A DNA stretch of 64,000 bases from an uncultured delta proteobacterium (GCA_963736855.1 CAVTQK010000015.1:352001-416000), one strand, 5' to 3'. Positions 1 to 64,000 are shown, counted from the stretch's first letter. Program-made: numbers and translations. Notes: generated by a model not told the origin, from the letters alone.

Positions 1-500
1 TGAGGAACAATTTCCTTGACATGGATGGCATCCCCGATATCCAAGGGCGCCACATCGATCTCGATGGAATCAGGAATCTCCATGGGCAGGCACAGGATTT
101 CAATCTCCCGCCGGATGATCTGAAGTATCCCGCCGTTTTCAACGCCCTTGGCCTTCCCTTTGGTTATCACCGGCACGCTTACTCGGATCTTTCGATTCAT
201 ATCGATCTCGTAGAAATCGATATGAAGAAAATTTCTCGATACCGGATCGCGTTGAATGTCTTTGATCATGACCGTCCGGGATGTGGTGCCTCCGTCTTGA
301 ATTGAAAGATTGAAAATCGATCGACCCGCCGATTTCCGCTTAAGTACTCGATCCAAGCTGCTGATCGAAATGGTCAATGGGACCGGTTGACTGCCAGGCC
401 CGTAAAGCACCGCAGGAAGCTTTCCCTCTCTCCGGAGTTTTCGGGCGACGCCCTTTCCGACCGCTGTTCTGGCGGTTGATGTCAATTCCAGTATTTCCAA
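1..500 (-). CDS. rplY: 50S ribosomal protein L25/Ctc (3' end runs off the window)
   Basis: Not in the ORF track. Manual translation from TTG at 500 gives MEILELTSTARTAVGKGVARKLRREGKLPAVLYGPG...LHIDFYEI; AAGGAGG RBS at about 508-514; usual position downstream of prs. Confidence 0.93.
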   Translation of the reverse strand, partial: MEILELTSTARTAVGKGVARKLRREGKLPAVLYGPGSQPVPLTISISSLDRVLKRKSAGRSIFNLSIQDGGTTSRTVMIKDIQRDPVSRNFLHIDFYEIDMNRKIRVSVPVITKGKAKGVENGGILQIIRREIEILCLPMEIPDSIEIDVAPLDIGDAIHVKEIVP

Positions 501-528
501 AAGTGAATCCTCCTTTTAATTCTTTTAC

Positions 529-1467
529 TTATACAAATAAAGATGTGACGGATTCTCCGGTATGGCTCCGGATGATCGCCTCGCCCACCAATTCCGCTAT
601 GGATAGCACTTGGATTTTTTTACACAAACGGGCGTTTTCATTCAGCGGAATGGTATCCGTTACGATCACGGTATTGATGCGGGATGTGTTAATACGATCC
701 ACTGCCGGTCCTGAAAGCACCGCGTGTGTACAGCAAGCATGCACCTCACGGGCGCCGTGATCCATCAAGGCGTATGCCGCCTCGGTCAGGGTTCCTGCTG
801 TGTCTACCATATCATCTACGATGATGGCGATCTTTTTCTTCACATCTCCGATGACAGCCATGGCTTTGGCCATACTGGGGGCATCCCTGCGCTTGTCGAC
901 GATGGCTAATCCCGCGTTGAGCCTTTTAGCAATGGCTCTGGCTCTTTCGGCGCCACCGGCATCCGGAGAAACAATGACGGCATCCTGATTAAAATTACCT
1001 TTTAAATAGTTGATGGTAACCGCAGCGGCAAAAAGGTTGTCCACCGGGATAGTAAAAAAACCCTGGATTTGGCCGGCGTGAAGGTCCGTTGTAATCAATC
1101 GGTTGGCCCCGGCCACAGTTATAAGATCTGCCACCAGCTTGGCACTGATGGGTACTCGCGGGGCCACCTTCTTGTCCTGACGAGCGTACCCATAATAAGG
1201 GATCACTGCCGTAATACGTCGGGCCGAAGATCGATTGAAGGCATCAATCATGAGGAGCAACTCAACGAGATTGTCGTTTACCGGAGGACAGGTGGACTGA
1301 ATCACAAAAATGTCTTTTAATCGGACGTTTTCCTGAATCTCGATTTGCACTTCTCCGTCGCTGAATCGCTTGACCTTTGCCCCACCGAGGGGAACTTTCA
1401 AGTATGCGCAGATTTTTTGCGCCAGTTCAGGATTGGAGTTTCCTGAAAATATTGCAAAATCATCCAT
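529..1467 (-). CDS. prs: Ribose-phosphate pyrophosphokinase
   Basis: [32 protein letters not shown] and [10 protein letters not shown] motifs. Confidence 0.98.
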
Positions 1468-1518
1468 CTAAGCCGCTTTCTTTCTCAGCATTCCCCGTAC
1501 CATGCCATTTAAAGGCGG

Positions 1519-1593
1519 TGGCTGGGGCGGGAGGATTCGAACCTCCGAATCCAGGAACCAAAATCCTGTGTCTTACCACTTGACGACGCCCCA
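1519..1593 (-). tRNA. tRNA-Gln(TTG)
   Basis: Reverse complement TGGGGCGTCGTCAAGTGGTAAGACACAGGATTTTGGTTCCTGGATTCGGAGGTTCGAATCCTCCCGCCCCAGCCA: cloverleaf, TTG anticodon, GTTCGAATC T-loop, CCA end; conserved ispE-tRNAGln-prs synteny. Confidence 0.97.
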
Positions 1594-1641
1594 ATTTGTA
1601 TACCCGTTGTGTCCAAATGTCCTCAGGAATTCCCACCTGCT

Positions 1642-2520
1642 TCATACGATCATTTCGGCAAGAAAAAAACTCCACCCGGGTCTATCTGTCAGGGTATTTT
1701 TCGCCTTCAAAGCCCTATCTCGGGTATCGAACAGTCCAAAGACGGTGGGACCGCTCCCTGTCATGAGCGCACCGATTGCACCCTGAATCATCAACGCTTC
1801 CTTCATGTGAGGCACTTGCTCATGGCGTTTCGCTGTCACCCGCTCCAAGTCGTTATAAAGATGGTGTCTGGGATCAAATTCGCCTTTTGTAAAAGGTATC
1901 TCTTTAGTTTTTCTTTCAGGTTTTGTCAATCCCAAATCTAATTCCTGAAAGATCTCGGCGGTGGACACGCTGAAACCCGGAAATATCAATATAAGAAAAA
2001 AAGGAGTCAGTCCGTCATATGCTTCGAGAATCTCACCGACACCGGTGGCCACGGCCGGTTTTCCATAAATAAAAAACGGGACATCCGCGCCGATGGAAAG
2101 CCCCGCGGCAAAAAGGTCGGACAAAGGGATCGCGTTTCCAAAGTGCCTGTTGAGACCTAAAAGGACCGATGCGGCGTTACTGCTTCCGCCCCCTAATCCG
2201 GCGCCCACCGGTATGCGCTTTTCGATAACGATCCGGACACCTCCCATCTCGCGCCGAACATCTTGGCCCACTCGATCCCAAAACGCTACTGCAGCCCGAT
2301 AGGCCAGGTTGGACTCATCCTGCGGAACACGCGCGTCATCGCAGGTCACGGAAAGCTCCCTCCCGCTGAAATCGAGCGTGAGCGTGTCGTAAAGATTCAC
2401 AGGGCACATGAGGGTCACCAGTTCGTGGTAACCGTCTGGACGCTTTCCGATAATATGTAAAAACAGGTTGATTTTGGCCGGTGACCGGATTTTCAGAGGC
2501 TTACCCTTTTTCCTTGACAT
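1642..2520 (-). CDS. ispE: 4-diphosphocytidyl-2-C-methyl-D-erythritol kinase
   Basis: PAKINLFL, IPVGAGLGGGSSNAA, GADVPFF and MTGSGPTVF (GHMP kinase motifs). Confidence 0.97.
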   Translation of the reverse strand: MSRKKGKPLKIRSPAKINLFLHIIGKRPDGYHELVTLMCPVNLYDTLTLDFSGRELSVTCDDARVPQDESNLAYRAAVAFWDRVGQDVRREMGGVRIVIEKRIPVGAGLGGGSSNAASVLLGLNRHFGNAIPLSDLFAAGLSIGADVPFFIYGKPAVATGVGEILEAYDGLTPFFLILIFPGFSVSTAEIFQELDLGLTKPERKTKEIPFTKGEFDPRHHLYNDLERVTAKRHEQVPHMKEALMIQGAIGALMTGSGPTVFGLFDTRDRALKAKNTLTDRPGWSFFLAEMIV

Positions 2521-2911
2521 ACATGAGTCTTAAATCATGGAGAATGTTTTTCAGAAGGCTCTCTTCATCCGCTTCCAGATTTCCCTGTGTCTTATTTTCA
2601 ATGATTCCTAAAATATCGATGGTTTGTTTCGCCAATCCCAAGCTCTTAGTTTTTTCTCCGGTTGCCGGATTCTCGATGATGCCCAAGTGTACCAGGGCTG
2701 AGGAATGTAACGAAAGAATGAAGGTGGCGAAATTAATCTCCGGCAGCTGGGGCTCCTTTTCCGGAACCATTTTGGAGTCAATAGCCCCGGGTCCCCGTTT
2801 AGCCTCTTTCTCGGGTTTTGCGGAAGTTTCGGTTTTTTTCTCTTCCCCGGGCTCCTCCTGGCTGGAAAACCTTCGGTCTTTGACGACAAAATCCTTTTTC
2901 TCTTCGGCCAT
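2501..2911 (-). CDS. DUF1844 family protein
   Basis: LPEINFATFILSL...ALVHLG...LAKQTIDILGIIENKTQGNL...LRLMYV pattern. Confidence 0.8.
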   Translation of the reverse strand: MAEEKKDFVVKDRRFSSQEEPGEEKKTETSAKPEKEAKRGPGAIDSKMVPEKEPQLPEINFATFILSLHSSALVHLGIIENPATGEKTKSLGLAKQTIDILGIIENKTQGNLEADEESLLKNILHDLRLMYVKEKG

Positions 2912-2981
2912 TTCCGATCTCCTATGCTGATCGCAGGTGGTGTTAGAAACTTGTATCTACACTCCAAAACCGCGTTTTTAT

Positions 2982-4562
2982 CTATAAAGAAAACGGGTAG
3001 ACCAAATTGATAAGCGGAAGAGACTTCAACTCTTCCAGAACGGAATCCGGAATCTGGGTGTCCGTCCTCAAATAAATGATATTATTATTTCCATATCGAT
3101 CTCGTCCGACCTGCATCTGGTTGATATTGATCTGATGTCTCCCCAAAGTCATTCCCACACTGCCGATGGCGCCCGGCTTGTCCTGATTATTGATCAGCAA
3201 CATATGACCCTCAGGGGTCAGCTCAAGACGGAAATCGTTGATTTTAACGATCCTAACATCCATTTTTCCGAAAATCGTTCCCGCAATCGTATTGGTTATT
3301 TCCGTGGAGACTGCTTTGACCGTGATCAGGTTGATGTAATCTTCCGCATCGGGACTGGTCGTTTCTTTGACCTTTATTCCTCGTTCTTTGGCAATTACCG
3401 GCGCATTGACGAAATTCACCGCATCCTTCACCATGGGTGTCAAAAGCCCTTTGAGGATCGATGTCGTGACAGGTGTAAGATCCAAATCCCGGAAATCTCC
3501 ATTGTAGACGATACCCACTTCCTGAATCGGGCCTTTGGTCAGCTGAGCCTGTAACATCCCCATTCGTTCTCCAAGGGTAAGAAATGGACCGAGCCGGACC
3601 AGGAGTTCCCCGGAAACAGAAGGAACATTCACCGCATTGACGATGGTATCATGTTTGAGATAGTCGATGATCTGTCTGACCACATCCACGGCCACATTTC
3701 TCTGCGCTTCCTCGGTCGAAGCGCCCAGATGCGGGGTTCCAATCACGCAATCCAATGTGAAAAGCGGTGAGTTTCCGGGGGGTTCGGTCTCGAAAACATC
3801 CAGGGCCGCACCGGCCACCTTACCGCTTTTAATGGCGTCAAACAGGTCCTTTTCGTTTACGATACCGCCTCGTGAGCAATTGATGACCATCACCCCGTCC
3901 TTCATCTTTGCAAAGGCGTCCTTATTGAGCAATCCCAGGGTGCTTTTCATCTTGGGGACGTGGACGGTAATATAATCGGCCTGTGGATACAACGATTCCA
4001 GGGTGACGGCCTCAAAACCATCGGCGCCGATGCGTGCCGGTGTAACATATGGATCATACACAACCACGCGCATTTTCAAACCCCTGGCTCGATCCGCGAC
4101 GATGGATCCGATTTTGCCATACCCGATCAACCCAAGGGTTTTATTGAAAATTTCCTTCCCCTGAAGTTTTTTCTTCTCCCACCGGCCATCTTTCAGGGAG
4201 GCGGTACCTTGGGGGATGTTGCGGGTGAGGGCGAGCATCATGGCGATGGCGTGTTCGGCGGTGGTGACGATATTCCCGGTGGGAGTATTCATTACCACGA
4301 TTCCTCTCTTGGTGGCGGTCGGTATGTCCACATTGTCCAGACCGATCCCGGCCCGGCCGATGACCTTCAACCGTGAAGCCGCCTGGATGATGTCTCCGGT
4401 CACCTTCGTGGCACTGCGGATAATCAATGCGTCGTATTGGCCGATAATCTCCTTCAACGCGTCCGGGGAAAGTCCTGTTTTGACATCCACTTCAATACCC
4501 TCTTCCGCTTTAAGCATATCGATTCCAGCCCCTCCCAGGTTGTCACTCACCAGTACTTTCAT
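2982..4562 (-). CDS. serA: D-3-phosphoglycerate dehydrogenase (long form with ACT domain)
   Basis: IGRAGIGLDNVD, GYGKIG, TPHLGAST and a C-terminal DKPGAIG ACT domain. Confidence 0.96.
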   Translation of the reverse strand: MKVLVSDNLGGAGIDMLKAEEGIEVDVKTGLSPDALKEIIGQYDALIIRSATKVTGDIIQAASRLKVIGRAGIGLDNVDIPTATKRGIVVMNTPTGNIVTTAEHAIAMMLALTRNIPQGTASLKDGRWEKKKLQGKEIFNKTLGLIGYGKIGSIVADRARGLKMRVVVYDPYVTPARIGADGFEAVTLESLYPQADYITVHVPKMKSTLGLLNKDAFAKMKDGVMVINCSRGGIVNEKDLFDAIKSGKVAGAALDVFETEPPGNSPLFTLDCVIGTPHLGASTEEAQRNVAVDVVRQIIDYLKHDTIVNAVNVPSVSGELLVRLGPFLTLGERMGMLQAQLTKGPIQEVGIVYNGDFRDLDLTPVTTSILKGLLTPMVKDAVNFVNAPVIAKERGIKVKETTSPDAEDYINLITVKAVSTEITNTIAGTIFGKMDVRIVKINDFRLELTPEGHMLLINNQDKPGAIGSVGMTLGRHQININQMQVGRDRYGNNNIIYLRTDTQIPDSVLEELKSLPLINLVYPFSL

Positions 4563-4869
4563 AGTCCCTCTCTTTTATTTCGGATTTTAGATTTGACACA
4601 TAACCCATTTTATTTAAGAAAAAATATCTGAAGATTCAATAGAATTTTGGATATCCTCATAAGCATCTCTGAAAGATGGCAACGAGGGTGTCTGTTCGCT
4701 ATCAGAAAGTAAACCCTGCAGTTGCATAAAAAACAGGATAAGGTATAGGAAAAAAGAATGATAACAGGGCATTTGAATACGTTTAGGCATGGTTCGCGAA
4801 TAAACTTTTAGTGACTTCTAAAATAAAGAAAAAATTTGTCAGGCTTTTACAACAACAGGGTAAGTCCCG

Positions 4870-5586
4870 ATGAAAACGCAACATGAAGATTTCGTCTCAT
4901 GGCCTCCTTTGGTTACCGGCACTTTGATCCGCAGATATCAACGCTTTTTGGCCGACGTGACCCTTGATGACGGCCGAACCGTCACCGCTCATTGTGCCAA
5001 CTCAGGGAGCATGAAAGGGTGTTCGGATCCCGGAAGCCCCGTTTATTTATCGGTATGCGACAACCCAAAACGGAAATTGAAATACACATGGGAACTCATC
5101 CGAATGCCGGGCACCCTCGTCGGAGTGAACACCCTGATCCCTAATCGGCTTGTGCCCCTGGCCATAAAGGCCGGTGGGATCGAAGCCCTGAAAGGATATG
5201 ACCGCATTACTCCCGAAGTTCGGGCATTCTCTTCCCGAATCGACCTTCTCCTGGAAAAGGAATCGCATCCGAAATGTTTCGTGGAAATTAAAAATTGCAC
5301 CCTGGTTCAAGACGGGATCGCAGCATTTCCGGATGCCGTCACCGAAAGAGGTCGAAAACATCTGAATACGCTTCAGACGCTGATCCGTCAAGGGAATCGT
5401 TGTGTCATTTTTTTTCTCGTTCAAAGAACAGATGCCCGCAAATTTCAACCTGCGGACTGGATTGACCCAGTATACGGAGAAACCCTTCGTACCGCCCATG
5501 CCGACGGTGTTGAAATCCTGATTTATGATGTCAAGATCAATCTGAAGAAAATCGCTTTGAAAGGCCCGCTTCCTTACTGTCTATAA
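4870..5586 (+). CDS. sfsA: DNA/RNA nuclease SfsA
   Basis: RRYQRFLADV, AHCANSGSMKGC, VEIKNCTL and FPDAVTERGRKHL. Confidence 0.95.
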   Translation: MKTQHEDFVSWPPLVTGTLIRRYQRFLADVTLDDGRTVTAHCANSGSMKGCSDPGSPVYLSVCDNPKRKLKYTWELIRMPGTLVGVNTLIPNRLVPLAIKAGGIEALKGYDRITPEVRAFSSRIDLLLEKESHPKCFVEIKNCTLVQDGIAAFPDAVTERGRKHLNTLQTLIRQGNRCVIFFLVQRTDARKFQPADWIDPVYGETLRTAHADGVEILIYDVKINLKKIALKGPLPYCL

Positions 5587-5835
5587 ACTATCCTGCTTTT
5601 TCTCATTTATTTTCTCCCGATAAATGCGCTTTTCAGCTTTCAGACTGTTTCCTTAACGGTACGTCGATATCGTTGCGTTTGACTTTAATAGCCTGTTGAG
5701 ATATATTATTAAAGATAAAATCAGCATTCTCGACCGAAAACATCTATTAGTAGAATATAGCACAAACTTGTCTTGGTTTCTCCTTTATAACGTATCATGC
5801 TGTAGGAAAAATGGTCTTTTGAGAAAGGCCCTGCT

Positions 5836-7170
5836 TTGAGTATCGATCGGTTCATATCCAGTCGAAAAACCCTGGAACGGGTTTTGGATAACCTCAAGGA
5901 AGGAATCATCGCCCACGACTTGAAACGGCGGATTCTGTTTTTTAATAAAGAAGCCGAACGGGTTACCGGGTTTTCCCGGGAAGAAGTCCTGGGAAAAGAC
6001 TGCCACGAGGCGTTCGGAGGGCCTTTTTGCGGGGAGCATTGCGCCTTTCTTTTTGAAAATCCCACCCTATTCGATCGGAACGAATACACGCTTCATATCA
6101 CCACTAAAACTGGTGAGATCCGGGTGATCGACATGAGCGTTTCCGGCATGGACGACGGAAATGGAGACTTTTTCGGAGTCCTGGCTTCTTTTCAAGACAC
6201 GACGAACCTAGTGGATCTTCAGATGAAAACCGGAAGGCTGACCGGTTTTTCCGGCATCATCGGAAACCACCCCAAGATGTTGCAGGTTTTTCAGCAAATC
6301 CGGAATGTTGCGGGATACGACTATCCGGTGAACATCTATGGGGAAACGGGCACGGGAAAAGAACGGGTGGCTTCGGCCATCCACCAGGAAAGTCAACGGG
6401 GCAATAAACCCTTTGTACCCATCAACTGCGGAGCCATTCCGGAAGGGCTCATCGAGAGCGAGCTTTTCGGGCACATCAGGGGAGCGTTTTCCGGGGCCAT
6501 CCGGGACAAAAAAGGCCGCTTAGAGCTGGCAAACGGCGGCACTCTTTTTTTGGACGAAATATCGGAACTGTCCAAACCCATGCAGGTCAAGTTATTGCGG
6601 TTTTTACAGGAAGGAACCATCGAAAAAGTCGGGGCGGAAAAAACGACCGTCGTGGATGTACGGGTTATCAGCGCCACCAATGTCGACCTCAAGCAAGCGG
6701 TCTTGAAAAAAACATTCCGTGAAGATTTGTATTACCGACTCAATGTGATTCCCATTCATATCCCCCCCTTAAGGGAACGAAAGACCGATATTCCGCTTCT
6801 GATCGAACATTTCCTCAAGGAAGCCTCTCAAACCTATTCCCAAAGCCGGCTTAGGGTTTCACGGAGAGCGCTGTCCTGTATGATGGACTATGACTGGCCC
6901 GGAAATGTCAGAGAACTCCAGAACGCGGTCCAGTTTGCTATCGTCAAATGCAACGGCACAGAAATCCGGCTCGGAGATCTCCCCTTGGAGCTGAAAGACG
7001 GCAAATCCAGGACAATGCGGCGGGGCCCCGCTCGGAAACTGGATGTGTCTCAGGTACGCCATGCCCTCAAACAGGTGGCCGGAAACAAATCCAGGGCTGC
7101 CACCCTCCTGGGTGTAAGCCGAGCTACTCTTTATCGTTTTCTGGACCGTTACCCGAATATTTCTCACTAA
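5836..7170 (+). CDS. PAS-domain sigma54-dependent activator (bEBP) with OrpR-like C-x8-C-x3-C motif
   Basis: PAS domain with CHEAFGGPFCGEHC; GETGTGKE, GAFSGA, LFLDEI, WPGNVREL; C-terminal HTH. Confidence 0.9.
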   Translation: MSIDRFISSRKTLERVLDNLKEGIIAHDLKRRILFFNKEAERVTGFSREEVLGKDCHEAFGGPFCGEHCAFLFENPTLFDRNEYTLHITTKTGEIRVIDMSVSGMDDGNGDFFGVLASFQDTTNLVDLQMKTGRLTGFSGIIGNHPKMLQVFQQIRNVAGYDYPVNIYGETGTGKERVASAIHQESQRGNKPFVPINCGAIPEGLIESELFGHIRGAFSGAIRDKKGRLELANGGTLFLDEISELSKPMQVKLLRFLQEGTIEKVGAEKTTVVDVRVISATNVDLKQAVLKKTFREDLYYRLNVIPIHIPPLRERKTDIPLLIEHFLKEASQTYSQSRLRVSRRALSCMMDYDWPGNVRELQNAVQFAIVKCNGTEIRLGDLPLELKDGKSRTMRRGPARKLDVSQVRHALKQVAGNKSRAATLLGVSRATLYRFLDRYPNISH

Positions 7171-7177
7171 CCGGAAA

Positions 7178-7211
7178 AACAAAGGGCCTCCCCTAAAGGA
7201 CGCCCTTTGTT
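7178..7211. terminator. Hairpin between the convergent bEBP and cooS genes (probable bidirectional terminator)
   Basis: AACAAAGGGC...GCCCTTTGTT inverted repeat between two convergent stop codons. Confidence 0.6.
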
Positions 7212-7234
7212 CTATCAATTCAAGTCCAGACGCC

Positions 7235-9205
7235 TTAGGCCACTTCAAGCTTCTGTCGATCGGCCATATCCATAAGGACCCGGTCCCTGGCTTTGTCAAT
7301 GCCCAGGGCTTTTCGCTTTTTATCGATGTGTTCGATCATCATCCGGGCCATTTCATACGGATCCGGCGTGAACCCCCACTTACCCAGGCCCTGTTTTTCC
7401 AGCCCGTTAAAAAGCAGATCGTAAAATTTTGTATTTTCAACGATGGGGAACGTTACACCAAAAACGGTGAAGACCCCGGAGGCGACAAAATATTGACCGA
7501 TACTGATCGCTTTTTCACTCATCCACTCCGGAGCCGCCCCGGCCACCGGCAGATCAGCGATGCTGTTTCCCAACCCGCCTGTCTTTACCATTTCTGCGCA
7601 CGCGATCAGGATCCGGCTGTTATCCACACAGGAGCCGATACCGAGTACCGGAGGCATTCCGACGGTTTCGCAGACTTCACGAAGGCCGGGGCCGGCCAGG
7701 ACCGCCGACTCGGGCGTCGTGAGACCTGCCTTGGCTAAAGCGATCTGGGAACAACCGGTCTGAACCACCAGGACATCGTTTTTAATCAATTCTTTGACCA
7801 GTTCCACATGCACATAATCTTGTTTCACCCGAGGGTTGGTGCATCCCACCACGCCGGCCACACCGCGGATCCGTCCATTGATGATATTGTCGTTCAAGGG
7901 TGTGTAGGAAGACCGGAACGTTCCGCCCAGCATGTACTGAATATATTCATGAGAAAAACCGTGTACACCGATATCGCGTCTCTTGGGAATTTCAATCTTG
8001 GCCTTTCGGTTTTTGAACCGGGTTATGGCCTTGATGACTACTTCATCGGTGCATCTCTTGGGGTCATGTTCGTGAAATTCGATGTGAGTCGCCCCTTCGA
8101 TATGGCATCTCGGGTTCGTGGTAATCAGGTAGGTCCCGTAACAGTCGGCCACTTTTGCAAGCCCTTGTTTAATGCACTGAACGTCCACACACATGACATC
8201 CACGGCCCCGGTAATCAGCACCGCCTCGGTGGACATGAAATTGCCGGCGTGCGGAATACCGTGCCTCACCAAAACCTCCGCTCCGGAACAGCACATTCCG
8301 ACAAGGTTGATCCCTTTGGCCCCGGCCTTTTTTGCCTCTTCGAGCAGGGATGGTTCCCGGACCGATTCGATCATCGACTCGAATAAATTGGGTTCATGAC
8401 CATGGATAATGACGTTGACATGATCCTCCTTGAGAACACCCATATTGACTTCGATGGAAACCGGTGAAGGAGTACCGAAAAGGATGTCCGAAATCTCGGT
8501 TGCCACCATTGAACCGCCCCAACCGTCCGCTAGTGCGGTTCGACTGCACTGTTTGGTCATGTTCTCATAGTGCTGGTCGACCCCCATGTGGGTTCGGTGC
8601 ATGATTTCCATGATCTCTCTCATGGCACCCCTTGGGACGATGCCGAGTTTTCTCCAGGTTTCGAGAGTTTTTTCCGGCACCCGATTGACAAATGGAATCT
8701 CTCCTTCAACTTGAGTATAGGTTCGCTCCAACTCTTTATATAGATCCTTTGCGATATCAATAACTTCCCGCCCTTCGGTTTCGATGCCGACCGACTTGGC
8801 CACTTCCTCAAGTTTAACGGTGTCTTTAATTTTGTAATCTTGAATTTTTCCATTGACGACGTCACGGAAAAGGTCGAGCATGCTCATCCCGTGATCCGTA
8901 TGAGCTGCACATCCCGCAGCCACCATCCGGGCGAAATTCCTCGACATGATGGTATCGATGGTTGCCCCGCAGACTCCGACTTTGCTGTAGGGATCCTTGG
9001 CATTCAGCCTGCAGGGTCCCATGGAACAATGCTTACAGCAGGCAGAATCCGCCCCGATGGGGCAAGCCTTCATGCTTGCCGCCCTGTGAAATGCGGTTTC
9101 AACGCCGTCTCTTTCCGCTTTATCCAGCATTTGGGCAGTGGCTTCACATGTGGTAACATCCCTGATGTTAATTAATTCTTTTTTTTCCTTTTTTTCTTTC
9201 TCCAT
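7235..9205 (-). CDS. cooS: Anaerobic Ni,Fe carbon monoxide dehydrogenase catalytic subunit
   Basis: CPIG...CCKHCSMGPC (D/B clusters); C-cluster ligands in HGHEP, GMCCSG, DVQCI, VVGCTN, TGCS and GSCVDN; EKA. Confidence 0.96.
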   Translation of the reverse strand: MEKEKKEKKELINIRDVTTCEATAQMLDKAERDGVETAFHRAASMKACPIGADSACCKHCSMGPCRLNAKDPYSKVGVCGATIDTIMSRNFARMVAAGCAAHTDHGMSMLDLFRDVVNGKIQDYKIKDTVKLEEVAKSVGIETEGREVIDIAKDLYKELERTYTQVEGEIPFVNRVPEKTLETWRKLGIVPRGAMREIMEIMHRTHMGVDQHYENMTKQCSRTALADGWGGSMVATEISDILFGTPSPVSIEVNMGVLKEDHVNVIIHGHEPNLFESMIESVREPSLLEEAKKAGAKGINLVGMCCSGAEVLVRHGIPHAGNFMSTEAVLITGAVDVMCVDVQCIKQGLAKVADCYGTYLITTNPRCHIEGATHIEFHEHDPKRCTDEVVIKAITRFKNRKAKIEIPKRRDIGVHGFSHEYIQYMLGGTFRSSYTPLNDNIINGRIRGVAGVVGCTNPRVKQDYVHVELVKELIKNDVLVVQTGCSQIALAKAGLTTPESAVLAGPGLREVCETVGMPPVLGIGSCVDNSRILIACAEMVKTGGLGNSIADLPVAGAAPEWMSEKAISIGQYFVASGVFTVFGVTFPIVENTKFYDLLFNGLEKQGLGKWGFTPDPYEMARMMIEHIDKKRKALGIDKARDRVLMDMADRQKLEVA

Positions 9206-9321
9206 GTTTCCTCCATAGATAAGGTCGGTTTGAATTCGGGTTTAGCACCTGCAAGAAGAGCATGACAGCCGCTTACGTATTGTCCTGTTGAAAACGAAAC
9301 TGTGAAAAAGAACTTTTACCC

Positions 9322-9377
9322 TTGACAATTAATAATAATTACTAATAACATTATTGCTCAAGGAATCTTTTGTCAAG
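9322..9377. promoter_or_regulatory. Overlapping opposed sigma70-like promoters containing a Fur/PerR-like 19-bp palindrome (9328-9346)
   Basis: TTGACA on + at 9322 and TTGACA on - ending at about 9377; ATTAATAAT-A-ATTACTAAT matches its own reverse complement at 16 of 19 positions. Confidence 0.55.
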
Positions 9378-9602
9378 AAGATTCGAAGCAGAAAATTTTA
9401 GCGCCCTGATTCAATTCGACAGAGAATGTGGGTTTGTTTAAGTCACAACCATTTTAATTTTCGATGCTTTCGTGAACCCGGTTAGCTCGCCTCATTGAAA
9501 AGATACCCTATAAAAGATTGTGAAATGATAAGATTTGTGAAAAAATCTTTTAAATCGGTTTAAAAAAAGGACCACAAAGAGATCACTGAAAGGAGGAAAA
9601 AT

Positions 9603-10187
9603 ATGAAACGTTTTTTGGCATCTCTCATTGCCGCATGTTTTTTCTTTGCGACCGGCTCGGCAGCATCGGAATCCCAAGGGCCTGCAGTGGGCCAGGCGCT
9701 CCCCGATTTCAATCTGAGGGTTCCGGACAATGCAAAATTACGTTCTTATTTGGGGGTTGAAGGAAAAACCACTTTTACAATACCGGATATCCAATCAGAA
9801 ATTGTTATTATTGAAATTTTTAGCATGTACTGACCGTTCTGTCAGAGGGAGGCTCCCTCTATCAATCGTTTTTTCGAGATGATCAACATCGATACGTCTC
9901 TTAAAAATAAGATGAAGTTTATCGGTATCGGGGCTGGTAACAGCGCCGCCGAGGTGGAAGTGTTTCGCAAAAAGTATCAGGTTCCTTTTCCTCTTTTCGA
10001 AGACGGGGATTTTACCATCCATAAAAAAATCGGAGAAGTGCGAACCCCCTACTTCATCGGCGTCCGAAAAAATCCAGATGGAACCCATTCGGTCTTTTAT
10101 TCTAAACTCGGAGGATTCGAAAGCCCTGAAAAATTCTTGAACCGGATCCTTGAGGCAGCCGGTATCCGGAAAGGAGGTACTTCATGA
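9603..10187 (+). CDS. Probable selenoprotein: exported TlpA/redoxin-family thioredoxin-fold protein with UxxC motif (TGA 9831-9833 read as Sec)
   Basis: ORFs 9603-9833 and 9879-10187 are in frame; readthrough gives [16 protein letters not shown]; hairpin AGAGGGA-GGC-TCCCTCT at 9844-9860; N-terminal signal peptide. Confidence 0.85.
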
Positions 10188-10780
10188 GACGATTTTTCAA
10201 CCTGGCGTTTTTCCCTTTTCTGCTGATCCTTTTATCCGGAGTTTCATTTGCCGCATCCGAGGCTTTTAAAGATACGATTTTCAACCCCGGTAAACTCAAA
10301 CCCGTTGACAGCGTTCTGAAAGTCAAGGTAGGGGATACGGCCCCCGATTTCGCTCTCATCAATCTTCAAGGCAAGAAGGTATCCCTCAATTCTTTTAAAG
10401 GAATTAAAAATGTTGTTCTTTCCTTTGTTCCTGCCGCCTGGACCCCGGTATGTTCGGATCAGTGGCCCGGGTATAATATCGCCAAGGACCTTTTTGAAAT
10501 GCACAACGCTGTGCTTTTAGGGATTACGGTGGACAATGCTCCCACGCTTTTTGCCTGGACCCGACAAATGGGAGAGCTTTGGTTCGAGGTCCTTTCCGAC
10601 TTCTGGCCTCATGGGGCGACAGCCGATCAGTATGGAGTTTTGCGCACAGACGGCACCAGCGAACGGGCCCTCTTCGTCATCGATAAAAAGGGGATCTTAC
10701 GGTATATTGACGTGCATGATATTAATCAGAGACCGGATTTTGGGGTCCTGATGAAGGAACTGGAAAAACTCGATCCATGA
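10184..10780 (+). CDS. Peroxiredoxin (AhpC/TSA, AhpE-like) with signal peptide
   Basis: [23 protein letters not shown] (PxxxTxxC), LSDFWPHG and ERALFVID. Confidence 0.88.
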
Positions 10781-10819
10781 GCGGACCCCCGCCTCCTGAA
10801 CGGTGCAAGGGGTTTTTGG

Positions 10820-13042
10820 ATGACCGAAATGCAACAAGAGACAGAGAATCGGCCTAATCACCTGATCCGCGAAAAGAGCCCTTACCTGCTCCAACACGCC
10901 TACAATCCTGTGGACTGGTACCCCTGGTCGCCGGAAGCTTTGGTGCGGGCCAAAACAGAAGACAGGCCCATACTCCTTTCCATAGGTTATTCGACATGCC
11001 ACTGGTGTCACGTTATGGAGCGGGAATCATTCAGTGATTCCGAGATCGCCGGTCTCATGAACGATCATTTCGTCTGCATCAAACTGGATCGGGAAGAACG
11101 ACCGGACCTGGATCAAATGTACATTACGGCGGTATCAGCGATCCGTGGATCCGCTGGATGGCCCCTGAACGTTTTTTTGACCCCCGACCTGAAACCGTTT
11201 TACGGGGGTACTTATTTCCCACCCGAACGCCGGCCCGGTATGGCTTCCTGGAAGGACATCCTTGAGCTTCTGGCAAAAGCCTGGAAAGACCCGAGTCAAC
11301 GGGAAAAGATAAAAAATTCTGCCGATGAACTCGATACCCTGATCCGGAAGCACCTGGTTGGAGATAAGACGACTTCCCCCATGGAAGCACATCTTTTGGA
11401 GGAAGCTTACCAGACTTTAAAAAAGCGGTATGATCAGGCATGGGGAGGCTTTTCCCCGGCCCCGAAATTTCCCTCCCCGCCCGTCCAGGCGTTTCTGTTC
11501 TACTATTTTAACAGGACTCGGCAAAACGGAAGCGGTGGATCCAATAGGGGTCAACAGGCTCTGGAAATGGCCCTGCATACCCTGAAAAGTATGGCCGAAG
11601 GAGGTATTTACGATGCGTTGGGGGGAGGATTTCATCGGTATGCCACCGACAGCCGGTGGCGCATTCCCCATTTTGAAAAAATGCTTTACGACAATGCTCA
11701 ACTGGTACTTAACTATCTTACAGCGTTTCAAATTACCCGAAACTCATTTTTTAAAAAAATCGCCGAGGAAACACTTGCTTGGGTTGATCGAGAAATGACA
11801 CATCCCCGGGGCGGATTTTACAGCGCCCAGGATGCCGACAGCCTCCAACATCCTTCAAAAAGCGGGAAAAGATCCGCTGAATCCGCCGAAAAGCGGGAAG
11901 GGGCGTTTTACATGTGGATACTGTCCGAAATTGTTGAAGCACTCGGCGAGAAAGAGGCGGCGCTTTTTTCGTACCACTATGGTGTCCTGCCTGCCGGAAA
12001 TGCCCTTGAAGATCCCCACGGGGAGTTTTTCGGAAAAAATATCCTCTTTCAAGCCCACACCCCTAAAGAAACCGCACAGCGGTTTCAGATATCGGAAGAA
12101 TCGGTCGAGGCGATTCTTGATGCAGCCCGAAACCGCCTCTTAAAGGAAAGAGATCGACGGCCCAGACCCCATGTCGACGACAAGATCATCACGGCATGGA
12201 ACGGGCTCATGATTTCCGCCTGGGCCCTGTCGTATCAGGTTCTAAAGAACGCATCTTATTTATCCCGGGCCAAGGAAGCGGCGGAATTCATCTGGAACCA
12301 TCTTTACGATGAAAAAGAGAAGCGTCTTTTCCGGATTTGGCGGGAAGGAGAACGTAAAATTTCCGGTATGGCGGAAGATTACGCCGCTTATATCCAGGGG
12401 TTGCTCGACACCTACGAAGCTGACTTTGATATCCAATGGCTTCACCGGGCCTCAACCCTTGCCCAAATTCTGATCGATATCTTCTTTGACTCAGAGCATG
12501 GGGGTTTTTTCATGAACCCGGTATCGGATGAGGAACGCGCCACTGTCCGAATCAAAGAAATCCATGACGGAGTCATCCCATCGGCGGCTTCCACGGCAAC
12601 ACTGGCGCTGTTTCGGCTCTACCGGTTTACCCAAAAAAAAGCGTTTCTTGAGGCAGCCGAAGCCACCGTTCAATCTGTGGTCCCAACCATGCGTCAAAAC
12701 CCCATCGCCGCACCGTTGATGCTGACGGCCGCAGAATACCTTCTGGAAAAATCCCTGCAGATCATCCTTGCTGGAGATCCGAAAGATCCAGTAGCTCTCC
12801 AAATGCTTGAAGTCGCTCATGCCTTATATCATCCGGGTAAGACTCTGATTGTTGTAAACAACCAGACCAGTCGGATGCAATGGGCAAAATGGCTTCCTTT
12901 TATCGCCGACATCCCTCTTGAAGACGAAAAACCAACGGTCTATTTGTGCAAAGATCATACCTGTTCGTTACCTATCGAGACCTCGGAAGCCCTTAGGAAT
13001 ATTCTCGACTCTGACAAGGAGCCTGGATCAAGCGAACCATAA
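10820..13042 (+). CDS. YyaL/DUF255 thioredoxin-domain protein
   Basis: [37 protein letters not shown] and [11 protein letters not shown]. Confidence 0.93.
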
Positions 13043-13255
13043 CGGCGTTTTTTCGTTTCCCAGAATCCTTGATTTCGAACTTTTTAAAGGCGTGTGAGTG
13101 CAAAGCCAAAACGCGGGCTTGTAAAGAAAGGCGCTAAAGCTTATGGTATAACCCATATCGGTTTGCTTTCCCGATTTTTTTTGGTTCGGGATCTGAACTC
13201 CCCGAGTCTGCTCGAAGTCCAATAAAATGCATTTTAAACAGGGAGGAAAACAAGC

Positions 13256-13510
13256 ATGAAGAACCCTAAGGTGAAGCTATTTGCTCTGAGCACCTGCAGC
13301 CATTGTAAATCCACAAAAAAACTGCTGGATGACTGTACTGTCGAATATCAGGTAGTGGATGTGGACCTCTTGCAGGGAGATGAGCGGAAAGCCATCCTGG
13401 AGGATGTGAGGAAGATCAATCCCAGTTGTTCCTTCCCCACCGTCATCATCGGCGACAAGGTGATTGTCGGATACAAAGAAAACGAAATCAAGGAGGCGCT
13501 GGGTCTGTGA
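13256..13510 (+). CDS. Glutaredoxin-like protein
   Basis: LSTCSHCKSTK, SFPTVIIGDKVIVGY; GGGAGG RBS. Confidence 0.9.
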   Translation: MKNPKVKLFALSTCSHCKSTKKLLDDCTVEYQVVDVDLLQGDERKAILEDVRKINPSCSFPTVIIGDKVIVGYKENEIKEALGL

Positions 13511-13842
13511 TGGATGTCCAAAAACTGTATCATCATCTTAAGGAGATTCAGGAAAAAAAAGGTTACCTTTTCAACCAGAACCGGGAAAGGGTTTTCGAGC
13601 TTCTCGAAGCCCTTTTGATCAACAAGGAACGTTACGGTTATATGGCCTGTCCCTGCCGGTTGGCCTCCGGAGACAAAGAAAGGGACAAAGATATCATTTG
13701 TCCTTGTGTGTACCGAGAACCGGACGTTCTGGAATACGGGAGTTGCTACTGCAACCTTTACGTTTCAAAAGAGTGGGATGAGGGAAAGATCGAACACCGC
13801 TATGTGCCGGAAAGACGCCCACCGGAAAAGATTGGAATATAA
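13510..13842 (+). CDS. Ferredoxin:thioredoxin reductase catalytic subunit-like protein
   Basis: YGYMACPCR...IICPCVY...GSCYCNLY; ATG at 13510 overlaps the glutaredoxin stop. Confidence 0.9.
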   Translation: MDVQKLYHHLKEIQEKKGYLFNQNRERVFELLEALLINKERYGYMACPCRLASGDKERDKDIICPCVYREPDVLEYGSCYCNLYVSKEWDEGKIEHRYVPERRPPEKIGI

Positions 13843-13847
13843 TCTCC

Positions 13848-15074
13848 CTACCCCCCAAAGTCATCGAAGGCAATCATCTCCTTTTCTACCCCGGCGTTGT
13901 CTAGCATTTCCTGGACCGCCTTGAGCATCGGAGGAGGTCCGCATAAATAAAATTCGATTTCCGTGGGATCCGGGTGGTTTTTCAAATATTGCTCGTATGC
14001 CGCCTGGTGGATATAGCCCGTCAAGCCCTCCCAGCGATCCTCGGGTTCGGGATCAGAAAGCGAAACGACGAATTTGAAATTCGAGTAATGCTTCTCCAAC
14101 TCCCGGAATTCTTCTTCGTAGAACAGCTCCTTTTTTGAACGGGCGCCGTACCAGAATGACATCTTGCGCTCTGTCCTCAACGTGAGAAGCTGATGAAAAA
14201 TGTGGGCCCTCAGCGGCGCCATACCGGCCCCGCCGCCGATGAAACACATCTCCCGCCCGGTGTCTTTGATAAAAAAATCTCCGTAGGGTCCGCTGAGAGT
14301 CACTTGATCTCCGGGTTTCAACGTAAAAAGATAGGAAGATGCGATTCCGGGGGGAATTTCCAATTCCCCGGGTGGCGGCGTGGCGATTCGGATGGTAAAT
14401 ATCAACTCCGGCTCCTCCGGGGTGTTGGCCAGAGAATAGGCGCGAAAAATCGGTTCTTCTGCTTTTGCCTTAAGCCCCCAGAAATCGAAACGATCCCACA
14501 CCTTTTTATAAGTTTCCCCTACATGGATCTCCCGGTAGGACCGTTCATATTCGGGAATATCGATCTGAACATAGGCCCCGGTTTTGAAATCCATCCTTTC
14601 GTTTCCTTCAAGTTTCAGCCTCAGTTCCTTGATGAAAGAAGCCAAATTCTCGTTGGAAACCACGATGGCGCTGTATTTCTTGATGTTGAAGATCTCCTCG
14701 GGGATGCGGATCTTCATATCTTCTTTGACTTTGAGCTGGCATGCCAGACGGATGCCGTTGTTTTTTTCATCCCGGCTCAGATGAGCCAGTTCAGTGGGAA
14801 GGATATCCCTTCCTCCGGCTTCAATCCGGCATTTGCACAAACCACAACTTCCTTTGCCGCCGCAGGCCGACGATAGCAAAACGCCGTTTTGGGTCAATGC
14901 GGAAAGGAGTGTTGCGCCCGTGGGGGTTTGAATACTTTTAGCCGGATCCTCGTTGATGACAATGGTCCGGTCCCCCTTGATGACGACTTTTGCCTCCACC
15001 AATAGAAGGGCGATGACCATCAATCCGATGACGCCGGCAAAAACCGCCAGTGCTATGACCCAGGTCTCCAACAC
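13848..15074 (-). CDS. nqrF: Na+-translocating NADH:quinone reductase subunit F
   Basis: SACGGKGSCGLC 2Fe-2S motif, RAYSLAN, IGGGAGMAP, YLCGPP and DDFGG C-terminus. Confidence 0.95.
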   Translation of the reverse strand: MLETWVIALAVFAGVIGLMVIALLLVEAKVVIKGDRTIVINEDPAKSIQTPTGATLLSALTQNGVLLSSACGGKGSCGLCKCRIEAGGRDILPTELAHLSRDEKNNGIRLACQLKVKEDMKIRIPEEIFNIKKYSAIVVSNENLASFIKELRLKLEGNERMDFKTGAYVQIDIPEYERSYREIHVGETYKKVWDRFDFWGLKAKAEEPIFRAYSLANTPEEPELIFTIRIATPPPGELEIPPGIASSYLFTLKPGDQVTLSGPYGDFFIKDTGREMCFIGGGAGMAPLRAHIFHQLLTLRTERKMSFWYGARSKKELFYEEEFRELEKHYSNFKFVVSLSDPEPEDRWEGLTGYIHQAAYEQYLKNHPDPTEIEFYLCGPPPMLKAVQEMLDNAGVEKEMIAFDDFGG

Positions 15075-15089
15075 GGCTCACCTTTTCCG

Positions 15090-15698
15090 CTACAATGAAA
15101 TTCCCGCAAACAACATGAAACCGATGGCCATCAAGCCGGTAGTGATCATGTTGATGGCAAAACCCTGCAATCCCACCGGCACATCGGCGTAACGAAGTTT
15201 CTTCTGAATGGCGGACATGGCAATGATGGCCAGAGCCCAGCCAACCCCCGAGCTGGCGCCGTAGACAACCGTCTCGGTGAAAGAATATTGGCGCTCCACC
15301 ATGAACAGTGCAACACCCAGGATGGCGCAGTTGACGGTGATCAGGGGGAGGAAAACCCCCAAGGATGCATACAGGGCCGGGGAATACCGATCGATGACCA
15401 TTTCCAGAGCCTGCACGATGATGGCAATGGTGGCGATAAAAAGAACCAGCTTCAGGTAGCTCAAATTCACCTCGGGAAGCCCTGCCCAGGCGAGGGCACC
15501 CGGCGCCAGCAGATGGTTATATATGAGCCAGTTGACCGGTGTGGTGACAGTCAGCACAAAAATTACCGCAACGCCAAGCCCGGCGGAGGTCTTCATGTTC
15601 TTGGAAATTGCCAGAAAGGAGCACATCCCTAAAAAATAAGCCAGAAGGATGTTGCCCACAAAAATCGAATTGACGGCGATGCTGATCAGATTTTCCAT
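15090..15698 (-). CDS. nqrE: NQR subunit E
   Basis: [22 protein letters not shown]; operon position. Confidence 0.93.
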
Positions 15699-15737
15699 GA
15701 ATGGCAAAACCCTGTTTTTTCCGATTTTCGGAAGCGG

Positions 15738-16415
15738 TTATCTTCCCTTTTTCTTTGAAAGCAACGTATGCTCCAGCCAGACGAACAGCCCGATAATGAT
15801 GAAAGCCCCGGGGGCAAGCCGCATCAATCCATTGTTCATGTACCCTGCCTCATAGAAATAAGCGGGGATGACCGGATAGCCGAACAGCGCCCCGGCTCCC
15901 AGTAATTCCCTCAAGAATGCGACACCGACCAGCACCGAGCCGTATCCGATGCCGTTTGCCATACCGTCCACAAAGGACTTCCAAGGCGGGTTGGAGAGGG
16001 CATACCCCTCCGCGCGACCCAGCACGATGCAATTGGTGATAATCAACCCGACGAAAACCGACAGCTGGCGGCTGACATCGTACATGAAGGCTTTCAGGAA
16101 TTCATCGGCCAGAATCACCAGAGTCGCGATCACGCTGACCTCCACCATGATTCGGATGTTTCGGGGAATTGTGCGCCGCATCAGGGAAATGACGAGGCTG
16201 GAAAATGCCACCACCAACGTCAGCGAGATGCTCATGACCAGAGCGGTCTTCATTTGCACGGTTATGGCCAGAGTCGAGCAGATCCCCAGAATCTGCTTGG
16301 AAATGGGGTTGGCTTCCCACAAGGCGCGGACAATGGCCTTGAAGGATTGACTCCTGCGGAAAAGCGGTATGAGGTTTCGGGTCATCCGATCACTTCGATT
16401 CTTGCTTCGGTTCAT
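15738..16415 (-). CDS. nqrD: NQR subunit D (start may be 16385)
   Basis: QILGICSTLA, VFVGLIITNCIVLGRAE. Confidence 0.93.
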   Translation of the reverse strand: MNRSKNRSDRMTRNLIPLFRRSQSFKAIVRALWEANPISKQILGICSTLAITVQMKTALVMSISLTLVVAFSSLVISLMRRTIPRNIRIMVEVSVIATLVILADEFLKAFMYDVSRQLSVFVGLIITNCIVLGRAEGYALSNPPWKSFVDGMANGIGYGSVLVGVAFLRELLGAGALFGYPVIPAYFYEAGYMNNGLMRLAPGAFIIIGLFVWLEHTLLSKKKGR

Positions 16416-16434
16416 CTTGTTTCTGCTTCTGTCT

Positions 16435-17142
16435 TCATTTCACACTTGATATCATATGCTTTCTGAAACGGATCGACACCGGTTCATAATTTTCCAAAAC
16501 CTGGCGGACTCCGGCTGTCAGATATCGCCCTGTTAATGTGGCGCCGCTGATTCCGTCCACGTAGTGGGAGAGCATCTCATCCGAAACAAAATTTTTAGCG
16601 GCCCCCCGGGTGATGCTGACGGAGACAAATTCACCTTCTTTGTTGATGATCTTTTTCCCGATCCAATTTTTCTGAAACCATTCCTTTTCGATCTCTCCGC
16701 CCAGGCCGGGAGTCTCAGCGTGCTTGAAGACAGTGAATCCGGCGATGGTAACCCCATCGTTTTCGAGGGCCAGATATCCGTAGATCTTTCCCCACAACCC
16801 CCTCGACTCCACAGGGACTGCATAGTTTCGTATCTTTTGGCCGTCAAGCCGGACGTAAAGGGCCAAATCGGCCTCCTTCCGCCTTTGAGTATCCACCAAG
16901 TCTCCTGCCGGGGTCACCCAAAATGTTCGAATATTTTGGTCATAGATCCTTTCGATATCGCTTTCAGAGAGGATTTTCCACGTTTCAATCAAACCGACGG
17001 CTTTTAAAATGTTGCGTTTTTTTTCTATGCGCATGTTGTTTTGCTGCAGGTCCTGCAACCCTGTGGAGGCTGCCGTGAGCAATGTGCTGCAAACCAAACA
17101 AAGGAGACCGGCAAAAAGGAGAGAACGAAGGCGCTCAGACAT
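16435..17142 (-). CDS. nqrC: NQR subunit C
   Basis: GLWG, HAETPGLGGEI and VDGISGATLT (FMN-binding Thr). Confidence 0.93.
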   Translation of the reverse strand: MSERLRSLLFAGLLCLVCSTLLTAASTGLQDLQQNNMRIEKKRNILKAVGLIETWKILSESDIERIYDQNIRTFWVTPAGDLVDTQRRKEADLALYVRLDGQKIRNYAVPVESRGLWGKIYGYLALENDGVTIAGFTVFKHAETPGLGGEIEKEWFQKNWIGKKIINKEGEFVSVSITRGAAKNFVSDEMLSHYVDGISGATLTGRYLTAGVRQVLENYEPVSIRFRKHMISSVK

Positions 17143-18319
17143 TGGGCACCCGTCTTTTCAAGCGAATCTTGATTTCGATCTCATCAAACAACGGCGCAAA
17201 GATATTCATGAAAAGGACTGCCAATCCCACCCCTTCCGGAAAGGCCGGATTGAAAACCCGTATCAATACGGTAAGGACACCGATACAAAATCCAAAGACC
17301 CAACGAGCCCCTTGCATGTGGCAGGAGGAGACCGGATCGGTGGCCATGTAAGCAAATGCGAACATGGATCCGCCCATGACAAGATGATAGAAGGGGTTCA
17401 GGGAAAGATACGGCATCGAATTCGGACCGGCAATCATGTTGAGGATTCCGGCTGTGGTCAGCAGTCCCAGGATACAACCGATGATGATGCGATAATTGGC
17501 GATTCCCAGAAGGATCAAAAATCCCGCGCCGATGACACATAAAAAGGTGGCGGTACCGCCGATGCTTCCCGGGTATAGGCCGAAAAAAAGTTTAGTAAAG
17601 GTGTAACCCGTATCGGAAAGCACCACATGGACATCTTGCATCTTCTCTATGTTGCCGGCTATCGACAAAGGTGTGGCGCCTGAAAAGGCATCCACGGCAG
17701 CCGTTTTGCCGTCGATGAGGAGTGTCCAGACCGCATCCCCTGAGATCTGGGCCGGATAAGCGAAATACAGAAAAGCCCGACCGGTGAGCGCCGGATTCAG
17801 GAAGTTCCGCCCCGTTCCCCCGAAAATCTCTTTGCCGATCACGATACCGAAAGAAATACCCAGGGCCGCCTGCCAGAGGGGTATTGTCGGCGGAAGCGTC
17901 AGAGGCAGGAGGGTGCAGGTCACCAGTACGCCTTCGGATATGGGATGTCTTCGAATGACGGCAAACACGACTTCCCATGTAAATCCCACCGCAAAGACCA
18001 CCGCCACGATAGGCACCACTGCTTGGAAGCCTATGAAAACGGCACGCAGAAAATTCGGAGAATGACCGGATGCCAGAAGCGCTTGGCAACCCACGTTGTA
18101 AACGCCGAATCCATAGTGAGGAAGGAGGGCGACGATGACCAGCATCATATACCGTTTAACATCCAGGCTGTCCCGGACGACCGGAGCCGTGGCGGTGAAT
18201 CGCGGCCTTGTCACAAATACCGACTCCAGGACTTCATACAGGGGTGCAACCCGTTTCAGGGAGCCGTTTTGATCAAAGGCCCTGCGGAGCGATTCGAATA
18301 GCGTCTTTTGGGTACTCAT
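17135..18319 (-). CDS. nqrB: NQR subunit B
   Basis: KEIFGGTGRNFLNPAL, FAYPAQISGD, DAFSGATPL and MATDPVS. Confidence 0.94.
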   Translation of the reverse strand: MSTQKTLFESLRRAFDQNGSLKRVAPLYEVLESVFVTRPRFTATAPVVRDSLDVKRYMMLVIVALLPHYGFGVYNVGCQALLASGHSPNFLRAVFIGFQAVVPIVAVVFAVGFTWEVVFAVIRRHPISEGVLVTCTLLPLTLPPTIPLWQAALGISFGIVIGKEIFGGTGRNFLNPALTGRAFLYFAYPAQISGDAVWTLLIDGKTAAVDAFSGATPLSIAGNIEKMQDVHVVLSDTGYTFTKLFFGLYPGSIGGTATFLCVIGAGFLILLGIANYRIIIGCILGLLTTAGILNMIAGPNSMPYLSLNPFYHLVMGGSMFAFAYMATDPVSSCHMQGARWVFGFCIGVLTVLIRVFNPAFPEGVGLAVLFMNIFAPLFDEIEIKIRLKRRVPNV

Positions 18320-19740
18320 CGGTGCACCATCTCCTTATAAAAATCTGCTCTGGCGGTTTTCAGTATTTGGGCCAGATCGATTTTGGATGGGCATACATGG
18401 GAACACAGTCCGCATTCAACGCAATCCAGAATGCCATGTTTCAGGGCTTCTTCCATTTCATTGATGATGATGGTCTTGTAGGCAAACTGTGGCAGGATAT
18501 CCACCGGGCAGACGTCGGCGCAATAGCCGCATCCGATACACGCACGTTCCTCCCCATGGTAACGGCCATCGACGGTCATAGGAGCAGGATTGAGACGCGA
18601 TAAGAAGGCCCTCGAATAAGTAGGTTTGCGATATCCGGGTTTAAAAAGCGCCAATATTTCAGCCTTCTTGTCATTGGGAAGGACGGCCACGGCGGTTTCA
18701 TGGAAACTGAGATAGCCGTCGCCGGGCTCCGGATAACCGGTAAAGAGACCTCCCACCACAAAGCAGTGGTCGCCGTTGATGGTTCCGAATTGGGCGATGT
18801 GGTTCAACGGTGCACCCATCCGGGTTTCGACATGACACGGATGTTTGACGTCTGGGCCTGCCAAGACAATGGTTCTTTCCATGGGATATCGCCCGTCCCG
18901 GAGGAGACGCGCCAAAAGAAGCACATCCTGGCCATGAATATACCAGGTTCGCTTTTGATTGAGGTCGATCTTGGTCCGATATAAAAAGACCCCCGCATCC
19001 CCGCAAGGATATTTCCCGGATACCGTGTGGGTGGCTATCTTATGTAAGAAATCGGGGGCATCGTTTCCGGATGGCAAGACAACATCAACATTTGCCGCCA
19101 GCCTTTTCAGCGCCCGGATGCCGAATTGAAAAAGGTCCTCCCGGCCTCTGAGATAAACTGAGGGTTCCGGCTCAAAAGGCTCCTGAGTCCCCATGGTGAC
19201 GATGATCCCGGGAGGCTCGCCGTGGTAAAAAGGAATGTTTTTAAAAGGGAGTTCTCGAATCAAGGCCCACAAGCCTCCCTCCTGGATTCGGGTAACCAGA
19301 TCTTTTGTATCCATCGTATCGAGGGTAGCCTCTGAAATCGAACTAAAGGTCTCATCCCCCTCTTTGGAGTCGAGCCGGATGACGATCGCTTCGAGGACCC
19401 GGCGGGGTCCGAAGCGGACAGTCTCCACTTTTCCTGAGCCGGGGGATCGAAATTTCAAATCCGGCCGGTGCTTTTCTGAGAACAGAAGGGATCCCACCTT
19501 AACGGAATCCCCTTCTCTGACAGCTAGGCGGGGTTTAATAAAGCGAATATGCTTAGGGACAAGAGCCACCCTTTCAGGGGCTTCGAGCCTTTGGAGTTCC
19601 AACGACGGCTTTCCGGCCGCTTGGAGGTTAAACCCTTTTTGGATCCGGATGAATTTCAAGTGTTTTGATCCTGATAAGTACCATTTGATCAATTGAAGGT
19701 GATCTTTTACCATTCTCCCGCTCGATTTACAACCAGCCAC
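18316..19740 (-). CDS. nqrA: NQR subunit A with an intact C-terminal 2x[4Fe-4S] ferredoxin domain (true start probably TTG at 19659)
   Basis: IRIQKGFNL...KPRLAVREGDSVKVGSLLF...SPGSG N-terminus; CIGCGYCADVCP and CVECGLCSHVCPS. Confidence 0.85.
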   Translation of the reverse strand: MAGCKSSGRMVKDHLQLIKWYLSGSKHLKFIRIQKGFNLQAAGKPSLELQRLEAPERVALVPKHIRFIKPRLAVREGDSVKVGSLLFSEKHRPDLKFRSPGSGKVETVRFGPRRVLEAIVIRLDSKEGDETFSSISEATLDTMDTKDLVTRIQEGGLWALIRELPFKNIPFYHGEPPGIIVTMGTQEPFEPEPSVYLRGREDLFQFGIRALKRLAANVDVVLPSGNDAPDFLHKIATHTVSGKYPCGDAGVFLYRTKIDLNQKRTWYIHGQDVLLLARLLRDGRYPMERTIVLAGPDVKHPCHVETRMGAPLNHIAQFGTINGDHCFVVGGLFTGYPEPGDGYLSFHETAVAVLPNDKKAEILALFKPGYRKPTYSRAFLSRLNPAPMTVDGRYHGEERACIGCGYCADVCPVDILPQFAYKTIIINEMEEALKHGILDCVECGLCSHVCPSKIDLAQILKTARADFYKEMVHR

Positions 19741-19890
19741 ATGCGAGCAACTAATTTCAGTTCAAGACTTTCGGCCTTGACTTTTAAAGTCTTTGCCATC
19801 ATAGTAATTTTTGAATGTGAAAATGTTCCCTATTTTAATTGCCCGTTTCAATTCATCTTTTTTCCTTATTTTATCAAGAAGGAGCAATAA

Positions 19891-20103
19891 ATGGTCATGG
19901 GGGAAAAACATTTTAAGAAGGTATGTAAATGTCAACACTGCGGCAATGAGGCGGAAATGCTTGTCACCTGCACTCTGGAACACTCCCATGAGGAGGCGCA
20001 CAGCGAGACAGCACCCGAGGCAAACCCTGATAAAAAGCGCCTTAAAGGCAAAGGAATTTGCACCTCCTGCGGAAATGAAGCGGATATGTGGATCGATCTT
20101 TAA
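19891..20103 (+). CDS. Small Cys-rich putative metal-binding protein
   Basis: CKCQHCGNEAEM...CTSCGNEADM internal repeat; AAGGAG RBS. Confidence 0.7.
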   Translation: MVMGEKHFKKVCKCQHCGNEAEMLVTCTLEHSHEEAHSETAPEANPDKKRLKGKGICTSCGNEADMWIDL

Positions 20104-20188
20104 GATCGAAATAATGGATCCACAAAACGCATGGAGACCGGGTTCGGCCCTCTCCGAATAAAGAAAGAATGACGGAGAAGTAGAGCAA

Positions 20189-21367
20189 ATGGAAGAATGC
20201 CAGACGGCGATCAACACAGGTCTTAGGGGAATCCCGATCGCCAGCACCCGCATCAGCGACGTGGACGGAAAGGCGGGACGCCTCATTTACCGAGGTTATT
20301 TGGTACAAGATTTGGCCCAATCCGCCACCTTTGAAGAAACGATCCACCTTTTACTTTACGAAAAGCTTCCGGACAAGTCGCAGCTTGCCCGGCTTTACAA
20401 AGATCTTTCCCAAAATCGATACCTTGCTCCGGAATTGATCTTGGCATTGAAAACGCGTCCCAAGAATGCGCTTCCCATGGATATCCTTCAGGCCGCTATC
20501 CCGATGCTGGCGAATCACGATCCGGATATCGGCAACACTTCCAGAGCGGCTTTCATCCGAATGGCCATCCGTCTGATTGCCAAGCTTCCCGTTGTGGTTG
20601 CGCTTTGGGATCGCATTCGAAAAGATCAGCCTCCCATCGATCCGGATCCCGAACAGGGAATCGCCTTCAATTTTTTATATATGCTCACCGGAAAGGTTCC
20701 GGATGCCGAAGTCGTGCGGTTTTTTGATATCGCGCTGATTTTGCATGCGGAGCATTCCTTCAATGCCTCCACCTTTGCCGCCCGGGAAGTCGCCTCGACG
20801 CGGGCTCACATGTATGCCGCGGTGGCGGCCGCCGTAGGGTCCCTTTCCGGCGAACTTCACGGCGGTGCCAATGCCCGGGTCATGGAAATGCTCAAACAAA
20901 TCGGAACCATCGATGCCATCGAAGGCTTCGTCCAAGAAGTGTTGAATTCCGGTGGTCTCATCATGGGGCTTGGTCACGCGGTGTATAAGACCGATGATCC
21001 CAGGGCTCATATCCTCGCCCCCATGTCCAGAACCATGGGAGAGCGAACCGGCGAAATTAGTTGGTATAACATATCCAAAAAACTTGAAGAAGTAGGAAAA
21101 GCGGCTTTTTTAAAACGCAAAGGTAAAGAAATCTATGTGAACGTCGACTTTTATAGTGCCTCTCTTTATTATGCTATGGGAATTCCCATCGACCTGTTCA
21201 CTCCAGTTTTCGCCATCGCCCGAATCGCAGGCTGGACCGCCCACATCATAGAAGAGCATTTCGGGGATGCAGCAGGAAAACCGGTGCTCTATCGACCGGA
21301 GTCCAAATATATCGGTGAATACTGCGGACCCGATGAGTGCGCTTACATCCCAATCCAGCAGCGCTGA
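20189..21367 (+). CDS. gltA: Citrate (or 2-methylcitrate) synthase
   Basis: LHAEHSFNASTF, LHGGAN, MGLGHAVYKTDDPR and NVDFYS. Confidence 0.88.
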   Translation: MEECQTAINTGLRGIPIASTRISDVDGKAGRLIYRGYLVQDLAQSATFEETIHLLLYEKLPDKSQLARLYKDLSQNRYLAPELILALKTRPKNALPMDILQAAIPMLANHDPDIGNTSRAAFIRMAIRLIAKLPVVVALWDRIRKDQPPIDPDPEQGIAFNFLYMLTGKVPDAEVVRFFDIALILHAEHSFNASTFAAREVASTRAHMYAAVAAAVGSLSGELHGGANARVMEMLKQIGTIDAIEGFVQEVLNSGGLIMGLGHAVYKTDDPRAHILAPMSRTMGERTGEISWYNISKKLEEVGKAAFLKRKGKEIYVNVDFYSASLYYAMGIPIDLFTPVFAIARIAGWTAHIIEEHFGDAAGKPVLYRPESKYIGEYCGPDECAYIPIQQR

Positions 21368-21398
21368 GATTGAGTGCATTCCGTTTCAGCGTTTTAAC

Positions 21399-21439
21399 TT
21401 GACCAGGTCAAATATATAGTGGTAGGAATTATTCTTGAA
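21399..21439 (+). promoter_or_regulatory. Promoter/operator of the fur-family gene: TTGACC-A-GGTCAA palindrome and PerR-like GGTAGGAATTATTCTTGAA box
   Basis: Both palindromes are directly visible; autoregulation is an inference. Confidence 0.45.
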
Positions 21440-21480
21440 ATAGAAATCGAAAAAATCGCTCATTTCATGGATACAGCCGG

Positions 21481-21978
21481 TTGAACGCACCGTTGATAAA
21501 AGGTAATTTCCCTCCGGGTTTGGAAAATAGGTTATTTCCAGAGGCATCCAAACCGAAGATCCGAATGACCCGTCAACGACAGGTTATTTTGGATGAACTC
21601 AGGAAGATGAATTCGCACCCCAGCGCCGATGAGCTTTACGTTTGTGTGCGAAAACGACTTCCTCGCATCAGTCTGGGGACGGTGTATCGGAATCTCGAAA
21701 TTCTTTCTGAAATGGGTCGGATCCAGAAACTGGAAACAGGGGGAAGCATCAAGCGCTTCGATTGGAACCCGTGCAAACATTATCATATTCGATGTGTCGC
21801 CTGCGGCCGCATCGATGACGCCCCTATTGCCCCGTTAAATCAAATTGAAAACGAGCTTTATGGCTCAACAGTCTTTACCATCATGGGTCATCGTCTCGAA
21901 TTTACGGGGCTCTGTCCGGCATGCTCGAAAAAAAACCTTTCCTCATCGACATCAGTTGGATTTCAGGATCTCCATTAA
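21481..21978 (+). CDS. Fur-family transcriptional regulator (PerR-like by context)
   Basis: RMTRQRQVIL, HPSADELY, SLGTVYRNL, HYHIRCVACG and GLCPAC. Confidence 0.92.
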   Translation: MNAPLIKGNFPPGLENRLFPEASKPKIRMTRQRQVILDELRKMNSHPSADELYVCVRKRLPRISLGTVYRNLEILSEMGRIQKLETGGSIKRFDWNPCKHYHIRCVACGRIDDAPIAPLNQIENELYGSTVFTIMGHRLEFTGLCPACSKKNLSSSTSVGFQDLH

Positions 21979-22326
21979 CCACCTTTTCACCTCGTCCGTG
22001 AGGGAGTAAACACCCCGGTTCCATCCGATTGTTTCCATGAACCGATCCCCAACCGGCTTGGGCATCCGGATTTTAGCAAGCTCTTTTGCCTCTTCGGAAT
22101 TTCTTCGGATGAGATAGATTACCGGCTCAGCCTCCCATGTGTTAATGACGAAATAGAAACTGACATCTTGCTTGGAGCGGATCACGTAATTTCCCCGAGC
22201 CCAGTTATTTCCCCACTCCAGATAGAGCCTGACTGCATCTTCATGGGTCATGTTCCAGTCGATGGCATTAACCAGGGTTACATCCTTTGCGATATCTTCC
22301 AGTTGCATCATCATTTGATCTCCCAT
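21952..22326 (-). CDS. DVU0772-family protein
   Basis: IDWNMTHEDAVRLYLEWGNNW...YFVINTW...LIRRNSEEAKELA pattern (recalled family signature). Confidence 0.75.
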   Translation of the reverse strand: MGDQMMMQLEDIAKDVTLVNAIDWNMTHEDAVRLYLEWGNNWARGNYVIRSKQDVSFYFVINTWEAEPVIYLIRRNSEEAKELAKIRMPKPVGDRFMETIGWNRGVYSLTDEVKRWLMEILKSN

Positions 22327-22361
22327 CTTTCAATGAATCCATTGGCTTTGGCAGTTAAGTA

Positions 22362-22377
22362 AGCAAATATAATGCCA
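22362..22377 (-). promoter_or_regulatory. Sigma54 (-24/-12) promoter for the DVU0772-family gene
   Basis: TGGCATTATATTTGCT (GG-N10-GC), about 35 bp upstream of the start codon. Confidence 0.7.
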
Positions 22378-22772
22378 TTAATTCTTTTTGTTTCTGTTCT
22401 AACCGTCCGGCATTTTGTTCTTAAATAAGCTGGATTTTGTTAAAAAAGTGTATCATGATACAAAAATGTCTTATTATAAATAGAACATATACATTATCAA
22501 ACGATTTCAAGGTCTTTTTAACGATTGAAAGTTATCGATGTCTTTTTCTGTCTCATAAATAGACATCGGATCATCGAAACGGAAAATTCAAAAACCTCAA
22601 GAGGATACGATTTTTTCCGAAAAAACCCGCTTTTCCATGGGAGTTACATTTCATTTTCAGGTGTCCCTTAACCATTTTTCTCAATCTTAATGGACAGATA
22701 ATAAAACCATGAATTCCGACAACCTGACCACCTGCCATATAAATGAGCGGTTTTAGCCCAGATCGGAAAATC

Positions 22773-22788
22773 TGGCACAAAAATTGTA
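22773..22788 (+). promoter_or_regulatory. Sigma54-like promoter upstream of the rubrerythrin cluster
   Basis: TGGCACAAAAATTGTA; the -12 element reads TTGT instead of TTGC. Confidence 0.5.
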
Positions 22789-22894
22789 TTAAACTTTATT
22801 ATGAAATATTTGGCAATCCGAAGTAATTCTCTTTTCCGGGCCTTTGAAGTGGCCAAAACTCTATTCTTTTCAATTTTTTGAGGACCATTTTGCT

Positions 22895-23107
22895 TTGAAA
22901 CGTTGCGACCATAATATCCAAGAGACGTTTCAGCTGGCGGACCGAATGCTCGATCTGGCCAATAAAGGGGATGCCGAGCGAGAGGATGTGGGGTGTGGGA
23001 TCCTCTATGGCGTTTTAAGAGATTCGGCCTATAAACTTAAAAAATTGGCCGAAAAGGAAAAACAGGCGCATATCCAAAAAGGTTGGTGGAAGCAAAGGAA
23101 TCGTTGA
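22895..23107 (+). CDS. Small hypothetical protein
   Basis: GAGGA RBS then TTG; LADRMLDLANKGDAEREDVGCGILYGVLRDSAYKLK; first gene of the cluster. Confidence 0.7.
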   Translation: MKRCDHNIQETFQLADRMLDLANKGDAEREDVGCGILYGVLRDSAYKLKKLAEKEKQAHIQKGWWKQRNR

Positions 23108-23150
23108 ATTTTTCAACCCCGATTATAAATCGTTCAAAGGAGGTTGTAGC

Positions 23151-23726
23151 GTGGCAAATCTGAAAGGAACCCAAACAGAAAAAAATCTCTTGACAGCCTT
23201 TGCGGGAGAATCCCAGGCAAGAAACCGATACACCTATTTTGCCGGTCAGGCCAGGAAAGACGGCTACATTCAGATAGCCGACATTTTTTCTGAAACCGCC
23301 GACCAAGAAAAGGAACACGCCAAGCACTTCTTCAAGTTTCTTGAAGGCGGCGAATTGGCCATTGCCGCGGCCTTCCCCGCCGGAACCATCGGGACCACTC
23401 TTGAAAACCTAAGAGCCGCTGCCGCAGGAGAACATCATGAACACACTGAAATGTATCCCGGTTTCGCCAAAACAGCCAGGAAAGAGGGGTTCGAGGCAAT
23501 CGCCTATGTTTTCGATGCGATATCCGTAGCGGAAAAACAGCACGAAAAACGATACATGGATCTCGCCAGAAACATCGAAGCCGGACGGGTTTTCAAGAGA
23601 GACAAACCGGTCACTTGGAGATGCCGGAATTGCGGGTATCTCCACCAGGGGAATGAGGCGCCGGGAATATGTCCGGCCTGCACCCATCCCCAGGCCCATT
23701 TTGAGCTTTTGGGTGAAAATTGGTAA
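23151..23726 (+). CDS. rbr: Rubrerythrin
   Basis: AFAGESQARNRY, EKEH and EKQH di-iron ligands; WRCRNCGY...CPACTHP. Confidence 0.97.
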   Translation: MANLKGTQTEKNLLTAFAGESQARNRYTYFAGQARKDGYIQIADIFSETADQEKEHAKHFFKFLEGGELAIAAAFPAGTIGTTLENLRAAAAGEHHEHTEMYPGFAKTARKEGFEAIAYVFDAISVAEKQHEKRYMDLARNIEAGRVFKRDKPVTWRCRNCGYLHQGNEAPGICPACTHPQAHFELLGENW

Positions 23727-23769
23727 TTTTATAAAGCAAGAATAACCAAAAAAAATTAAAGGAGGAATC

Positions 23770-24144
23770 ATGGCCAATCGACTCGAAATTTACAAATGTG
23801 ATATTTGCGGCAATATCGTCGAGGTGCTTCACGGCGGAAAGGGTGAACTCGTTTGCTGCGGCCAACCCATGAAGTTAATGGTCGAAAATACCGTCGATGC
23901 CGCCAAGGAAAAACACATTCCGGTGATCGAAAAGACGACCGGCGGTACAAAAGTGAAAGTGGGCAGCGTCCCTCATCCCATGGAAGAGAAACATTACATC
24001 GAATGGGTAGAGATCATCTCAGACGGCAAGGTCTATCGACAATTCCTCAAACCCGGCCAGGCCCCGGAGGCGGTTTTCAACGTTCAGGGAACTTCCATGA
24101 CGGCTCGGGAGTACTGTAATATTCATGGACTTTGGAAAGGATAA
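23770..24144 (+). CDS. dfx: Desulfoferrodoxin (superoxide reductase)
   Basis: YKCDICGN...[20 protein letters not shown] and YCNIHGLW. Confidence 0.97.
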
Positions 24145-24149
24145 TCTTC

Positions 24150-24668
24150 ATGATTTCGGAAAAGATTGAATCCGCATTCAACGAACAAATTAATGCCGAG
24201 CTTTACAGCGCCTACCTGTACCTTTCCATGTCGGCGTATTTTAAATCCACCAATCTGGATGGATTTGCCAACTGGATGTACGTTCAGGCTCAGGAGGAGC
24301 TGATGCACGCCATGAAGTTTTATACTTTCATCCATCAACGCGGTGGTCGGGTGACCTTAGGACCGGTAGCAGCCCCACCCACCCATTGGGAGTCTCCTGA
24401 GGCTGTATTTAAAGAGGTTCTGGCCCATGAGCAAAAAGTCACAGGCCTGATTCACGGTTTGGTGGAGACCGCTCTACTCGAGCACGACCATGCCGGAAAT
24501 ATCTTCCTGCAATGGTTTGTGACGGAGCAGGTGGAAGAAGAAGAAAGCGCCAACTCCGTACTTCAGAAGTTGAAGTTTCTCGAGGGGGCAAAGGGCGGGC
24601 TTTTTATGATCGACCAGGAACTATCCCAGAGGACCTTCACCCCTCCGGGGGCGGAAGCCTCTACATAA
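24150..24668 (+). CDS. ftnA: Non-heme ferritin
   Basis: QINAELYSAYLYLSM, QEELMHA, HEQKVT and FLQWFVTEQVEEE. Confidence 0.95.
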   Translation: MISEKIESAFNEQINAELYSAYLYLSMSAYFKSTNLDGFANWMYVQAQEELMHAMKFYTFIHQRGGRVTLGPVAAPPTHWESPEAVFKEVLAHEQKVTGLIHGLVETALLEHDHAGNIFLQWFVTEQVEEEESANSVLQKLKFLEGAKGGLFMIDQELSQRTFTPPGAEAST

Positions 24669-24680
24669 AGTCACTGAATC

Positions 24681-24846
24681 GAGGCGGGACTCGCCAGGCC
24701 ATTCTTCATCGGTGCACTGCGAGTTCCGCTTTTAAAGCGTCTGAATAAAACCGCAGCGAATCTTCGGCGTGAGGATTTTCTAAGACCTCGCTAACCCACG
24801 GTCCCGCCACAGCGGGACAGGGAAGGTGCTCGCTATTGCGGTTCAG
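24681..24846. other. Highly structured intergenic element (hairpin followed by a multi-branched stem)
   Basis: GAGGCGGGACTCGC/GCGAGTTCCGCTTT; AACCGCA...TGCGGTT enclosing GAGG/CCTC and GTCCCGC-CACA-GCGGGAC hairpins. Confidence 0.5.
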
Positions 24847-24872
24847 CCGACGCCGTAAAGGAGGAAAATACC

Positions 24873-25037
24873 ATGAACAGCTGGAAATGTGGCAACTGCG
24901 GCTATACTTTTGAAGCCGAGAATCCCCCCAACGAATGTCCATCCTGCAAACAGATGTGTGAATTTTTGAACAATACATGTTATACACCCGATTGCGCGGC
25001 CCAAGGAATAGACCAGAGAATTGGAAAAAAGGAGTAG
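24873..25037 (+). CDS. Rubredoxin-like small protein, 54 aa (below the ORF-track cut-off)
   Basis: AAGGAGG RBS; MNSWKCGNCGYTFEAENPPNECPSCKQMCEFLNNTCYTPDCAAQGIDQRIGKKE. Confidence 0.88.
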   Translation: MNSWKCGNCGYTFEAENPPNECPSCKQMCEFLNNTCYTPDCAAQGIDQRIGKKE

Positions 25038-25042
25038 CCCGC

Positions 25043-25480
25043 ATGTCAAAAGCACTGATCGTTTATGTATCTCGGACAGGAGAGACCCATGAAATCGGGA
25101 ACCTCATTGCGGAAGGTCTGAGGATGTCCGGTATCGAAACCTCGGTTTTGGAGGCAAAAGCCATCCAAAAGGAATCGAATCTGGAAGGGTATGAAGCCCT
25201 AGTTCTTGGCTCGGCCACTTATCATGGAGACATGATGCAGGGTATGAAAACACTTCTGTTCATGGCTGAAAAGGCCAAACTCGAAGGAAAAGTCGGTGCC
25301 GCCTTCGGAGCATTTGGATGGAGCGGAGAGGCGCCCGATCGCATTTACGATACCATGCAACACATCTTTAAGATGAGAATGGTCGGCCAACCCCTGAGGC
25401 TGAAGTCAAGCCGATTACAAGGCGGAGTCAAGGCCGCCCAGGACTACGGAAAAGAGATCGCTAAAAAAATAGGAGCGTAG
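25043..25480 (+). CDS. Flavodoxin-domain protein
   Basis: IVYVSRTGETHEIG, LGSATYHG and AFGAFGWSGEA. Confidence 0.9.
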   Translation: MSKALIVYVSRTGETHEIGNLIAEGLRMSGIETSVLEAKAIQKESNLEGYEALVLGSATYHGDMMQGMKTLLFMAEKAKLEGKVGAAFGAFGWSGEAPDRIYDTMQHIFKMRMVGQPLRLKSSRLQGGVKAAQDYGKEIAKKIGA

Positions 25481-25541
25481 ATTTTAAGTTGGTTCTTATA
25501 TCAGTTGAACTCTTATCTTGAAACCTTACAAGGAGGAAGCA

Positions 25542-25727
25542 ATGACAACCCCCCAACATTGTCCCGGATTTCATGGATTTAAAAATCTCAAGTCATTTAC
25601 TTGTAAATGTCCAAAGTGCGGTAAGGAAAAAGAGATTTTTTCAGACGAATTTGATAAAAAACATGTCTGTTCCGGGTGTGGAAAGGAAATCGACTTCACC
25701 CAGTGCACGCTGATCGGCCAAGCCTAA
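25542..25727 (+). CDS. Small Cys-rich (zinc-ribbon-like) protein
   Basis: AAGGAGG RBS; HCPG...CKCPKCG...CSGCG...C. Confidence 0.75.
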   Translation: MTTPQHCPGFHGFKNLKSFTCKCPKCGKEKEIFSDEFDKKHVCSGCGKEIDFTQCTLIGQA

Positions 25728-25959
25728 GGTGTTCGGCGTATTGCCGTATCCCTTGAGGTCGGCCCAGGATCCTAACTCTTTTTAACATGGGATCCCTCGA
25801 ATCAATTTCGTCATCGGCGTTGGATTAGGGGGGAAACCATGAAAGGAAAGTTTTATTATAAAGATGCCCTTGCCGTTGAAAGGCAAAAGCTCTTTTTGGA
25901 AAATATTCACGGATGACCATATATCGGAGTTGGAAGCATATCCATGGATGCTTTTTAAA

Positions 25960-26313
25960 ATGCGCTCGATCAAACCATTGAGTCTGACGTTTCTTTTTTT
26001 TGCTTTGATTCTTGGTTCGGGATCGGCAGTCGATGCTGAGAATAAGGGAGCCAAAGAAATCTTGCTCAATGGCGGTACCAGCGGTCCTGTTCCTTTCCCC
26101 CATCAACGCCATCAAGAAATTATCGGAGATTGTATGGTCTGTCATAGCCTTTTCCCGCAGCAATCCAGAGCCATTGATGAACTTAAAAGGCAGGAAAAAT
26201 TGGCTAAAAAACAAGTGATGAACCAGTCGTGTACCCAATGCCATCGGGCAAAACAAGCGGCCGGCGAATCAAAATACGGCCCGATTACCTGTTCCCAGTG
26301 CCATCGAAAGTGA
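25960..26313 (+). CDS. Triheme class III (c7-like) periplasmic cytochrome c
   Basis: Signal peptide; VPFPHQRH; CMVCH, CTQCH and CSQCH. Confidence 0.88.
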   Translation: MRSIKPLSLTFLFFALILGSGSAVDAENKGAKEILLNGGTSGPVPFPHQRHQEIIGDCMVCHSLFPQQSRAIDELKRQEKLAKKQVMNQSCTQCHRAKQAAGESKYGPITCSQCHRK

Positions 26314-26320
26314 ATCGAAC

Positions 26321-27304
26321 ATGAGGATTCTCGGTATTCAAGGCAGCCCCCGGAAAAAAGGAAATACCCGGTTTTTACTCGATCTGTTTCTTGAGGAAGC
26401 CCGAAAATTAGGGGCAACCACCCAAGTCATTGACGTGGATAAACGGAATATCATGCCATGCAAGGAGTATACCGTTTGCGAGAAAAAAGGCTTCTGTCCA
26501 ATCGACGACGATATGAAAAAAGAGATTTACGCCCTTCTAAGAGAGGCGGAAATGGTCGTGCTGGCCACACCTATTTTCTTCTATAATACCACGGCTCAGC
26601 TCAAGGCCCTCATCGACCGGTGTCAGACCCTCTGGGCCCGTAAATACAAACTCAAGCTGATCGATCCGGGACAAAAATACCGAAAGGGATTCCTTTTGGC
26701 TTTGGGCGCTACCAAGGGGGCCAACCTTTTTGAGGGGGTCAAACTCACGACGAAATATTTCTTCGACGCCATCGGCTCCGGTTTCAACGGCAGCCTGACA
26801 TACTCCCGGATCGAGCATCTCGGGGATATGGAGAAGCATCCGACCGTTCATGAAGATGTTCAAAGAGAAGTTCAAAGTCTGCTATCCGGTATGACTGGCC
26901 GAAGACGGATCCTTTTTGCCTGCAAGGAAAACGCCTGCAGGAGCCAGATGGCCAGCGCCTTCACCCAATACCTGGCTGGAGACCAAATAGAGGTATTAAG
27001 CGCCGGGACTCAACCTGCGGAAATTCCCAACCCTATGATGATCGAAGCGATGCAGGAAAAGGGGATCGATATGGGCTTCCGAAAAACGAGGCGACTGAAC
27101 GAGGGAATTGATTCTTTAGAACCGGAAGTGATCATTACCATGGGGTGCGGTGAAGAATGCCCGTATATTCCGGGCGTAAAAATGGAAGACTGGGATCTTC
27201 CGGATCCGGCCGGTCAATCCATCGATTTCATGCGACAGGTCCGGGACGAGGTTGAAAAACGGGTGGTCGCGTTGATACAACAGGTATCCGACGGGATCCT
27301 TTAA
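26321..27304 (+). CDS. Fusion of a flavodoxin-like FMN reductase/iron-sulfur flavoprotein domain and an ArsC/LMW-PTP domain
   Basis: GSPRKKGNT...ATPIFF...QLKALIDR, followed by [13 protein letters not shown]...TMGCGEECP...DWDLPDP. Confidence 0.88.
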
Positions 27305-27336
27305 TAAATCCAATTGAAGGGAAAGGAGAGAAGGCA

Positions 27337-27498
27337 ATGGCTCGATACGTTTGCACCATTTGTGGCTATGTGTACGATCCGGCACAAGGCGATCCGGACA
27401 GCGGAATCAAACCCGGGACCAAGTTCGAGGATCTGCCTGATACTTGGGAATGCCCGGTCTGTGGGGCTTCCAAGAGCGACTTCGAGAAAGAGGAATAG
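27337..27498 (+). CDS. rub: Rubredoxin, 53 aa (below the ORF-track cut-off)
   Basis: [62 protein letters not shown]. Confidence 0.97.
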
Positions 27499-27577
27499 CC
27501 GTTTCAAAAAGCAAAGAATGCCCTTTTTGCCGCAAGGTTTGTGGCGCAAAAAGGGCATTCGATCATTTTGGAATGGC
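27498..27577. other. Long intergenic inverted repeat
   Basis: GAATGCCCTTTTTGC (27516-27530) pairs with GCAAAAAGGGCATTC (27546-27560), with an imperfect outer stem. Confidence 0.6.
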
Positions 27578-27623
27578 CGCCATTCCATTTCACTAATAAC
27601 CGCCTTAAAGTAAGGAAAGGACC

Positions 27624-28817
27624 ATGAAACCCATCGAAATCGCCAAAGATATCTATGACGTCGGCGTCACCGATTGGAATATCCGGGATTTTCACGGTTA
27701 TTCCACTTATCTGGGAACAACCTACAACGCTTTTCTGATATTAGACGAAAAGATTGTTCTCATCGACACCGTCAAAAAGGAATTCGCGGACCAATACCTG
27801 GATCACATTGCTCAGGTTATCGATCCGAAAAAAATCGATATCGTCATCAGCAATCACACGGAGATGGATCACTCCGGTTCCCTGCCCAGAGTCATGCACC
27901 GTATCGGGGAAGATAAACCGGTCATCTGCTCCAAGATGGGACTTAAAAATCTTTCCCTGCATTACCGTCAAAAGTTCAACTATAAAGACGTGGAAAACGG
28001 AGAAATGCTCTCCATCGGTAAGCGGACCCTGACCTTCCTGGAAACCCGGATGCTCCACTGGCCCGACAGCATGTTTACCTATATCAAAGAGGATGGGATC
28101 CTCATTTCCAGCGATGCCTTCGGGCAGCATTATGCCGGCTGGCAGAAATACGACGATCAGATCGGCGACGCCATTATGGCGCACGCCAAGAAATATTTTG
28201 CCAATATCCTGCTTCTTTACAGTCCCAAAATACTAAAGCTTGTCGAAACCGTCACCGAAGCGGGTTTGAATATCCGTATGATCTGCCCGGATCATGGCAT
28301 TATATGGAGGAAAGACCCCAAAAAGATCATCAACGCCTATGTCGAATGGAGTCAACAGATACCTCGAAAGAAGGCACTCGTGATCTATGATACCATGTGG
28401 CACAGCACCGAAAAGATGGCAGAAGCCATTGCCGATGGGCTGATCTCGGAAGGGATCGACACGACCGTCATGCATCTCCGGAAATGGCACCGAAGCGATA
28501 TCATGACCGAGGTTTTAGATGCCGGCGCGGTGATCGTAGGATCCCCCACCCTGAACAACGGACTGTTTCCCACAGTGGCCGATTTCTTGACCTATATGAA
28601 AGGGCTGAAACCCAAAAACAAGATTGCCGGCGCTTTCGGATCCTATGGCTGGAGCGGCGAATCGGTCAAGTTCATTCATCAGGAGCTTGAATCCATGAAG
28701 TTTAATGTCATGGAACCCGGAATGAGAATTCAGTATGCACCGGATCCTGAAGGAATCAAATCCTGCACCGAATTCGGGAAACAGATAGGTCAAAAGCTCA
28801 AAGCCACGACACCCTAA
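27624..28817 (+). CDS. fprA: Flavodiiron protein (FprA, rubredoxin:oxygen oxidoreductase type)
   Basis: NHTEMDHSG, LHWPDSM, SDAFGQH, PDHG; C-terminal flavodoxin domain. Confidence 0.95.
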   Translation: MKPIEIAKDIYDVGVTDWNIRDFHGYSTYLGTTYNAFLILDEKIVLIDTVKKEFADQYLDHIAQVIDPKKIDIVISNHTEMDHSGSLPRVMHRIGEDKPVICSKMGLKNLSLHYRQKFNYKDVENGEMLSIGKRTLTFLETRMLHWPDSMFTYIKEDGILISSDAFGQHYAGWQKYDDQIGDAIMAHAKKYFANILLLYSPKILKLVETVTEAGLNIRMICPDHGIIWRKDPKKIINAYVEWSQQIPRKKALVIYDTMWHSTEKMAEAIADGLISEGIDTTVMHLRKWHRSDIMTEVLDAGAVIVGSPTLNNGLFPTVADFLTYMKGLKPKNKIAGAFGSYGWSGESVKFIHQELESMKFNVMEPGMRIQYAPDPEGIKSCTEFGKQIGQKLKATTP

Positions 28818-28853
28818 AGAGATATTCCAGGAAAAGTACATAAGCAGGCCGGC

Positions 28854-29045
28854 ATGAAGATTCCCGTCGTCGAGCTGAGCGAATGCATTCTCTGTGGCGT
28901 CTGCGTAGACGTCTGCCCGGAGGTCTTTTTACACAACCCGGCGGATTACATCGAGGTGGCCTCTATGAAATATTACCCAGAGGAAGAGGTGAACGAGGCC
29001 ATCAAGAATTGCCCTGCCCGATGCATTTTTTGGGACAAGGAATAA
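28854..29045 (+). CDS. Monocluster 4Fe-4S ferredoxin
   Basis: CILCGVCVDVCP...NCPARCI. Confidence 0.88.
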   Translation: MKIPVVELSECILCGVCVDVCPEVFLHNPADYIEVASMKYYPEEEVNEAIKNCPARCIFWDKE

Positions 29046-29113
29046 CGAGACGGCATGTCGGAACCAACCCAAGGATGTGTCTTTCACGGAAAAAATTCAG
29101 GCACTAGGCGATC

Positions 29114-29794
29114 ATGAAAGCATTCAAAGATCAGATTGCCAAACTTCTCGAAAGCGATCCCTTTGAAAACGGGCTTTCCCAAATCCTGAATATGCCTCCG
29201 CGACGGGTGATCAACCCTCTTCTCTCTTTTTTATATAGCACCCGGGAAGAAATCCGATGGCGTACGATTACCGCCATTGGAGCCTTGGTGGCTGACCAGG
29301 CCGACATGGACCTGGAAGGGGCCCGGGTGGTGATGCGCCGACTCATTTGGAATCTCAACGATGAATCCGGCGGAATCGGCTGGGGATCCGCAGAGGCCAT
29401 GGGAGAAATATGCGCCAAAAGCGAACGCCTCGCTTGCGAGTTTGCCAAGATCCTTGTTTCTTATATCGATCCGAAGTGTAACTTTATCGGGAACGAAACC
29501 CTGCAAAGAGGTCTGTTGTGGGGCATCGGCCGAATCGCCCAGGTCCGTCCGGAGCAACTTTCAGGAGTAGCCGTCCTTTTGATTCCATTTTTCAATGCCG
29601 AAGATCCCATCCTTAGGGGGCTTGCCGCCTGGGCGTCTTTTTCGTTGAAAGATCCCCTTCTGGCACCTTATCTTGCCGCATTATCCGAAGATATGTCATC
29701 CATCACCCTTTTCATTAACGCTAAACCGAAAACGATGCGGATCAAAGATCTATCTTTATTAGAGGCAGAAAAAGCAAAGATGTATAATCGCTGA
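29114..29794 (+). CDS. DVU0298-like HEAT/ARM-repeat protein
   Basis: ARVVMRRLIWNLNDESGGIGWGSAEAMGEI signature (recalled). Confidence 0.75.
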   Translation: MKAFKDQIAKLLESDPFENGLSQILNMPPRRVINPLLSFLYSTREEIRWRTITAIGALVADQADMDLEGARVVMRRLIWNLNDESGGIGWGSAEAMGEICAKSERLACEFAKILVSYIDPKCNFIGNETLQRGLLWGIGRIAQVRPEQLSGVAVLLIPFFNAEDPILRGLAAWASFSLKDPLLAPYLAALSEDMSSITLFINAKPKTMRIKDLSLLEAEKAKMYNR

Positions 29795-29800
29795 AGAGTC

Positions 29801-29841
29801 AATTGATAAGAACTATCTATTACACGGACGGACTGAACACG
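29801..29841 (-). repeat. IS91-like element end, copy 1 (left boundary of the island)
   Basis: AATTGATAAGAACTATCTATTACACGGACGGA aligns with AATTGATAAGAACTTGCTTTTACACGGATGGA at 33782. Confidence 0.7.
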
Positions 29842-30238
29842 GGAAAGAGCCTAGTGGCCGCCCTGCGCAGCAAGATCCCGGACCAACTCGACGCCGGGGA
29901 TCAGATTCTGCTGCCGCAGCTCGACCTGACCGATCCCTACCACCGCGCCAAGGCCAAATCCTGAACTTGGACATTCTCTTCCAGAAAGGTAACGATGCCC
30001 ATTCTTCGGGGAAGCGATAAAAGGGCCTCATCCCTCGACAGAACGCTGTGTAACATTGCCCTATTACCATCGCCTTTGACACAAAATAATCCTTTCCATA
30101 TCATCACTTTATACAACTGCAAGTCCTTAGTCGGACGTCTTTTCGGCCATTACTGCCATCGGGATTCGAGGTCGCGGTTTTGGAATGGATTGGAGCCGCG
30201 CTGAGCAGAGGAAAACCAAGCCAAGAAAGGAGGCACGG

Positions 30239-30766
30239 ATGGAACCAGAGAACGGCAAAAGAGGGTGGAATCCCTATGTTGCCGGCGCGCTGACAGGGCT
30301 CCTGCTGGTCTTTTCCGTCTGGTTTACGGGGAAGTACGTAGGGGCATCCACAACCTTCGTCAGGTCCGCCGGTTACATCGAAAGGATCTTTAACGAGGAA
30401 CGGGTGGCCCAGATCGCTTACTTCAAGAAGGAACTCCCAAAGATCGATTGGCAGTTTCTGTTTGTCATCGGCATCTTCTTCGGGGCCCTCGCGGCTTCGA
30501 CAACTTCCCGGTCCTTCCGCTGGCAGGCCGTCCCTTCCCTCTGGGAAGGCCGTTTCGGACCGACTGTCCCGAAGCGGGCCGTGATCGCCTTCATCGGCGG
30601 CGCCGTGGCCATGTTCGGAGCCCGCCTTGCCGATGGGTGACCGAGCGGACACGGACTGAGCGGTTCGCTTCAGTTAGCAGTCAGTGGCTATATCTCTTTG
30701 ATCTGTTTTTTTGTGGGCGGGATTGCAATGGCCCGCAGTCTCTACCGAGGAGGGAATAAATCATGA
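30239..30766 (+). CDS. Probable selenoprotein: YeeE/YedE sulfur-compound transporter half (TGA 30638-30640 read as Sec)
   Basis: AAGGAGG RBS; readthrough gives GARLADG-U-PSGHGLSG, matching the YeeE GCPSGHG motif; the frame runs to a stop overlapping the next ATG (ATGA); hairpin at 30655-30674. Confidence 0.85.
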
Positions 30767-31290
30767 GCGAGCTCGTCTATGGTTTCATAACCGGGATCAT
30801 TTTCGGCTTTCTCCTTCAGAAGGGGCGGGTCATCCGCTATGACAAACAGATTGGCGCCCTGCTCCTCGAGGATATGACCATTGTCAAATTCATGCTGACC
30901 ACGATTCTTGTGGCCATGGTGGGGGTCCACCTGCTTGTGGATCTGGGGTTGGCAAAGCTCTCCCTAAAGCCGACGATCCTCGGGGGGAATGTCATCGGAG
31001 GTCTGATCTTCGGACTCGGTTGGGGCCTTCTCGGTTACTGTCCCGGCACCCAGATGGGCGCCCTTGGCGAGGGGAGATGGGATGCCATCTGGGGAATCAT
31101 TGGCATGATCACCGGAGCGGCGCTTTTCGCCGAGGTTTATCCCGGACTGAAGGCGACGGTTCTGACTTGGGGGGATTACGGCAAAGTGACAATCCCCCAG
31201 CTTCTGGGAATCAACCATTGGCCCGTTATTGCGGTCATGGTCGTGCTGGGTCTACTCCTGTTTAGATGGTTTAAAAAGAAAGGCCTCTAA
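30763..31290 (+). CDS. YeeE/YedE family protein, second half
   Basis: GIIFGFLLQKG, GGLIFGLGWGLLGYCPGT. Confidence 0.9.
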   Translation: MSELVYGFITGIIFGFLLQKGRVIRYDKQIGALLLEDMTIVKFMLTTILVAMVGVHLLVDLGLAKLSLKPTILGGNVIGGLIFGLGWGLLGYCPGTQMGALGEGRWDAIWGIIGMITGAALFAEVYPGLKATVLTWGDYGKVTIPQLLGINHWPVIAVMVVLGLLLFRWFKKKGL

Positions 31291-31320
31291 ATCGGAATAC
31301 GCACACCTATTGTTCAATGC

Positions 31321-31350
31321 GGAACGGCCGGGATGATCCCGGCTGTTTCC
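31321..31350 (+). terminator. Hairpin after the YeeE pair
   Basis: GGAACGGCCGGGAT-G-ATCCCGGCTGTTTCC. Confidence 0.5.
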
Positions 31351-31394
31351 CCGCCTCTCTCGGCCAACTTTCGCTAAGAGCGTTGCCGATACCC

Positions 31395-31622
31395 TATGCC
31401 AAAAAGGTTTGAATGGCGACGGTAGCGCGGGGTACTGCCGTTGAATTTCTTGAGGCCAAACTGAAATAATCCTTCAGGCTTTCCCAACCGCAGTGGCTTA
31501 AGTCGGATTACAGCTTGTGGTCAAACAGAAAATAGCGCCTGAGGATCTTGGGGACACTCATCACCAGATGGAAGTGCAGGACGGCTTTGATGACATTGCC
31601 GCATAGCCATTTGCCGAACTTT
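31395..31622 (-). pseudogene. IS91-family transposase internal remnant
   Basis: Manual translation with a frameshift and a stop: KFGKWLCGNVIKAVLHFHLVMSVP/KILRRYFLFDHKL*SDLSHCGWESLK...AIQTF; homologous to 43443-43500. Confidence 0.8.
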
Positions 31623-31635
31623 GAGTTCCTGGATC

Positions 31636-32403
31636 TCACCGGCTTCCAGGTCGGGTTTCAAGGTCTTTTCCTCCCTGCCCCAAATAGAACCTGACCGGTA
31701 CATTCCTGAACTCCTTTTTACCCATATTCTGAATCTTTGCCGTAACGATAACCTCTTCCCCCAATGAAGGGGTCATGTTATTCACATTCAACTCAGTGAG
31801 CACTAGGTCGGTGGGAGGTTCCGGCGCTCGGGGAGGTTCGATGGGGCGGACGGAAGGTAGCGGCAGAAGAGGTGCCGTCGGCTTCATGGAGGGCTCCTTC
31901 CGGACAACTTCATGATGTTTGATGAAGATCTCCTGACTTCCGGCATTATCGTCCGTCTTGGATTTCTGGATTGCCCCGTCCGGATTGACATGGGCGATTA
32001 CTTTATGCTCTCCCTCGCGGCCTGCAGGGAATGCAAAGCTTGCCGTTCCCGCCTTTCGCCGGCTCAGGGAAATGTTCGAAGTTCCGAGCATCTTCTCTCC
32101 CAAGGAAAACCGCACCCGCACCGGATCAAAAACTTCTATTCCTTCACATGCAACCACAGCGGTAGCCGTGACCTCATCGCCCTGATCAACCCTTGCGCTG
32201 CTGAGGGAAAGACTCTTGAGTATCAGGTTCGGTTTTATCTTCTCGGGTTCCCGCACTTCTTTCCTGGTAGGTATCTCTCCCCGATCCTCCCGACCAGACT
32301 CCGCCTGCCTACCCTCGAACGAACGGCTCCTGCGATCCTGACCAGAAACATAAAAGGGTATACATAAAAGAAAAAGAACTCCGATCAAAATGCCCTTCTT
32401 CAT
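31636..32403 (-). CDS. Exported CARDB (Ig-like) domain protein, second domain apparently truncated by the IS91 remnant
   Basis: Signal peptide; PNLILKSL...VNPDGAI...DDN, a Pro-rich linker, then DLVLTEL...AKIQNMG...VPVRFYL ending next to the transposase remnant. Confidence 0.7.
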   Translation of the reverse strand: MKKGILIGVLFLLCIPFYVSGQDRRSRSFEGRQAESGREDRGEIPTRKEVREPEKIKPNLILKSLSLSSARVDQGDEVTATAVVACEGIEVFDPVRVRFSLGEKMLGTSNISLSRRKAGTASFAFPAGREGEHKVIAHVNPDGAIQKSKTDDNAGSQEIFIKHHEVVRKEPSMKPTAPLLPLPSVRPIEPPRAPEPPTDLVLTELNVNNMTPSLGEEVIVTAKIQNMGKKEFRNVPVRFYLGQGGKDLETRPGSR

Positions 32404-33729
32404 TATGCTCCGTCTCTACTGTTTTGAGCTCTTTTTATGGTTCGACTTCTGGAAATCGCAATGGCGACATATAGTGGAACGAAAATCAGCATGCAAATAA
32501 GCCAAAAGACCGGTCTCATCATGATCCATGAGGCGCCGACAACGGGCATCAACATGATTCTGGCTGCTCTTCGGAGCCCATCGGATTCCGATAGATAAGC
32601 AGCGATTTTCGGGGAGCATGAATAATACAACCGGACAAGGAATCTGCCCGCGCCGCTTTTAGCCAGGATTCGGTCTCGGAATTTCCTGAGGATATCGACC
32701 TGCCAGGCTACGGGAGATCCGTAGGCGGCGGTCGCGATAAAACAGCCGCCGCCACCGTCATCGGAAGGCGGCGATGAAGGGTTGGGACCCACAGCAATAT
32801 CGACAGGACCGTCACCGGCGAAAATGGATGCGATCAGGGAACAAGAATCCGCATCGATGACCGAAATGATATCATCCGATGCATTGGCGACAAATACCGT
32901 CTGGCCGGAAGGGTGGCATGCGACACCGCCGGGGTCTCGTCCCACGGCGACGGTGGAGACAACGGTGTTGGAGGCGCTGTCGATTACAGAAATGGTGTCG
33001 TCATCAGTGTTTGCAACATACACCCTGCTTCCGTCGGGCCTCACAGCCAGGCCGGATGGGTTGCTGCCGACCGTGATAAGGTCCAGACCTGCATTCGCCA
33101 ACGTGTCAATGGGCATCACGGCGTTTAAGTTTCCCGATGCGTAGGCCCGGTTTCCCGAAGGCGAAACAGCGACGCTGACAGGAAATCGCATGCCGATATT
33201 GGCCACCACGGTATTTGTTGCCGTATCGATGGTATGCACGGTCCACAGACGCAGCATGGCAACATAAACCCTTGCCCCGCTGGCATCGGCTGCAATGCCA
33301 TACGGCCAGGAGCCCAGCGTAATTGTTTGCGTCAGCGTATTCGTCGTCGCATCGATCACCGAAATCGTGAAGCTGTTGTTATTGGTCACATAGACCCGGT
33401 TTTGAGAGGAACTGAAGGCGACATCCTGAGGTTCCGGACCGACGGCTATCGTCAGCGATCACGCTGTTTAAGGCCGTATCAATGACGGATACCGTGTCGG
33501 AACCTCTGTTGGCGCAGAAGGCTCTCGAACCATCACCGTTGAGGGCTATCCCCTGGGGTTGGTCGCCGACTGGAATGGATGCGATAACCTGATAGGTGGT
33601 GGAATCCAATACGGTCACACGATCGGAGTTGAAGTTGGCAACATAGATGCGCTCGGCATGCGACTGAGCAGGCACAAGGGGAAGGCATAAAAAAATTGCC
33701 AAACCAATCCAAGAAAATCGTCTGGTCAT
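32403..33729 (-). pseudogene. YVTN/YncE beta-propeller surface protein with CFI-box-CTERM tail; frameshifted near 33453
   Basis: YVAN/YVTN repeats in both ORFs (33379-33729 and 32403-33389); removing 1 nt gives VIA-TIAVGPEPQDVAFSSSQNRVYVTN; C-terminal GGGGCFIATAAYGS. Confidence 0.8.
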
Positions 33730-33781
33730 GGTGCGATTTCTCCTACTGGGTGGTTTTCAGTTTCACTGCCGGGGTATTATT

Positions 33782-34308
33782 AATTGATAAGAACTTGCTT
33801 TTACACGGATGGATTAAGGACGAGGATGGATTGTGTTTTGTCATCATCCGTACCTCAAGATATGGGAACCTTCAGGCAATGTGACGTATATACTATTGAT
33901 TATCCGAAAGGAAATGTGCTGTCAATCGGGATTGTATAGCCAAGATGCCGTTTTCCTGGAGTGTTCGGGCATAGGTCGCCTGTCTGCGTACATTGCACAG
34001 GCAGGCGAGTCAACTTCGGACGGGTTTTTCAGAAATAAGAATCCATGGGGTAAGCCGGGTCGGCGACGTAATCCTCTGTGGAAGGCGCAACGGGGTCATC
34101 ATATGTTGCCGTCTCAATCAGGGTCGGGGCATGGGCGACATGCCTTTCCGGTCGTTTCGGATCCCATAAGTTCAGGTGGTTGAGTATTTTTTTAATCACA
34201 TCCGAATTTTCTATGAACGCGACCACCCGCATTTTTCCCTGGCACTTGGGCCAGGCCAGGGGATTGATCTCATATATTTTTTTTGGATCAGGCGCGACCA
34301 GCTTTTTC
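33782..34308 (-). mobile_element. IS91-like remnant: element end (copy 2), 3' UTR and transposase C-terminus
   Basis: KSWSRLI.../KIYEINPLAWPKCQGKMRVVAFIE...IKKILNHLNLW...MDSYF*, followed by about 250 bp also present at 48720-49023 and partly at 42904-43440. Confidence 0.85.
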
Positions 34309-34647
34309 GAAAACAAAGAGGAGGCCACTTTTGACCTGTCAACTGCCAATCGTTCGGTACGGCTTGCTGTGGATCCCGGGTATGATCTGTTTCGGCGTCT
34401 CGTTCGCGAAGAGATCCAGCCCACAGTGAATTCCATCCGGGGTTCCACTTCGCTTCTAGCCGTAGTCGCCGGAGATCCTTCTACCGATGATCTGAAGACG
34501 GTCAGAACCCTGCTCGCGGGCCTCAGCCATCCAGAAACGCACATTCTCCGCGAAGCAAATACGGTGCCGCAGCAGCTCAAAGCTCACGATATTCTCTACT
34601 TCGCCATAGGCGGGAGAAAAGGCCATCTTCCTGCCCCTTTCATCTGA
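34309..34647 (+). pseudogene. Gene fragment without a start, resembling the C-terminal region of M1-family aminopeptidases
   Basis: VRLAVDPGYDLFRRLVREEIQPTVNSI; begins at the transposase breakpoint. Family assignment is from recollection only. Confidence 0.4.
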
Positions 34648-34796
34648 AGCAGATCAAATGCTTGTTGGCAAGATCCCGCATTGCGGAAATTACAGCCATT
34701 TCATTTTCCGTAACGCACAGAATCTGGTAAAAAGCACTCGGTCAGTCGCCGCATCGCCGACTATATGTAATCTCATTTCAGAGGATCGAGAGAGGG

Positions 34797-35627
34797 CTAG
34801 TGCACTCTGATGTAGGGACTATAAATAATACCGTTTATGAGCAAATAGACGCCAAAGGCCAATGCGGCATATCCAAAGGCAAAGTAGAGTACTTTATACC
34901 AGAGAGCTGGGGCAGGGGCCTCGGCAAGCTCGAGATTCCCCTTTTTTTCTAGTCGCTCCACCCAGGCCGGTTTTTCCTCCATGGCTTCTTTAAGTTTGAC
35001 AGTGCCTGCGAACATCGCCTCATTCAATGGAAAACTGAAGGGTCGAAGATGCCCGACAAAAAAATGAATTATGAAGATGTAAAGAACCGCCAAGATTGCC
35101 TCCGCCTCGTGCAAGAGGCCGGCCACATTGAGTCCCCAGCCAGGCAATATGCGGCTTGTGGCGAGAGGATACATGAGCATGAGCCCGGTGCCTGCCAGCA
35201 GTGGTAAGCCCCAGAAGACCGCCCAGTAATCGAACTTCTCCCAGTAGGCCCAACGGTCCAATTTAGGGGGCGAACCTAATCCAAAAAACCATAGAATTCG
35301 CTGCCATAGATGCCGTGCATCGTGAAAGTTGGGAACCAGAGAGTCCGGCCCCAAAATGCTTTCTCCCAAATTCCGCCAGTCAACCTTGGTGAAGAGGTAT
35401 ACGACATGCACCAGGAAACCGACAATCATCAAGAGACCTACCCGTTGATGGATCAGAAACGAGGAGTCATAACCCCCGAAGACATTGCTGAGTGTCTTGC
35501 CCCAAGAGGTGGTAATGAATAGACGACTGAAACCGGTGGCCGACTGAATCAGAAAGGTTAGCATAAGGAAGAAATGAAACAGCCGATCTATCTTATTAAA
35601 TCGTTTTATATGCATTGTCGACTTCAT
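34797..35627 (-). CDS. Di-heme cytochrome b (FdnI/HydC-like, CbcL membrane-domain type)
   Basis: RLFH, IHQRVG, RWAYWEKFDYWAVFWG and LHEAEAILAVLYIFIIHFF. Confidence 0.88.
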   Translation of the reverse strand: MKSTMHIKRFNKIDRLFHFFLMLTFLIQSATGFSRLFITTSWGKTLSNVFGGYDSSFLIHQRVGLLMIVGFLVHVVYLFTKVDWRNLGESILGPDSLVPNFHDARHLWQRILWFFGLGSPPKLDRWAYWEKFDYWAVFWGLPLLAGTGLMLMYPLATSRILPGWGLNVAGLLHEAEAILAVLYIFIIHFFVGHLRPFSFPLNEAMFAGTVKLKEAMEEKPAWVERLEKKGNLELAEAPAPALWYKVLYFAFGYAALAFGVYLLINGIIYSPYIRVH

Positions 35628-36307
35628 TTCTCAGACTTCCCTTTCTTCCTGAATAGCTCACGCAAGCCCACCAGAACACTATGCGGCACAAAGAAACCCA
35701 GTGTGAAAAGTAATAGCAAGAGCATAAACCAGTAAGTGTAATACAGGAGGGGAAAGCTCTTCTTGGTTCCTGGCGCCCCTGGTGCAGGTTCATGGATAAC
35801 ATAACTGGCGAAAGATGCACCCGCACCCTCATGACACTTGGCGCATACGTACGCATGCTTCCGGATCGGGTTCATGGGTGAATTAAAGTATTGAATGCTG
35901 GCAATGGGTTCCCCCCCATGACACTGCCGGCAGGTTAAGTTGGCACGCACCGTGTGGATGTCTTTCGTCTGCTCGGAATGGCAGGTCTGGCAGGTCTTCT
36001 CCGTGTAAAACGCAATTCCCATGTGAGAGTCGCCAAGGCGCGAGCGGTTCCTCACCTGGGCCGCTGACGGGCTGTAGGGAAACAACCCGACCTGAACGCC
36101 GGGGACCTCGATGAAGGGCCGCTGGCGCCTTGGCCGCACTTCATACTCCTCATAATAGCCCGTGCTGGCCTCCCGGTCCTTATACCGTCGGATCGCGGAA
36201 GCCACCTCCTCCTGGGCGGAGGCCGGGGGCGGCAGGGCAAAGAGTACGCCTGCCGCCACGGTGACCAGCACGATCAAGAGCCTCAGAGTGACTGATGACC
36301 TTGCCAT
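35624..36307 (-). CDS. Membrane-anchored triheme cytochrome c
   Basis: Signal peptide; CQTCH, CRQCH and CAKCH; C-terminal TM helix ending FFVPHS. Confidence 0.85.
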   Translation of the reverse strand: MARSSVTLRLLIVLVTVAAGVLFALPPPASAQEEVASAIRRYKDREASTGYYEEYEVRPRRQRPFIEVPGVQVGLFPYSPSAAQVRNRSRLGDSHMGIAFYTEKTCQTCHSEQTKDIHTVRANLTCRQCHGGEPIASIQYFNSPMNPIRKHAYVCAKCHEGAGASFASYVIHEPAPGAPGTKKSFPLLYYTYWFMLLLLLFTLGFFVPHSVLVGLRELFRKKGKSEK

Positions 36308-36320
36308 CGTGCTCTCCTGT

Positions 36321-37604
36321 TCATTTCTTTGGGGTAGCCAGCTTGTAACCGATTGGCTCGATGGGTTTCCCGACCGGTTTGGGAATTTTTGCCAAGGCCT
36401 CCCACTCTGCCTGCAATTTTTTCAAATCCTCATTCTTGTGCTTGTGGCAGGTCTGGCAGGAGTTGGGCATATCCTTGTTATTGAGCGTCTCCGCGGGCAG
36501 CAGGGTGACAAACACATGGCTGTGCAAGTCACCGGACTCGGCACTGGTTACGATCCGCGGCATGTGGCAGCCTACGCAGTTAGCGAAGGAGTGGATTGAG
36601 TGGGCCATGTTCTGATTGGTTTGGACATGGCACTGAAAACATTGCTTGGAACCCGCTGCCTGGGTCTGGGAGCGGGTCGGCGGTACTCCGATCTGGTGCA
36701 CGTAGTGGCATGACACGCAATTCACGCCTTCCTTGAAATGTTTGGACTGCTTCCAGTCGATGTATTGCTGGTGATGGGCCTTGGAGAACTCGTTGCCGTA
36801 AAGGTGATTTGCGTCGCCGCCGGCGAATGAGGTGGACTTGAAATAGCTTTCCAGTACTCTACCGGGCTCGTAGCCCACGGCCCACTCCGCATCCTTGTAT
36901 TTGGTGGCCTTGCCGCGGTTGTGGCAGGAGCCGCAAATCTCCACGGCCACTCCCGAGGTGAGCTTGGAGGGGTTGACGATGGTCTGCCTCTTTTCGAAAA
37001 CGGCTGTCTTGGGCAGCGCCGCGTGCCAGGACCCTTTCCCATGGCAGGCTTCGCAGCCCACGGCAGGCTCGACGAATTTTTGCTTGTCGAGATCGACGCC
37101 GGTGGCATGGCAACCGCCGCACTTGAGTAGCCAGGGATTTTTATCCCAAGTGGCCTCGTTATAGTTCACCCAGCGATCGGTGTCGGCATTGTATTGAACC
37201 GGGGAGATATATAGCACGCCGCCCTTTTCCACGATGTAACGCTGTTTCCACTGGCTGCCGATGGTATATTTTATGTCTTCGATTTTGGGGATAAAAATTT
37301 GATCGGCCGGGACCTTCAGCTTGTCGCCAAGTTTGGCGAGATCTTCGCGGATTCTCTTCTCGTCGAAATCCGCTATGATCGCGTCCCTGTTTTTCTGGGC
37401 ATCCTGGGTCATGCGGCTGTGGAGTGTCATCATCCAGGAATCGAAGTGCTCCAGGTGGCACATCTTGCAGGTGTCCGACCCGACATAGGCTTTCGGCTGT
37501 GCCATGAGCTGCTTGATGTCAACCGCCTTCTCTCCGCCGCAGGCGGACAGGACCAGGGCCATGACACCGATGGTCAGGACCGCTATCAACGCTCTTGCCT
37601 TCAT
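36321..37604 (-). CDS. Octaheme c-type cytochrome lipoprotein
   Basis: GGAGG RBS; LSA-C lipobox; eight CxxCH motifs (CKMCH, CGGCH, CEACH, CGSCH, CVSCH, CFQCH, CVGCH, CQTCH). Confidence 0.9.
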   Translation of the reverse strand: MKARALIAVLTIGVMALVLSACGGEKAVDIKQLMAQPKAYVGSDTCKMCHLEHFDSWMMTLHSRMTQDAQKNRDAIIADFDEKRIREDLAKLGDKLKVPADQIFIPKIEDIKYTIGSQWKQRYIVEKGGVLYISPVQYNADTDRWVNYNEATWDKNPWLLKCGGCHATGVDLDKQKFVEPAVGCEACHGKGSWHAALPKTAVFEKRQTIVNPSKLTSGVAVEICGSCHNRGKATKYKDAEWAVGYEPGRVLESYFKSTSFAGGDANHLYGNEFSKAHHQQYIDWKQSKHFKEGVNCVSCHYVHQIGVPPTRSQTQAAGSKQCFQCHVQTNQNMAHSIHSFANCVGCHMPRIVTSAESGDLHSHVFVTLLPAETLNNKDMPNSCQTCHKHKNEDLKKLQAEWEALAKIPKPVGKPIEPIGYKLATPKK

Positions 37605-38030
37605 TTCGACCTCCGTGAGTTGGGTTTGGGTGTGATCACACTTCTGAGCAGGCACATGAACTCGTCTGGGTCTACCGGCCTCCCCGGGCAGGCGCAAATT
37701 TGACGCTTGAGGGACTCTTCCAGGTTCAAAAGCAAAGGTTCACAGGCCAAGGCGATGATCGTGAGCGGGTGCTCGATCTTGAGCTCGCGCAGTGCGGTGT
37801 GGATGAACTGTTTCGCATACAGATCGCTGACGAGAAATCACTTTTCGACAATTTTAACCTATCACATGGTGTGGAACTTTGTCAATGGTTTTTGTTTCGA
37901 CATGGCAATCATAGAGATCATTCGCCTGTAAGACACGATTCATCCTTGGTTCGGGGCATGACCTCATTCTTTATGCCAGTATCTCGAGGACTGCTGGTCT
38001 TGCATGAAAACGTTAAGTCCAGGTTTAGGG

Positions 38031-38186
38031 TTATGGTGTTTCATCACTATTACCCGGCATATACCAGTCACCCCCGAACGTGTTGATGAGGGCCACCGCG
38101 ACAACCAATCGCTGGCCGTGAAGGCGGATCCCGGTGCGCTCAGTCCCCAGCACTGTATTCTGCGCCGTCGCCACTTCAAGATGGGC
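38031..38186 (-). pseudogene. C-terminal fragment of an OprM/NodT-type outer membrane factor
   Basis: Manual translation AHLEVATAQNTVLGTERTGIRLHGQRLVVAVALINTFGGDW resembles the ...VALIKALGGGW end of OMF proteins. Confidence 0.55.
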
Positions 38187-38419
38187 ATCGGGGGCCAGCA
38201 GGGAAGATTTACTTTGCTGAGGACCTCACATCGACGCTTCACCACTATTTTGTGTGGAAAACGTTGAAAAAGCTGCTCAGGCAGTCTTGCCGGTTTGTGC
38301 GGTGGACTTAACATCAATGCAGTGCAATCAAAACTTGACTATGGTACACTTCTTCAAATCGATGCCCCATGCAGGCCAGCCAGAACATACGCAACGCTCC
38401 TATACCTTTAGGCAAATTG

Positions 38420-38500
38420 AATTGATAAGAAGTCGCTTTTTTGCGGGTGGATAAAGCAAGAGCATGAAGTGTGTTTTACCATCGTCTGGACCCCAAGATC
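38420..38500 (-). repeat. IS91-like element end, copy 3
   Basis: AATTGATAAGAAGTCGCTTTTTTGCGGGTGGATAAAGCAAGAGCATGAAGTGTGTTTTACCATCGTCTG is nearly identical to 42904 and 46195. Confidence 0.85.
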
Positions 38501-38570
38501 TGAGCATTTCAAATCCTGAGATTGGCAGCGGATATACGGAATCTGCCACTGCTGTGGGTGCTGACTTCTG

Positions 38571-41500
38571 TTATTGACTTTCGTCCAGCACTCCCCGAAT
38601 CGTTTTGAGCATTTCTTGGACATCATACGGCTTATGGATAAAGGCTTTGGCCCCGATCTCCGAGACTCTCTCGAACTGTCCGGCAACAGAATAACCGCTG
38701 GCGATGATAACCTTGGCCTGGGGATTCATCTCCAGGAGCATTTGAAGACATTGCGTTCCTCCGATTCCGGGCATAATCAGGTCGAGGATAACCAGCTTAA
38801 TTCTGTCTCTATCCTCTCGGTAGACTTGCAGGGCGGTCTCACCATCTTCTGCGCTGATGACCGTGTACCCAAACATTTTGAGAATCGTTTTGCCTAGATC
38901 ACGCACAACATCATCATCATCCACAAGAAGTATGATCTCATCGCCGCCGCGCTGCTCTGCCACCCCTGTATCGATACGGGAAGTTCCTTCGAGTTGCTCG
39001 ATCGCTGGAAGAAAGATCTCGAATGTGGTTCCCTGGCCTGGATTGCTGACGCATGTGATGTGCCCATGGTGATTCTTGACTATGCCGTAAACCATGGCTA
39101 GGCCCAGGCCGGTGCCTTTCCCGACCTCCTTGGTGGTAAAAAACGGATCAAAGATATGTTCCAGGGTAGTCTTTTCCATCCCTTGACCCGTGTCGGCAAC
39201 GGTGAGAAGAACATAACTCCCGGGAGAAAACTCTGGCTGGGTGCGGCGATAACCCTCATCCGGAACGATGTTTTTCGTTTCGATTCTGAGCGTGCCACCA
39301 TCCGGCATGGCATCCCTTGCATTTACCGCGAGATTCATCAAGACCTGCTCGATCTGTGAGGCATCGGCATTCACATAGTGAAGGTTCCACGTCAGATGCA
39401 GCTCGATCCTGATCATTTTGGGGATGGTCCGTTCAAGTAACATCCTTACATCGTCCACAATTCGGTTGAGGTCAACGGGCTGGAGTTGTGATTCCACCTT
39501 GTGGCTGAAGGTGAGCAGCTGGCGGGTGAGATTGCCCCCGCGTTTGGCGGCACGACTGATCTCCTGAAGTTCTCGGTAGCCTTTCTCTCCTTCCGTCTTC
39601 TTCAAAAGTAACAAATCCGCATAGCCTTGGACGGCCTGGAGGAGGTTATTGAAATCATGGGCGATACCTCCGGCGAGCGTACCAACGGCCTCCATCTTAT
39701 GGGCCTGCCGAAGTTGTGCCTCGAGCTTCTTGGTTTCGGTGATATCGATGACGATTCCTCTAATTCCGACAGCCTTCCCATCACGGAACTTGGCGGTGGA
39801 GTGCATAATCACGGGAAAGGTGCTCCCGTCTTTGCGTAGCGCGATGTATTCATTCAACCCAAGCCTCTCTCCGTTCATGACTCTCTTGGCGTTTTCAAGA
39901 GCCCTGGGTCGATCTTCCGGAGATATCATATCAAAGCCGTTCAGGCCTTGTTTCAGGTCCTCTTGGGAAAGCCCAAAATGAGCGAAAGCATTCTGGTTGA
40001 CAAAGGTGATATTCCCGCTGGCATCCATCTCAAAAACGGTTTCAGGTAGCAATTCGGCCAGTTCCTGGAACCTCTCCTGACTCTCCCGCAGCGCCTCTTC
40101 CCCCTGCTTGCGCTGGATGATTCGCCACATGCCGGTCATCAGCAGAGTGAGTTGGCGCACGTCGGCCTCGTCATAATCCGTTGGCTTGTTTCCGACACCG
40201 GAAACCAGCACGATGCGGTCCCCGTCGAAAAGAGGGACGTTCATATGCCGGTGCACCGCCACGTGGCCTGGGGGAGTGCCACGTTTGAGGGGGTTGGGAG
40301 CCTGATAATCATTGGTGATGATTGGGCGACGCTGGCGAACGGCTTCGCCCCAAAGACCGGTCGTCTCGACGGGGTATTCGATGGGTTTGTCAACCATCCG
40401 GCATTCCTGCATGGCCAGACGAGACCAGGCATGCATGGTAAGCACCGTTTCATCCTCGTTCATGAAGGCTACATATCCGATGGTGCTTTGTGTCAGCCGG
40501 ACCGCTTCTTCCATTGAGAATTCAGCGATCTCGTGAAATGTGGCGCCGGTCATCTGATTGAGCTGGAGAAGCGTTTCCAGACGGGATTCGTCGAGCCGGC
40601 GTGCTTCTTCCGCACACTTACGCTCAGTAATGTCTCGCACCACGCTGATCAATGTGCGAGTGCCATCGACGGTTTCACCCCGCGAGCTGACCTCCACTGG
40701 GAACGTGCTACCGTCGCTGCGTCGGTGGACGGTCTCGAAGAGCAGCCCGCGCTCATCCGCCTCCGCCATTTGGTCGGCGGTCAACTCCAACGTTTCAGGC
40801 GCGCGCAGGTGATGGATTGTCAGCTCCAGTAGTTGCTCACGGCTGTACCCATAGGCCTTCGTGGCCGCTATATTGGCTTCCAAGATGCGCCCATCGTCTC
40901 TTCGCATGAAAAGGATGATGTCCCGACTGTGGACCACCAGGAGTTCGTAGCGATGCAGCGACTCTTCAGCGCGTCTACGTTCGGCTAGGGCTTTAAATTC
41001 CCGACGCTCAAGCAGGTGCTGTCGAACGAGCAAGAGAACCATGATCAACGTGATTGCCAGGGTCAGAGTGAAGAGCAGATTGACACTGAAAAGGAACCGG
41101 TCAAGGCGATCGCGCTGCTCCGTCAGGATTCTGTCGGCTGTCAATTCAGAAGCGTGGTTCAGGTCTCTGGCTTTCTGAAATGCCCCGGTGATCCGGGACA
41201 ACACAATCTCAATGGTGGTTTCCGTCTCCGGACCATACCCCGAGACGCCTTCGGAAAGCCAAAGCTGTACATCGGCGATGGCCGGAGCAACGACAGCGTG
41301 GAACGCGGAAGCCTGGATCAGATTGTCGAACACATAGGTGGTGCGCAGTCCGACTATGGCATTGTGGACGGCCATGACTTTGTTACGAAGCCGCATGAAG
41401 TTCTCCGAAGTTGGGGCAACCTTGGTCACTTCAGCGGCAGAGACGACTTGCGCAAGATCTTCGTTGACAAGCGCCAGGTCATGAAGCTGTCCAAGCAGTG

Positions 41501-41630
41501 TGCCGGGAAGATTCTTTTCCACTGAGCGCAGGGTGACGTTGGTGTGGATCCCTGCCGCAATCAGGGCGACAAGGACGGATACCACGGCGCTCCAAAGCAA
41601 AATCTTGATAATGGGTGGAGGCCGTCTCAT
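38571..41630 (-). CDS. Membrane hybrid histidine kinase (2TM-PAS-GAF-PAS-HisKA-HATPase-REC)
   Basis: [37 protein letters not shown] with LDLIMP; ATG at 41630 overlaps the TAXI stop (ATGA). Confidence 0.93.
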
Positions 41631-42817
41631 GGGGTTGGCGTTCTTTTGGAAACTATGCCATGCTCTCGGTAGAATCGTTCTGCTCCCGGATGAAGCGGGA
41701 TCGAAATGCCTTGCAAGGCGGTCTTGAGGGTAATCGCCTTTCCTTGGGGGTGCCCGCCTTTCAAAAGCGACAGTGTCCGCTCGCTCCACAAGGAAGCGGT
41801 CAGCTGGTAAACGAGGTCTTCGGGAATCGCTGAGCTGACCACCAGCAGGGCATGGACCTGCAGGGTCGGAGTATCCGGAACCCCCGGATAAGCACCGGCG
41901 GGTATTTCACCTGGGACGAGGTAAGGAAATTTTGCATTGATCCGCAACGCAATCTCTCGGTCAATGGGAACAAAGAATAGCCCAATATCGGCTACACGCT
42001 GGGCCGCTTCCATGGGAATGCCCGCCATCACTACAAAACCCTGAAGTTCACCTTTCACCATTTTGTCATCAGTAAAATTGGGCTTCAAATACAATGGGTA
42101 CATATCTTTCTCGGACAAGCCATAGGCATCGAGAACGATTCGCATCACCATCAGCGAGCCTGAACCGATTTCGTCGATGGAAATCCGTTTCCCGCGGAGA
42201 TCCGACACGCTGCGTATGTTGGCATCCCGGCGTGTCACGATCTGAAATTTCTCGGGGTAGAGGCTCGCAACCGCACGGACGACTTTGACGCTTTCATCCC
42301 CGGCGAAAACCCGCTCTCCCTGAAAGGCCCAAGCTGCAACGTCGGCTTGGACTATTCCAGTTTCGATCTCTCCGGATGCCAGCGCCCGCACGTTGGCTAC
42401 CGAGCCGCCGGAACTTTGGGCCACACCGATGTATCCCGGCAGTCCAAGCACTCCGGCTTGAGGCATAGCCTCTCCTTCAGCAGGCCCAGTCAAACCCTGC
42501 GCAATCAACTTGCCAACCGGATAATAGACGCCTGAAGTCCCACCCGTTCCGATGCGAAACAGTCGTTTTGCTTCTCCCACACAGGGGGCGGGCATGGCCG
42601 TCAGCAGAAACAAACACAATATCATCAGCATGTAAGGTACCGGAATTCGGTCATTACGATCCGATCCAGGTATCCCTCGCACAACCGGGAGTTGTCTTTT
42701 CGTTCGATAAGATCTTACAAGCTGTCTCAGTCGCTGCCGATTCATTTCCTCTTGCTCCTCCCGGTTGAGATATCGACCAAAACCGTCTCTTACGCTCATG
42801 ACCTGAAGATGTTGCAT
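41627..42817 (-). CDS. TAXI-family TRAP solute-binding protein (start uncertain)
   Basis: RIGTGGTSGVYYPVG, SGGSVAN, IVQADVA, SLYPE and IPLHPGAERFY. Confidence 0.92.
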   Translation of the reverse strand: MQHLQVMSVRDGFGRYLNREEQEEMNRQRLRQLVRSYRTKRQLPVVRGIPGSDRNDRIPVPYMLMILCLFLLTAMPAPCVGEAKRLFRIGTGGTSGVYYPVGKLIAQGLTGPAEGEAMPQAGVLGLPGYIGVAQSSGGSVANVRALASGEIETGIVQADVAAWAFQGERVFAGDESVKVVRAVASLYPEKFQIVTRRDANIRSVSDLRGKRISIDEIGSGSLMVMRIVLDAYGLSEKDMYPLYLKPNFTDDKMVKGELQGFVVMAGIPMEAAQRVADIGLFFVPIDREIALRINAKFPYLVPGEIPAGAYPGVPDTPTLQVHALLVVSSAIPEDLVYQLTASLWSERTLSLLKGGHPQGKAITLKTALQGISIPLHPGAERFYREHGIVSKRTPTP

Positions 42818-42903
42818 ATGTGACCGATCTCTGGAATGTATATCTGTTGTGGGAACATTCTGTGCGTTGTCGATGAGTCTATCTGGAGTGAGTCCACCGA
42901 TTC

Positions 42904-43725
42904 AATTGGCAAGAAGTCGCTTTTTTGCGGGTGGATTAAGCAAGAGCATGAAGTGTGTTTTACCATCGTCTGCACCCCAAGATATGGGAACACACATTTG
43001 TCGTGGCGTGTAAATTCTCGATTAACTGAAGGGAAATCCGCTGTCAATACGAATTTTATCTGCAAGAGGCCATTTTCCCGGCTGGTTCGAGCATAGGCCA
43101 CCTGTCTGCCGGCCAGGTAGGGATCGCACAGGCAGGGCGGGTCAACTCCGGACGGATTTTTCAGAAATAAGAATCCATGGGGTAAACCGGGTCGGCGACG
43201 TAATCCTCTGTGGAAGGCGCAACGGGGTCATCGTATGTCGGGTGTTCAATCAGGTTCGGGGCATGGGCGACGGGCCTTTCCGGTTGTTTCGGATCCCATA
43301 AGTTCAGGTGGTTGAGTATTTTTTTTATTCACATCACGATCTTCGATAAACGCGACCACCCACATTTTCCCCTGGCACTTGGGGCAGATCAGGAGATCGA
43401 CCTCATATATTTTTTGGATCAGGCGCGACCCGCTTTTTCTAAGTGCCGGTGGGGGACGGCTTTGATGACTTTTTCACACAACCATTGCCCGAACTCCACC
43501 ACGCGCTTCTGATGACACGAGGGACAAAAGTGACGCCTTTTGCATGGAAAGGACAAAAGGTATTCGTGACCGCACTTCCCGCACCGAACCCTGGCGAACC
43601 CGTTATGGAGCACCCCGCAATCTAGATACCAATGGATCACCTCTTTGACATACGGGCGGAAAAAGCTGTATCCCCTCTCAAATCGATCTTCATAGATGCG
43701 TTCAAAGTTGGATTCAACAACATTG
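42904..43725 (-). mobile_element. Internally deleted IS91-family element: end (copy 4), transposase C-terminus and N-terminal Zn-binding domain
   Basis: YLDCGVLHNGFARVRCGKCGHEYLLSFPCKRRHFCPSCHQKR...VPHRH joined at about 43440 directly to the ...RLIQKIYEVD...CPKCQGK C-terminal region. Confidence 0.9.
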
Positions 43726-43891
43726 ACTCTCGACCTCCGGTGGGCAAGGAAGGCATCAGAGGCTGATAGTGATCAGTCCTTTTTCCCACCAGAGGCGAGA
43801 AAGGGGAAGGTTTGTTCCATTTTTTAAGACAAACAATTGGTGGAGCGGAAGCTTTCCCGCCCGCACATTGCGTTTCTTCTCCAAAGAGGCG

Positions 43892-44494
43892 TTAGAAATC
43901 ATAATCATAAGTTTCGTCGTGAGCCGGTTTAATATCTTTCATCATGACCACGACATCAACCGGCATGTTGTTCCGGTCCTTGACCATGTTCGGAATCACT
44001 GTTGCACGATAAAATCCCGCTCTGGCGAAAGCGTTGATAGCCGATGTGTTGATGTCCGGAATCTCGACGAGTAGTTTTTCAAGCCCGAGTTTGTAAGCGA
44101 TGTCCGCGAGCTCTTCGATCATCAGATGCCCCAGACCGATGTTGCGGTAGTCTTTGTGCACAAAGATCCGCACAGTACCCAGGTGCCATTTCCAGCCGGA
44201 TCGACGGCGATTGATAGTGGCATCGGCAACAATTTTGCCATCTCTTACTGCCACGATGGGCAGGGTCTTGGCATAGTCGAGGTTCTTCGCCCATTTTTCA
44301 ATAAGGAGCCTGCTTGAAACCTCGTCACGCAAATACCGTGCATCTTCTGCGGGAACCGCCTGGAAAAACTCATACACAGCGTCCTTATCTTCTGCCACCA
44401 TAGGACGTAGAATAATCTTGGTCCCATCTTTCAGATGAGTTTCCTTGTGATATGTGTTTAAATTGATTGTGGGATAAATGTTGGGATCCAACAT
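43892..44494 (-). CDS. GNAT-family N-acetyltransferase
   Basis: LKDGTKIILRPM, FVHKDYRNIGLG and NTSAINAFARAGF; AAGGAGG RBS. Confidence 0.88.
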   Translation of the reverse strand: MLDPNIYPTINLNTYHKETHLKDGTKIILRPMVAEDKDAVYEFFQAVPAEDARYLRDEVSSRLLIEKWAKNLDYAKTLPIVAVRDGKIVADATINRRRSGWKWHLGTVRIFVHKDYRNIGLGHLMIEELADIAYKLGLEKLLVEIPDINTSAINAFARAGFYRATVIPNMVKDRNNMPVDVVVMMKDIKPAHDETYDYDF

Positions 44495-44599
44495 GGCGAG
44501 TACCTCCTTTCATCTCTCAGGGGTTAATTGATCGAGGTCTGTCCGCAAGACAGGCTCTCCGGACAGGTTCCTTAGTAAACTCGTTCACGAATGCACAAA

Positions 44600-44615
44600 A
44601 GCATTCTCCGTGCCG
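44600..44615 (-). promoter_or_regulatory. Sigma54 promoter for the GNAT gene
   Basis: CGGCACGGAGAATGCT (GG-N10-GC); an ATTGCAT-N12-ATGCAAT palindrome lies about 100 bp upstream (44712-44737). Confidence 0.6.
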
Positions 44616-44761
44616 GATTTAGAAGACCGAATTAGCTAGAGGTAAGATATTGAAAAAGAATGGAATATTAGGAAAACATTAGTTTCTGAAAGGTCAGGCA
44701 TTCCGCCAAGTATTGCATTTTTGCACGACTATGCAATGCACAAATGTAGGTATGCAATCTC

Positions 44762-46156
44762 TCATGAACTCTTGCCGCTCGAACGACCGTTGCGTACCGG
44801 AATTTGAAGATTCAGGCGCCTTATTCTGCGCCACAAAGTGGTAGGGTGTATACCCATTTGGGCAGCGGTTAACTTCCGGCTCCAGTTATTCCTCCGAAGA
44901 TTTCCATAGATAAAATCTTTTTCCATGTCTGCCAATGAAGATGCAGACGCCATGATCTGTTCAGGAGACGGTATTACCCTATGTGCTAGCTTTCGGTGGA
45001 CGCTCTCAGGAAGATGCTCTATCCTTACCACGTGATCTGTACAAACCAATGTGGCATATTCGATGATATTTTCCAATTCCCGAATATTACCCGGATAATC
45101 ATAAGACATCAGAATACTCATGGCTTCAGGCGACATACCATGAACTTCTTTGCCCCTCAGACGGCTAAATCTTTGGACAAAATGCTCCACTAATAGAGGA
45201 ATATCTTCTTTTCGCTTTCTCAATGGCGGGAGAATTAGCTTGACGATATTGATCCGATAATAGAGATCTTCTCTAAACAGTCCCTTTTGAACGAGTTCTA
45301 CAAGGTTCTTGTTTGTAGAAACCACTATGCGGACGTTGGCCTTTTCCGATTTTGTGCTGCCGAGTGGTTCGTAGACTTTGTCTTGGAGCACTCGCAGGAG
45401 CTTAACTTGAAGCAACATCGAGATGTCTCCGATTTCATCCAAGAAGAGACTCCCATTTTGAGCCAGAGCCAGCCTTCCCGGTTTGTCCCTCTTTGCATCG
45501 GTAAACGCACCGGCTTTGTATCCAAAGAGCTCGGATTCGAGGAGCGTATCCGGTAATGCACCGCAGTTTACGGTAATCATCGGCCCCGTTTTTCTATGAC
45601 TGAGTGAGTGGATCGCTCTTGCAAAAAGTTCTTTTCCCGTTCCGCTTTCGCCTTCCAAGAGGATTGTTGTATCATCTTTAGATACCAACTCGAGCATTTC
45701 AAATAGGCGATGCATCTCCCGGTTGTTGCTGATAATGCCCAAAAAGGAATGCTGACCGGTCAGTTCTTTCAGTAGTTGTTCAACCATTCTTAGATCTCTA
45801 AATGTCTCAATTCCTCCGATCACTTTGCCGCTTTGATCTTTCAAGACAGCCGTAGAAATTGTTACAGGAATCCGGTCACCTTTTAAATCAACTATATAGA
45901 TGAATTGGTTCATAATCGGTTGGCCTGATTCAATTGTCTGACGCAGGGAGCATCTCTGCTCACAGATTTCGGCTTTGAATACTTCCCGGCAATATCGGCC
46001 AATTGCGTCGACTTTCTTGACTCCCGTGATCTGTTCAGCGGCACAGTTGAAAAAGCTAATCTTCCAGTCCGAGTCGACGGTAAAAACGCCGTCGGTAATG
46101 TTGTCAAGGATCATCTGGGTCTGATTTTCATGTGCTGTGTTCAAAGTTTGAATCAC
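44762..46156 (-). CDS. PAS-domain sigma54-dependent activator with C-x8-C-x3-C motif
   Basis: CREVFKAEICEQRC; GESGTGKE, GAFTDA, LFLDEIG and YPGNIREL; HTH. Confidence 0.92.
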   Translation of the reverse strand: MIQTLNTAHENQTQMILDNITDGVFTVDSDWKISFFNCAAEQITGVKKVDAIGRYCREVFKAEICEQRCSLRQTIESGQPIMNQFIYIVDLKGDRIPVTISTAVLKDQSGKVIGGIETFRDLRMVEQLLKELTGQHSFLGIISNNREMHRLFEMLELVSKDDTTILLEGESGTGKELFARAIHSLSHRKTGPMITVNCGALPDTLLESELFGYKAGAFTDAKRDKPGRLALAQNGSLFLDEIGDISMLLQVKLLRVLQDKVYEPLGSTKSEKANVRIVVSTNKNLVELVQKGLFREDLYYRINIVKLILPPLRKRKEDIPLLVEHFVQRFSRLRGKEVHGMSPEAMSILMSYDYPGNIRELENIIEYATLVCTDHVVRIEHLPESVHRKLAHRVIPSPEQIMASASSLADMEKDFIYGNLRRNNWSRKLTAAQMGIHPTTLWRRIRRLNLQIPVRNGRSSGKSS

Positions 46157-46194
46157 TTTCTCAGTCGACCTGTTTCTCAGCTAAAGTACCATTG

Positions 46195-46316
46195 AATTGA
46201 TTAGAAGTTGCTTTTTTACGGACGGATTAAACAAGAGCATGAAGTGTGTTTTACCATCGTCTGCACCCCTCGCATTTTCACCTGGCACTTGAAGCAGATC
46301 AGGGGATCGACCTCAT
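46195..46316 (-). repeat. IS91-like element end, copy 5, fused to a short transposase piece
   Basis: AATTGATTAGAAGTTGCTTTTT...CCATCGTCTGCACCCC joined to CATTTTCACCTGGCACTTGAAGCAGATCAGGGGATCGACCTCAT (compare 43363-43406). Confidence 0.85.
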
Positions 46317-47738
46317 TTATTCCGCCATAACCGTCCGGTTGCGGCCATCGGTTTTTGCTTGGTAGAGCGCCTTGTCCGCCCGGTGGAAGCACTCGTCAAT
46401 AGACATTTCTCTTTCCATCTGGCAGACGCCGAGACTGGCTGTCATGCTGATTTTCTGGTCGTCAATCACGGCCGGGTTCTCGGCAAAATGGAGGCGGATT
46501 TTTTCAGCCACTTCCTTTGCCCCTGCTTTTTCTGTCCCGGGAAGCAGGATAAGAATCTCTTCTCCTCCCCATCGGGCAACGGCGTCCTGGTCTCTTAACA
46601 TGTTCCGTAAGGTTTGCGATACGTACATCAGCAATTTATCGCCCATTTCATGGCCGAACCGGTCGTTGACTTGTTTAAAATGATCCAGGTCAATAAGTAT
46701 AATCGACGAACCTTCCCCACTTCTCTTGATCCTTTTAAATTCCTGTTCCAGCAGAGAGATCATTGCGCGGCGGTTGATCATTCCTGTGAGGTAGTCGGTG
46801 GTAGCGGCTGTTTCCAATGCAGCTTCGGCACGCTTGCGCTCCTCTATCTCCTGCCGGAGTTGTTCATTGACCTCGGCAAGCCGGGCGGTTCGCTCGACGA
46901 CTCGAGTTTCAAGAGAATTCCTGGCATCCTGGAGTTCGTTCATGGCTTGTTGCGTGTGTTCATGGCTTTTTCTGAGACGGTTGGACATGGTGTTAAAAGC
47001 ATTGGCAAGGTCGCTTAATTCATCGCGGGTATCCACTTCCACCTGTCCGGGGAAGATTCCGTCGGCGATTTCGCTGGATCGCCGTACAAGAAGGCTGATC
47101 GGCCGGATAATGCGAGCGGCCTGTATTTTACTGAACCCGTACGCCAGCAGGAATGAGAGGACAAGCGAAACAAGACCCGCGATTCGGATGGTGCGGAATT
47201 TTTGCTGGACGTCATCGGCGCGCATGTCTATTCCCAATAGATACTGCCCCTTGCCATTCTTTAACGGCGCATAGCCGGAAAGAAAACATCCCCATTCATC
47301 GCAGGTGATTTTACTGTCTGCGGTAAGATTTTCAAATCCGTGTTTCATGTTCGGGACTTCGACATCATAAAGTTTGCCGGGATGTGCCTGAGCATCCGAT
47401 GTATCTGAGTCAATGACAAATACGATGTCTTCGCCCTGCTTGCGCATGATATAGATAAACGCGATATCTTTATTGGCTGTCTGAAATTCTCTGAGCATTT
47501 TCAGATAATTCTGATAGGCGGGAAGAGATGCGTCCTGGGGACCCTTGATGTCCACAATATCATTGGCATCCATTGCGCGGCTGATGAGTGCCGCGCTGTT
47601 CATCAGCCGGTTCTGGAGTTGTTTGAATAACGTACTGATGGCGCTGTGGTAAAAATACGTGCCGATGCTGCCGGAAACCAGAATAATGACCAGAAAGTGG
47701 CTATAAAAGAGTTTTTTCTGGATTGTAAAACGCATCAA
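46317..47738 (-). CDS. Membrane sensor diguanylate cyclase (periplasmic sensor, HAMP, GGDEF)
   Basis: DELSDLANAFNTM (HAMP); TDYLTG, IDLDHFKQVNDRFGH and RWGGEEI. Confidence 0.9.
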   Translation of the reverse strand: MMRFTIQKKLFYSHFLVIILVSGSIGTYFYHSAISTLFKQLQNRLMNSAALISRAMDANDIVDIKGPQDASLPAYQNYLKMLREFQTANKDIAFIYIMRKQGEDIVFVIDSDTSDAQAHPGKLYDVEVPNMKHGFENLTADSKITCDEWGCFLSGYAPLKNGKGQYLLGIDMRADDVQQKFRTIRIAGLVSLVLSFLLAYGFSKIQAARIIRPISLLVRRSSEIADGIFPGQVEVDTRDELSDLANAFNTMSNRLRKSHEHTQQAMNELQDARNSLETRVVERTARLAEVNEQLRQEIEERKRAEAALETAATTDYLTGMINRRAMISLLEQEFKRIKRSGEGSSIILIDLDHFKQVNDRFGHEMGDKLLMYVSQTLRNMLRDQDAVARWGGEEILILLPGTEKAGAKEVAEKIRLHFAENPAVIDDQKISMTASLGVCQMEREMSIDECFHRADKALYQAKTDGRNRTVMAE

Positions 47739-47891
47739 CCGGATCTCCGTAAAGTTGAAAGGTCAGTTAGGGCGCTGCGGCCGAAGGGCAATCATATCCC
47801 GGGTGATTTTACTTTTTTCCCAGGAGCATCTTAAGCACGCGATGTCTGAAGAGGCTACTAGAGAGTCCGGCAATCGATCCGACGCGCCACG

Positions 47892-48167
47892 GTGAGCATA
47901 CCACTTTTGTGGAACCAACCGTTCAAAAATTCGCATCGATTGAATGTCTATCAACTTACGACCTGCTTTCCGTACTTCAATCCCATAGAGAAACTATGGA
48001 AAAAGGTCAAACAGGATGGAACTTATCCTCATTACTTCCCCACATTTGAAGACCTCGTCGGAAAGGTTGATGAGATCCTCCCTCTATTTCAAAACTCTCC
48101 AGATGAAATCCTTTCCCTCTTTGGTCTCAACAACGAACTTGAAAACCATGCGAGGCTGGCAGCATAA
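47892..48167 (+). pseudogene. IS630-family transposase C-terminal remnant
   Basis: FPYFNPIEKLWKKVK...HYFPTFEDL resembles the YSPxxNPIExxW motif of IS630 DDE transposases. Confidence 0.7.
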
Positions 48168-48223
48168 TCTCACACCAAAATATTCTTTTTAAAACCATAG
48201 AAATCCACAGAAAGGGAGTCTCA

Positions 48224-48655
48224 CTATCTATTCTCTAAAGCGGCCAGTCGATCCCTAAGCTCTTTTTCCTTTTGCCATCTGGTGGTTACATCGCGAACAA
48301 TCGCGGCAGAACCCAAGATTTCTCCAATGGAAAAGCGTACAAGAACCATACTGAATTCAACGGAAATGCGTGTTCCGTCCTTCCGCATTGCCGGTACTGC
48401 CAGCAATTCTCCGGCGTAACGGGTAGAACCGGTCGCCATAACCTTACGGTAGCCCTCCCAATGCCGGGTCCGTAGTTTCTCAGGGATAATGAGATCGAGG
48501 CTTTGCCCCGTTGCCTCTTCTGCACTAAATCCGAAAATGGATTCCGCCCCCGAATTCCAAAGCTCGATTTGACCATCTCGATTTGCGAAGATGATTGCAT
48601 CTTGGGTTTGATCCACAATTTGTCGGTACAACCACTCGTTCGTGTATTTCTGCAT
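48224..48655 (-). CDS. Stand-alone PAS-domain protein
   Basis: DAIIFANRDGQIELWNSGAESIFGFSAEEATGQSLDLIIPE...RKDGTRISVEFS. Confidence 0.9.
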   Translation of the reverse strand: MQKYTNEWLYRQIVDQTQDAIIFANRDGQIELWNSGAESIFGFSAEEATGQSLDLIIPEKLRTRHWEGYRKVMATGSTRYAGELLAVPAMRKDGTRISVEFSMVLVRFSIGEILGSAAIVRDVTTRWQKEKELRDRLAALENR

Positions 48656-48705
48656 TGGGCAACCTCTTGATATCTTATCAAATTTAAAGCCCCGGATACC
48701 TCCTG

Positions 48706-49023
48706 AATTGAATTGATTGAATTGATAAGATTGATAAGAACTCGCTTTTACAAAGGCGGGTTAAGGACGAGGATGGATTGTGTTTTGTCATCATCTGTAC
48801 CTCAAGATATGGGAACCTTCAGGTAATGTGACGTATGTACTATCAATTATCCGAAAGTGAACGTGCTGTCAATCGGGATTGTATCGCCAAGATGCTGTTT
48901 TCCTCGTGTGTTCAAGCACAGGCCTCCTTTATACGTGCATCGCACAGGCAGGGCGGGTCAACTCCGGACGGATTTTTAAGAGTAAGAATCCATGGGGTAA
49001 ACCGGGTCGGCGACGTAATCCTC
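48706..49023 (-). mobile_element. IS91-like element end, copy 6, with stuttered junction and 3' UTR (right boundary of the island)
   Basis: About 290 bp colinear with 33782-34077; similarity stops after GGCGACGTAATCCTC. Confidence 0.85.
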
Positions 49024-49153
49024 AGTAGAAGGGATTCTCATTAACAAGACGGAAATTAACCAAACCGTCCTGGTGTGTGATAAGCTTGCCAGGCAGTGTG
49101 AGCAGGGGGAGGCCGCTTTCCAGGCGAATTAAAATTTGATACATATTGATTTC

Positions 49154-49528
49154 ATGAATATTTCCAATAAAAAATTCGATCGCATCGTCAAACAGGCCAT
49201 CGGCCGGATCCCGGAAGAAATCCATAGGCATCTGGATAACATCCTGATTACCGTACAAAATAAACCGACACCGGAAATGCTGTATGAGGCGGGACTGTCT
49301 TCGGATGAAACGCTGCTGGGATTATACCGAGGTGTGCCGCTTGACGAGCGTTCGATCATGAATCCGCCCCTTCATCCCGATACGATCTTCATCTTCAAAG
49401 AACCCCTTGAAGAGATGTGTTCAAGCCTGGAAGAACTGGAAAACGAAATCGAGATCACCATCGTGCATGAAATCGCCCACTTTGTCGGTTTCCCCGAGGA
49501 ACGCCTCTCTGAATTGGGTTACTCCTAA
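49154..49528 (+). CDS. Zincin-like metallopeptidase family protein
   Basis: LLGLYRGVPL, PDTIFIFKEP and TIVHEIAHFVG (HExxH). Confidence 0.88.
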   Translation: MNISNKKFDRIVKQAIGRIPEEIHRHLDNILITVQNKPTPEMLYEAGLSSDETLLGLYRGVPLDERSIMNPPLHPDTIFIFKEPLEEMCSSLEELENEIEITIVHEIAHFVGFPEERLSELGYS

Positions 49529-49710
49529 ATAATGAGACAAACCCCCTGCCGGATGAACCTGATCGTTTCAGGGGTGAAAAGTTCAAATCAAACGAAAACC
49601 ATTTCAACATCTTTTTAGAGTCCTTGAGCCTTGTTAGGGTACAAATCAAAAGGAATTTTCGACACAAGGATAAGGATTTCTCGCAATCTCCCTTGGGGAA
49701 AATAAAATAA

Positions 49711-49820
49711 TTGACAGGCATTTTTATTTTCTGTTAGTATATTCGATTTATAGAAATCAGCCAACCACAATCCTTGCTCCGGACAAAAGTTCCGGGGCTG
49801 AATAACCATGAGGAGGTTTT
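49711..49820 (+). promoter_or_regulatory. Sigma70 promoter and probable S6:S18 autoregulatory leader of rpsF
   Basis: TTGACA-N18-TAGTAT; leader TCCTTG-CTCCGGA...TCCGGGG can pair with the GAGGAGG SD sequence. Confidence 0.5.
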
Positions 49821-50273
49821 ATGAAACGATACGAAACCATCGTTATCGCCGATCCCGAAGTTTCCGAAGAAAACCGAACAGCACTTTTCGAGAGATATCA
49901 AGGAATCATCTCTCAGAGAGGGGGTTTTCTGGTGGAAATAGACGTTTGGGGGACTCGGCCACTGGCCTATGAAATCAAGAAAAAGGGTCGGGGGTTTTAT
50001 TTCCGTCTGGATTATTGCGGCGTCGGATCTCTGGTGGATGAAATCGAGCGCTTTTCCCGCATCGATGACCGCATCCTCAAATACCTCACGGTCTTAATCG
50101 CTTCCGATGTCGACTTGGAACAGATCAAAGCCGAGACGGCCCGTAAAGAAGAGGCGGAAAAGGCCGCATCGATCCAAGCAGCTGCAACTCCTGAGACGCC
50201 TCAGATCGCAACAACGGAAAGCGCAACTGCCGGAGAGACTGTACAACCCGATGAAACCCCATCCAAGGAGTAA
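49821..50273 (+). CDS. rpsF: 30S ribosomal protein S6
   Basis: MKRYETIVI, WGTRPLAYEIKK. Confidence 0.96.
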   Translation: MKRYETIVIADPEVSEENRTALFERYQGIISQRGGFLVEIDVWGTRPLAYEIKKKGRGFYFRLDYCGVGSLVDEIERFSRIDDRILKYLTVLIASDVDLEQIKAETARKEEAEKAASIQAAATPETPQIATTESATAGETVQPDETPSKE

Positions 50274-50279
50274 CGACCC

Positions 50280-50555
50280 ATGGCTTTCAATTCCCAATCA
50301 TCCAGACCCAGGCCCGCACCTAAAAAGCGCGTCTATCATCGCCGAAAGGTTTGCCGATTTTGCGCTGACAAAAAACTGGTAATCGACTACAAGGATCCGA
50401 GAACGCTCCGGTATTTCATTACAGAGCGCGGAAAGATCATTCCCAAGCGCATCTCCGGAACGTGCGCCAAGCACCAGCGCGCGCTCACTCAGGCCATAAA
50501 ACGCGCCCGGACCATCGCCCTGCTGCCTTTCGTGGGATCTCTGGATCACGTCTAA
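50280..50555 (+). CDS. rpsR: 30S ribosomal protein S18
   Basis: [13 protein letters not shown] and [17 protein letters not shown]. Confidence 0.98.
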
Positions 50556-50594
50556 CCCGATCCGAATACGGATCTGGGAAAGGAGAAGCGCGTT

Positions 50595-51554
50595 GTGACA
50601 TCTGCCTTGCCACAGAAGGCATCCAGGGATATTGTTACCGGGATCGCCGTCACGCTGATCATTTTCGCCCTGACGTTGAATCTTCCGTTGATAGGCTTTT
50701 TTCTGGCCGTGTTCATCCCTTTGCCCATCCTTTTTTACCGAGCCAAGCTGGGGAGACGCAACGGAACTTGGGTCCTGGGATTGACCTTTGTGGTGATGAC
50801 TGCCATAATCGGACGCCTATCGCTCGATGCGCTTTTTTACCTCGAACTGCTGGTCCTCGGATTTGCTATAGGCGAAATGCTTTTCATGAGGCTGTCCGTC
50901 GAAAAGACGGTCCTTTACGCCGTAGCAGTAGTGTTGGGCACTTCCAGCGCTTTTCTGCTCCTCTATGGCCTAACCTTCCAAGCGGGTATCAGCACAGTGA
51001 TCTCCGATTACGTTCTCAAAAGCCTGAGGCTGACCCTGGCAATCTATGAGAAGATGGGAATTTCCCAGGAAGCAATTCGTTTGATGTCCGATTCCATGGA
51101 ACAGATCCAGTATGTCCTAGTCAGGATCCTCCCAGCTTTGGCAGTCGGCTCCACCCTATTTGTGGCCTGGGCCAACCTGCTGATGGCAAGGTCGGTCCTG
51201 CTGTCGAGGAACCTTTTTTTCCCGGATTTTGGCCCGCTGAATCGCTGGAAGGTTCCGGAAGTCCTGGTATGGGGCGTTATTGCCTCGGCTCTTTTGCTCC
51301 TTTTCCCTTCAAGGGCCATGAAGGTGATCGGTTTAAACGGTATTATCGTCTTTATGGTGGTTTATTTCCTGGAAGGGATCGCCATTGTTTCCTTCTTCTT
51401 TGAAAAAAAACAATTTCCTCGATTCCTGAGATCGACCATCTATGTTTTCATCTTTATACAGCAAATCATCTGCCTGCTGGTCATCGGGTTGGGATTTTTC
51501 GATACCTGGCTTGATTTCCGAAGGTTGAGCACACCACCTCAAAACAGTGAGTAG
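50595..51554 (+). CDS. YybS/DUF2232 membrane protein
   Basis: Multi-TM protein ending GLGFFDTWLDFRR, in the conserved rpsR-rplI position. Confidence 0.85.
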   Translation: MTSALPQKASRDIVTGIAVTLIIFALTLNLPLIGFFLAVFIPLPILFYRAKLGRRNGTWVLGLTFVVMTAIIGRLSLDALFYLELLVLGFAIGEMLFMRLSVEKTVLYAVAVVLGTSSAFLLLYGLTFQAGISTVISDYVLKSLRLTLAIYEKMGISQEAIRLMSDSMEQIQYVLVRILPALAVGSTLFVAWANLLMARSVLLSRNLFFPDFGPLNRWKVPEVLVWGVIASALLLLFPSRAMKVIGLNGIIVFMVVYFLEGIAIVSFFFEKKQFPRFLRSTIYVFIFIQQIICLLVIGLGFFDTWLDFRRLSTPPQNSE

Positions 51555-51598
51555 AATCTACAACACGTCTTTTCGACGTTTTTTCGGGAGGATCATCC

Positions 51599-52045
51599 AT
51601 GAGAGTTATTTTAAAAGAAACCATTGATGCCCTGGGGACTATCGGATCTGAAGTGACGGTGAAGGACGGATATGCCCGGAACTACCTTTTTCCCCAGAAC
51701 AGGGCGGTCCCCGCCACGGAACACAATCGAAGGTCGATGGAGAAACAAAAAGCCAAATTCGACCTTCAGGTGGCCAAGGAAAAGGCCCTGGCCGAAGAGA
51801 TGGCCAAACGTCTCGAAGGGGTTTCCTGCACCATACCCGCCAAGGTGAGTGAGGAAGATCGGCTATACGGATCGGTTACGGTTCGGGATATTGTCCAGGC
51901 GCTGGCCCTGCAGCAGATAGAAGTTGAAAAACGGATGGTCATGCTCGCCGAACCTATTAAAACCATCGGAAGCCATCGGGTCCCCATCCGGATCTATGCC
52001 GGTATCGAGCCGAAAATCGAAGTCCGGGTGGTCCCCGAGGAATAG
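51599..52045 (+). CDS. rplI: 50S ribosomal protein L9
   Basis: MRVILKE, VKDGYARNYLFP and LYGSVT. Confidence 0.98.
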   Translation: MRVILKETIDALGTIGSEVTVKDGYARNYLFPQNRAVPATEHNRRSMEKQKAKFDLQVAKEKALAEEMAKRLEGVSCTIPAKVSEEDRLYGSVTVRDIVQALALQQIEVEKRMVMLAEPIKTIGSHRVPIRIYAGIEPKIEVRVVPEE

Positions 52046-52082
52046 CAAAGCACTTTCCCTCCGACACATCGAGGCGCTTACC

Positions 52083-53468
52083 ATGGCTCTTTCCGATTCT
52101 GCCTTCCGCAAGCTTCAGGGCATCGTCGGGGTTGACCGATGTACCCGCAGTCTGGAAGAACGCGCCTGTTACGCCTACGACGCTGCTACCGGCCGATCCC
52201 TGCCGGATGCGGTCTTATTTCCTGAAACCGCCGCTGAAATCTCCGCGGTTTTGACCTGCGCCAACGCCGAACGATTCTTCGTGGTCCCGCGGGGAAGCGG
52301 ATCCGGTATGACCGGAGGATCGGTTCCCGTCCAGGGAGGTATCGTCCTGGTCATGAGCCGGATGAACCGCATCCTAGCCATCGACACGGAAAATCTGGTG
52401 GCCCATGCCGAGCCCGGAGTCATCACCGGCAAGTTCCATGCCGCTGTGGAAAAAGAAGGGCTCTTTTATCCTCCGGATCCCTCCAGCTCTGATTTCTCCA
52501 CCCTCGGTGGAAACCTGGCTGAATGCGCCGGTGGGCCTAAAGCAGTCAAGTACGGAGTCACGCGGGATTACGTTTTGGGACTCGAAGCTGTACTGCCTAC
52601 CGGCGAGATCATCCGGACCGGTGTACAAACGACCAAAGGCGTGGCGGGTTACGATCTGACCCGGCTTCTGGTGGGCTCTGAAGGGACCCTTGGCATCATC
52701 ACCCGTATAACGCTGAAGCTTTTGCCGCTTCCGCAGTCCGTCATGACCTTGACGGCGGTTTTTCATCGTCTGGAAACGGCGACCGAGACTGTATCGGAGA
52801 TCATCCGACGCGGCATCATTCCCCGAACCCTGGAATTCATGGACAACGCATCCATTCGCTGTGTGGAAAGACACCTGAAGATGGGTCTTCCCGTGGATGC
52901 CGGAGCCCTCCTTTTAATTGAAGCCGACGGCGATCCGGAGGAAACGATTAAAACTATAAAAAAACTTCAGGACCTCTGTCACAACAACGGAGCACATAAC
53001 GTCCGTACTGCGTCCACCGCTGAAGAAGCGCAGGCGCTTTGGAAGGCCCGAAAAACCATCTCTCCGGCTCTTTTTCAGTACGCCCCCCATAAAATCAATG
53101 AGGACATCGTGGTGCCCCGGAGCCGGATTCCTCAAATGATTCGACGAATCGAATCGCTCCGGGAAAAAACCGGCCTGTTCATGGCGAGTTTCGGACATGC
53201 CGGGGACGGAAACATTCATTTTAACATCATGCTCGATAAAAATGATCCCGTGGCTTTGAAAAAGGCTGAAGACACGGTGGAGGAAATTTTTGATTATACC
53301 GTGGAACTGGGAGGAACCCTTTCAGGGGAGCATGGGATTGGTATTACCAAGGCACCCTATCTCTCCAAAGAGATCGGGCCCGAGGCGCTTGCGCTCATGA
53401 AAAGGATCAAGAAAGCCTTTGACCCCAATGGCATTCTCAATCCAGGGAAGATCTTTCCGGCACGTTAG
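52083..53468 (+). CDS. FAD-linked oxidase, GlcD/D-lactate dehydrogenase type
   Basis: PRGSGSGMTGG, YPPDPSS, GSEGTLG, GHAGDGNIH, SGEHGIG and LNPGK. Confidence 0.9.
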   Translation: MALSDSAFRKLQGIVGVDRCTRSLEERACYAYDAATGRSLPDAVLFPETAAEISAVLTCANAERFFVVPRGSGSGMTGGSVPVQGGIVLVMSRMNRILAIDTENLVAHAEPGVITGKFHAAVEKEGLFYPPDPSSSDFSTLGGNLAECAGGPKAVKYGVTRDYVLGLEAVLPTGEIIRTGVQTTKGVAGYDLTRLLVGSEGTLGIITRITLKLLPLPQSVMTLTAVFHRLETATETVSEIIRRGIIPRTLEFMDNASIRCVERHLKMGLPVDAGALLLIEADGDPEETIKTIKKLQDLCHNNGAHNVRTASTAEEAQALWKARKTISPALFQYAPHKINEDIVVPRSRIPQMIRRIESLREKTGLFMASFGHAGDGNIHFNIMLDKNDPVALKKAEDTVEEIFDYTVELGGTLSGEHGIGITKAPYLSKEIGPEALALMKRIKKAFDPNGILNPGKIFPAR

Positions 53469-53507
53469 GCATCCTCAAGCACGCTGCGATCCCCTCTGGA
53501 TAAAGGG

Positions 53508-53711
53508 CTATTCCACCTTCAGACGGATATCCGGAAACCCGATATCCTCGAACCGTTCGTAACGTGTCTCCCTATCGTGCTCGATGGCGCAACGCAACCT
53601 CAGTGCGCAGTATTTCCTGCAAATGGGGTCCTGGGAAAGATAATCGCCGAAACAGTCCAGTCGTTCCCCCATCCGGAAGCGATCGGTGCTCTTATTGAGG
53701 ATCCTCTTCAT
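53508..53711 (-). CDS. Small Cys-containing hypothetical protein
   Basis: LDCFGDY...DPICRKYCALRLRCAIE; overlaps the end of suhB. Confidence 0.55.
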   Translation of the reverse strand: MKRILNKSTDRFRMGERLDCFGDYLSQDPICRKYCALRLRCAIEHDRETRYERFEDIGFPDIRLKVE

Positions 53712-54492
53712 TTCCAATATCCAAAAGCGAAAGCATTTCGTCATGAATGTGCCCATTGGTCACCAGGAGCGATTTTTTCTCCAAGGTAAATGGGCGATTG
53801 TCATAATCAGTGACCGTCGCACCTGCCTCCAGGGCGATCCGGAAGCCGGCGGCCGTATCCCAGGGATTGAGGTTCTGCTCCCAGAAAGCATCGAATCGGC
53901 CGCAAGCCACATAACAGATATCCAATGCTGCCGATCCTAATCTGCGCACTCCTCGAGAAGCCTCCATGCATCGTCGAAATCTTCGGATCATGGGCCCCAC
54001 GTTCGGTCCGGGGTTATGGGGAAAACCGGTGACCAGCAGGCTGTTCGCCACTGCGCGGGCATCCGTCACCCGGATGGGCTTGCCGTTCAGGGTCGCCCCG
54101 CATCCCTTGACTGCGATGAATAACTCTTCCAGAGGTGGTGAAAGGATGACTCCCACCTGGACTTCATCGGCCGAAGCAAAGGCGATGGAAACGCAGTATA
54201 TCCCCAGCCCGTGCGCATAGTTGATTGTACCGTCCAATGGATCGATGATCCACCGGGAGGCGGTTTTTTTCCCGGCTGCGCCGCTTTCTTCAGCCAGAAC
54301 AGCGTGATCCGGAAATGCGCTTCGGATGGTTTTAAGGATGGCCTCTTCAGCCGCGATATCGGCATCAGTGACAATGTCGGCGATCCCCTTTTTGGTGGAT
54401 ATCTTGGAAAGCTTTCCAAACCGCCGGGTGAGCTCCGCCCCTCCTTTGCCTGCGGCGGCCATGGCGACCCTCTTGATTCGATCCAGATCCAT
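53692..54492 (-). CDS. suhB: Inositol monophosphatase family protein
   Basis: LAEES, WIIDPLDGTINY, GSAALD and WDTAAG. Confidence 0.92.
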   Translation of the reverse strand: MDLDRIKRVAMAAAGKGGAELTRRFGKLSKISTKKGIADIVTDADIAAEEAILKTIRSAFPDHAVLAEESGAAGKKTASRWIIDPLDGTINYAHGLGIYCVSIAFASADEVQVGVILSPPLEELFIAVKGCGATLNGKPIRVTDARAVANSLLVTGFPHNPGPNVGPMIRRFRRCMEASRGVRRLGSAALDICYVACGRFDAFWEQNLNPWDTAAGFRIALEAGATVTDYDNRPFTLEKKSLLVTNGHIHDEMLSLLDIGNEEDPQ

Positions 54493-54626
54493 TAGAGGGC
54501 GAACTTACACTCCGCCAATTCGGACTGTCAACAAGTTTTATTGGCTCGACAAAAAGTCTATTTGTCTTGCCGGGGCAGGATTGCACTGCATCTTTGGTCT
54601 GCCGGTTCGTCTTGCACTCAGGCAGG

Positions 54627-56270
54627 TCATGGCAATGCACCCCGAAACCGGATCTTTGAGAGGATACCCTGCATGGCATCGATAAGCCCATGGAGTGTGG
54701 ATCGATTCCGTGCACAAATGGGGACCCCATCGTAACGTCGACTCAAAGCCGCCACTTCGGATGCTTCCAACTGATCTATCTTGTTCAGGACCCGGATGGC
54801 CGGTTTGTCCATCAATGCAAGCTCATCTAAAATTTTTTCCACCGATTCCACCTGCTCTGGAAAGTGGGGATGGCTGATATCGATGACATGAAGCAAAAGG
54901 TCTGCCTGCTCCAGCTCTTCTAAGGTCGCCCGAAAAGCCACCATAAGGTCCTGGGGAAGATCCCGGATGAATCCCACCGTATCCGTGATGATGACTTCCA
55001 TATCCTGCGGGAAACGAAGCCGCCGGCTGGTGGGGTCCAAGGTGGCGAAGAGGCGGCTTTCAGCCATGACCTGGCTGTGCGTCAGCGTGTTGAGAAGGGT
55101 GGATTTACCGGCGTTGGTATAGCCGATGATGGAAACGACGGGTAGGTGCTTTTTACCCCGCATCGCCCTCTGGGTTTTGCGGTTTTTCCGAACCTGCAAC
55201 AGCGCCTCCTCCAGTCGGACAATCCGATCTCTTGCCCGCCTCCGGTTGATTTCCAACTTGGTCTCACCGGGGCCGCGGCCGCCGATGCCGCCCGTCAATC
55301 TGGACATGGCCGTATTTTTCGTAACGAGCCGGGGGAGGAGGTATTTCAGTTGGGCAAGCTCCACCTGGAGCTTCCCTTCTCGGGTCTGAGCGCGCTGGGC
55401 GAAGATATCCAGGATCAGCTGGGTTCGGTCGATGATCTTCAACTGGAGCTGGTCCGCAAGAGTTCGGATCTGTGAAGGATTTAGTTCCTGGTCGAACACC
55501 ACCATGGTGACCCCTTTCTGAAGGGCAGAAATGGCGAGCTGCTGGAGTTTTCCCTTTCCCAAGGGGAGTTGGCCGCCGGAGCTTCGCCGGTAGGGTTCCG
55601 TCCCCACCACTTCCAGCCCGCACGATATGGCCAGAGCGAGCAATTCCCTGCGAGATTCCTGTTTCAGGTGCCTCGGCATATCGCCGGCATGCATCAGGAG
55701 TGCGCGTTCCGAACCCGGTTTTGTTCTTCGGATTCCCTCAAAAAGGGACAGCTCGGTCTCCAGCGCATGGATCCGGTCCAGACAGGCGATGTCCATGCGA
55801 TCGGGCCGTAAGGGATGCAGGAAGCCGTAAGGCTTTTTTTCGGGGCCTTTGGGCAGGATATAAGCAGCGTGGACGAGACCGGGCTCCCCGTCTTCGGAGA
55901 CTGTCACTGCGGCCATGAAATCGAGGGTAAGCAGGCAAAGATCGGTGAGGTCGTCTTCGGTCAGTGTCTCCTCCGCAAGATGCGTGTGAACACATCGCAC
56001 GCCGTTGAGGCGCCCGGAGGCCGAACGGTATCCGGTCAGGTCAGGGATGACGATTTTCTGGTAGTCTCCCACGATCACGTGGGTAACTCGGCCCGTCCGC
56101 TCGATGAGTAGACCGAGCTGTCGCCGCATTTCACGGGAAAGCCGGCTGATTTCACGAAGGAGCTGAAGGCTGATCAGGTGCTGGATGGGTACGCGACGGC
56201 GGTACAAGGCTTCAAGGCCACGGGTCTGATCGGCCTTGAGCCCTCCGGTATTTCCAAAAAGACGCTTCAT
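54627..56270 (-). CDS. hflX: GTPase HflX (long N-terminal form)
   Basis: LILDIFAQRA, GGIGGRGPGETKLE, GYTNAGKS, DTVGF and NKID. Confidence 0.96.
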   Translation of the reverse strand: MKRLFGNTGGLKADQTRGLEALYRRRVPIQHLISLQLLREISRLSREMRRQLGLLIERTGRVTHVIVGDYQKIVIPDLTGYRSASGRLNGVRCVHTHLAEETLTEDDLTDLCLLTLDFMAAVTVSEDGEPGLVHAAYILPKGPEKKPYGFLHPLRPDRMDIACLDRIHALETELSLFEGIRRTKPGSERALLMHAGDMPRHLKQESRRELLALAISCGLEVVGTEPYRRSSGGQLPLGKGKLQQLAISALQKGVTMVVFDQELNPSQIRTLADQLQLKIIDRTQLILDIFAQRAQTREGKLQVELAQLKYLLPRLVTKNTAMSRLTGGIGGRGPGETKLEINRRRARDRIVRLEEALLQVRKNRKTQRAMRGKKHLPVVSIIGYTNAGKSTLLNTLTHSQVMAESRLFATLDPTSRRLRFPQDMEVIITDTVGFIRDLPQDLMVAFRATLEELEQADLLLHVIDISHPHFPEQVESVEKILDELALMDKPAIRVLNKIDQLEASEVAALSRRYDGVPICARNRSTLHGLIDAMQGILSKIRFRGALP

Positions 56271-57637
56271 CCCATGTTGACGGGCGCCAGATTTTCAAAA
56301 CGGGTGTACGCCGTCAAGAAAGTCAGCGGGACTACGCCGGTGGGTCCATTTCTCTGCTTGGATAGCAGCAGTTCAGCTTTCCCTTTGTTGGGGTTGTTCT
56401 CGTCTTTGTTGTATACCTCATCCCGATAGATGAAGGCAACCACATCCGCATCCTGCTCCAGCGCCCCGGACTCCCGAAGGTCCGCTAGTTGCGGTCTTTT
56501 GTCTACTCGCTCCTCCAGCTTCCGGTTCAACTGGGAAATCGCCAAAACCGGCAGTTCGAGCTCTTTGGCCAGAGCCTTGAAGGATCGGGATATTTCAGAA
56601 ATCTCCAGATCCCGTCGTTCGGCCATATAATGGCTTCTCATGAGCTGAAGATAGTCGATGACGATCAGACCGAGATTGACCTCCATCTTGAGCCGTCGCG
56701 CTTTGGCCCGGATCTCCAGAACCGAGATGTTGGGGGTGTCGTCGATGTAAACAGGGGCTTCAGAGAGGACGCCTGCGGCATTTGTGAGGTTGACCCAGTC
56801 TTCCTTACTGAAAAACCCGCTCCGCAGGCGCGATGAATCGATCCTCGCTTCGGCGCACAGCATGCGCATGGCGAGTTGCTCCTTGGACATCTCCAGCGAA
56901 AAGATGGCACTAGCGACTTTAGCCTCCACCGCTGCATTTCGGGCAATATTCAACGCCAAGGCTGTCTTTCCCATGCTCGGTCGTCCCGCCACGATAATAA
57001 GATCTGATTTTTGCAGCCCGGAAGTGAGGTTGTCAAAGAGGGTGAATCCGGTTGGGACGCCGGTGATCAGCGCCTTGTTCCCCTGCCGCTCCTCCAGGGC
57101 GTCGATGCTTTTATCAATGAGCGCGCTGATAGGATAAAAGGACTGCCGGTGTCGCTTCTCGGACACTTCAAAAACCGCTCTCTCGGCAAAATCGAGGATC
57201 TCCTCAACACTTCCCAAGTCTTCAAGGCATCGCTTCGAGATGGCATTGGTCTTTTCAATAAGCCGTCTCAAGATCGCCTTGTCATGGATGATCTTGGCAT
57301 AATGGGCCGCATTGACCGCCAGGGGGACGGTATCCACGAGGCGGGCCAAAAAGACGGCTCCTCCCACCTCCTCGAGCTGTCCTTTTTCCCTGAGTCTGTT
57401 GGATAATGTGACCAGATCGACCGGTTCGTCCTTATTGAACAGATCCACAACGGCTGAAAAGATCTTTTCATGGGCCAATCGATAGAAATCCTTAGGGGAA
57501 AGGATCTCCAGGACATCTAACAACGCTGTGTTATCGATGAGGATGGCACTGAGAATGGACTCCTCAGCCTCGATGCTGTGGGGAGGAACGTGGTATAGTG
57601 CGGGGTCTTTCTTGGACCTTTTTTGGAATTCAGTCAT
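56267..57637 (-). CDS. dnaB: Replicative DNA helicase
   Basis: PPHSIEAE, GRPSMGKT, IDYLQL, SQLNR, DLRESGALEQDAD and KQRNGP. Confidence 0.98.
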   Translation of the reverse strand: MTEFQKRSKKDPALYHVPPHSIEAEESILSAILIDNTALLDVLEILSPKDFYRLAHEKIFSAVVDLFNKDEPVDLVTLSNRLREKGQLEEVGGAVFLARLVDTVPLAVNAAHYAKIIHDKAILRRLIEKTNAISKRCLEDLGSVEEILDFAERAVFEVSEKRHRQSFYPISALIDKSIDALEERQGNKALITGVPTGFTLFDNLTSGLQKSDLIIVAGRPSMGKTALALNIARNAAVEAKVASAIFSLEMSKEQLAMRMLCAEARIDSSRLRSGFFSKEDWVNLTNAAGVLSEAPVYIDDTPNISVLEIRAKARRLKMEVNLGLIVIDYLQLMRSHYMAERRDLEISEISRSFKALAKELELPVLAISQLNRKLEERVDKRPQLADLRESGALEQDADVVAFIYRDEVYNKDENNPNKGKAELLLSKQRNGPTGVVPLTFLTAYTRFENLAPVNMG

Positions 57638-57672
57638 CGGAATTGCTCAAGGAAAAAAGGACATGGGCTGGA

Positions 57673-59028
57673 TCAGTACTGGCCCGTTTCCAACTTCCGG
57701 CAAAGGTATTCCACTTGTTGCTGGATCTGCTGGTTTTCTTTTACGCCCCGTTCAATGAGATTCACCGAATGAATGGCCGTGGCGTGATACCGGTTAAAGC
57801 TTTTTCCGATTTCCTGGAGAGTTGCATCCGTGTACTTTCGGGTCAGGTACATGGCGATCTGTCTCGGACGGAGGACGGTCTGTTTCCGGGAACGGGAGGT
57901 CAATTCATCCGGGGAGATCCGGTATTGTTTGCAGATGAGCCGCTTGATGGCATCCACCGTGATGTTTCTCCGGTGCTGAACCATATTCTTGACCACGCTT
58001 CCCGCAAGGTTCAAATCCAAAGGCGCACACAGCAATGAAGCCTTGGCCATCACCCCGGACAGGCCGCTTTCCAGTTGCCGGACATCGTCGGTAAGTTCGC
58101 TGGCCAGATATTGAATGATATCATCGCAGATCTGATATCCATTGAATTTGACCTTCTGTTTTAATATTTTAATCCGAGTCGCATAATCCGGGGCTTCGAT
58201 GTTGGAAATCAAACTGGAGCAAAGCCTGGATTTCAGCTTGTCGTTGATCTTTGGAATGTCCAAAGGCAAATGGCAGCTGGTAAAGATGATCTTCTTATCC
58301 ACGCCCAATAAGTCTTCCAGGATAAAATTTAATTCGATCTGAGTCCGATTTTTCCCGGAAAGTAAATGGATGTCTTCCAGGAGAAGCACATCGCATCGGC
58401 TTCGGTATTTTTCTTTAAACGCATCGATGGTCCCGGACTTGAAGGCATGGATCATTTCCAGGGCAAAATCTTCAGCCGTGATATAATAAACCCGCTCGTT
58501 GGGAAAATAGGATAGAACATGGTGTCCCACAGCCTGAGAAAGGTGACTTTTCCCCAAACCCGGCTTGGCCATCAACAGAAGTGCACTTTGCTGGGACTTT
58601 TTGGAGCATGCCAAAGAAAGAGCTGCCGAATAAGCAAAATCATTGCCGGTTCCCACTACAAACTGGTCGAAAGTGAAGTCCGATCGGAGAGTTTTACCGT
58701 TATGGGGCATGGGGTGGATGTTGGGAAGGGGAATCTGATTATCCTCCAAAGGATCCTTCTGCCCCTTTTTATGCCCGTTGGATTCGGAAATCTCAAAAAC
58801 AACCTGATTTTCAAATCCCAGCACCTCCCGGATTTCCGATGTGATCAAATCCCCGTACTGGGTCATCATCCGTTTCATTGAAAAGGCGTTGGGACTTTGA
58901 AGAACGATCTGGGGCCCTGTTTCCGGTTTTTGAACGACCGGCTCGATCCACATCCGATAACAATGAGCCGGGATCCGGTCTTGAATCCTGCTTTTCACCT
59001 GGTCCCAGATCGTTTCCAATGCATCCAT
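57673..59028 (-). CDS. dnaA: DnaA-family replication initiator (divergent, possibly a second paralogue)
   Basis: FTFDQFVVG, PGLGKSHL, LLLEDIH, VRQLE; domain IV RQIAMYL...EIGKSFNRYHATAIHS. Confidence 0.88.
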   Translation of the reverse strand: MDALETIWDQVKSRIQDRIPAHCYRMWIEPVVQKPETGPQIVLQSPNAFSMKRMMTQYGDLITSEIREVLGFENQVVFEISESNGHKKGQKDPLEDNQIPLPNIHPMPHNGKTLRSDFTFDQFVVGTGNDFAYSAALSLACSKKSQQSALLLMAKPGLGKSHLSQAVGHHVLSYFPNERVYYITAEDFALEMIHAFKSGTIDAFKEKYRSRCDVLLLEDIHLLSGKNRTQIELNFILEDLLGVDKKIIFTSCHLPLDIPKINDKLKSRLCSSLISNIEAPDYATRIKILKQKVKFNGYQICDDIIQYLASELTDDVRQLESGLSGVMAKASLLCAPLDLNLAGSVVKNMVQHRRNITVDAIKRLICKQYRISPDELTSRSRKQTVLRPRQIAMYLTRKYTDATLQEIGKSFNRYHATAIHSVNLIERGVKENQQIQQQVEYLCRKLETGQY

Positions 59029-59629
59029 ATTAAAAATAAAAGTCCCATTCCCGATTGAGTTCGTGAAAACGATGCGCTGAAAAACCGTATCCGCCGATTG
59101 CCGATCGCGTGGGAGATTTTCGGGTCTGCGTCGATGACAGGGTTCCTTCTATGGTAAGAGGGCAATGCTGTCAAATCGGATGGTTTGGGTTTTTCATGAA
59201 CTTCTTAACAGATTATTAACATTTCACAACTAATTGTTATTATTTAATTATTGTATACTTAAAAGCCAACTGCCCCAAAACATGATGCTTTTTTTACCGG
59301 GGGTTTCTCCAAGCATTTTGGACACATCCATGACCGTCTCTCAAATATGCACAATCCGGCTTTGAAAAAAAATCTTTCAATTTCTATATTTTTCTTTGAT
59401 TTTTGAAAAATTTCATATACCGACATCCGGCTCGCTTGGAAAAAATCATTTAAAGAAGAGATTAACTTCGGTTTTCGTTTGAAAGGCGGGGCAACCCCTT
59501 ATAAGGTGTCGCAAATGGTTGTGCTCCCGGACAGACTTTATATCCCTGAATAATACAGACGGACCCCTTGAATGCCTTAAAAAGCGTTCTTATCGTGATG
59601 CTCGGGTTCACTCAGGCAGAAAAATCGCA

Positions 59630-60655
59630 ATGAAAGCAAAATTCGATACACGACCCATTATTGTAGTTACCATGGGAGACCCTGTGGGAATCGGCCCCGA
59701 GATCGTTGTTAAAGCCATGGCACGGAGCAATTTTGATCATTTCTGCAAGCCCGTTATCCTGGGAGATCCCTTACGGTTGGAGGTTGCAAAAAAATGCGTG
59801 GGGATTTCCCCGGAAATACGTGTGATCAACAATCCGCGCCAAGGACATTATGAGGGCTCCTGCATCCATGTGATCCCTATCAGCCGTCTGAACCCGGAGA
59901 AAACCCGGTGGGGAAAGCCTACTCGATCCACGGCTGCCGCCGCAATCCGATATATCACCACGGCCGTGGATATGGTGCAACGGAAGGAAGCTTCCGCCAT
60001 GGTGACCTGTCCGATTCATAAAAATGCCTTCAGCCTGACGGGGCTGCCGCATGCCGGCCATACGGAACTCATTGCCGAACGGACCGGATCTTCCGATTTC
60101 ATCATGATGATGGCAGGAAGCAAATTGAGAGTCGCCCTGGTTACCATCCACGAACCCCTCAGGGAAGTGCCCGGCCTGATTACACAGGAACGGGTCGTTC
60201 GCACCATCGTTTTAACTGCGCAGGGCCTCATGGAGCGCTTCGGTGTTCACAAACCCCGCCTGGCCGTTTCCGGACTAAACCCGCATGCCGGAGAGAACGG
60301 CCGGTTCGGGGACGAAGAAAAACGGATCCTGGGGCCGGCCATTCGCCGAACCCTCCGGAAAGGGTATCGGGTGGAGGGCCCCTATCCTCCTGACACCGTG
60401 TTTTACCGGGCCCTCACGGGAGCCTTTGATGCGGTGATCGCCCTGTATCATGACCAGGGCCTGATCCCTTTCAAGCTCATTCATTTCAACGACGGCGTCA
60501 ACACCACATTAGGCCTTCCTCTGATCCGAACCTCCGTCGATCATGGTACGGCTTATGACATCGCCGGAACCGGAAAGGCAGACCCGGGAAGCCTTGCAGC
60601 CGCCTTACGGATGGCTGCAGATCAGGTGCTCCACCGACGCAGGACGCTTTTATAG
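59630..60655 (+). CDS. pdxA: 4-hydroxythreonine-4-phosphate dehydrogenase
   Basis: TMGDPVGIGPE, GHTE, LNPHAGE, YHDQGLIP and RTSVDHGTA. Confidence 0.95.
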   Translation: MKAKFDTRPIIVVTMGDPVGIGPEIVVKAMARSNFDHFCKPVILGDPLRLEVAKKCVGISPEIRVINNPRQGHYEGSCIHVIPISRLNPEKTRWGKPTRSTAAAAIRYITTAVDMVQRKEASAMVTCPIHKNAFSLTGLPHAGHTELIAERTGSSDFIMMMAGSKLRVALVTIHEPLREVPGLITQERVVRTIVLTAQGLMERFGVHKPRLAVSGLNPHAGENGRFGDEEKRILGPAIRRTLRKGYRVEGPYPPDTVFYRALTGAFDAVIALYHDQGLIPFKLIHFNDGVNTTLGLPLIRTSVDHGTAYDIAGTGKADPGSLAAALRMAADQVLHRRRTLL

Positions 60656-60676
60656 GTGTCATCCAGGGATTCAGAA

Positions 60677-63505
60677 ATGATCACCGATCAGATCATCATC
60701 CAAGGTGCGCGGCAGCACAACCTTAAAAACATCGATGTTTCCATCCCAAGGAATAAGCTGGTTGTCATAACCGGCCTATCCGGATCCGGTAAATCGACGC
60801 TGGCTTTTGATACCCTTTATGCAGAAGGTCAACGCCGGTATGTGGAATCTCTTTCCACATATGCCCGTCAGTTTTTGGAGCGGATGGAAAAACCGGACGT
60901 TGACAGCATCGAAGGGCTTTCTCCGGCCATCGCCATTGAACAAAAATCCGCCGGCCATAACCCTCGATCCACAGTAGGGACCGTCACGGAAATTTATGAT
61001 TACCTCCGCCTGTTGTTCGCGAGGGTTGGCACGCCTTATTGCTATCAGTGCCATCGTCTTATCACCTCCCAGTCCATTGACCAGATCGTGGACCAGATCC
61101 TATCCCTGCCTCAGGGGACCCGAACCCTAATCCTGGCACCGTTAGTAAATCAGCAAAAGGGATCTCACGAGAAACTCTTTAAGAAGCTCATCAAGGAGGG
61201 TTTTGCCAGGGTCCGCGTCGATGGGATGTTATATGAAATTGAAGAGGTCCCTGCGCTGGTGAAAAACAAGAAGCACGATATCCAAGTCGTGGTGGATCGT
61301 CTCCAGGTTAAGGACGGCCTCAAAAGCCGTTTGGCCGATTCCCTGGAGCTGGCCATGGCCCAATCGGATGGGGTGGTCATTGTGGACGTTGTGGGGAAAG
61401 AGCCGATTCTGTTCAGCGAAAAAGCGGCATGTATCCACTGCGGTATCAGCTACCCCGAACTCACACCGGCAAGCTTCTCCTTCAATTCCCCTCAGGGAGC
61501 CTGTCCGAAATGCGACGGGATGGGCACCATCACCGAATTCGATCCGGGTTTGATCGTTCCCAATCCGAGCCTTTCCCTAAGGGAGGGGGCGGTGGCTCCC
61601 TGGGCCAACCGCAATTCGATCTATTTCGCCGAATTCCTCGAGGCTCTGACGCAACATTACCGCGTGGATATTTTTACACCCTTCAAGGACCTTCCGGAAC
61701 CCTTCAAACAGGCCTTATATTATGGTTCCGGAGATGAAGTCATCACTTTCTATTTCGAGCGTGACAACCGACGATATACTTACCAGAGACCCTTTGAAGG
61801 GATAATCCCCAATCTTCAGCGACGTTACATGGAAACCGACTCCCACCAGATGCGGGAGGAGATTCAGCAGTATATGAACTTTCAGTCGTGCCCCGAATGC
61901 CAAGGGACGCGACTGAGGCCCGAAAGCCGAAGCGTTCGGGTAGGGGGGAAAACCATATCCGAGGCCACCGCATTTTCCGTTGAAAGGGCCAATGCTTTTT
62001 TCCTGGATTTGAAACTTGTCGGGAAGCGCCGGATCATCGCCGAACGGATTCTCAAGGAGATCGTGGATCGGCTTGGATTTTTGAAAAATGTGGGACTGGG
62101 CTATCTGACTCTGGATCGCTCGGCCAACACCCTGTCCGGCGGCGAGAGTCAGCGGATCCGGCTTGCCACCCAAATCGGATCCAAGCTGACCGGTGTCCTT
62201 TATGTCCTAGACGAACCGAGCATCGGACTTCATCAACGGGATAACCGGCGTCTTTTGGACACGCTCGTGAAGATGCGGGACATCGGTAATACCATTCTTG
62301 TGGTCGAACACGACGAGGAAACCATCCGACAGGCGGATCACGTCATCGACATGGGACCTGGGGCCGGAATCCATGGCGGCGAGGTCGTCTTTTCCGGGGA
62401 CCCGGAAGCATTGGCCGCCGATTCCCGGTCCCTGACCGGGCAGTACCTGTCGGGGGTAAAAAAAATAGAGGTTCCTAAATACCGGCGTAAAGGACATGGA
62501 ACCCAACTCATCGTCGAAAAAGCCTCCCAAAACAACCTCAAGAATCTCACCGTAACCTTCCCTCTCGGCTGCCTGATCTGTGTCACCGGTGTTTCCGGAT
62601 CCGGGAAATCCACCCTTGTCCTGGAAACCCTTTATCGCGCCCTGTCCCAAAAGCTTTATCGCGTAAGGGTTCCGGCAGGCGCTCATGAACGGATCATCGG
62701 CATTGAACATATGGACAAGGTGATCCACATCGATCAGTCCCCCATCGGACGGACGCCCCGATCAAATCCGGGCACATATACCGGAGTCTTCACGTTTATT
62801 CGGGAACTTTTTTCCAAAACTCCCGACTCCAGGGCTAGGGGCTATAAAGCCGGCCGTTTCAGTTTCAATGTGAAAGGGGGACGATGCGAGGCCTGCACAG
62901 GAGACGGCATCATCAAAATCGAAATGCACTTCCTGCCGGATATTTACGTTCCCTGCGACGTGTGCCGAGGAAAACGATACAACCGGGAAACCCTCGAGAT
63001 CCGTTACAAAGGAAAGAACATCACCGACGTATTGGAGATGACCGTGAACCAGGCGTTGCAGTTTTTCGCAAACATCTCCGCCATTCGTTCAAAACTGCAG
63101 ACGCTAATGGACGTGGGGCTGGGGTATATCCGATTGGGTCAGCCGGCCACCACCCTTTCCGGTGGAGAGGCCCAGAGAGTCAAACTGTCCCGGGAACTGA
63201 GCAAGAGAGGTACCGGGAAGACCATCTATTTTCTGGATGAACCCACCACCGGACTCCACATGGACGACATCCGCAAGCTTTTAACCGTGCTCAATCGCCT
63301 AGTGGATGCCGGAAACACCGTCGTCGTCATCGAGCACAACCTGGATGTCATCAAGTGCGCCGATTACATCATCGACTTGGGACCCGAAGGGGGGGATGCA
63401 GGAGGTCAATTAGTGGGTTGCGGGACACCCGAAGCCGTCTCCGGCCTCACCCACTCCTACACCGGGCAGTTTCTTAAAAAGGTCCTTCCCGCCTCATACC
63501 GCTGA
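60677..63505 (+). CDS. uvrA: Excinuclease ABC subunit A
   Basis: [17 protein letters not shown], two ABC cassettes and zinc fingers. Confidence 0.98.
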
Positions 63506-63532
63506 ATCCGAAAGGGAACCATCGGCGAAAAA

Positions 63533-63582
63533 TAAAAAAAGGAGCCGACCCTTCAAAGAAGGACTCGGCCCCCCTTTTGTTT
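63533..63582. terminator. Bidirectional terminator-like hairpin between uvrA and atpE
   Basis: AAAAAAAGGAGCCGA...TCGGCCCCCTTTTGTTT. Confidence 0.55.
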
Positions 63583-63593
63583 CTTAGGCGAAA

Positions 63594-63878
63594 TTAATGG
63601 GCGGCGAAAATCTTCGCGATCGCCGCTGCCTGAGGATGCGCGTAAATGAGAATCAGCGCGATGACGAGTGCATAAATACACAACGACTCGATCATGGCCA
63701 GGCCGATCAACATCGTGACGGTCACCTTACCGGAGGATTCCGGGTTCCTCGCAATCCCCTCAACGGCCGCGCGCAGTCCGAGGCCCTGAGCAATGCCGCA
63801 GAAAGATGCCGCAATGGCGATCCCGAAACCTGCCGCTGTCACGCTTGCGATAAAAAATTTCAATGCTTCTGCTTCCAT
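63594..63878 (-). CDS. atpE: F0F1 ATP synthase subunit c
   Basis: GIARNPE loop; GLAMIESLCIYAL; AAGGAGG RBS. Confidence 0.96.
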   Translation of the reverse strand: MEAEALKFFIASVTAAGFGIAIAASFCGIAQGLGLRAAVEGIARNPESSGKVTVTMLIGLAMIESLCIYALVIALILIYAHPQAAAIAKIFAAH

Positions 63879-64000
63879 TCGTCCTCTACCTCCTTTTTAA
63901 GTATGGTTTCTGGGCTTCTTCCATAACCCATTTCCGCTTATGAAATCTCTTGTCCTCCGGCGCAGGTCTGTTGCTCCCCGGTGTTACCGCAGGATGAAAT

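Follow-up and report, generated by a model that had tools for sequence, protein, structure and literature searches.

A chromosomal island of respiratory and sensory genes divided by remnants of an ISCR-like element

The island and its features

The window analysed here, a stretch of 64,000 nucleotides from an uncultured delta proteobacterium (genome G000), contains a 19.3-kb island that is cut into seven cargo blocks by six co-oriented oriIS ends (e1 to e6) and two origin-less transposase fragments. In order along the sequence, the features of the island and its flanks are:

29114..29794, plus strand: left flank, DVU0298-family (HEAT) core gene (NF045662 above cut-off)
29801..29848, minus strand: e1, oriIS terminus alone (about 48 nt) at the left island edge; nearest relative e2
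30185..31290, plus strand: block 1, YeeE/YedE sulfur-transport pair (PF04143 matches)
31404..31636, minus strand: origin-less transposase fragment, aa 92-169
31636..33729, minus strand: block 2, YVTN beta-propeller/CFI-box protein (frameshifted here) and CARDB protein
33782..34390, minus strand: e2, oriIS, 3' untranslated part and transposase C-terminus (aa about 322-444); sibling of e6
34797..37697, minus strand: block 3, cytochrome b, triheme and octaheme c-type cytochromes (Pfam; 3 and 8 CXXCH)
38416..38502, minus strand: e3, oriIS (83 nt) with one junction duplication; e4 95% identical over 75 nt
38571..42817, minus strand: block 4, hybrid histidine kinase and TAXI solute-binding protein
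42904..43709, minus strand: e4, oriIS and a transposase with an internal deletion that joins its C-terminal part to aa 26-158
43892..46156, minus strand: block 5, GNAT acetyltransferase and PAS sigma-54 activator
46191..46321, minus strand: e5, oriIS (75 nt) joined to a short piece of transposase; one junction duplication
46317..47738, minus strand: block 6, HAMP-GGDEF diguanylate cyclase (DGC)
47783..47922, minus strand: origin-less transposase fragment, middle region
47892..48167, plus strand: IS630-family transposase fragment (NF033545, below cut-off, E 1.8e-5)
48224..48655, minus strand: block 7, stand-alone PAS protein
48707..48729, strand unassigned: four short junction duplications ahead of e6
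48729..49032, minus strand: e6, oriIS, 3' untranslated part and transposase tail; innermost, cargo-free beyond
49154..49528, plus strand: right flank, zincin gene (homology to relative G005 is back from 49116)

All eight remnants lie on one strand, and the six same-strand motif copies of the original prediction are indeed present, starting at 29801, 33782, 38420, 42904, 46195 and 48729 with spacings of 3981, 4638, 4484, 3291 and 2534 nt. Only the sixth needs adjustment: it had been placed at about 48720, which is the last of the four short duplications before its true start. As was claimed, e1 begins 6 nt past the stop of the DVU0298-family gene (29794). One coherent module per interval is not what we find in two cases, where origin-less transposase fragments (31404-31636 and 47783-47922) separate the YeeE pair from the surface proteins and the DGC from the PAS protein, thus giving eight remnants and seven blocks. 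Nor are all genes on the transposase strand, as the YeeE pair and the IS630 fragment lie on the opposite one. From end to gene start there are 53, 87, 39 and 74 nt at copies 2, 4, 5 and 6, and 814 nt at copy 3; about 40-65 bp had been given for three genes.

With regard to the cargo, the first YeeE/YedE reading frame has an in-frame TGA in a G-x-P-S-G motif (we translated through it), which we infer to encode selenocysteine. No close solved structure was found for the octaheme cytochrome. Among 11 family genomes, block 2 DNA has no match and block 6 none at E<=1e-60; blocks 1, 2, 6 and 7 were not found elsewhere in the relatives searched.

The empty site that had been proposed as a check is seen in G005, where homology stops at 29751 on the left and starts again at 49116 on the right, so that the island begins 50 nt ahead of e1 and ends 84 nt beyond the e6 remnant. 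Comparison with G005 gives no base-exact insertion point: the empty-site junction is heavily diverged, and a 44-nt core fits neither flank better than shuffles do. Relatives G002-G004 have different neighbours within 1.5 kb, and a metagenome scan with the zincin gene gave 19 loci (18 distant homologs at 69-74% and one short match), none with a HEAT gene or an end, so that the HEAT-zincin adjacency is known from G005 alone. The predicted lack of an integrase is borne out, as none of the 14 PF00589 matches of G000 falls inside the window; there is no tRNA at the island site either.

The element and its transposase

The copies in the array are decayed (64-95% alike over 75 nt). The longest remnant, e4, has a PF14319 match at 43440-43703 and is apparently a mosaic, the best match switching along the length of both e4 and e6. 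Chance is ruled out as an explanation of the matches, since reversed-genome controls gave none at our cut-offs and six ends fell within 19.3 kb in 1 of 5000 random placements. Nearest-relative comparison agrees with the two motif subtypes noticed originally: e3, e4 and e5 make up one chain of siblings and e1, e2 and e6 another, so that for all six the closest relative lies within this array.

The identification of the ends as non-autonomous IS91-family origins is supported. The intact relative L044 scores 173 bits against NF033538 (cut-off 125) and passes PF04986 and PF14319, as an HUH transposase with the IS91 zinc and Y2_Tnp domains should. Over their main stretches, the remnants in the window share 53-60% identity with intact relatives. 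A motif about 250 bp 3' of the transposase stop had been predicted; it lies 247 nt past the stop (34029) in e2 and 214-268 nt past it in 24 relatives, which makes it a candidate oriIS 3' of the gene. ISCR elements have one catalytic tyrosine. In six of six aligned relatives the first position of the YxxxY motif is N, and canonical IS91 has two catalytic tyrosines (PMC5714925). Judging from these sequence features, the element is an ISCR-like, single-tyrosine HUH member of the IS91 family, lying outside ISCR clade Ia as defined by NF052416 (144 bits against a curated cut-off of 925).

No intact cognate transposase was found in G000 or in 11 family genomes at E<=1e-30. An open 411-aa frame on contig C24 was considered as a partner and rejected: it is of the two-tyrosine type, with both tyrosines present, is 25% identical, and is unlikely to act on these ends. 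A conserved upstream boundary, the candidate terIS, occurs in four copies at strong E-values in G000, none of them in the window. The family is expected to make no target duplication and to lack terminal inverted repeats; the 25 longest inverted repeats include no pair of ends. The ISCR oriIS carries an outward promoter, according to the portion of PMC6218425 that deals with it. A sigma-70 match of at least 10/12 is present in 33 of 42 relatives' ends; at a threshold of 9/12 there is none in the 53 ends of G000, nor did the window scan find one inside the six ends, so that promoter donation is ruled out here for the sigma-70 type only. attC-like hairpins, predicted to be absent, were not found, all six ends folding no better than shuffles (z -0.6 to 0.9) with no Rfam match. 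Nor did we find the Rep-helicase protein and 3' hairpin end of a Helitron: intact relatives have about 440-460 aa, and L044, the one scanned for domains, shows just the two IS91 domains.

Distribution of the ends

G000 has 53 ends, 21 of them on the plus strand of their contigs and all decayed. A DNA search across the order gave weak matches in 5 of 100 other genomes, among the six candidates scored in each. The array in the window is the largest of several co-oriented clusters, and a unique, dedicated platform is thereby ruled out. Ends scattered genome-wide in both orientations had been named as grounds for rejecting the original prediction. That is partly what we see, since the 53 ends occupy both strands; yet they are clustered and co-oriented.

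One could argue that the island is just a tolerated hotspot where insertion-sequence debris piled up and the ends carried nothing. The genome-wide scatter of decayed ends and the IS630 debris within the island speak for this, and as far as the account in PMC3189936 goes, most IS801 fragments were likewise assigned to reorganisation. In our opinion it is nevertheless improbable. Neighbouring ends within 10 kb are co-oriented in 13 of 14 cases (8 of 9 without the window array) versus 11 of 20 distant pairs, and replichore bias as a source of this is weak (25/38 units, p=0.07). The nearest relative lies in the same array for 9 of 20 ends (6/6 here and 3/3 in a second array) against a null mean of 1.0; this signal belongs to the two arrays only, as none of the 11 ends in the five remaining clusters shows it. 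Element DNA bounding both island edges and the element-linked relocation of blocks described below also count against mere debris, and the reordering seen in another strain weakens the idea further. The other clusters sit in larger islands whose borders are not formed by ends, and two of them are located at tRNA-Leu genes.

A second alternative is that the cargo was gathered in some other way, and that origin fragments then hopped a few kilobases outward, on the same strand, into AT-rich gene leaders, serving as recombination points only later. The sibling chains are consistent with this, and so is the position of 28 of 52 ends less than 200 nt from an outward-reading gene start, compared with 27% of motif-matched intergenic sites. 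Among relatives' loci, a parent has a co-oriented truncated sibling 1.9-4.5 kb outside in 4 of 21 cases and one in the opposite orientation in 1 of 21. At L067 the 540-nt copy is 100% identical and ends at the same tetranucleotide that precedes its origin; such loci of a parent with a truncated outer sibling are young versions, and they speak equally for the array model set out below. We regard local hopping as an unlikely account of the island, albeit one to be taken seriously, because both edges fall at element DNA at a site that is empty in G005, blocks 4 and 5 touch element DNA on the same side at other loci, the site has neither integrase nor tRNA, and 53 of 53 ends lack an outward sigma-70 promoter through which insertions of this kind might be selected.

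Movement of cargo blocks

The expectation that modules are movable, and differently ordered in another strain, turned out to be correct. G005 has blocks 4 and 5 beside the same element at other loci. Block 5 is flanked there by a transposase remnant and an end, at a tRNA-Leu site, and its homology with our copy stops at the e5 junction. Block 4 lies on the inner side of a different end, at a site matching G000 C21:798567, where G000 has a bare end and the far-side backbone of G005 ends in a co-oriented transposase piece; the G005 assembly consists of 310 contigs, and the two sides of block 4 are on separate ones. Block 3 is found beside tRNA-Leu in G003, without the element. The element is likewise missing from all 24 homologous loci, each read to about 1.5 kb, which is what a state before capture should look like. 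At least two blocks are 88-92% identical to their G005 counterparts, and the backbone mean is 91.6%. Given this similar divergence, at least two blocks were relocated within the lineage rather than freshly imported. Another G005 insert, of 5.3 kb, carries two ends and has host DNA of roughly 380 nt duplicated on its two sides, the mark of circle integration.

The conspecific run X1 provides a reordered strain. A single 5386-nt contig reads PAS, e6, transposase tail, cytochromes, e3, and so joins block 7 to block 3 through e6. The original prediction expected breakpoints at the motif; the only reorder junction seen falls instead within element homology, which favours recombination between remnants over repeated insertion at one site.

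Since X1 and G000 disagree at e2/e6, repeat-induced misassembly of either has to be considered. It is very improbable: exact repeats reach no more than 46 nt inside the array and 62 nt outside it, X1 contigs cross six of the same block-to-end junctions as in G000, and the joint in X1 lies between long stretches of unique sequence and includes 28 letters peculiar to it.

Run X2 has a joint like that of X1, from 48962 to 34171, which we left out of the count; the contigs of X2-X4 are short.

Junction duplications

Short duplications, composed of the local tetranucleotide and 0-37 nt of the origin, occur at the junctions of 17 of 51 ends in G000 (null mean 0.4) and 8 of 24 ends in relatives (null 0.19). 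IS91 and ISCR elements have a tetranucleotide with T at position 2 next to oriIS (PMC13181058). At the 51 ends it is ATTG in 23, has T at position 2 in 34, and most have TG at positions 3-4. A covariation test of element against target as its source was not significant, and L067 fits both.

The duplications are left unexplained by the array model set out below. They point to repeated events at exactly this junction, and it is conceivable, if doubtful, that the transposase prefers its own resident oriIS junction, where it would nick, extend and rejoin, leaving short duplications, and would also dock circles of origin and cargo. A full alternative can be built on this, in which the HUH enzyme nicks resident origins and joins origin-cargo circles there, the origin being an attachment site at which arrays grow. 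The number of duplication units differs between two copies in one genome (L062, L070), the innermost and cargo-free e6 bears most units, and block 5 homology stops at the e5 junction, all in keeping with homing. However, the X1 reorder junction and the mosaic switches lie within element homology, no terIS-like sequence adjoins any G000 origin, and the covariation test of whether the tetranucleotide travels with the element was not significant. As an account of the whole island we therefore consider homing rather unlikely, and somewhat less likely than local hopping.

A model for the origin of the island

We think it probable, though far from certain, that the island is an array built by the ISCR-like IS91-family element and still rearranged through its remains. 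The best reading of the route is ISCR1-type capture, circle formation and return by homology, with the homology supplied by the element itself. First, one-ended rolling-circle transposition, known for IS801 and with one clear case here, would scatter oriIS-bearing 3' fragments over the chromosome. Second, replication from an origin may read on through the adjacent block to give a circle of origin and cargo; alternatively, two co-oriented remnants may recombine and excise the block as such a circle. Third, the circle would return by homologous recombination at a similar resident remnant. This would leave the cargo inside the origin with element DNA on both sides, would hold all copies in a single orientation, and would favour close siblings. 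Fourth, once the transposase had decayed, the remnants would act as direct repeats for excising, moving and reordering blocks; the moved and reordered blocks themselves are observed.

In the assembled contigs no circle was seen, and no crossover was mapped to the base. The remnants now share at most 46 identical nt, a poor substrate for recombination, and hence the events may be old.

The array would be a by-product platform and not a dedicated machine; dead transposons seem to serve in it as a scaffold on which cassettes are swapped, with no integrase involved. If this is true, respiratory and signalling modules are still reshuffled by host recombination after transposase loss, and, if the preference for resident origins is true as well, arrays in Desulfobacterota are cassette platforms that need no integrase and are extended at their own origins. 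This suggests that dead elements may go on moving such modules in environmental anaerobes.

Comparison with known systems

The case for gene capture by ISCR elements has been built largely on resistance plasmids, and PMC6218425 (2018) states that experimental evidence of ISCR transposition was lacking. The present locus is a natural chromosomal record: its site is empty in one relative, blocks have been relocated, one strain has another order, and there are young pairs of parent and daughter beside intact transposases. It is now testable whether cargo returns by homology or by transposase, and so is the position of the cut, of which the junction duplications may be a record.

ISCR or IS91 arrays with cargo between copies are already in the literature, non-resistance genes included. 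The closest are the ISCR1 complex class 1 integrons, for which the Toleman model, as outlined in PMC7707992, proposes a rolling-circle cargo circle, homologous re-entry and tandem co-oriented units. The circle with cargo and the homologous return are shared with our model, and the tandem co-oriented units, which vary in number between strains, with our array. The differences are that here there is no integron 3' segment, the homology comes from the element, the copies are decayed and chromosomal, the cargo is respiratory and sensory, and this lineage has no outward sigma-70 promoter.

The miniature right-end fragments of IS801 in Pseudomonas syringae, going by the relevant portion of PMC3189936, are similar in being one-ended 3' pieces at a target-like tetranucleotide, in carrying neighbouring DNA and in providing homology for recombination; no ordered multi-unit array is described there, and that genome has intact IS801 copies. 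Sandwich capture of armA and sul4 by ISCR28 (Yuan 2024, as sketched in PMC12772301) likewise encloses a gene, with a remnant bearing an additional oriIS on one side and another copy on the other; it involves one gene and two origins linked to an integron, in contrast to six origins and seven blocks. The IS91-linked sdpA cluster of Sphingobium herbicidovorans MH, to the extent covered in the pertinent part of PMC5737581, also has non-resistance cargo and tandem units between repeats, and an 11-kb circle was observed there. It is plasmid-borne, with repeated cargo and mostly whole elements, while our array has different cargo in each unit and relic ends. Integrons too have ordered, reorderable blocks parted by a repeated short sequence, but here there is no tyrosine recombinase and there are no hairpin sites, the blocks are multi-gene (0.4-4.3 kb), and the junctions fall within homology. 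What is new, then, is that a route known from resistance plasmids would here be a chromosomal one, with respiratory and sensory genes.

Layout of the array and its insertion site

The six ends (e1 to e6) bearing the oriIS motif, i.e. the replication-origin end 3' of an IS91/ISCR transposase, share the same strand and are found at 29801, 33782, 38420, 42904, 46195 and 48729, and their comparison bears out the two subtypes claimed in the original prediction. Together with two origin-less transposase fragments they make eight remnants, which cut the region into seven blocks.

Remnants without origin and cargo blocks
31404-31636, same strand as the six ends: origin-less transposase fragment
47783-47922, same strand as the six ends: origin-less transposase fragment
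Block 1: YeeE pair
Block 2: beta-propeller and CARDB proteins
Block 3: cytochrome b, triheme and octaheme cytochromes
Block 4: hybrid kinase and TAXI
Block 5: GNAT and sigma-54 activator
Block 6: diguanylate cyclase
Block 7: PAS protein

In G005, a genome of the same genus, the DVU0298 gene is directly followed by the zincin gene, an adjacency found at this one of the 29 relatives' loci fetched; it is the empty site that had been named as support. Homology between G005 and the window ends at 29751, which is 50 nt short of e1, and restarts at 49116, 84 nt beyond the e6 remnant; these are limits of homology rather than base-exact junctions. Searches of the window gave neither an integrase nor a tRNA close by nor an Rfam family that would mark the site. 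The idea of an integron- or Helitron-like platform was thus right about the missing integrase, but the array is neither an integron nor a Helitron.

Two short stretches (29849-30180 and 49033-49115) have no match elsewhere in the genome under study (G000) or in the relatives' fetched stretches. The first YeeE ORF (30185-30760) ends at a TGA inside a G-x-P-S-G motif and its frame runs on; judging from sequence, this TGA probably encodes selenocysteine. The beta-propeller gene (32403-33729) is frameshifted, and contigs from X1 and X4, sequencing runs of related strains, differ by one base at 33453. Left of the island, an oxidative-stress cluster (23151-29045: rubrerythrin, desulfoferrodoxin, ferritin, flavodoxin, flavodiiron protein, ferredoxin) is conserved in the genus.

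Identity of the element

An N-terminal transposase remnant from contig C19 of G000, run against the genome collection, gave 418 confirmed stretches and 80 returned loci, 38 of them with an open frame of 435-470 aa. L044, the single relative tested, exceeds the IS91 cut-off of NCBIfam but not the one for ISCR clade Ia. In an alignment, six relatives all show the HUH motif; they have a single tyrosine where the other IS91 type of G000 has two. A single tyrosine is an ISCR trait. IS91 has a two-tyrosine motif (PMC5714925). In 24 relatives the distance from the transposase stop to the end motif 3' of it is 214-268 nt, which places the motif where oriIS lies. Neither G000 nor any of 11 family genomes yielded an intact copy of this subfamily. 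The array is a real ISCR-like relic array, working like a complex ISCR1 integron.

Contig C24 of G000 carries an open 411-aa two-tyrosine IS91 transposase of a different subgroup (L001:1033-2268), beside tyrosine recombinase genes. At L044:1859-1924 a 66-nt sibling origin precedes the intact transposase start by about 100 nt, in the same orientation. Upstream of the transposase start, many but not all intact relatives (L073, L085, L100, L103 and others) have a -35 hexamer and, after it, a GAAC-N4-GTTC palindrome that resembles a LexA box. ISCR transposases are SOS-regulated (PMC13393415).

Clustering and kinship of the ends

Of the 53 ends in G000, 21 are on the + strand of the contig that carries them, and the family is thus not confined to this locus. 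Scattering in both orientations at similar density had been named as a refuting case: both strands are indeed used, but density at the array is 23 times the genome average, and one simulation in 5000 put six ends within 19.3 kb. Counting one 51-nt tandem pair as a single end (52 ends in all) gives 14 pairs of neighbours no more than 10 kb apart, against a null of 6.1; 13 of these are co-oriented (8/9 without the window array), against 11/20 distant pairs. That the ends are inert debris is, in our opinion, quite improbable.

Compared over 75 nt (50 ends, two duplicates and one tandem partner dropped), the nearest relative lies within the same array for 6/6 window ends and 3/3 ends of the array at C21:155-165 kb, and within the same cluster for 0/11 ends of five other clusters. 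The C21 array is absent from the relatives G003 and G004; in G003, homology breaks off 9 nt ahead of the array's first end. Other clusters lie within larger islands, some at tRNA-Leu genes, whose limits are not set by ends. We give homing of the transposase to resident origins a small chance, somewhat below that of local hopping of ends into a pre-existing island, which is itself unlikely.

The tRNA-Leu 3' ends (G000 C13:114769, C24:154586; L124, L134) are island hotspots, often with remnants of the element, whose cargo differs among G000, G003 and G005. An ATPase-like gene adjoining a remnant (G000 C24:149656-151026; L172:15381-16747) is 95% identical in G003 against about 75% for the backbone, and was therefore recently transferred. 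A separate high-copy, MITE-like repeat of about 155 nt (L145:17872-18027; L147:3125-3280; L153:7127-7280) is 85-99% conserved among G000, G004 and G005.

Relocation and reordering of blocks

Two blocks stand elsewhere in G005. A transposase remnant and an end flank the GNAT-activator block (92% identical), which is at a tRNA-Leu site matching G000 C13:105654-114746 and whose homology with the window ends at the e5 junction. An end orthologous to G000 C21:798567 has the kinase-TAXI block (88-89%) directly on its inner side, G000 having the bare end only; on the other side of the G005 site, on a separate contig, backbone ends in a co-oriented transposase piece. Since both identities fall within the range of the G005 backbone blocks (87.6-95.4%, mean 91.6%), the two blocks were probably already in the common ancestor and relocated later. 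The G005 hybrid kinase (L131, G005:C17) lacks about 490 nt, window 40115-40606, covering the GAF domain.

The cytochrome block of G003 adjoins the same tRNA-Leu as the GNAT-activator block of G005. The 20 kb read there contain no element, and none lies within about 1.5 kb of homologous octaheme loci of the order (24/24). The relatives searched yielded none of the YeeE, beta-propeller/CARDB, diguanylate cyclase and PAS blocks.

All seven blocks are covered by contigs of the conspecific run X1, whose identity to the window is about 96-99%, and six junctions spanned by these contigs are arranged as in G000. The different module order sought in relatives appears in one 5386-nt contig, which reads PAS, e6, 28 other letters, transposase tail, cytochromes, e3; also in X1, the zincin flank abuts transposase sequence, that side being short (22 nt). 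On the simplest reading, from which we infer the full order, PAS-e6 has its place after e2 and before the cytochromes, so that each sibling set (e1/e2/e6, e3/e4/e5) is contiguous. Breakpoints had been expected at the motif; this one falls within element homology instead. As the longest exact repeat within the array is 46 nt, a collapse artefact is unlikely, and an array order produced by misassembly is hardly credible.

Younger stages in other genomes

The public loci that include an origin plus 4 kb or more beyond it number 21. In four of them (L056, L064, L067, L114) a truncated sibling of the same orientation lies outside the parent, at a distance of 1.9-4.5 kb; one has an opposite-oriented, distant sibling. 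The 540-nt copy in L067 is identical to its parent and ends at the same tetranucleotide that precedes the origin, as IS801 minis do (PMC3189936). DNA between the pairs encodes a peptidase, an amidohydrolase and ECF sigma factor, or a transglutaminase-like protein and GNAT. A separate 5.3-kb insert with two ends in G005 is flanked by a host duplication of about 380 nt. Two copies of an intact element in one genome (L062 and L070, 9823 and about 11510-11600) have an inverted second origin upstream and differ in numbers of junction duplications.

Proposed mechanism and comparison with known systems

The best explanation, which we hold with moderate confidence, is that cargo would be captured by read-through, circles would form, and these would return by homology. 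It leaves two features unexplained. Tandem junction units, in which the local tetranucleotide is accompanied by 0-37 nt of origin, occur at 17 of 51 G000 ends (two duplicates dropped), including e3, e5 and e6, against 0.4 with shuffled flanks, and at 8 of 24 ends in relatives, against 0.19. They may arise when the nick falls four bases outside its usual place and is followed by brief extension and rejoining. Secondly, by crude ORF calls, 28 of 52 ends lie at most 200 nt from an outward-reading gene start, against 27% at motif-matched sites, despite the absence of an outward sigma-70 promoter: such a promoter is present in 33 of 42 relatives' ends and in 0 of 53 G000 ends, so we reject promoter donation of this type by the latter.

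The openly accessible literature searched gave no description of the junction duplications, which are a further new observation. The proposed mechanism follows the model for multicopy ISCR1 units (PMC7707992), and has precedents in the ISCR28 sandwich (summarised in PMC12772301) and the IS91-linked sdpA circle (PMC5737581); one-ended transposition and target tetranucleotides have been described (PMC13181058, PMC9676059). The kind of array is known; what is new is that comparison of genomes supports a relocation and reordering, linked to the element, of respiratory and sensory blocks in a chromosome.
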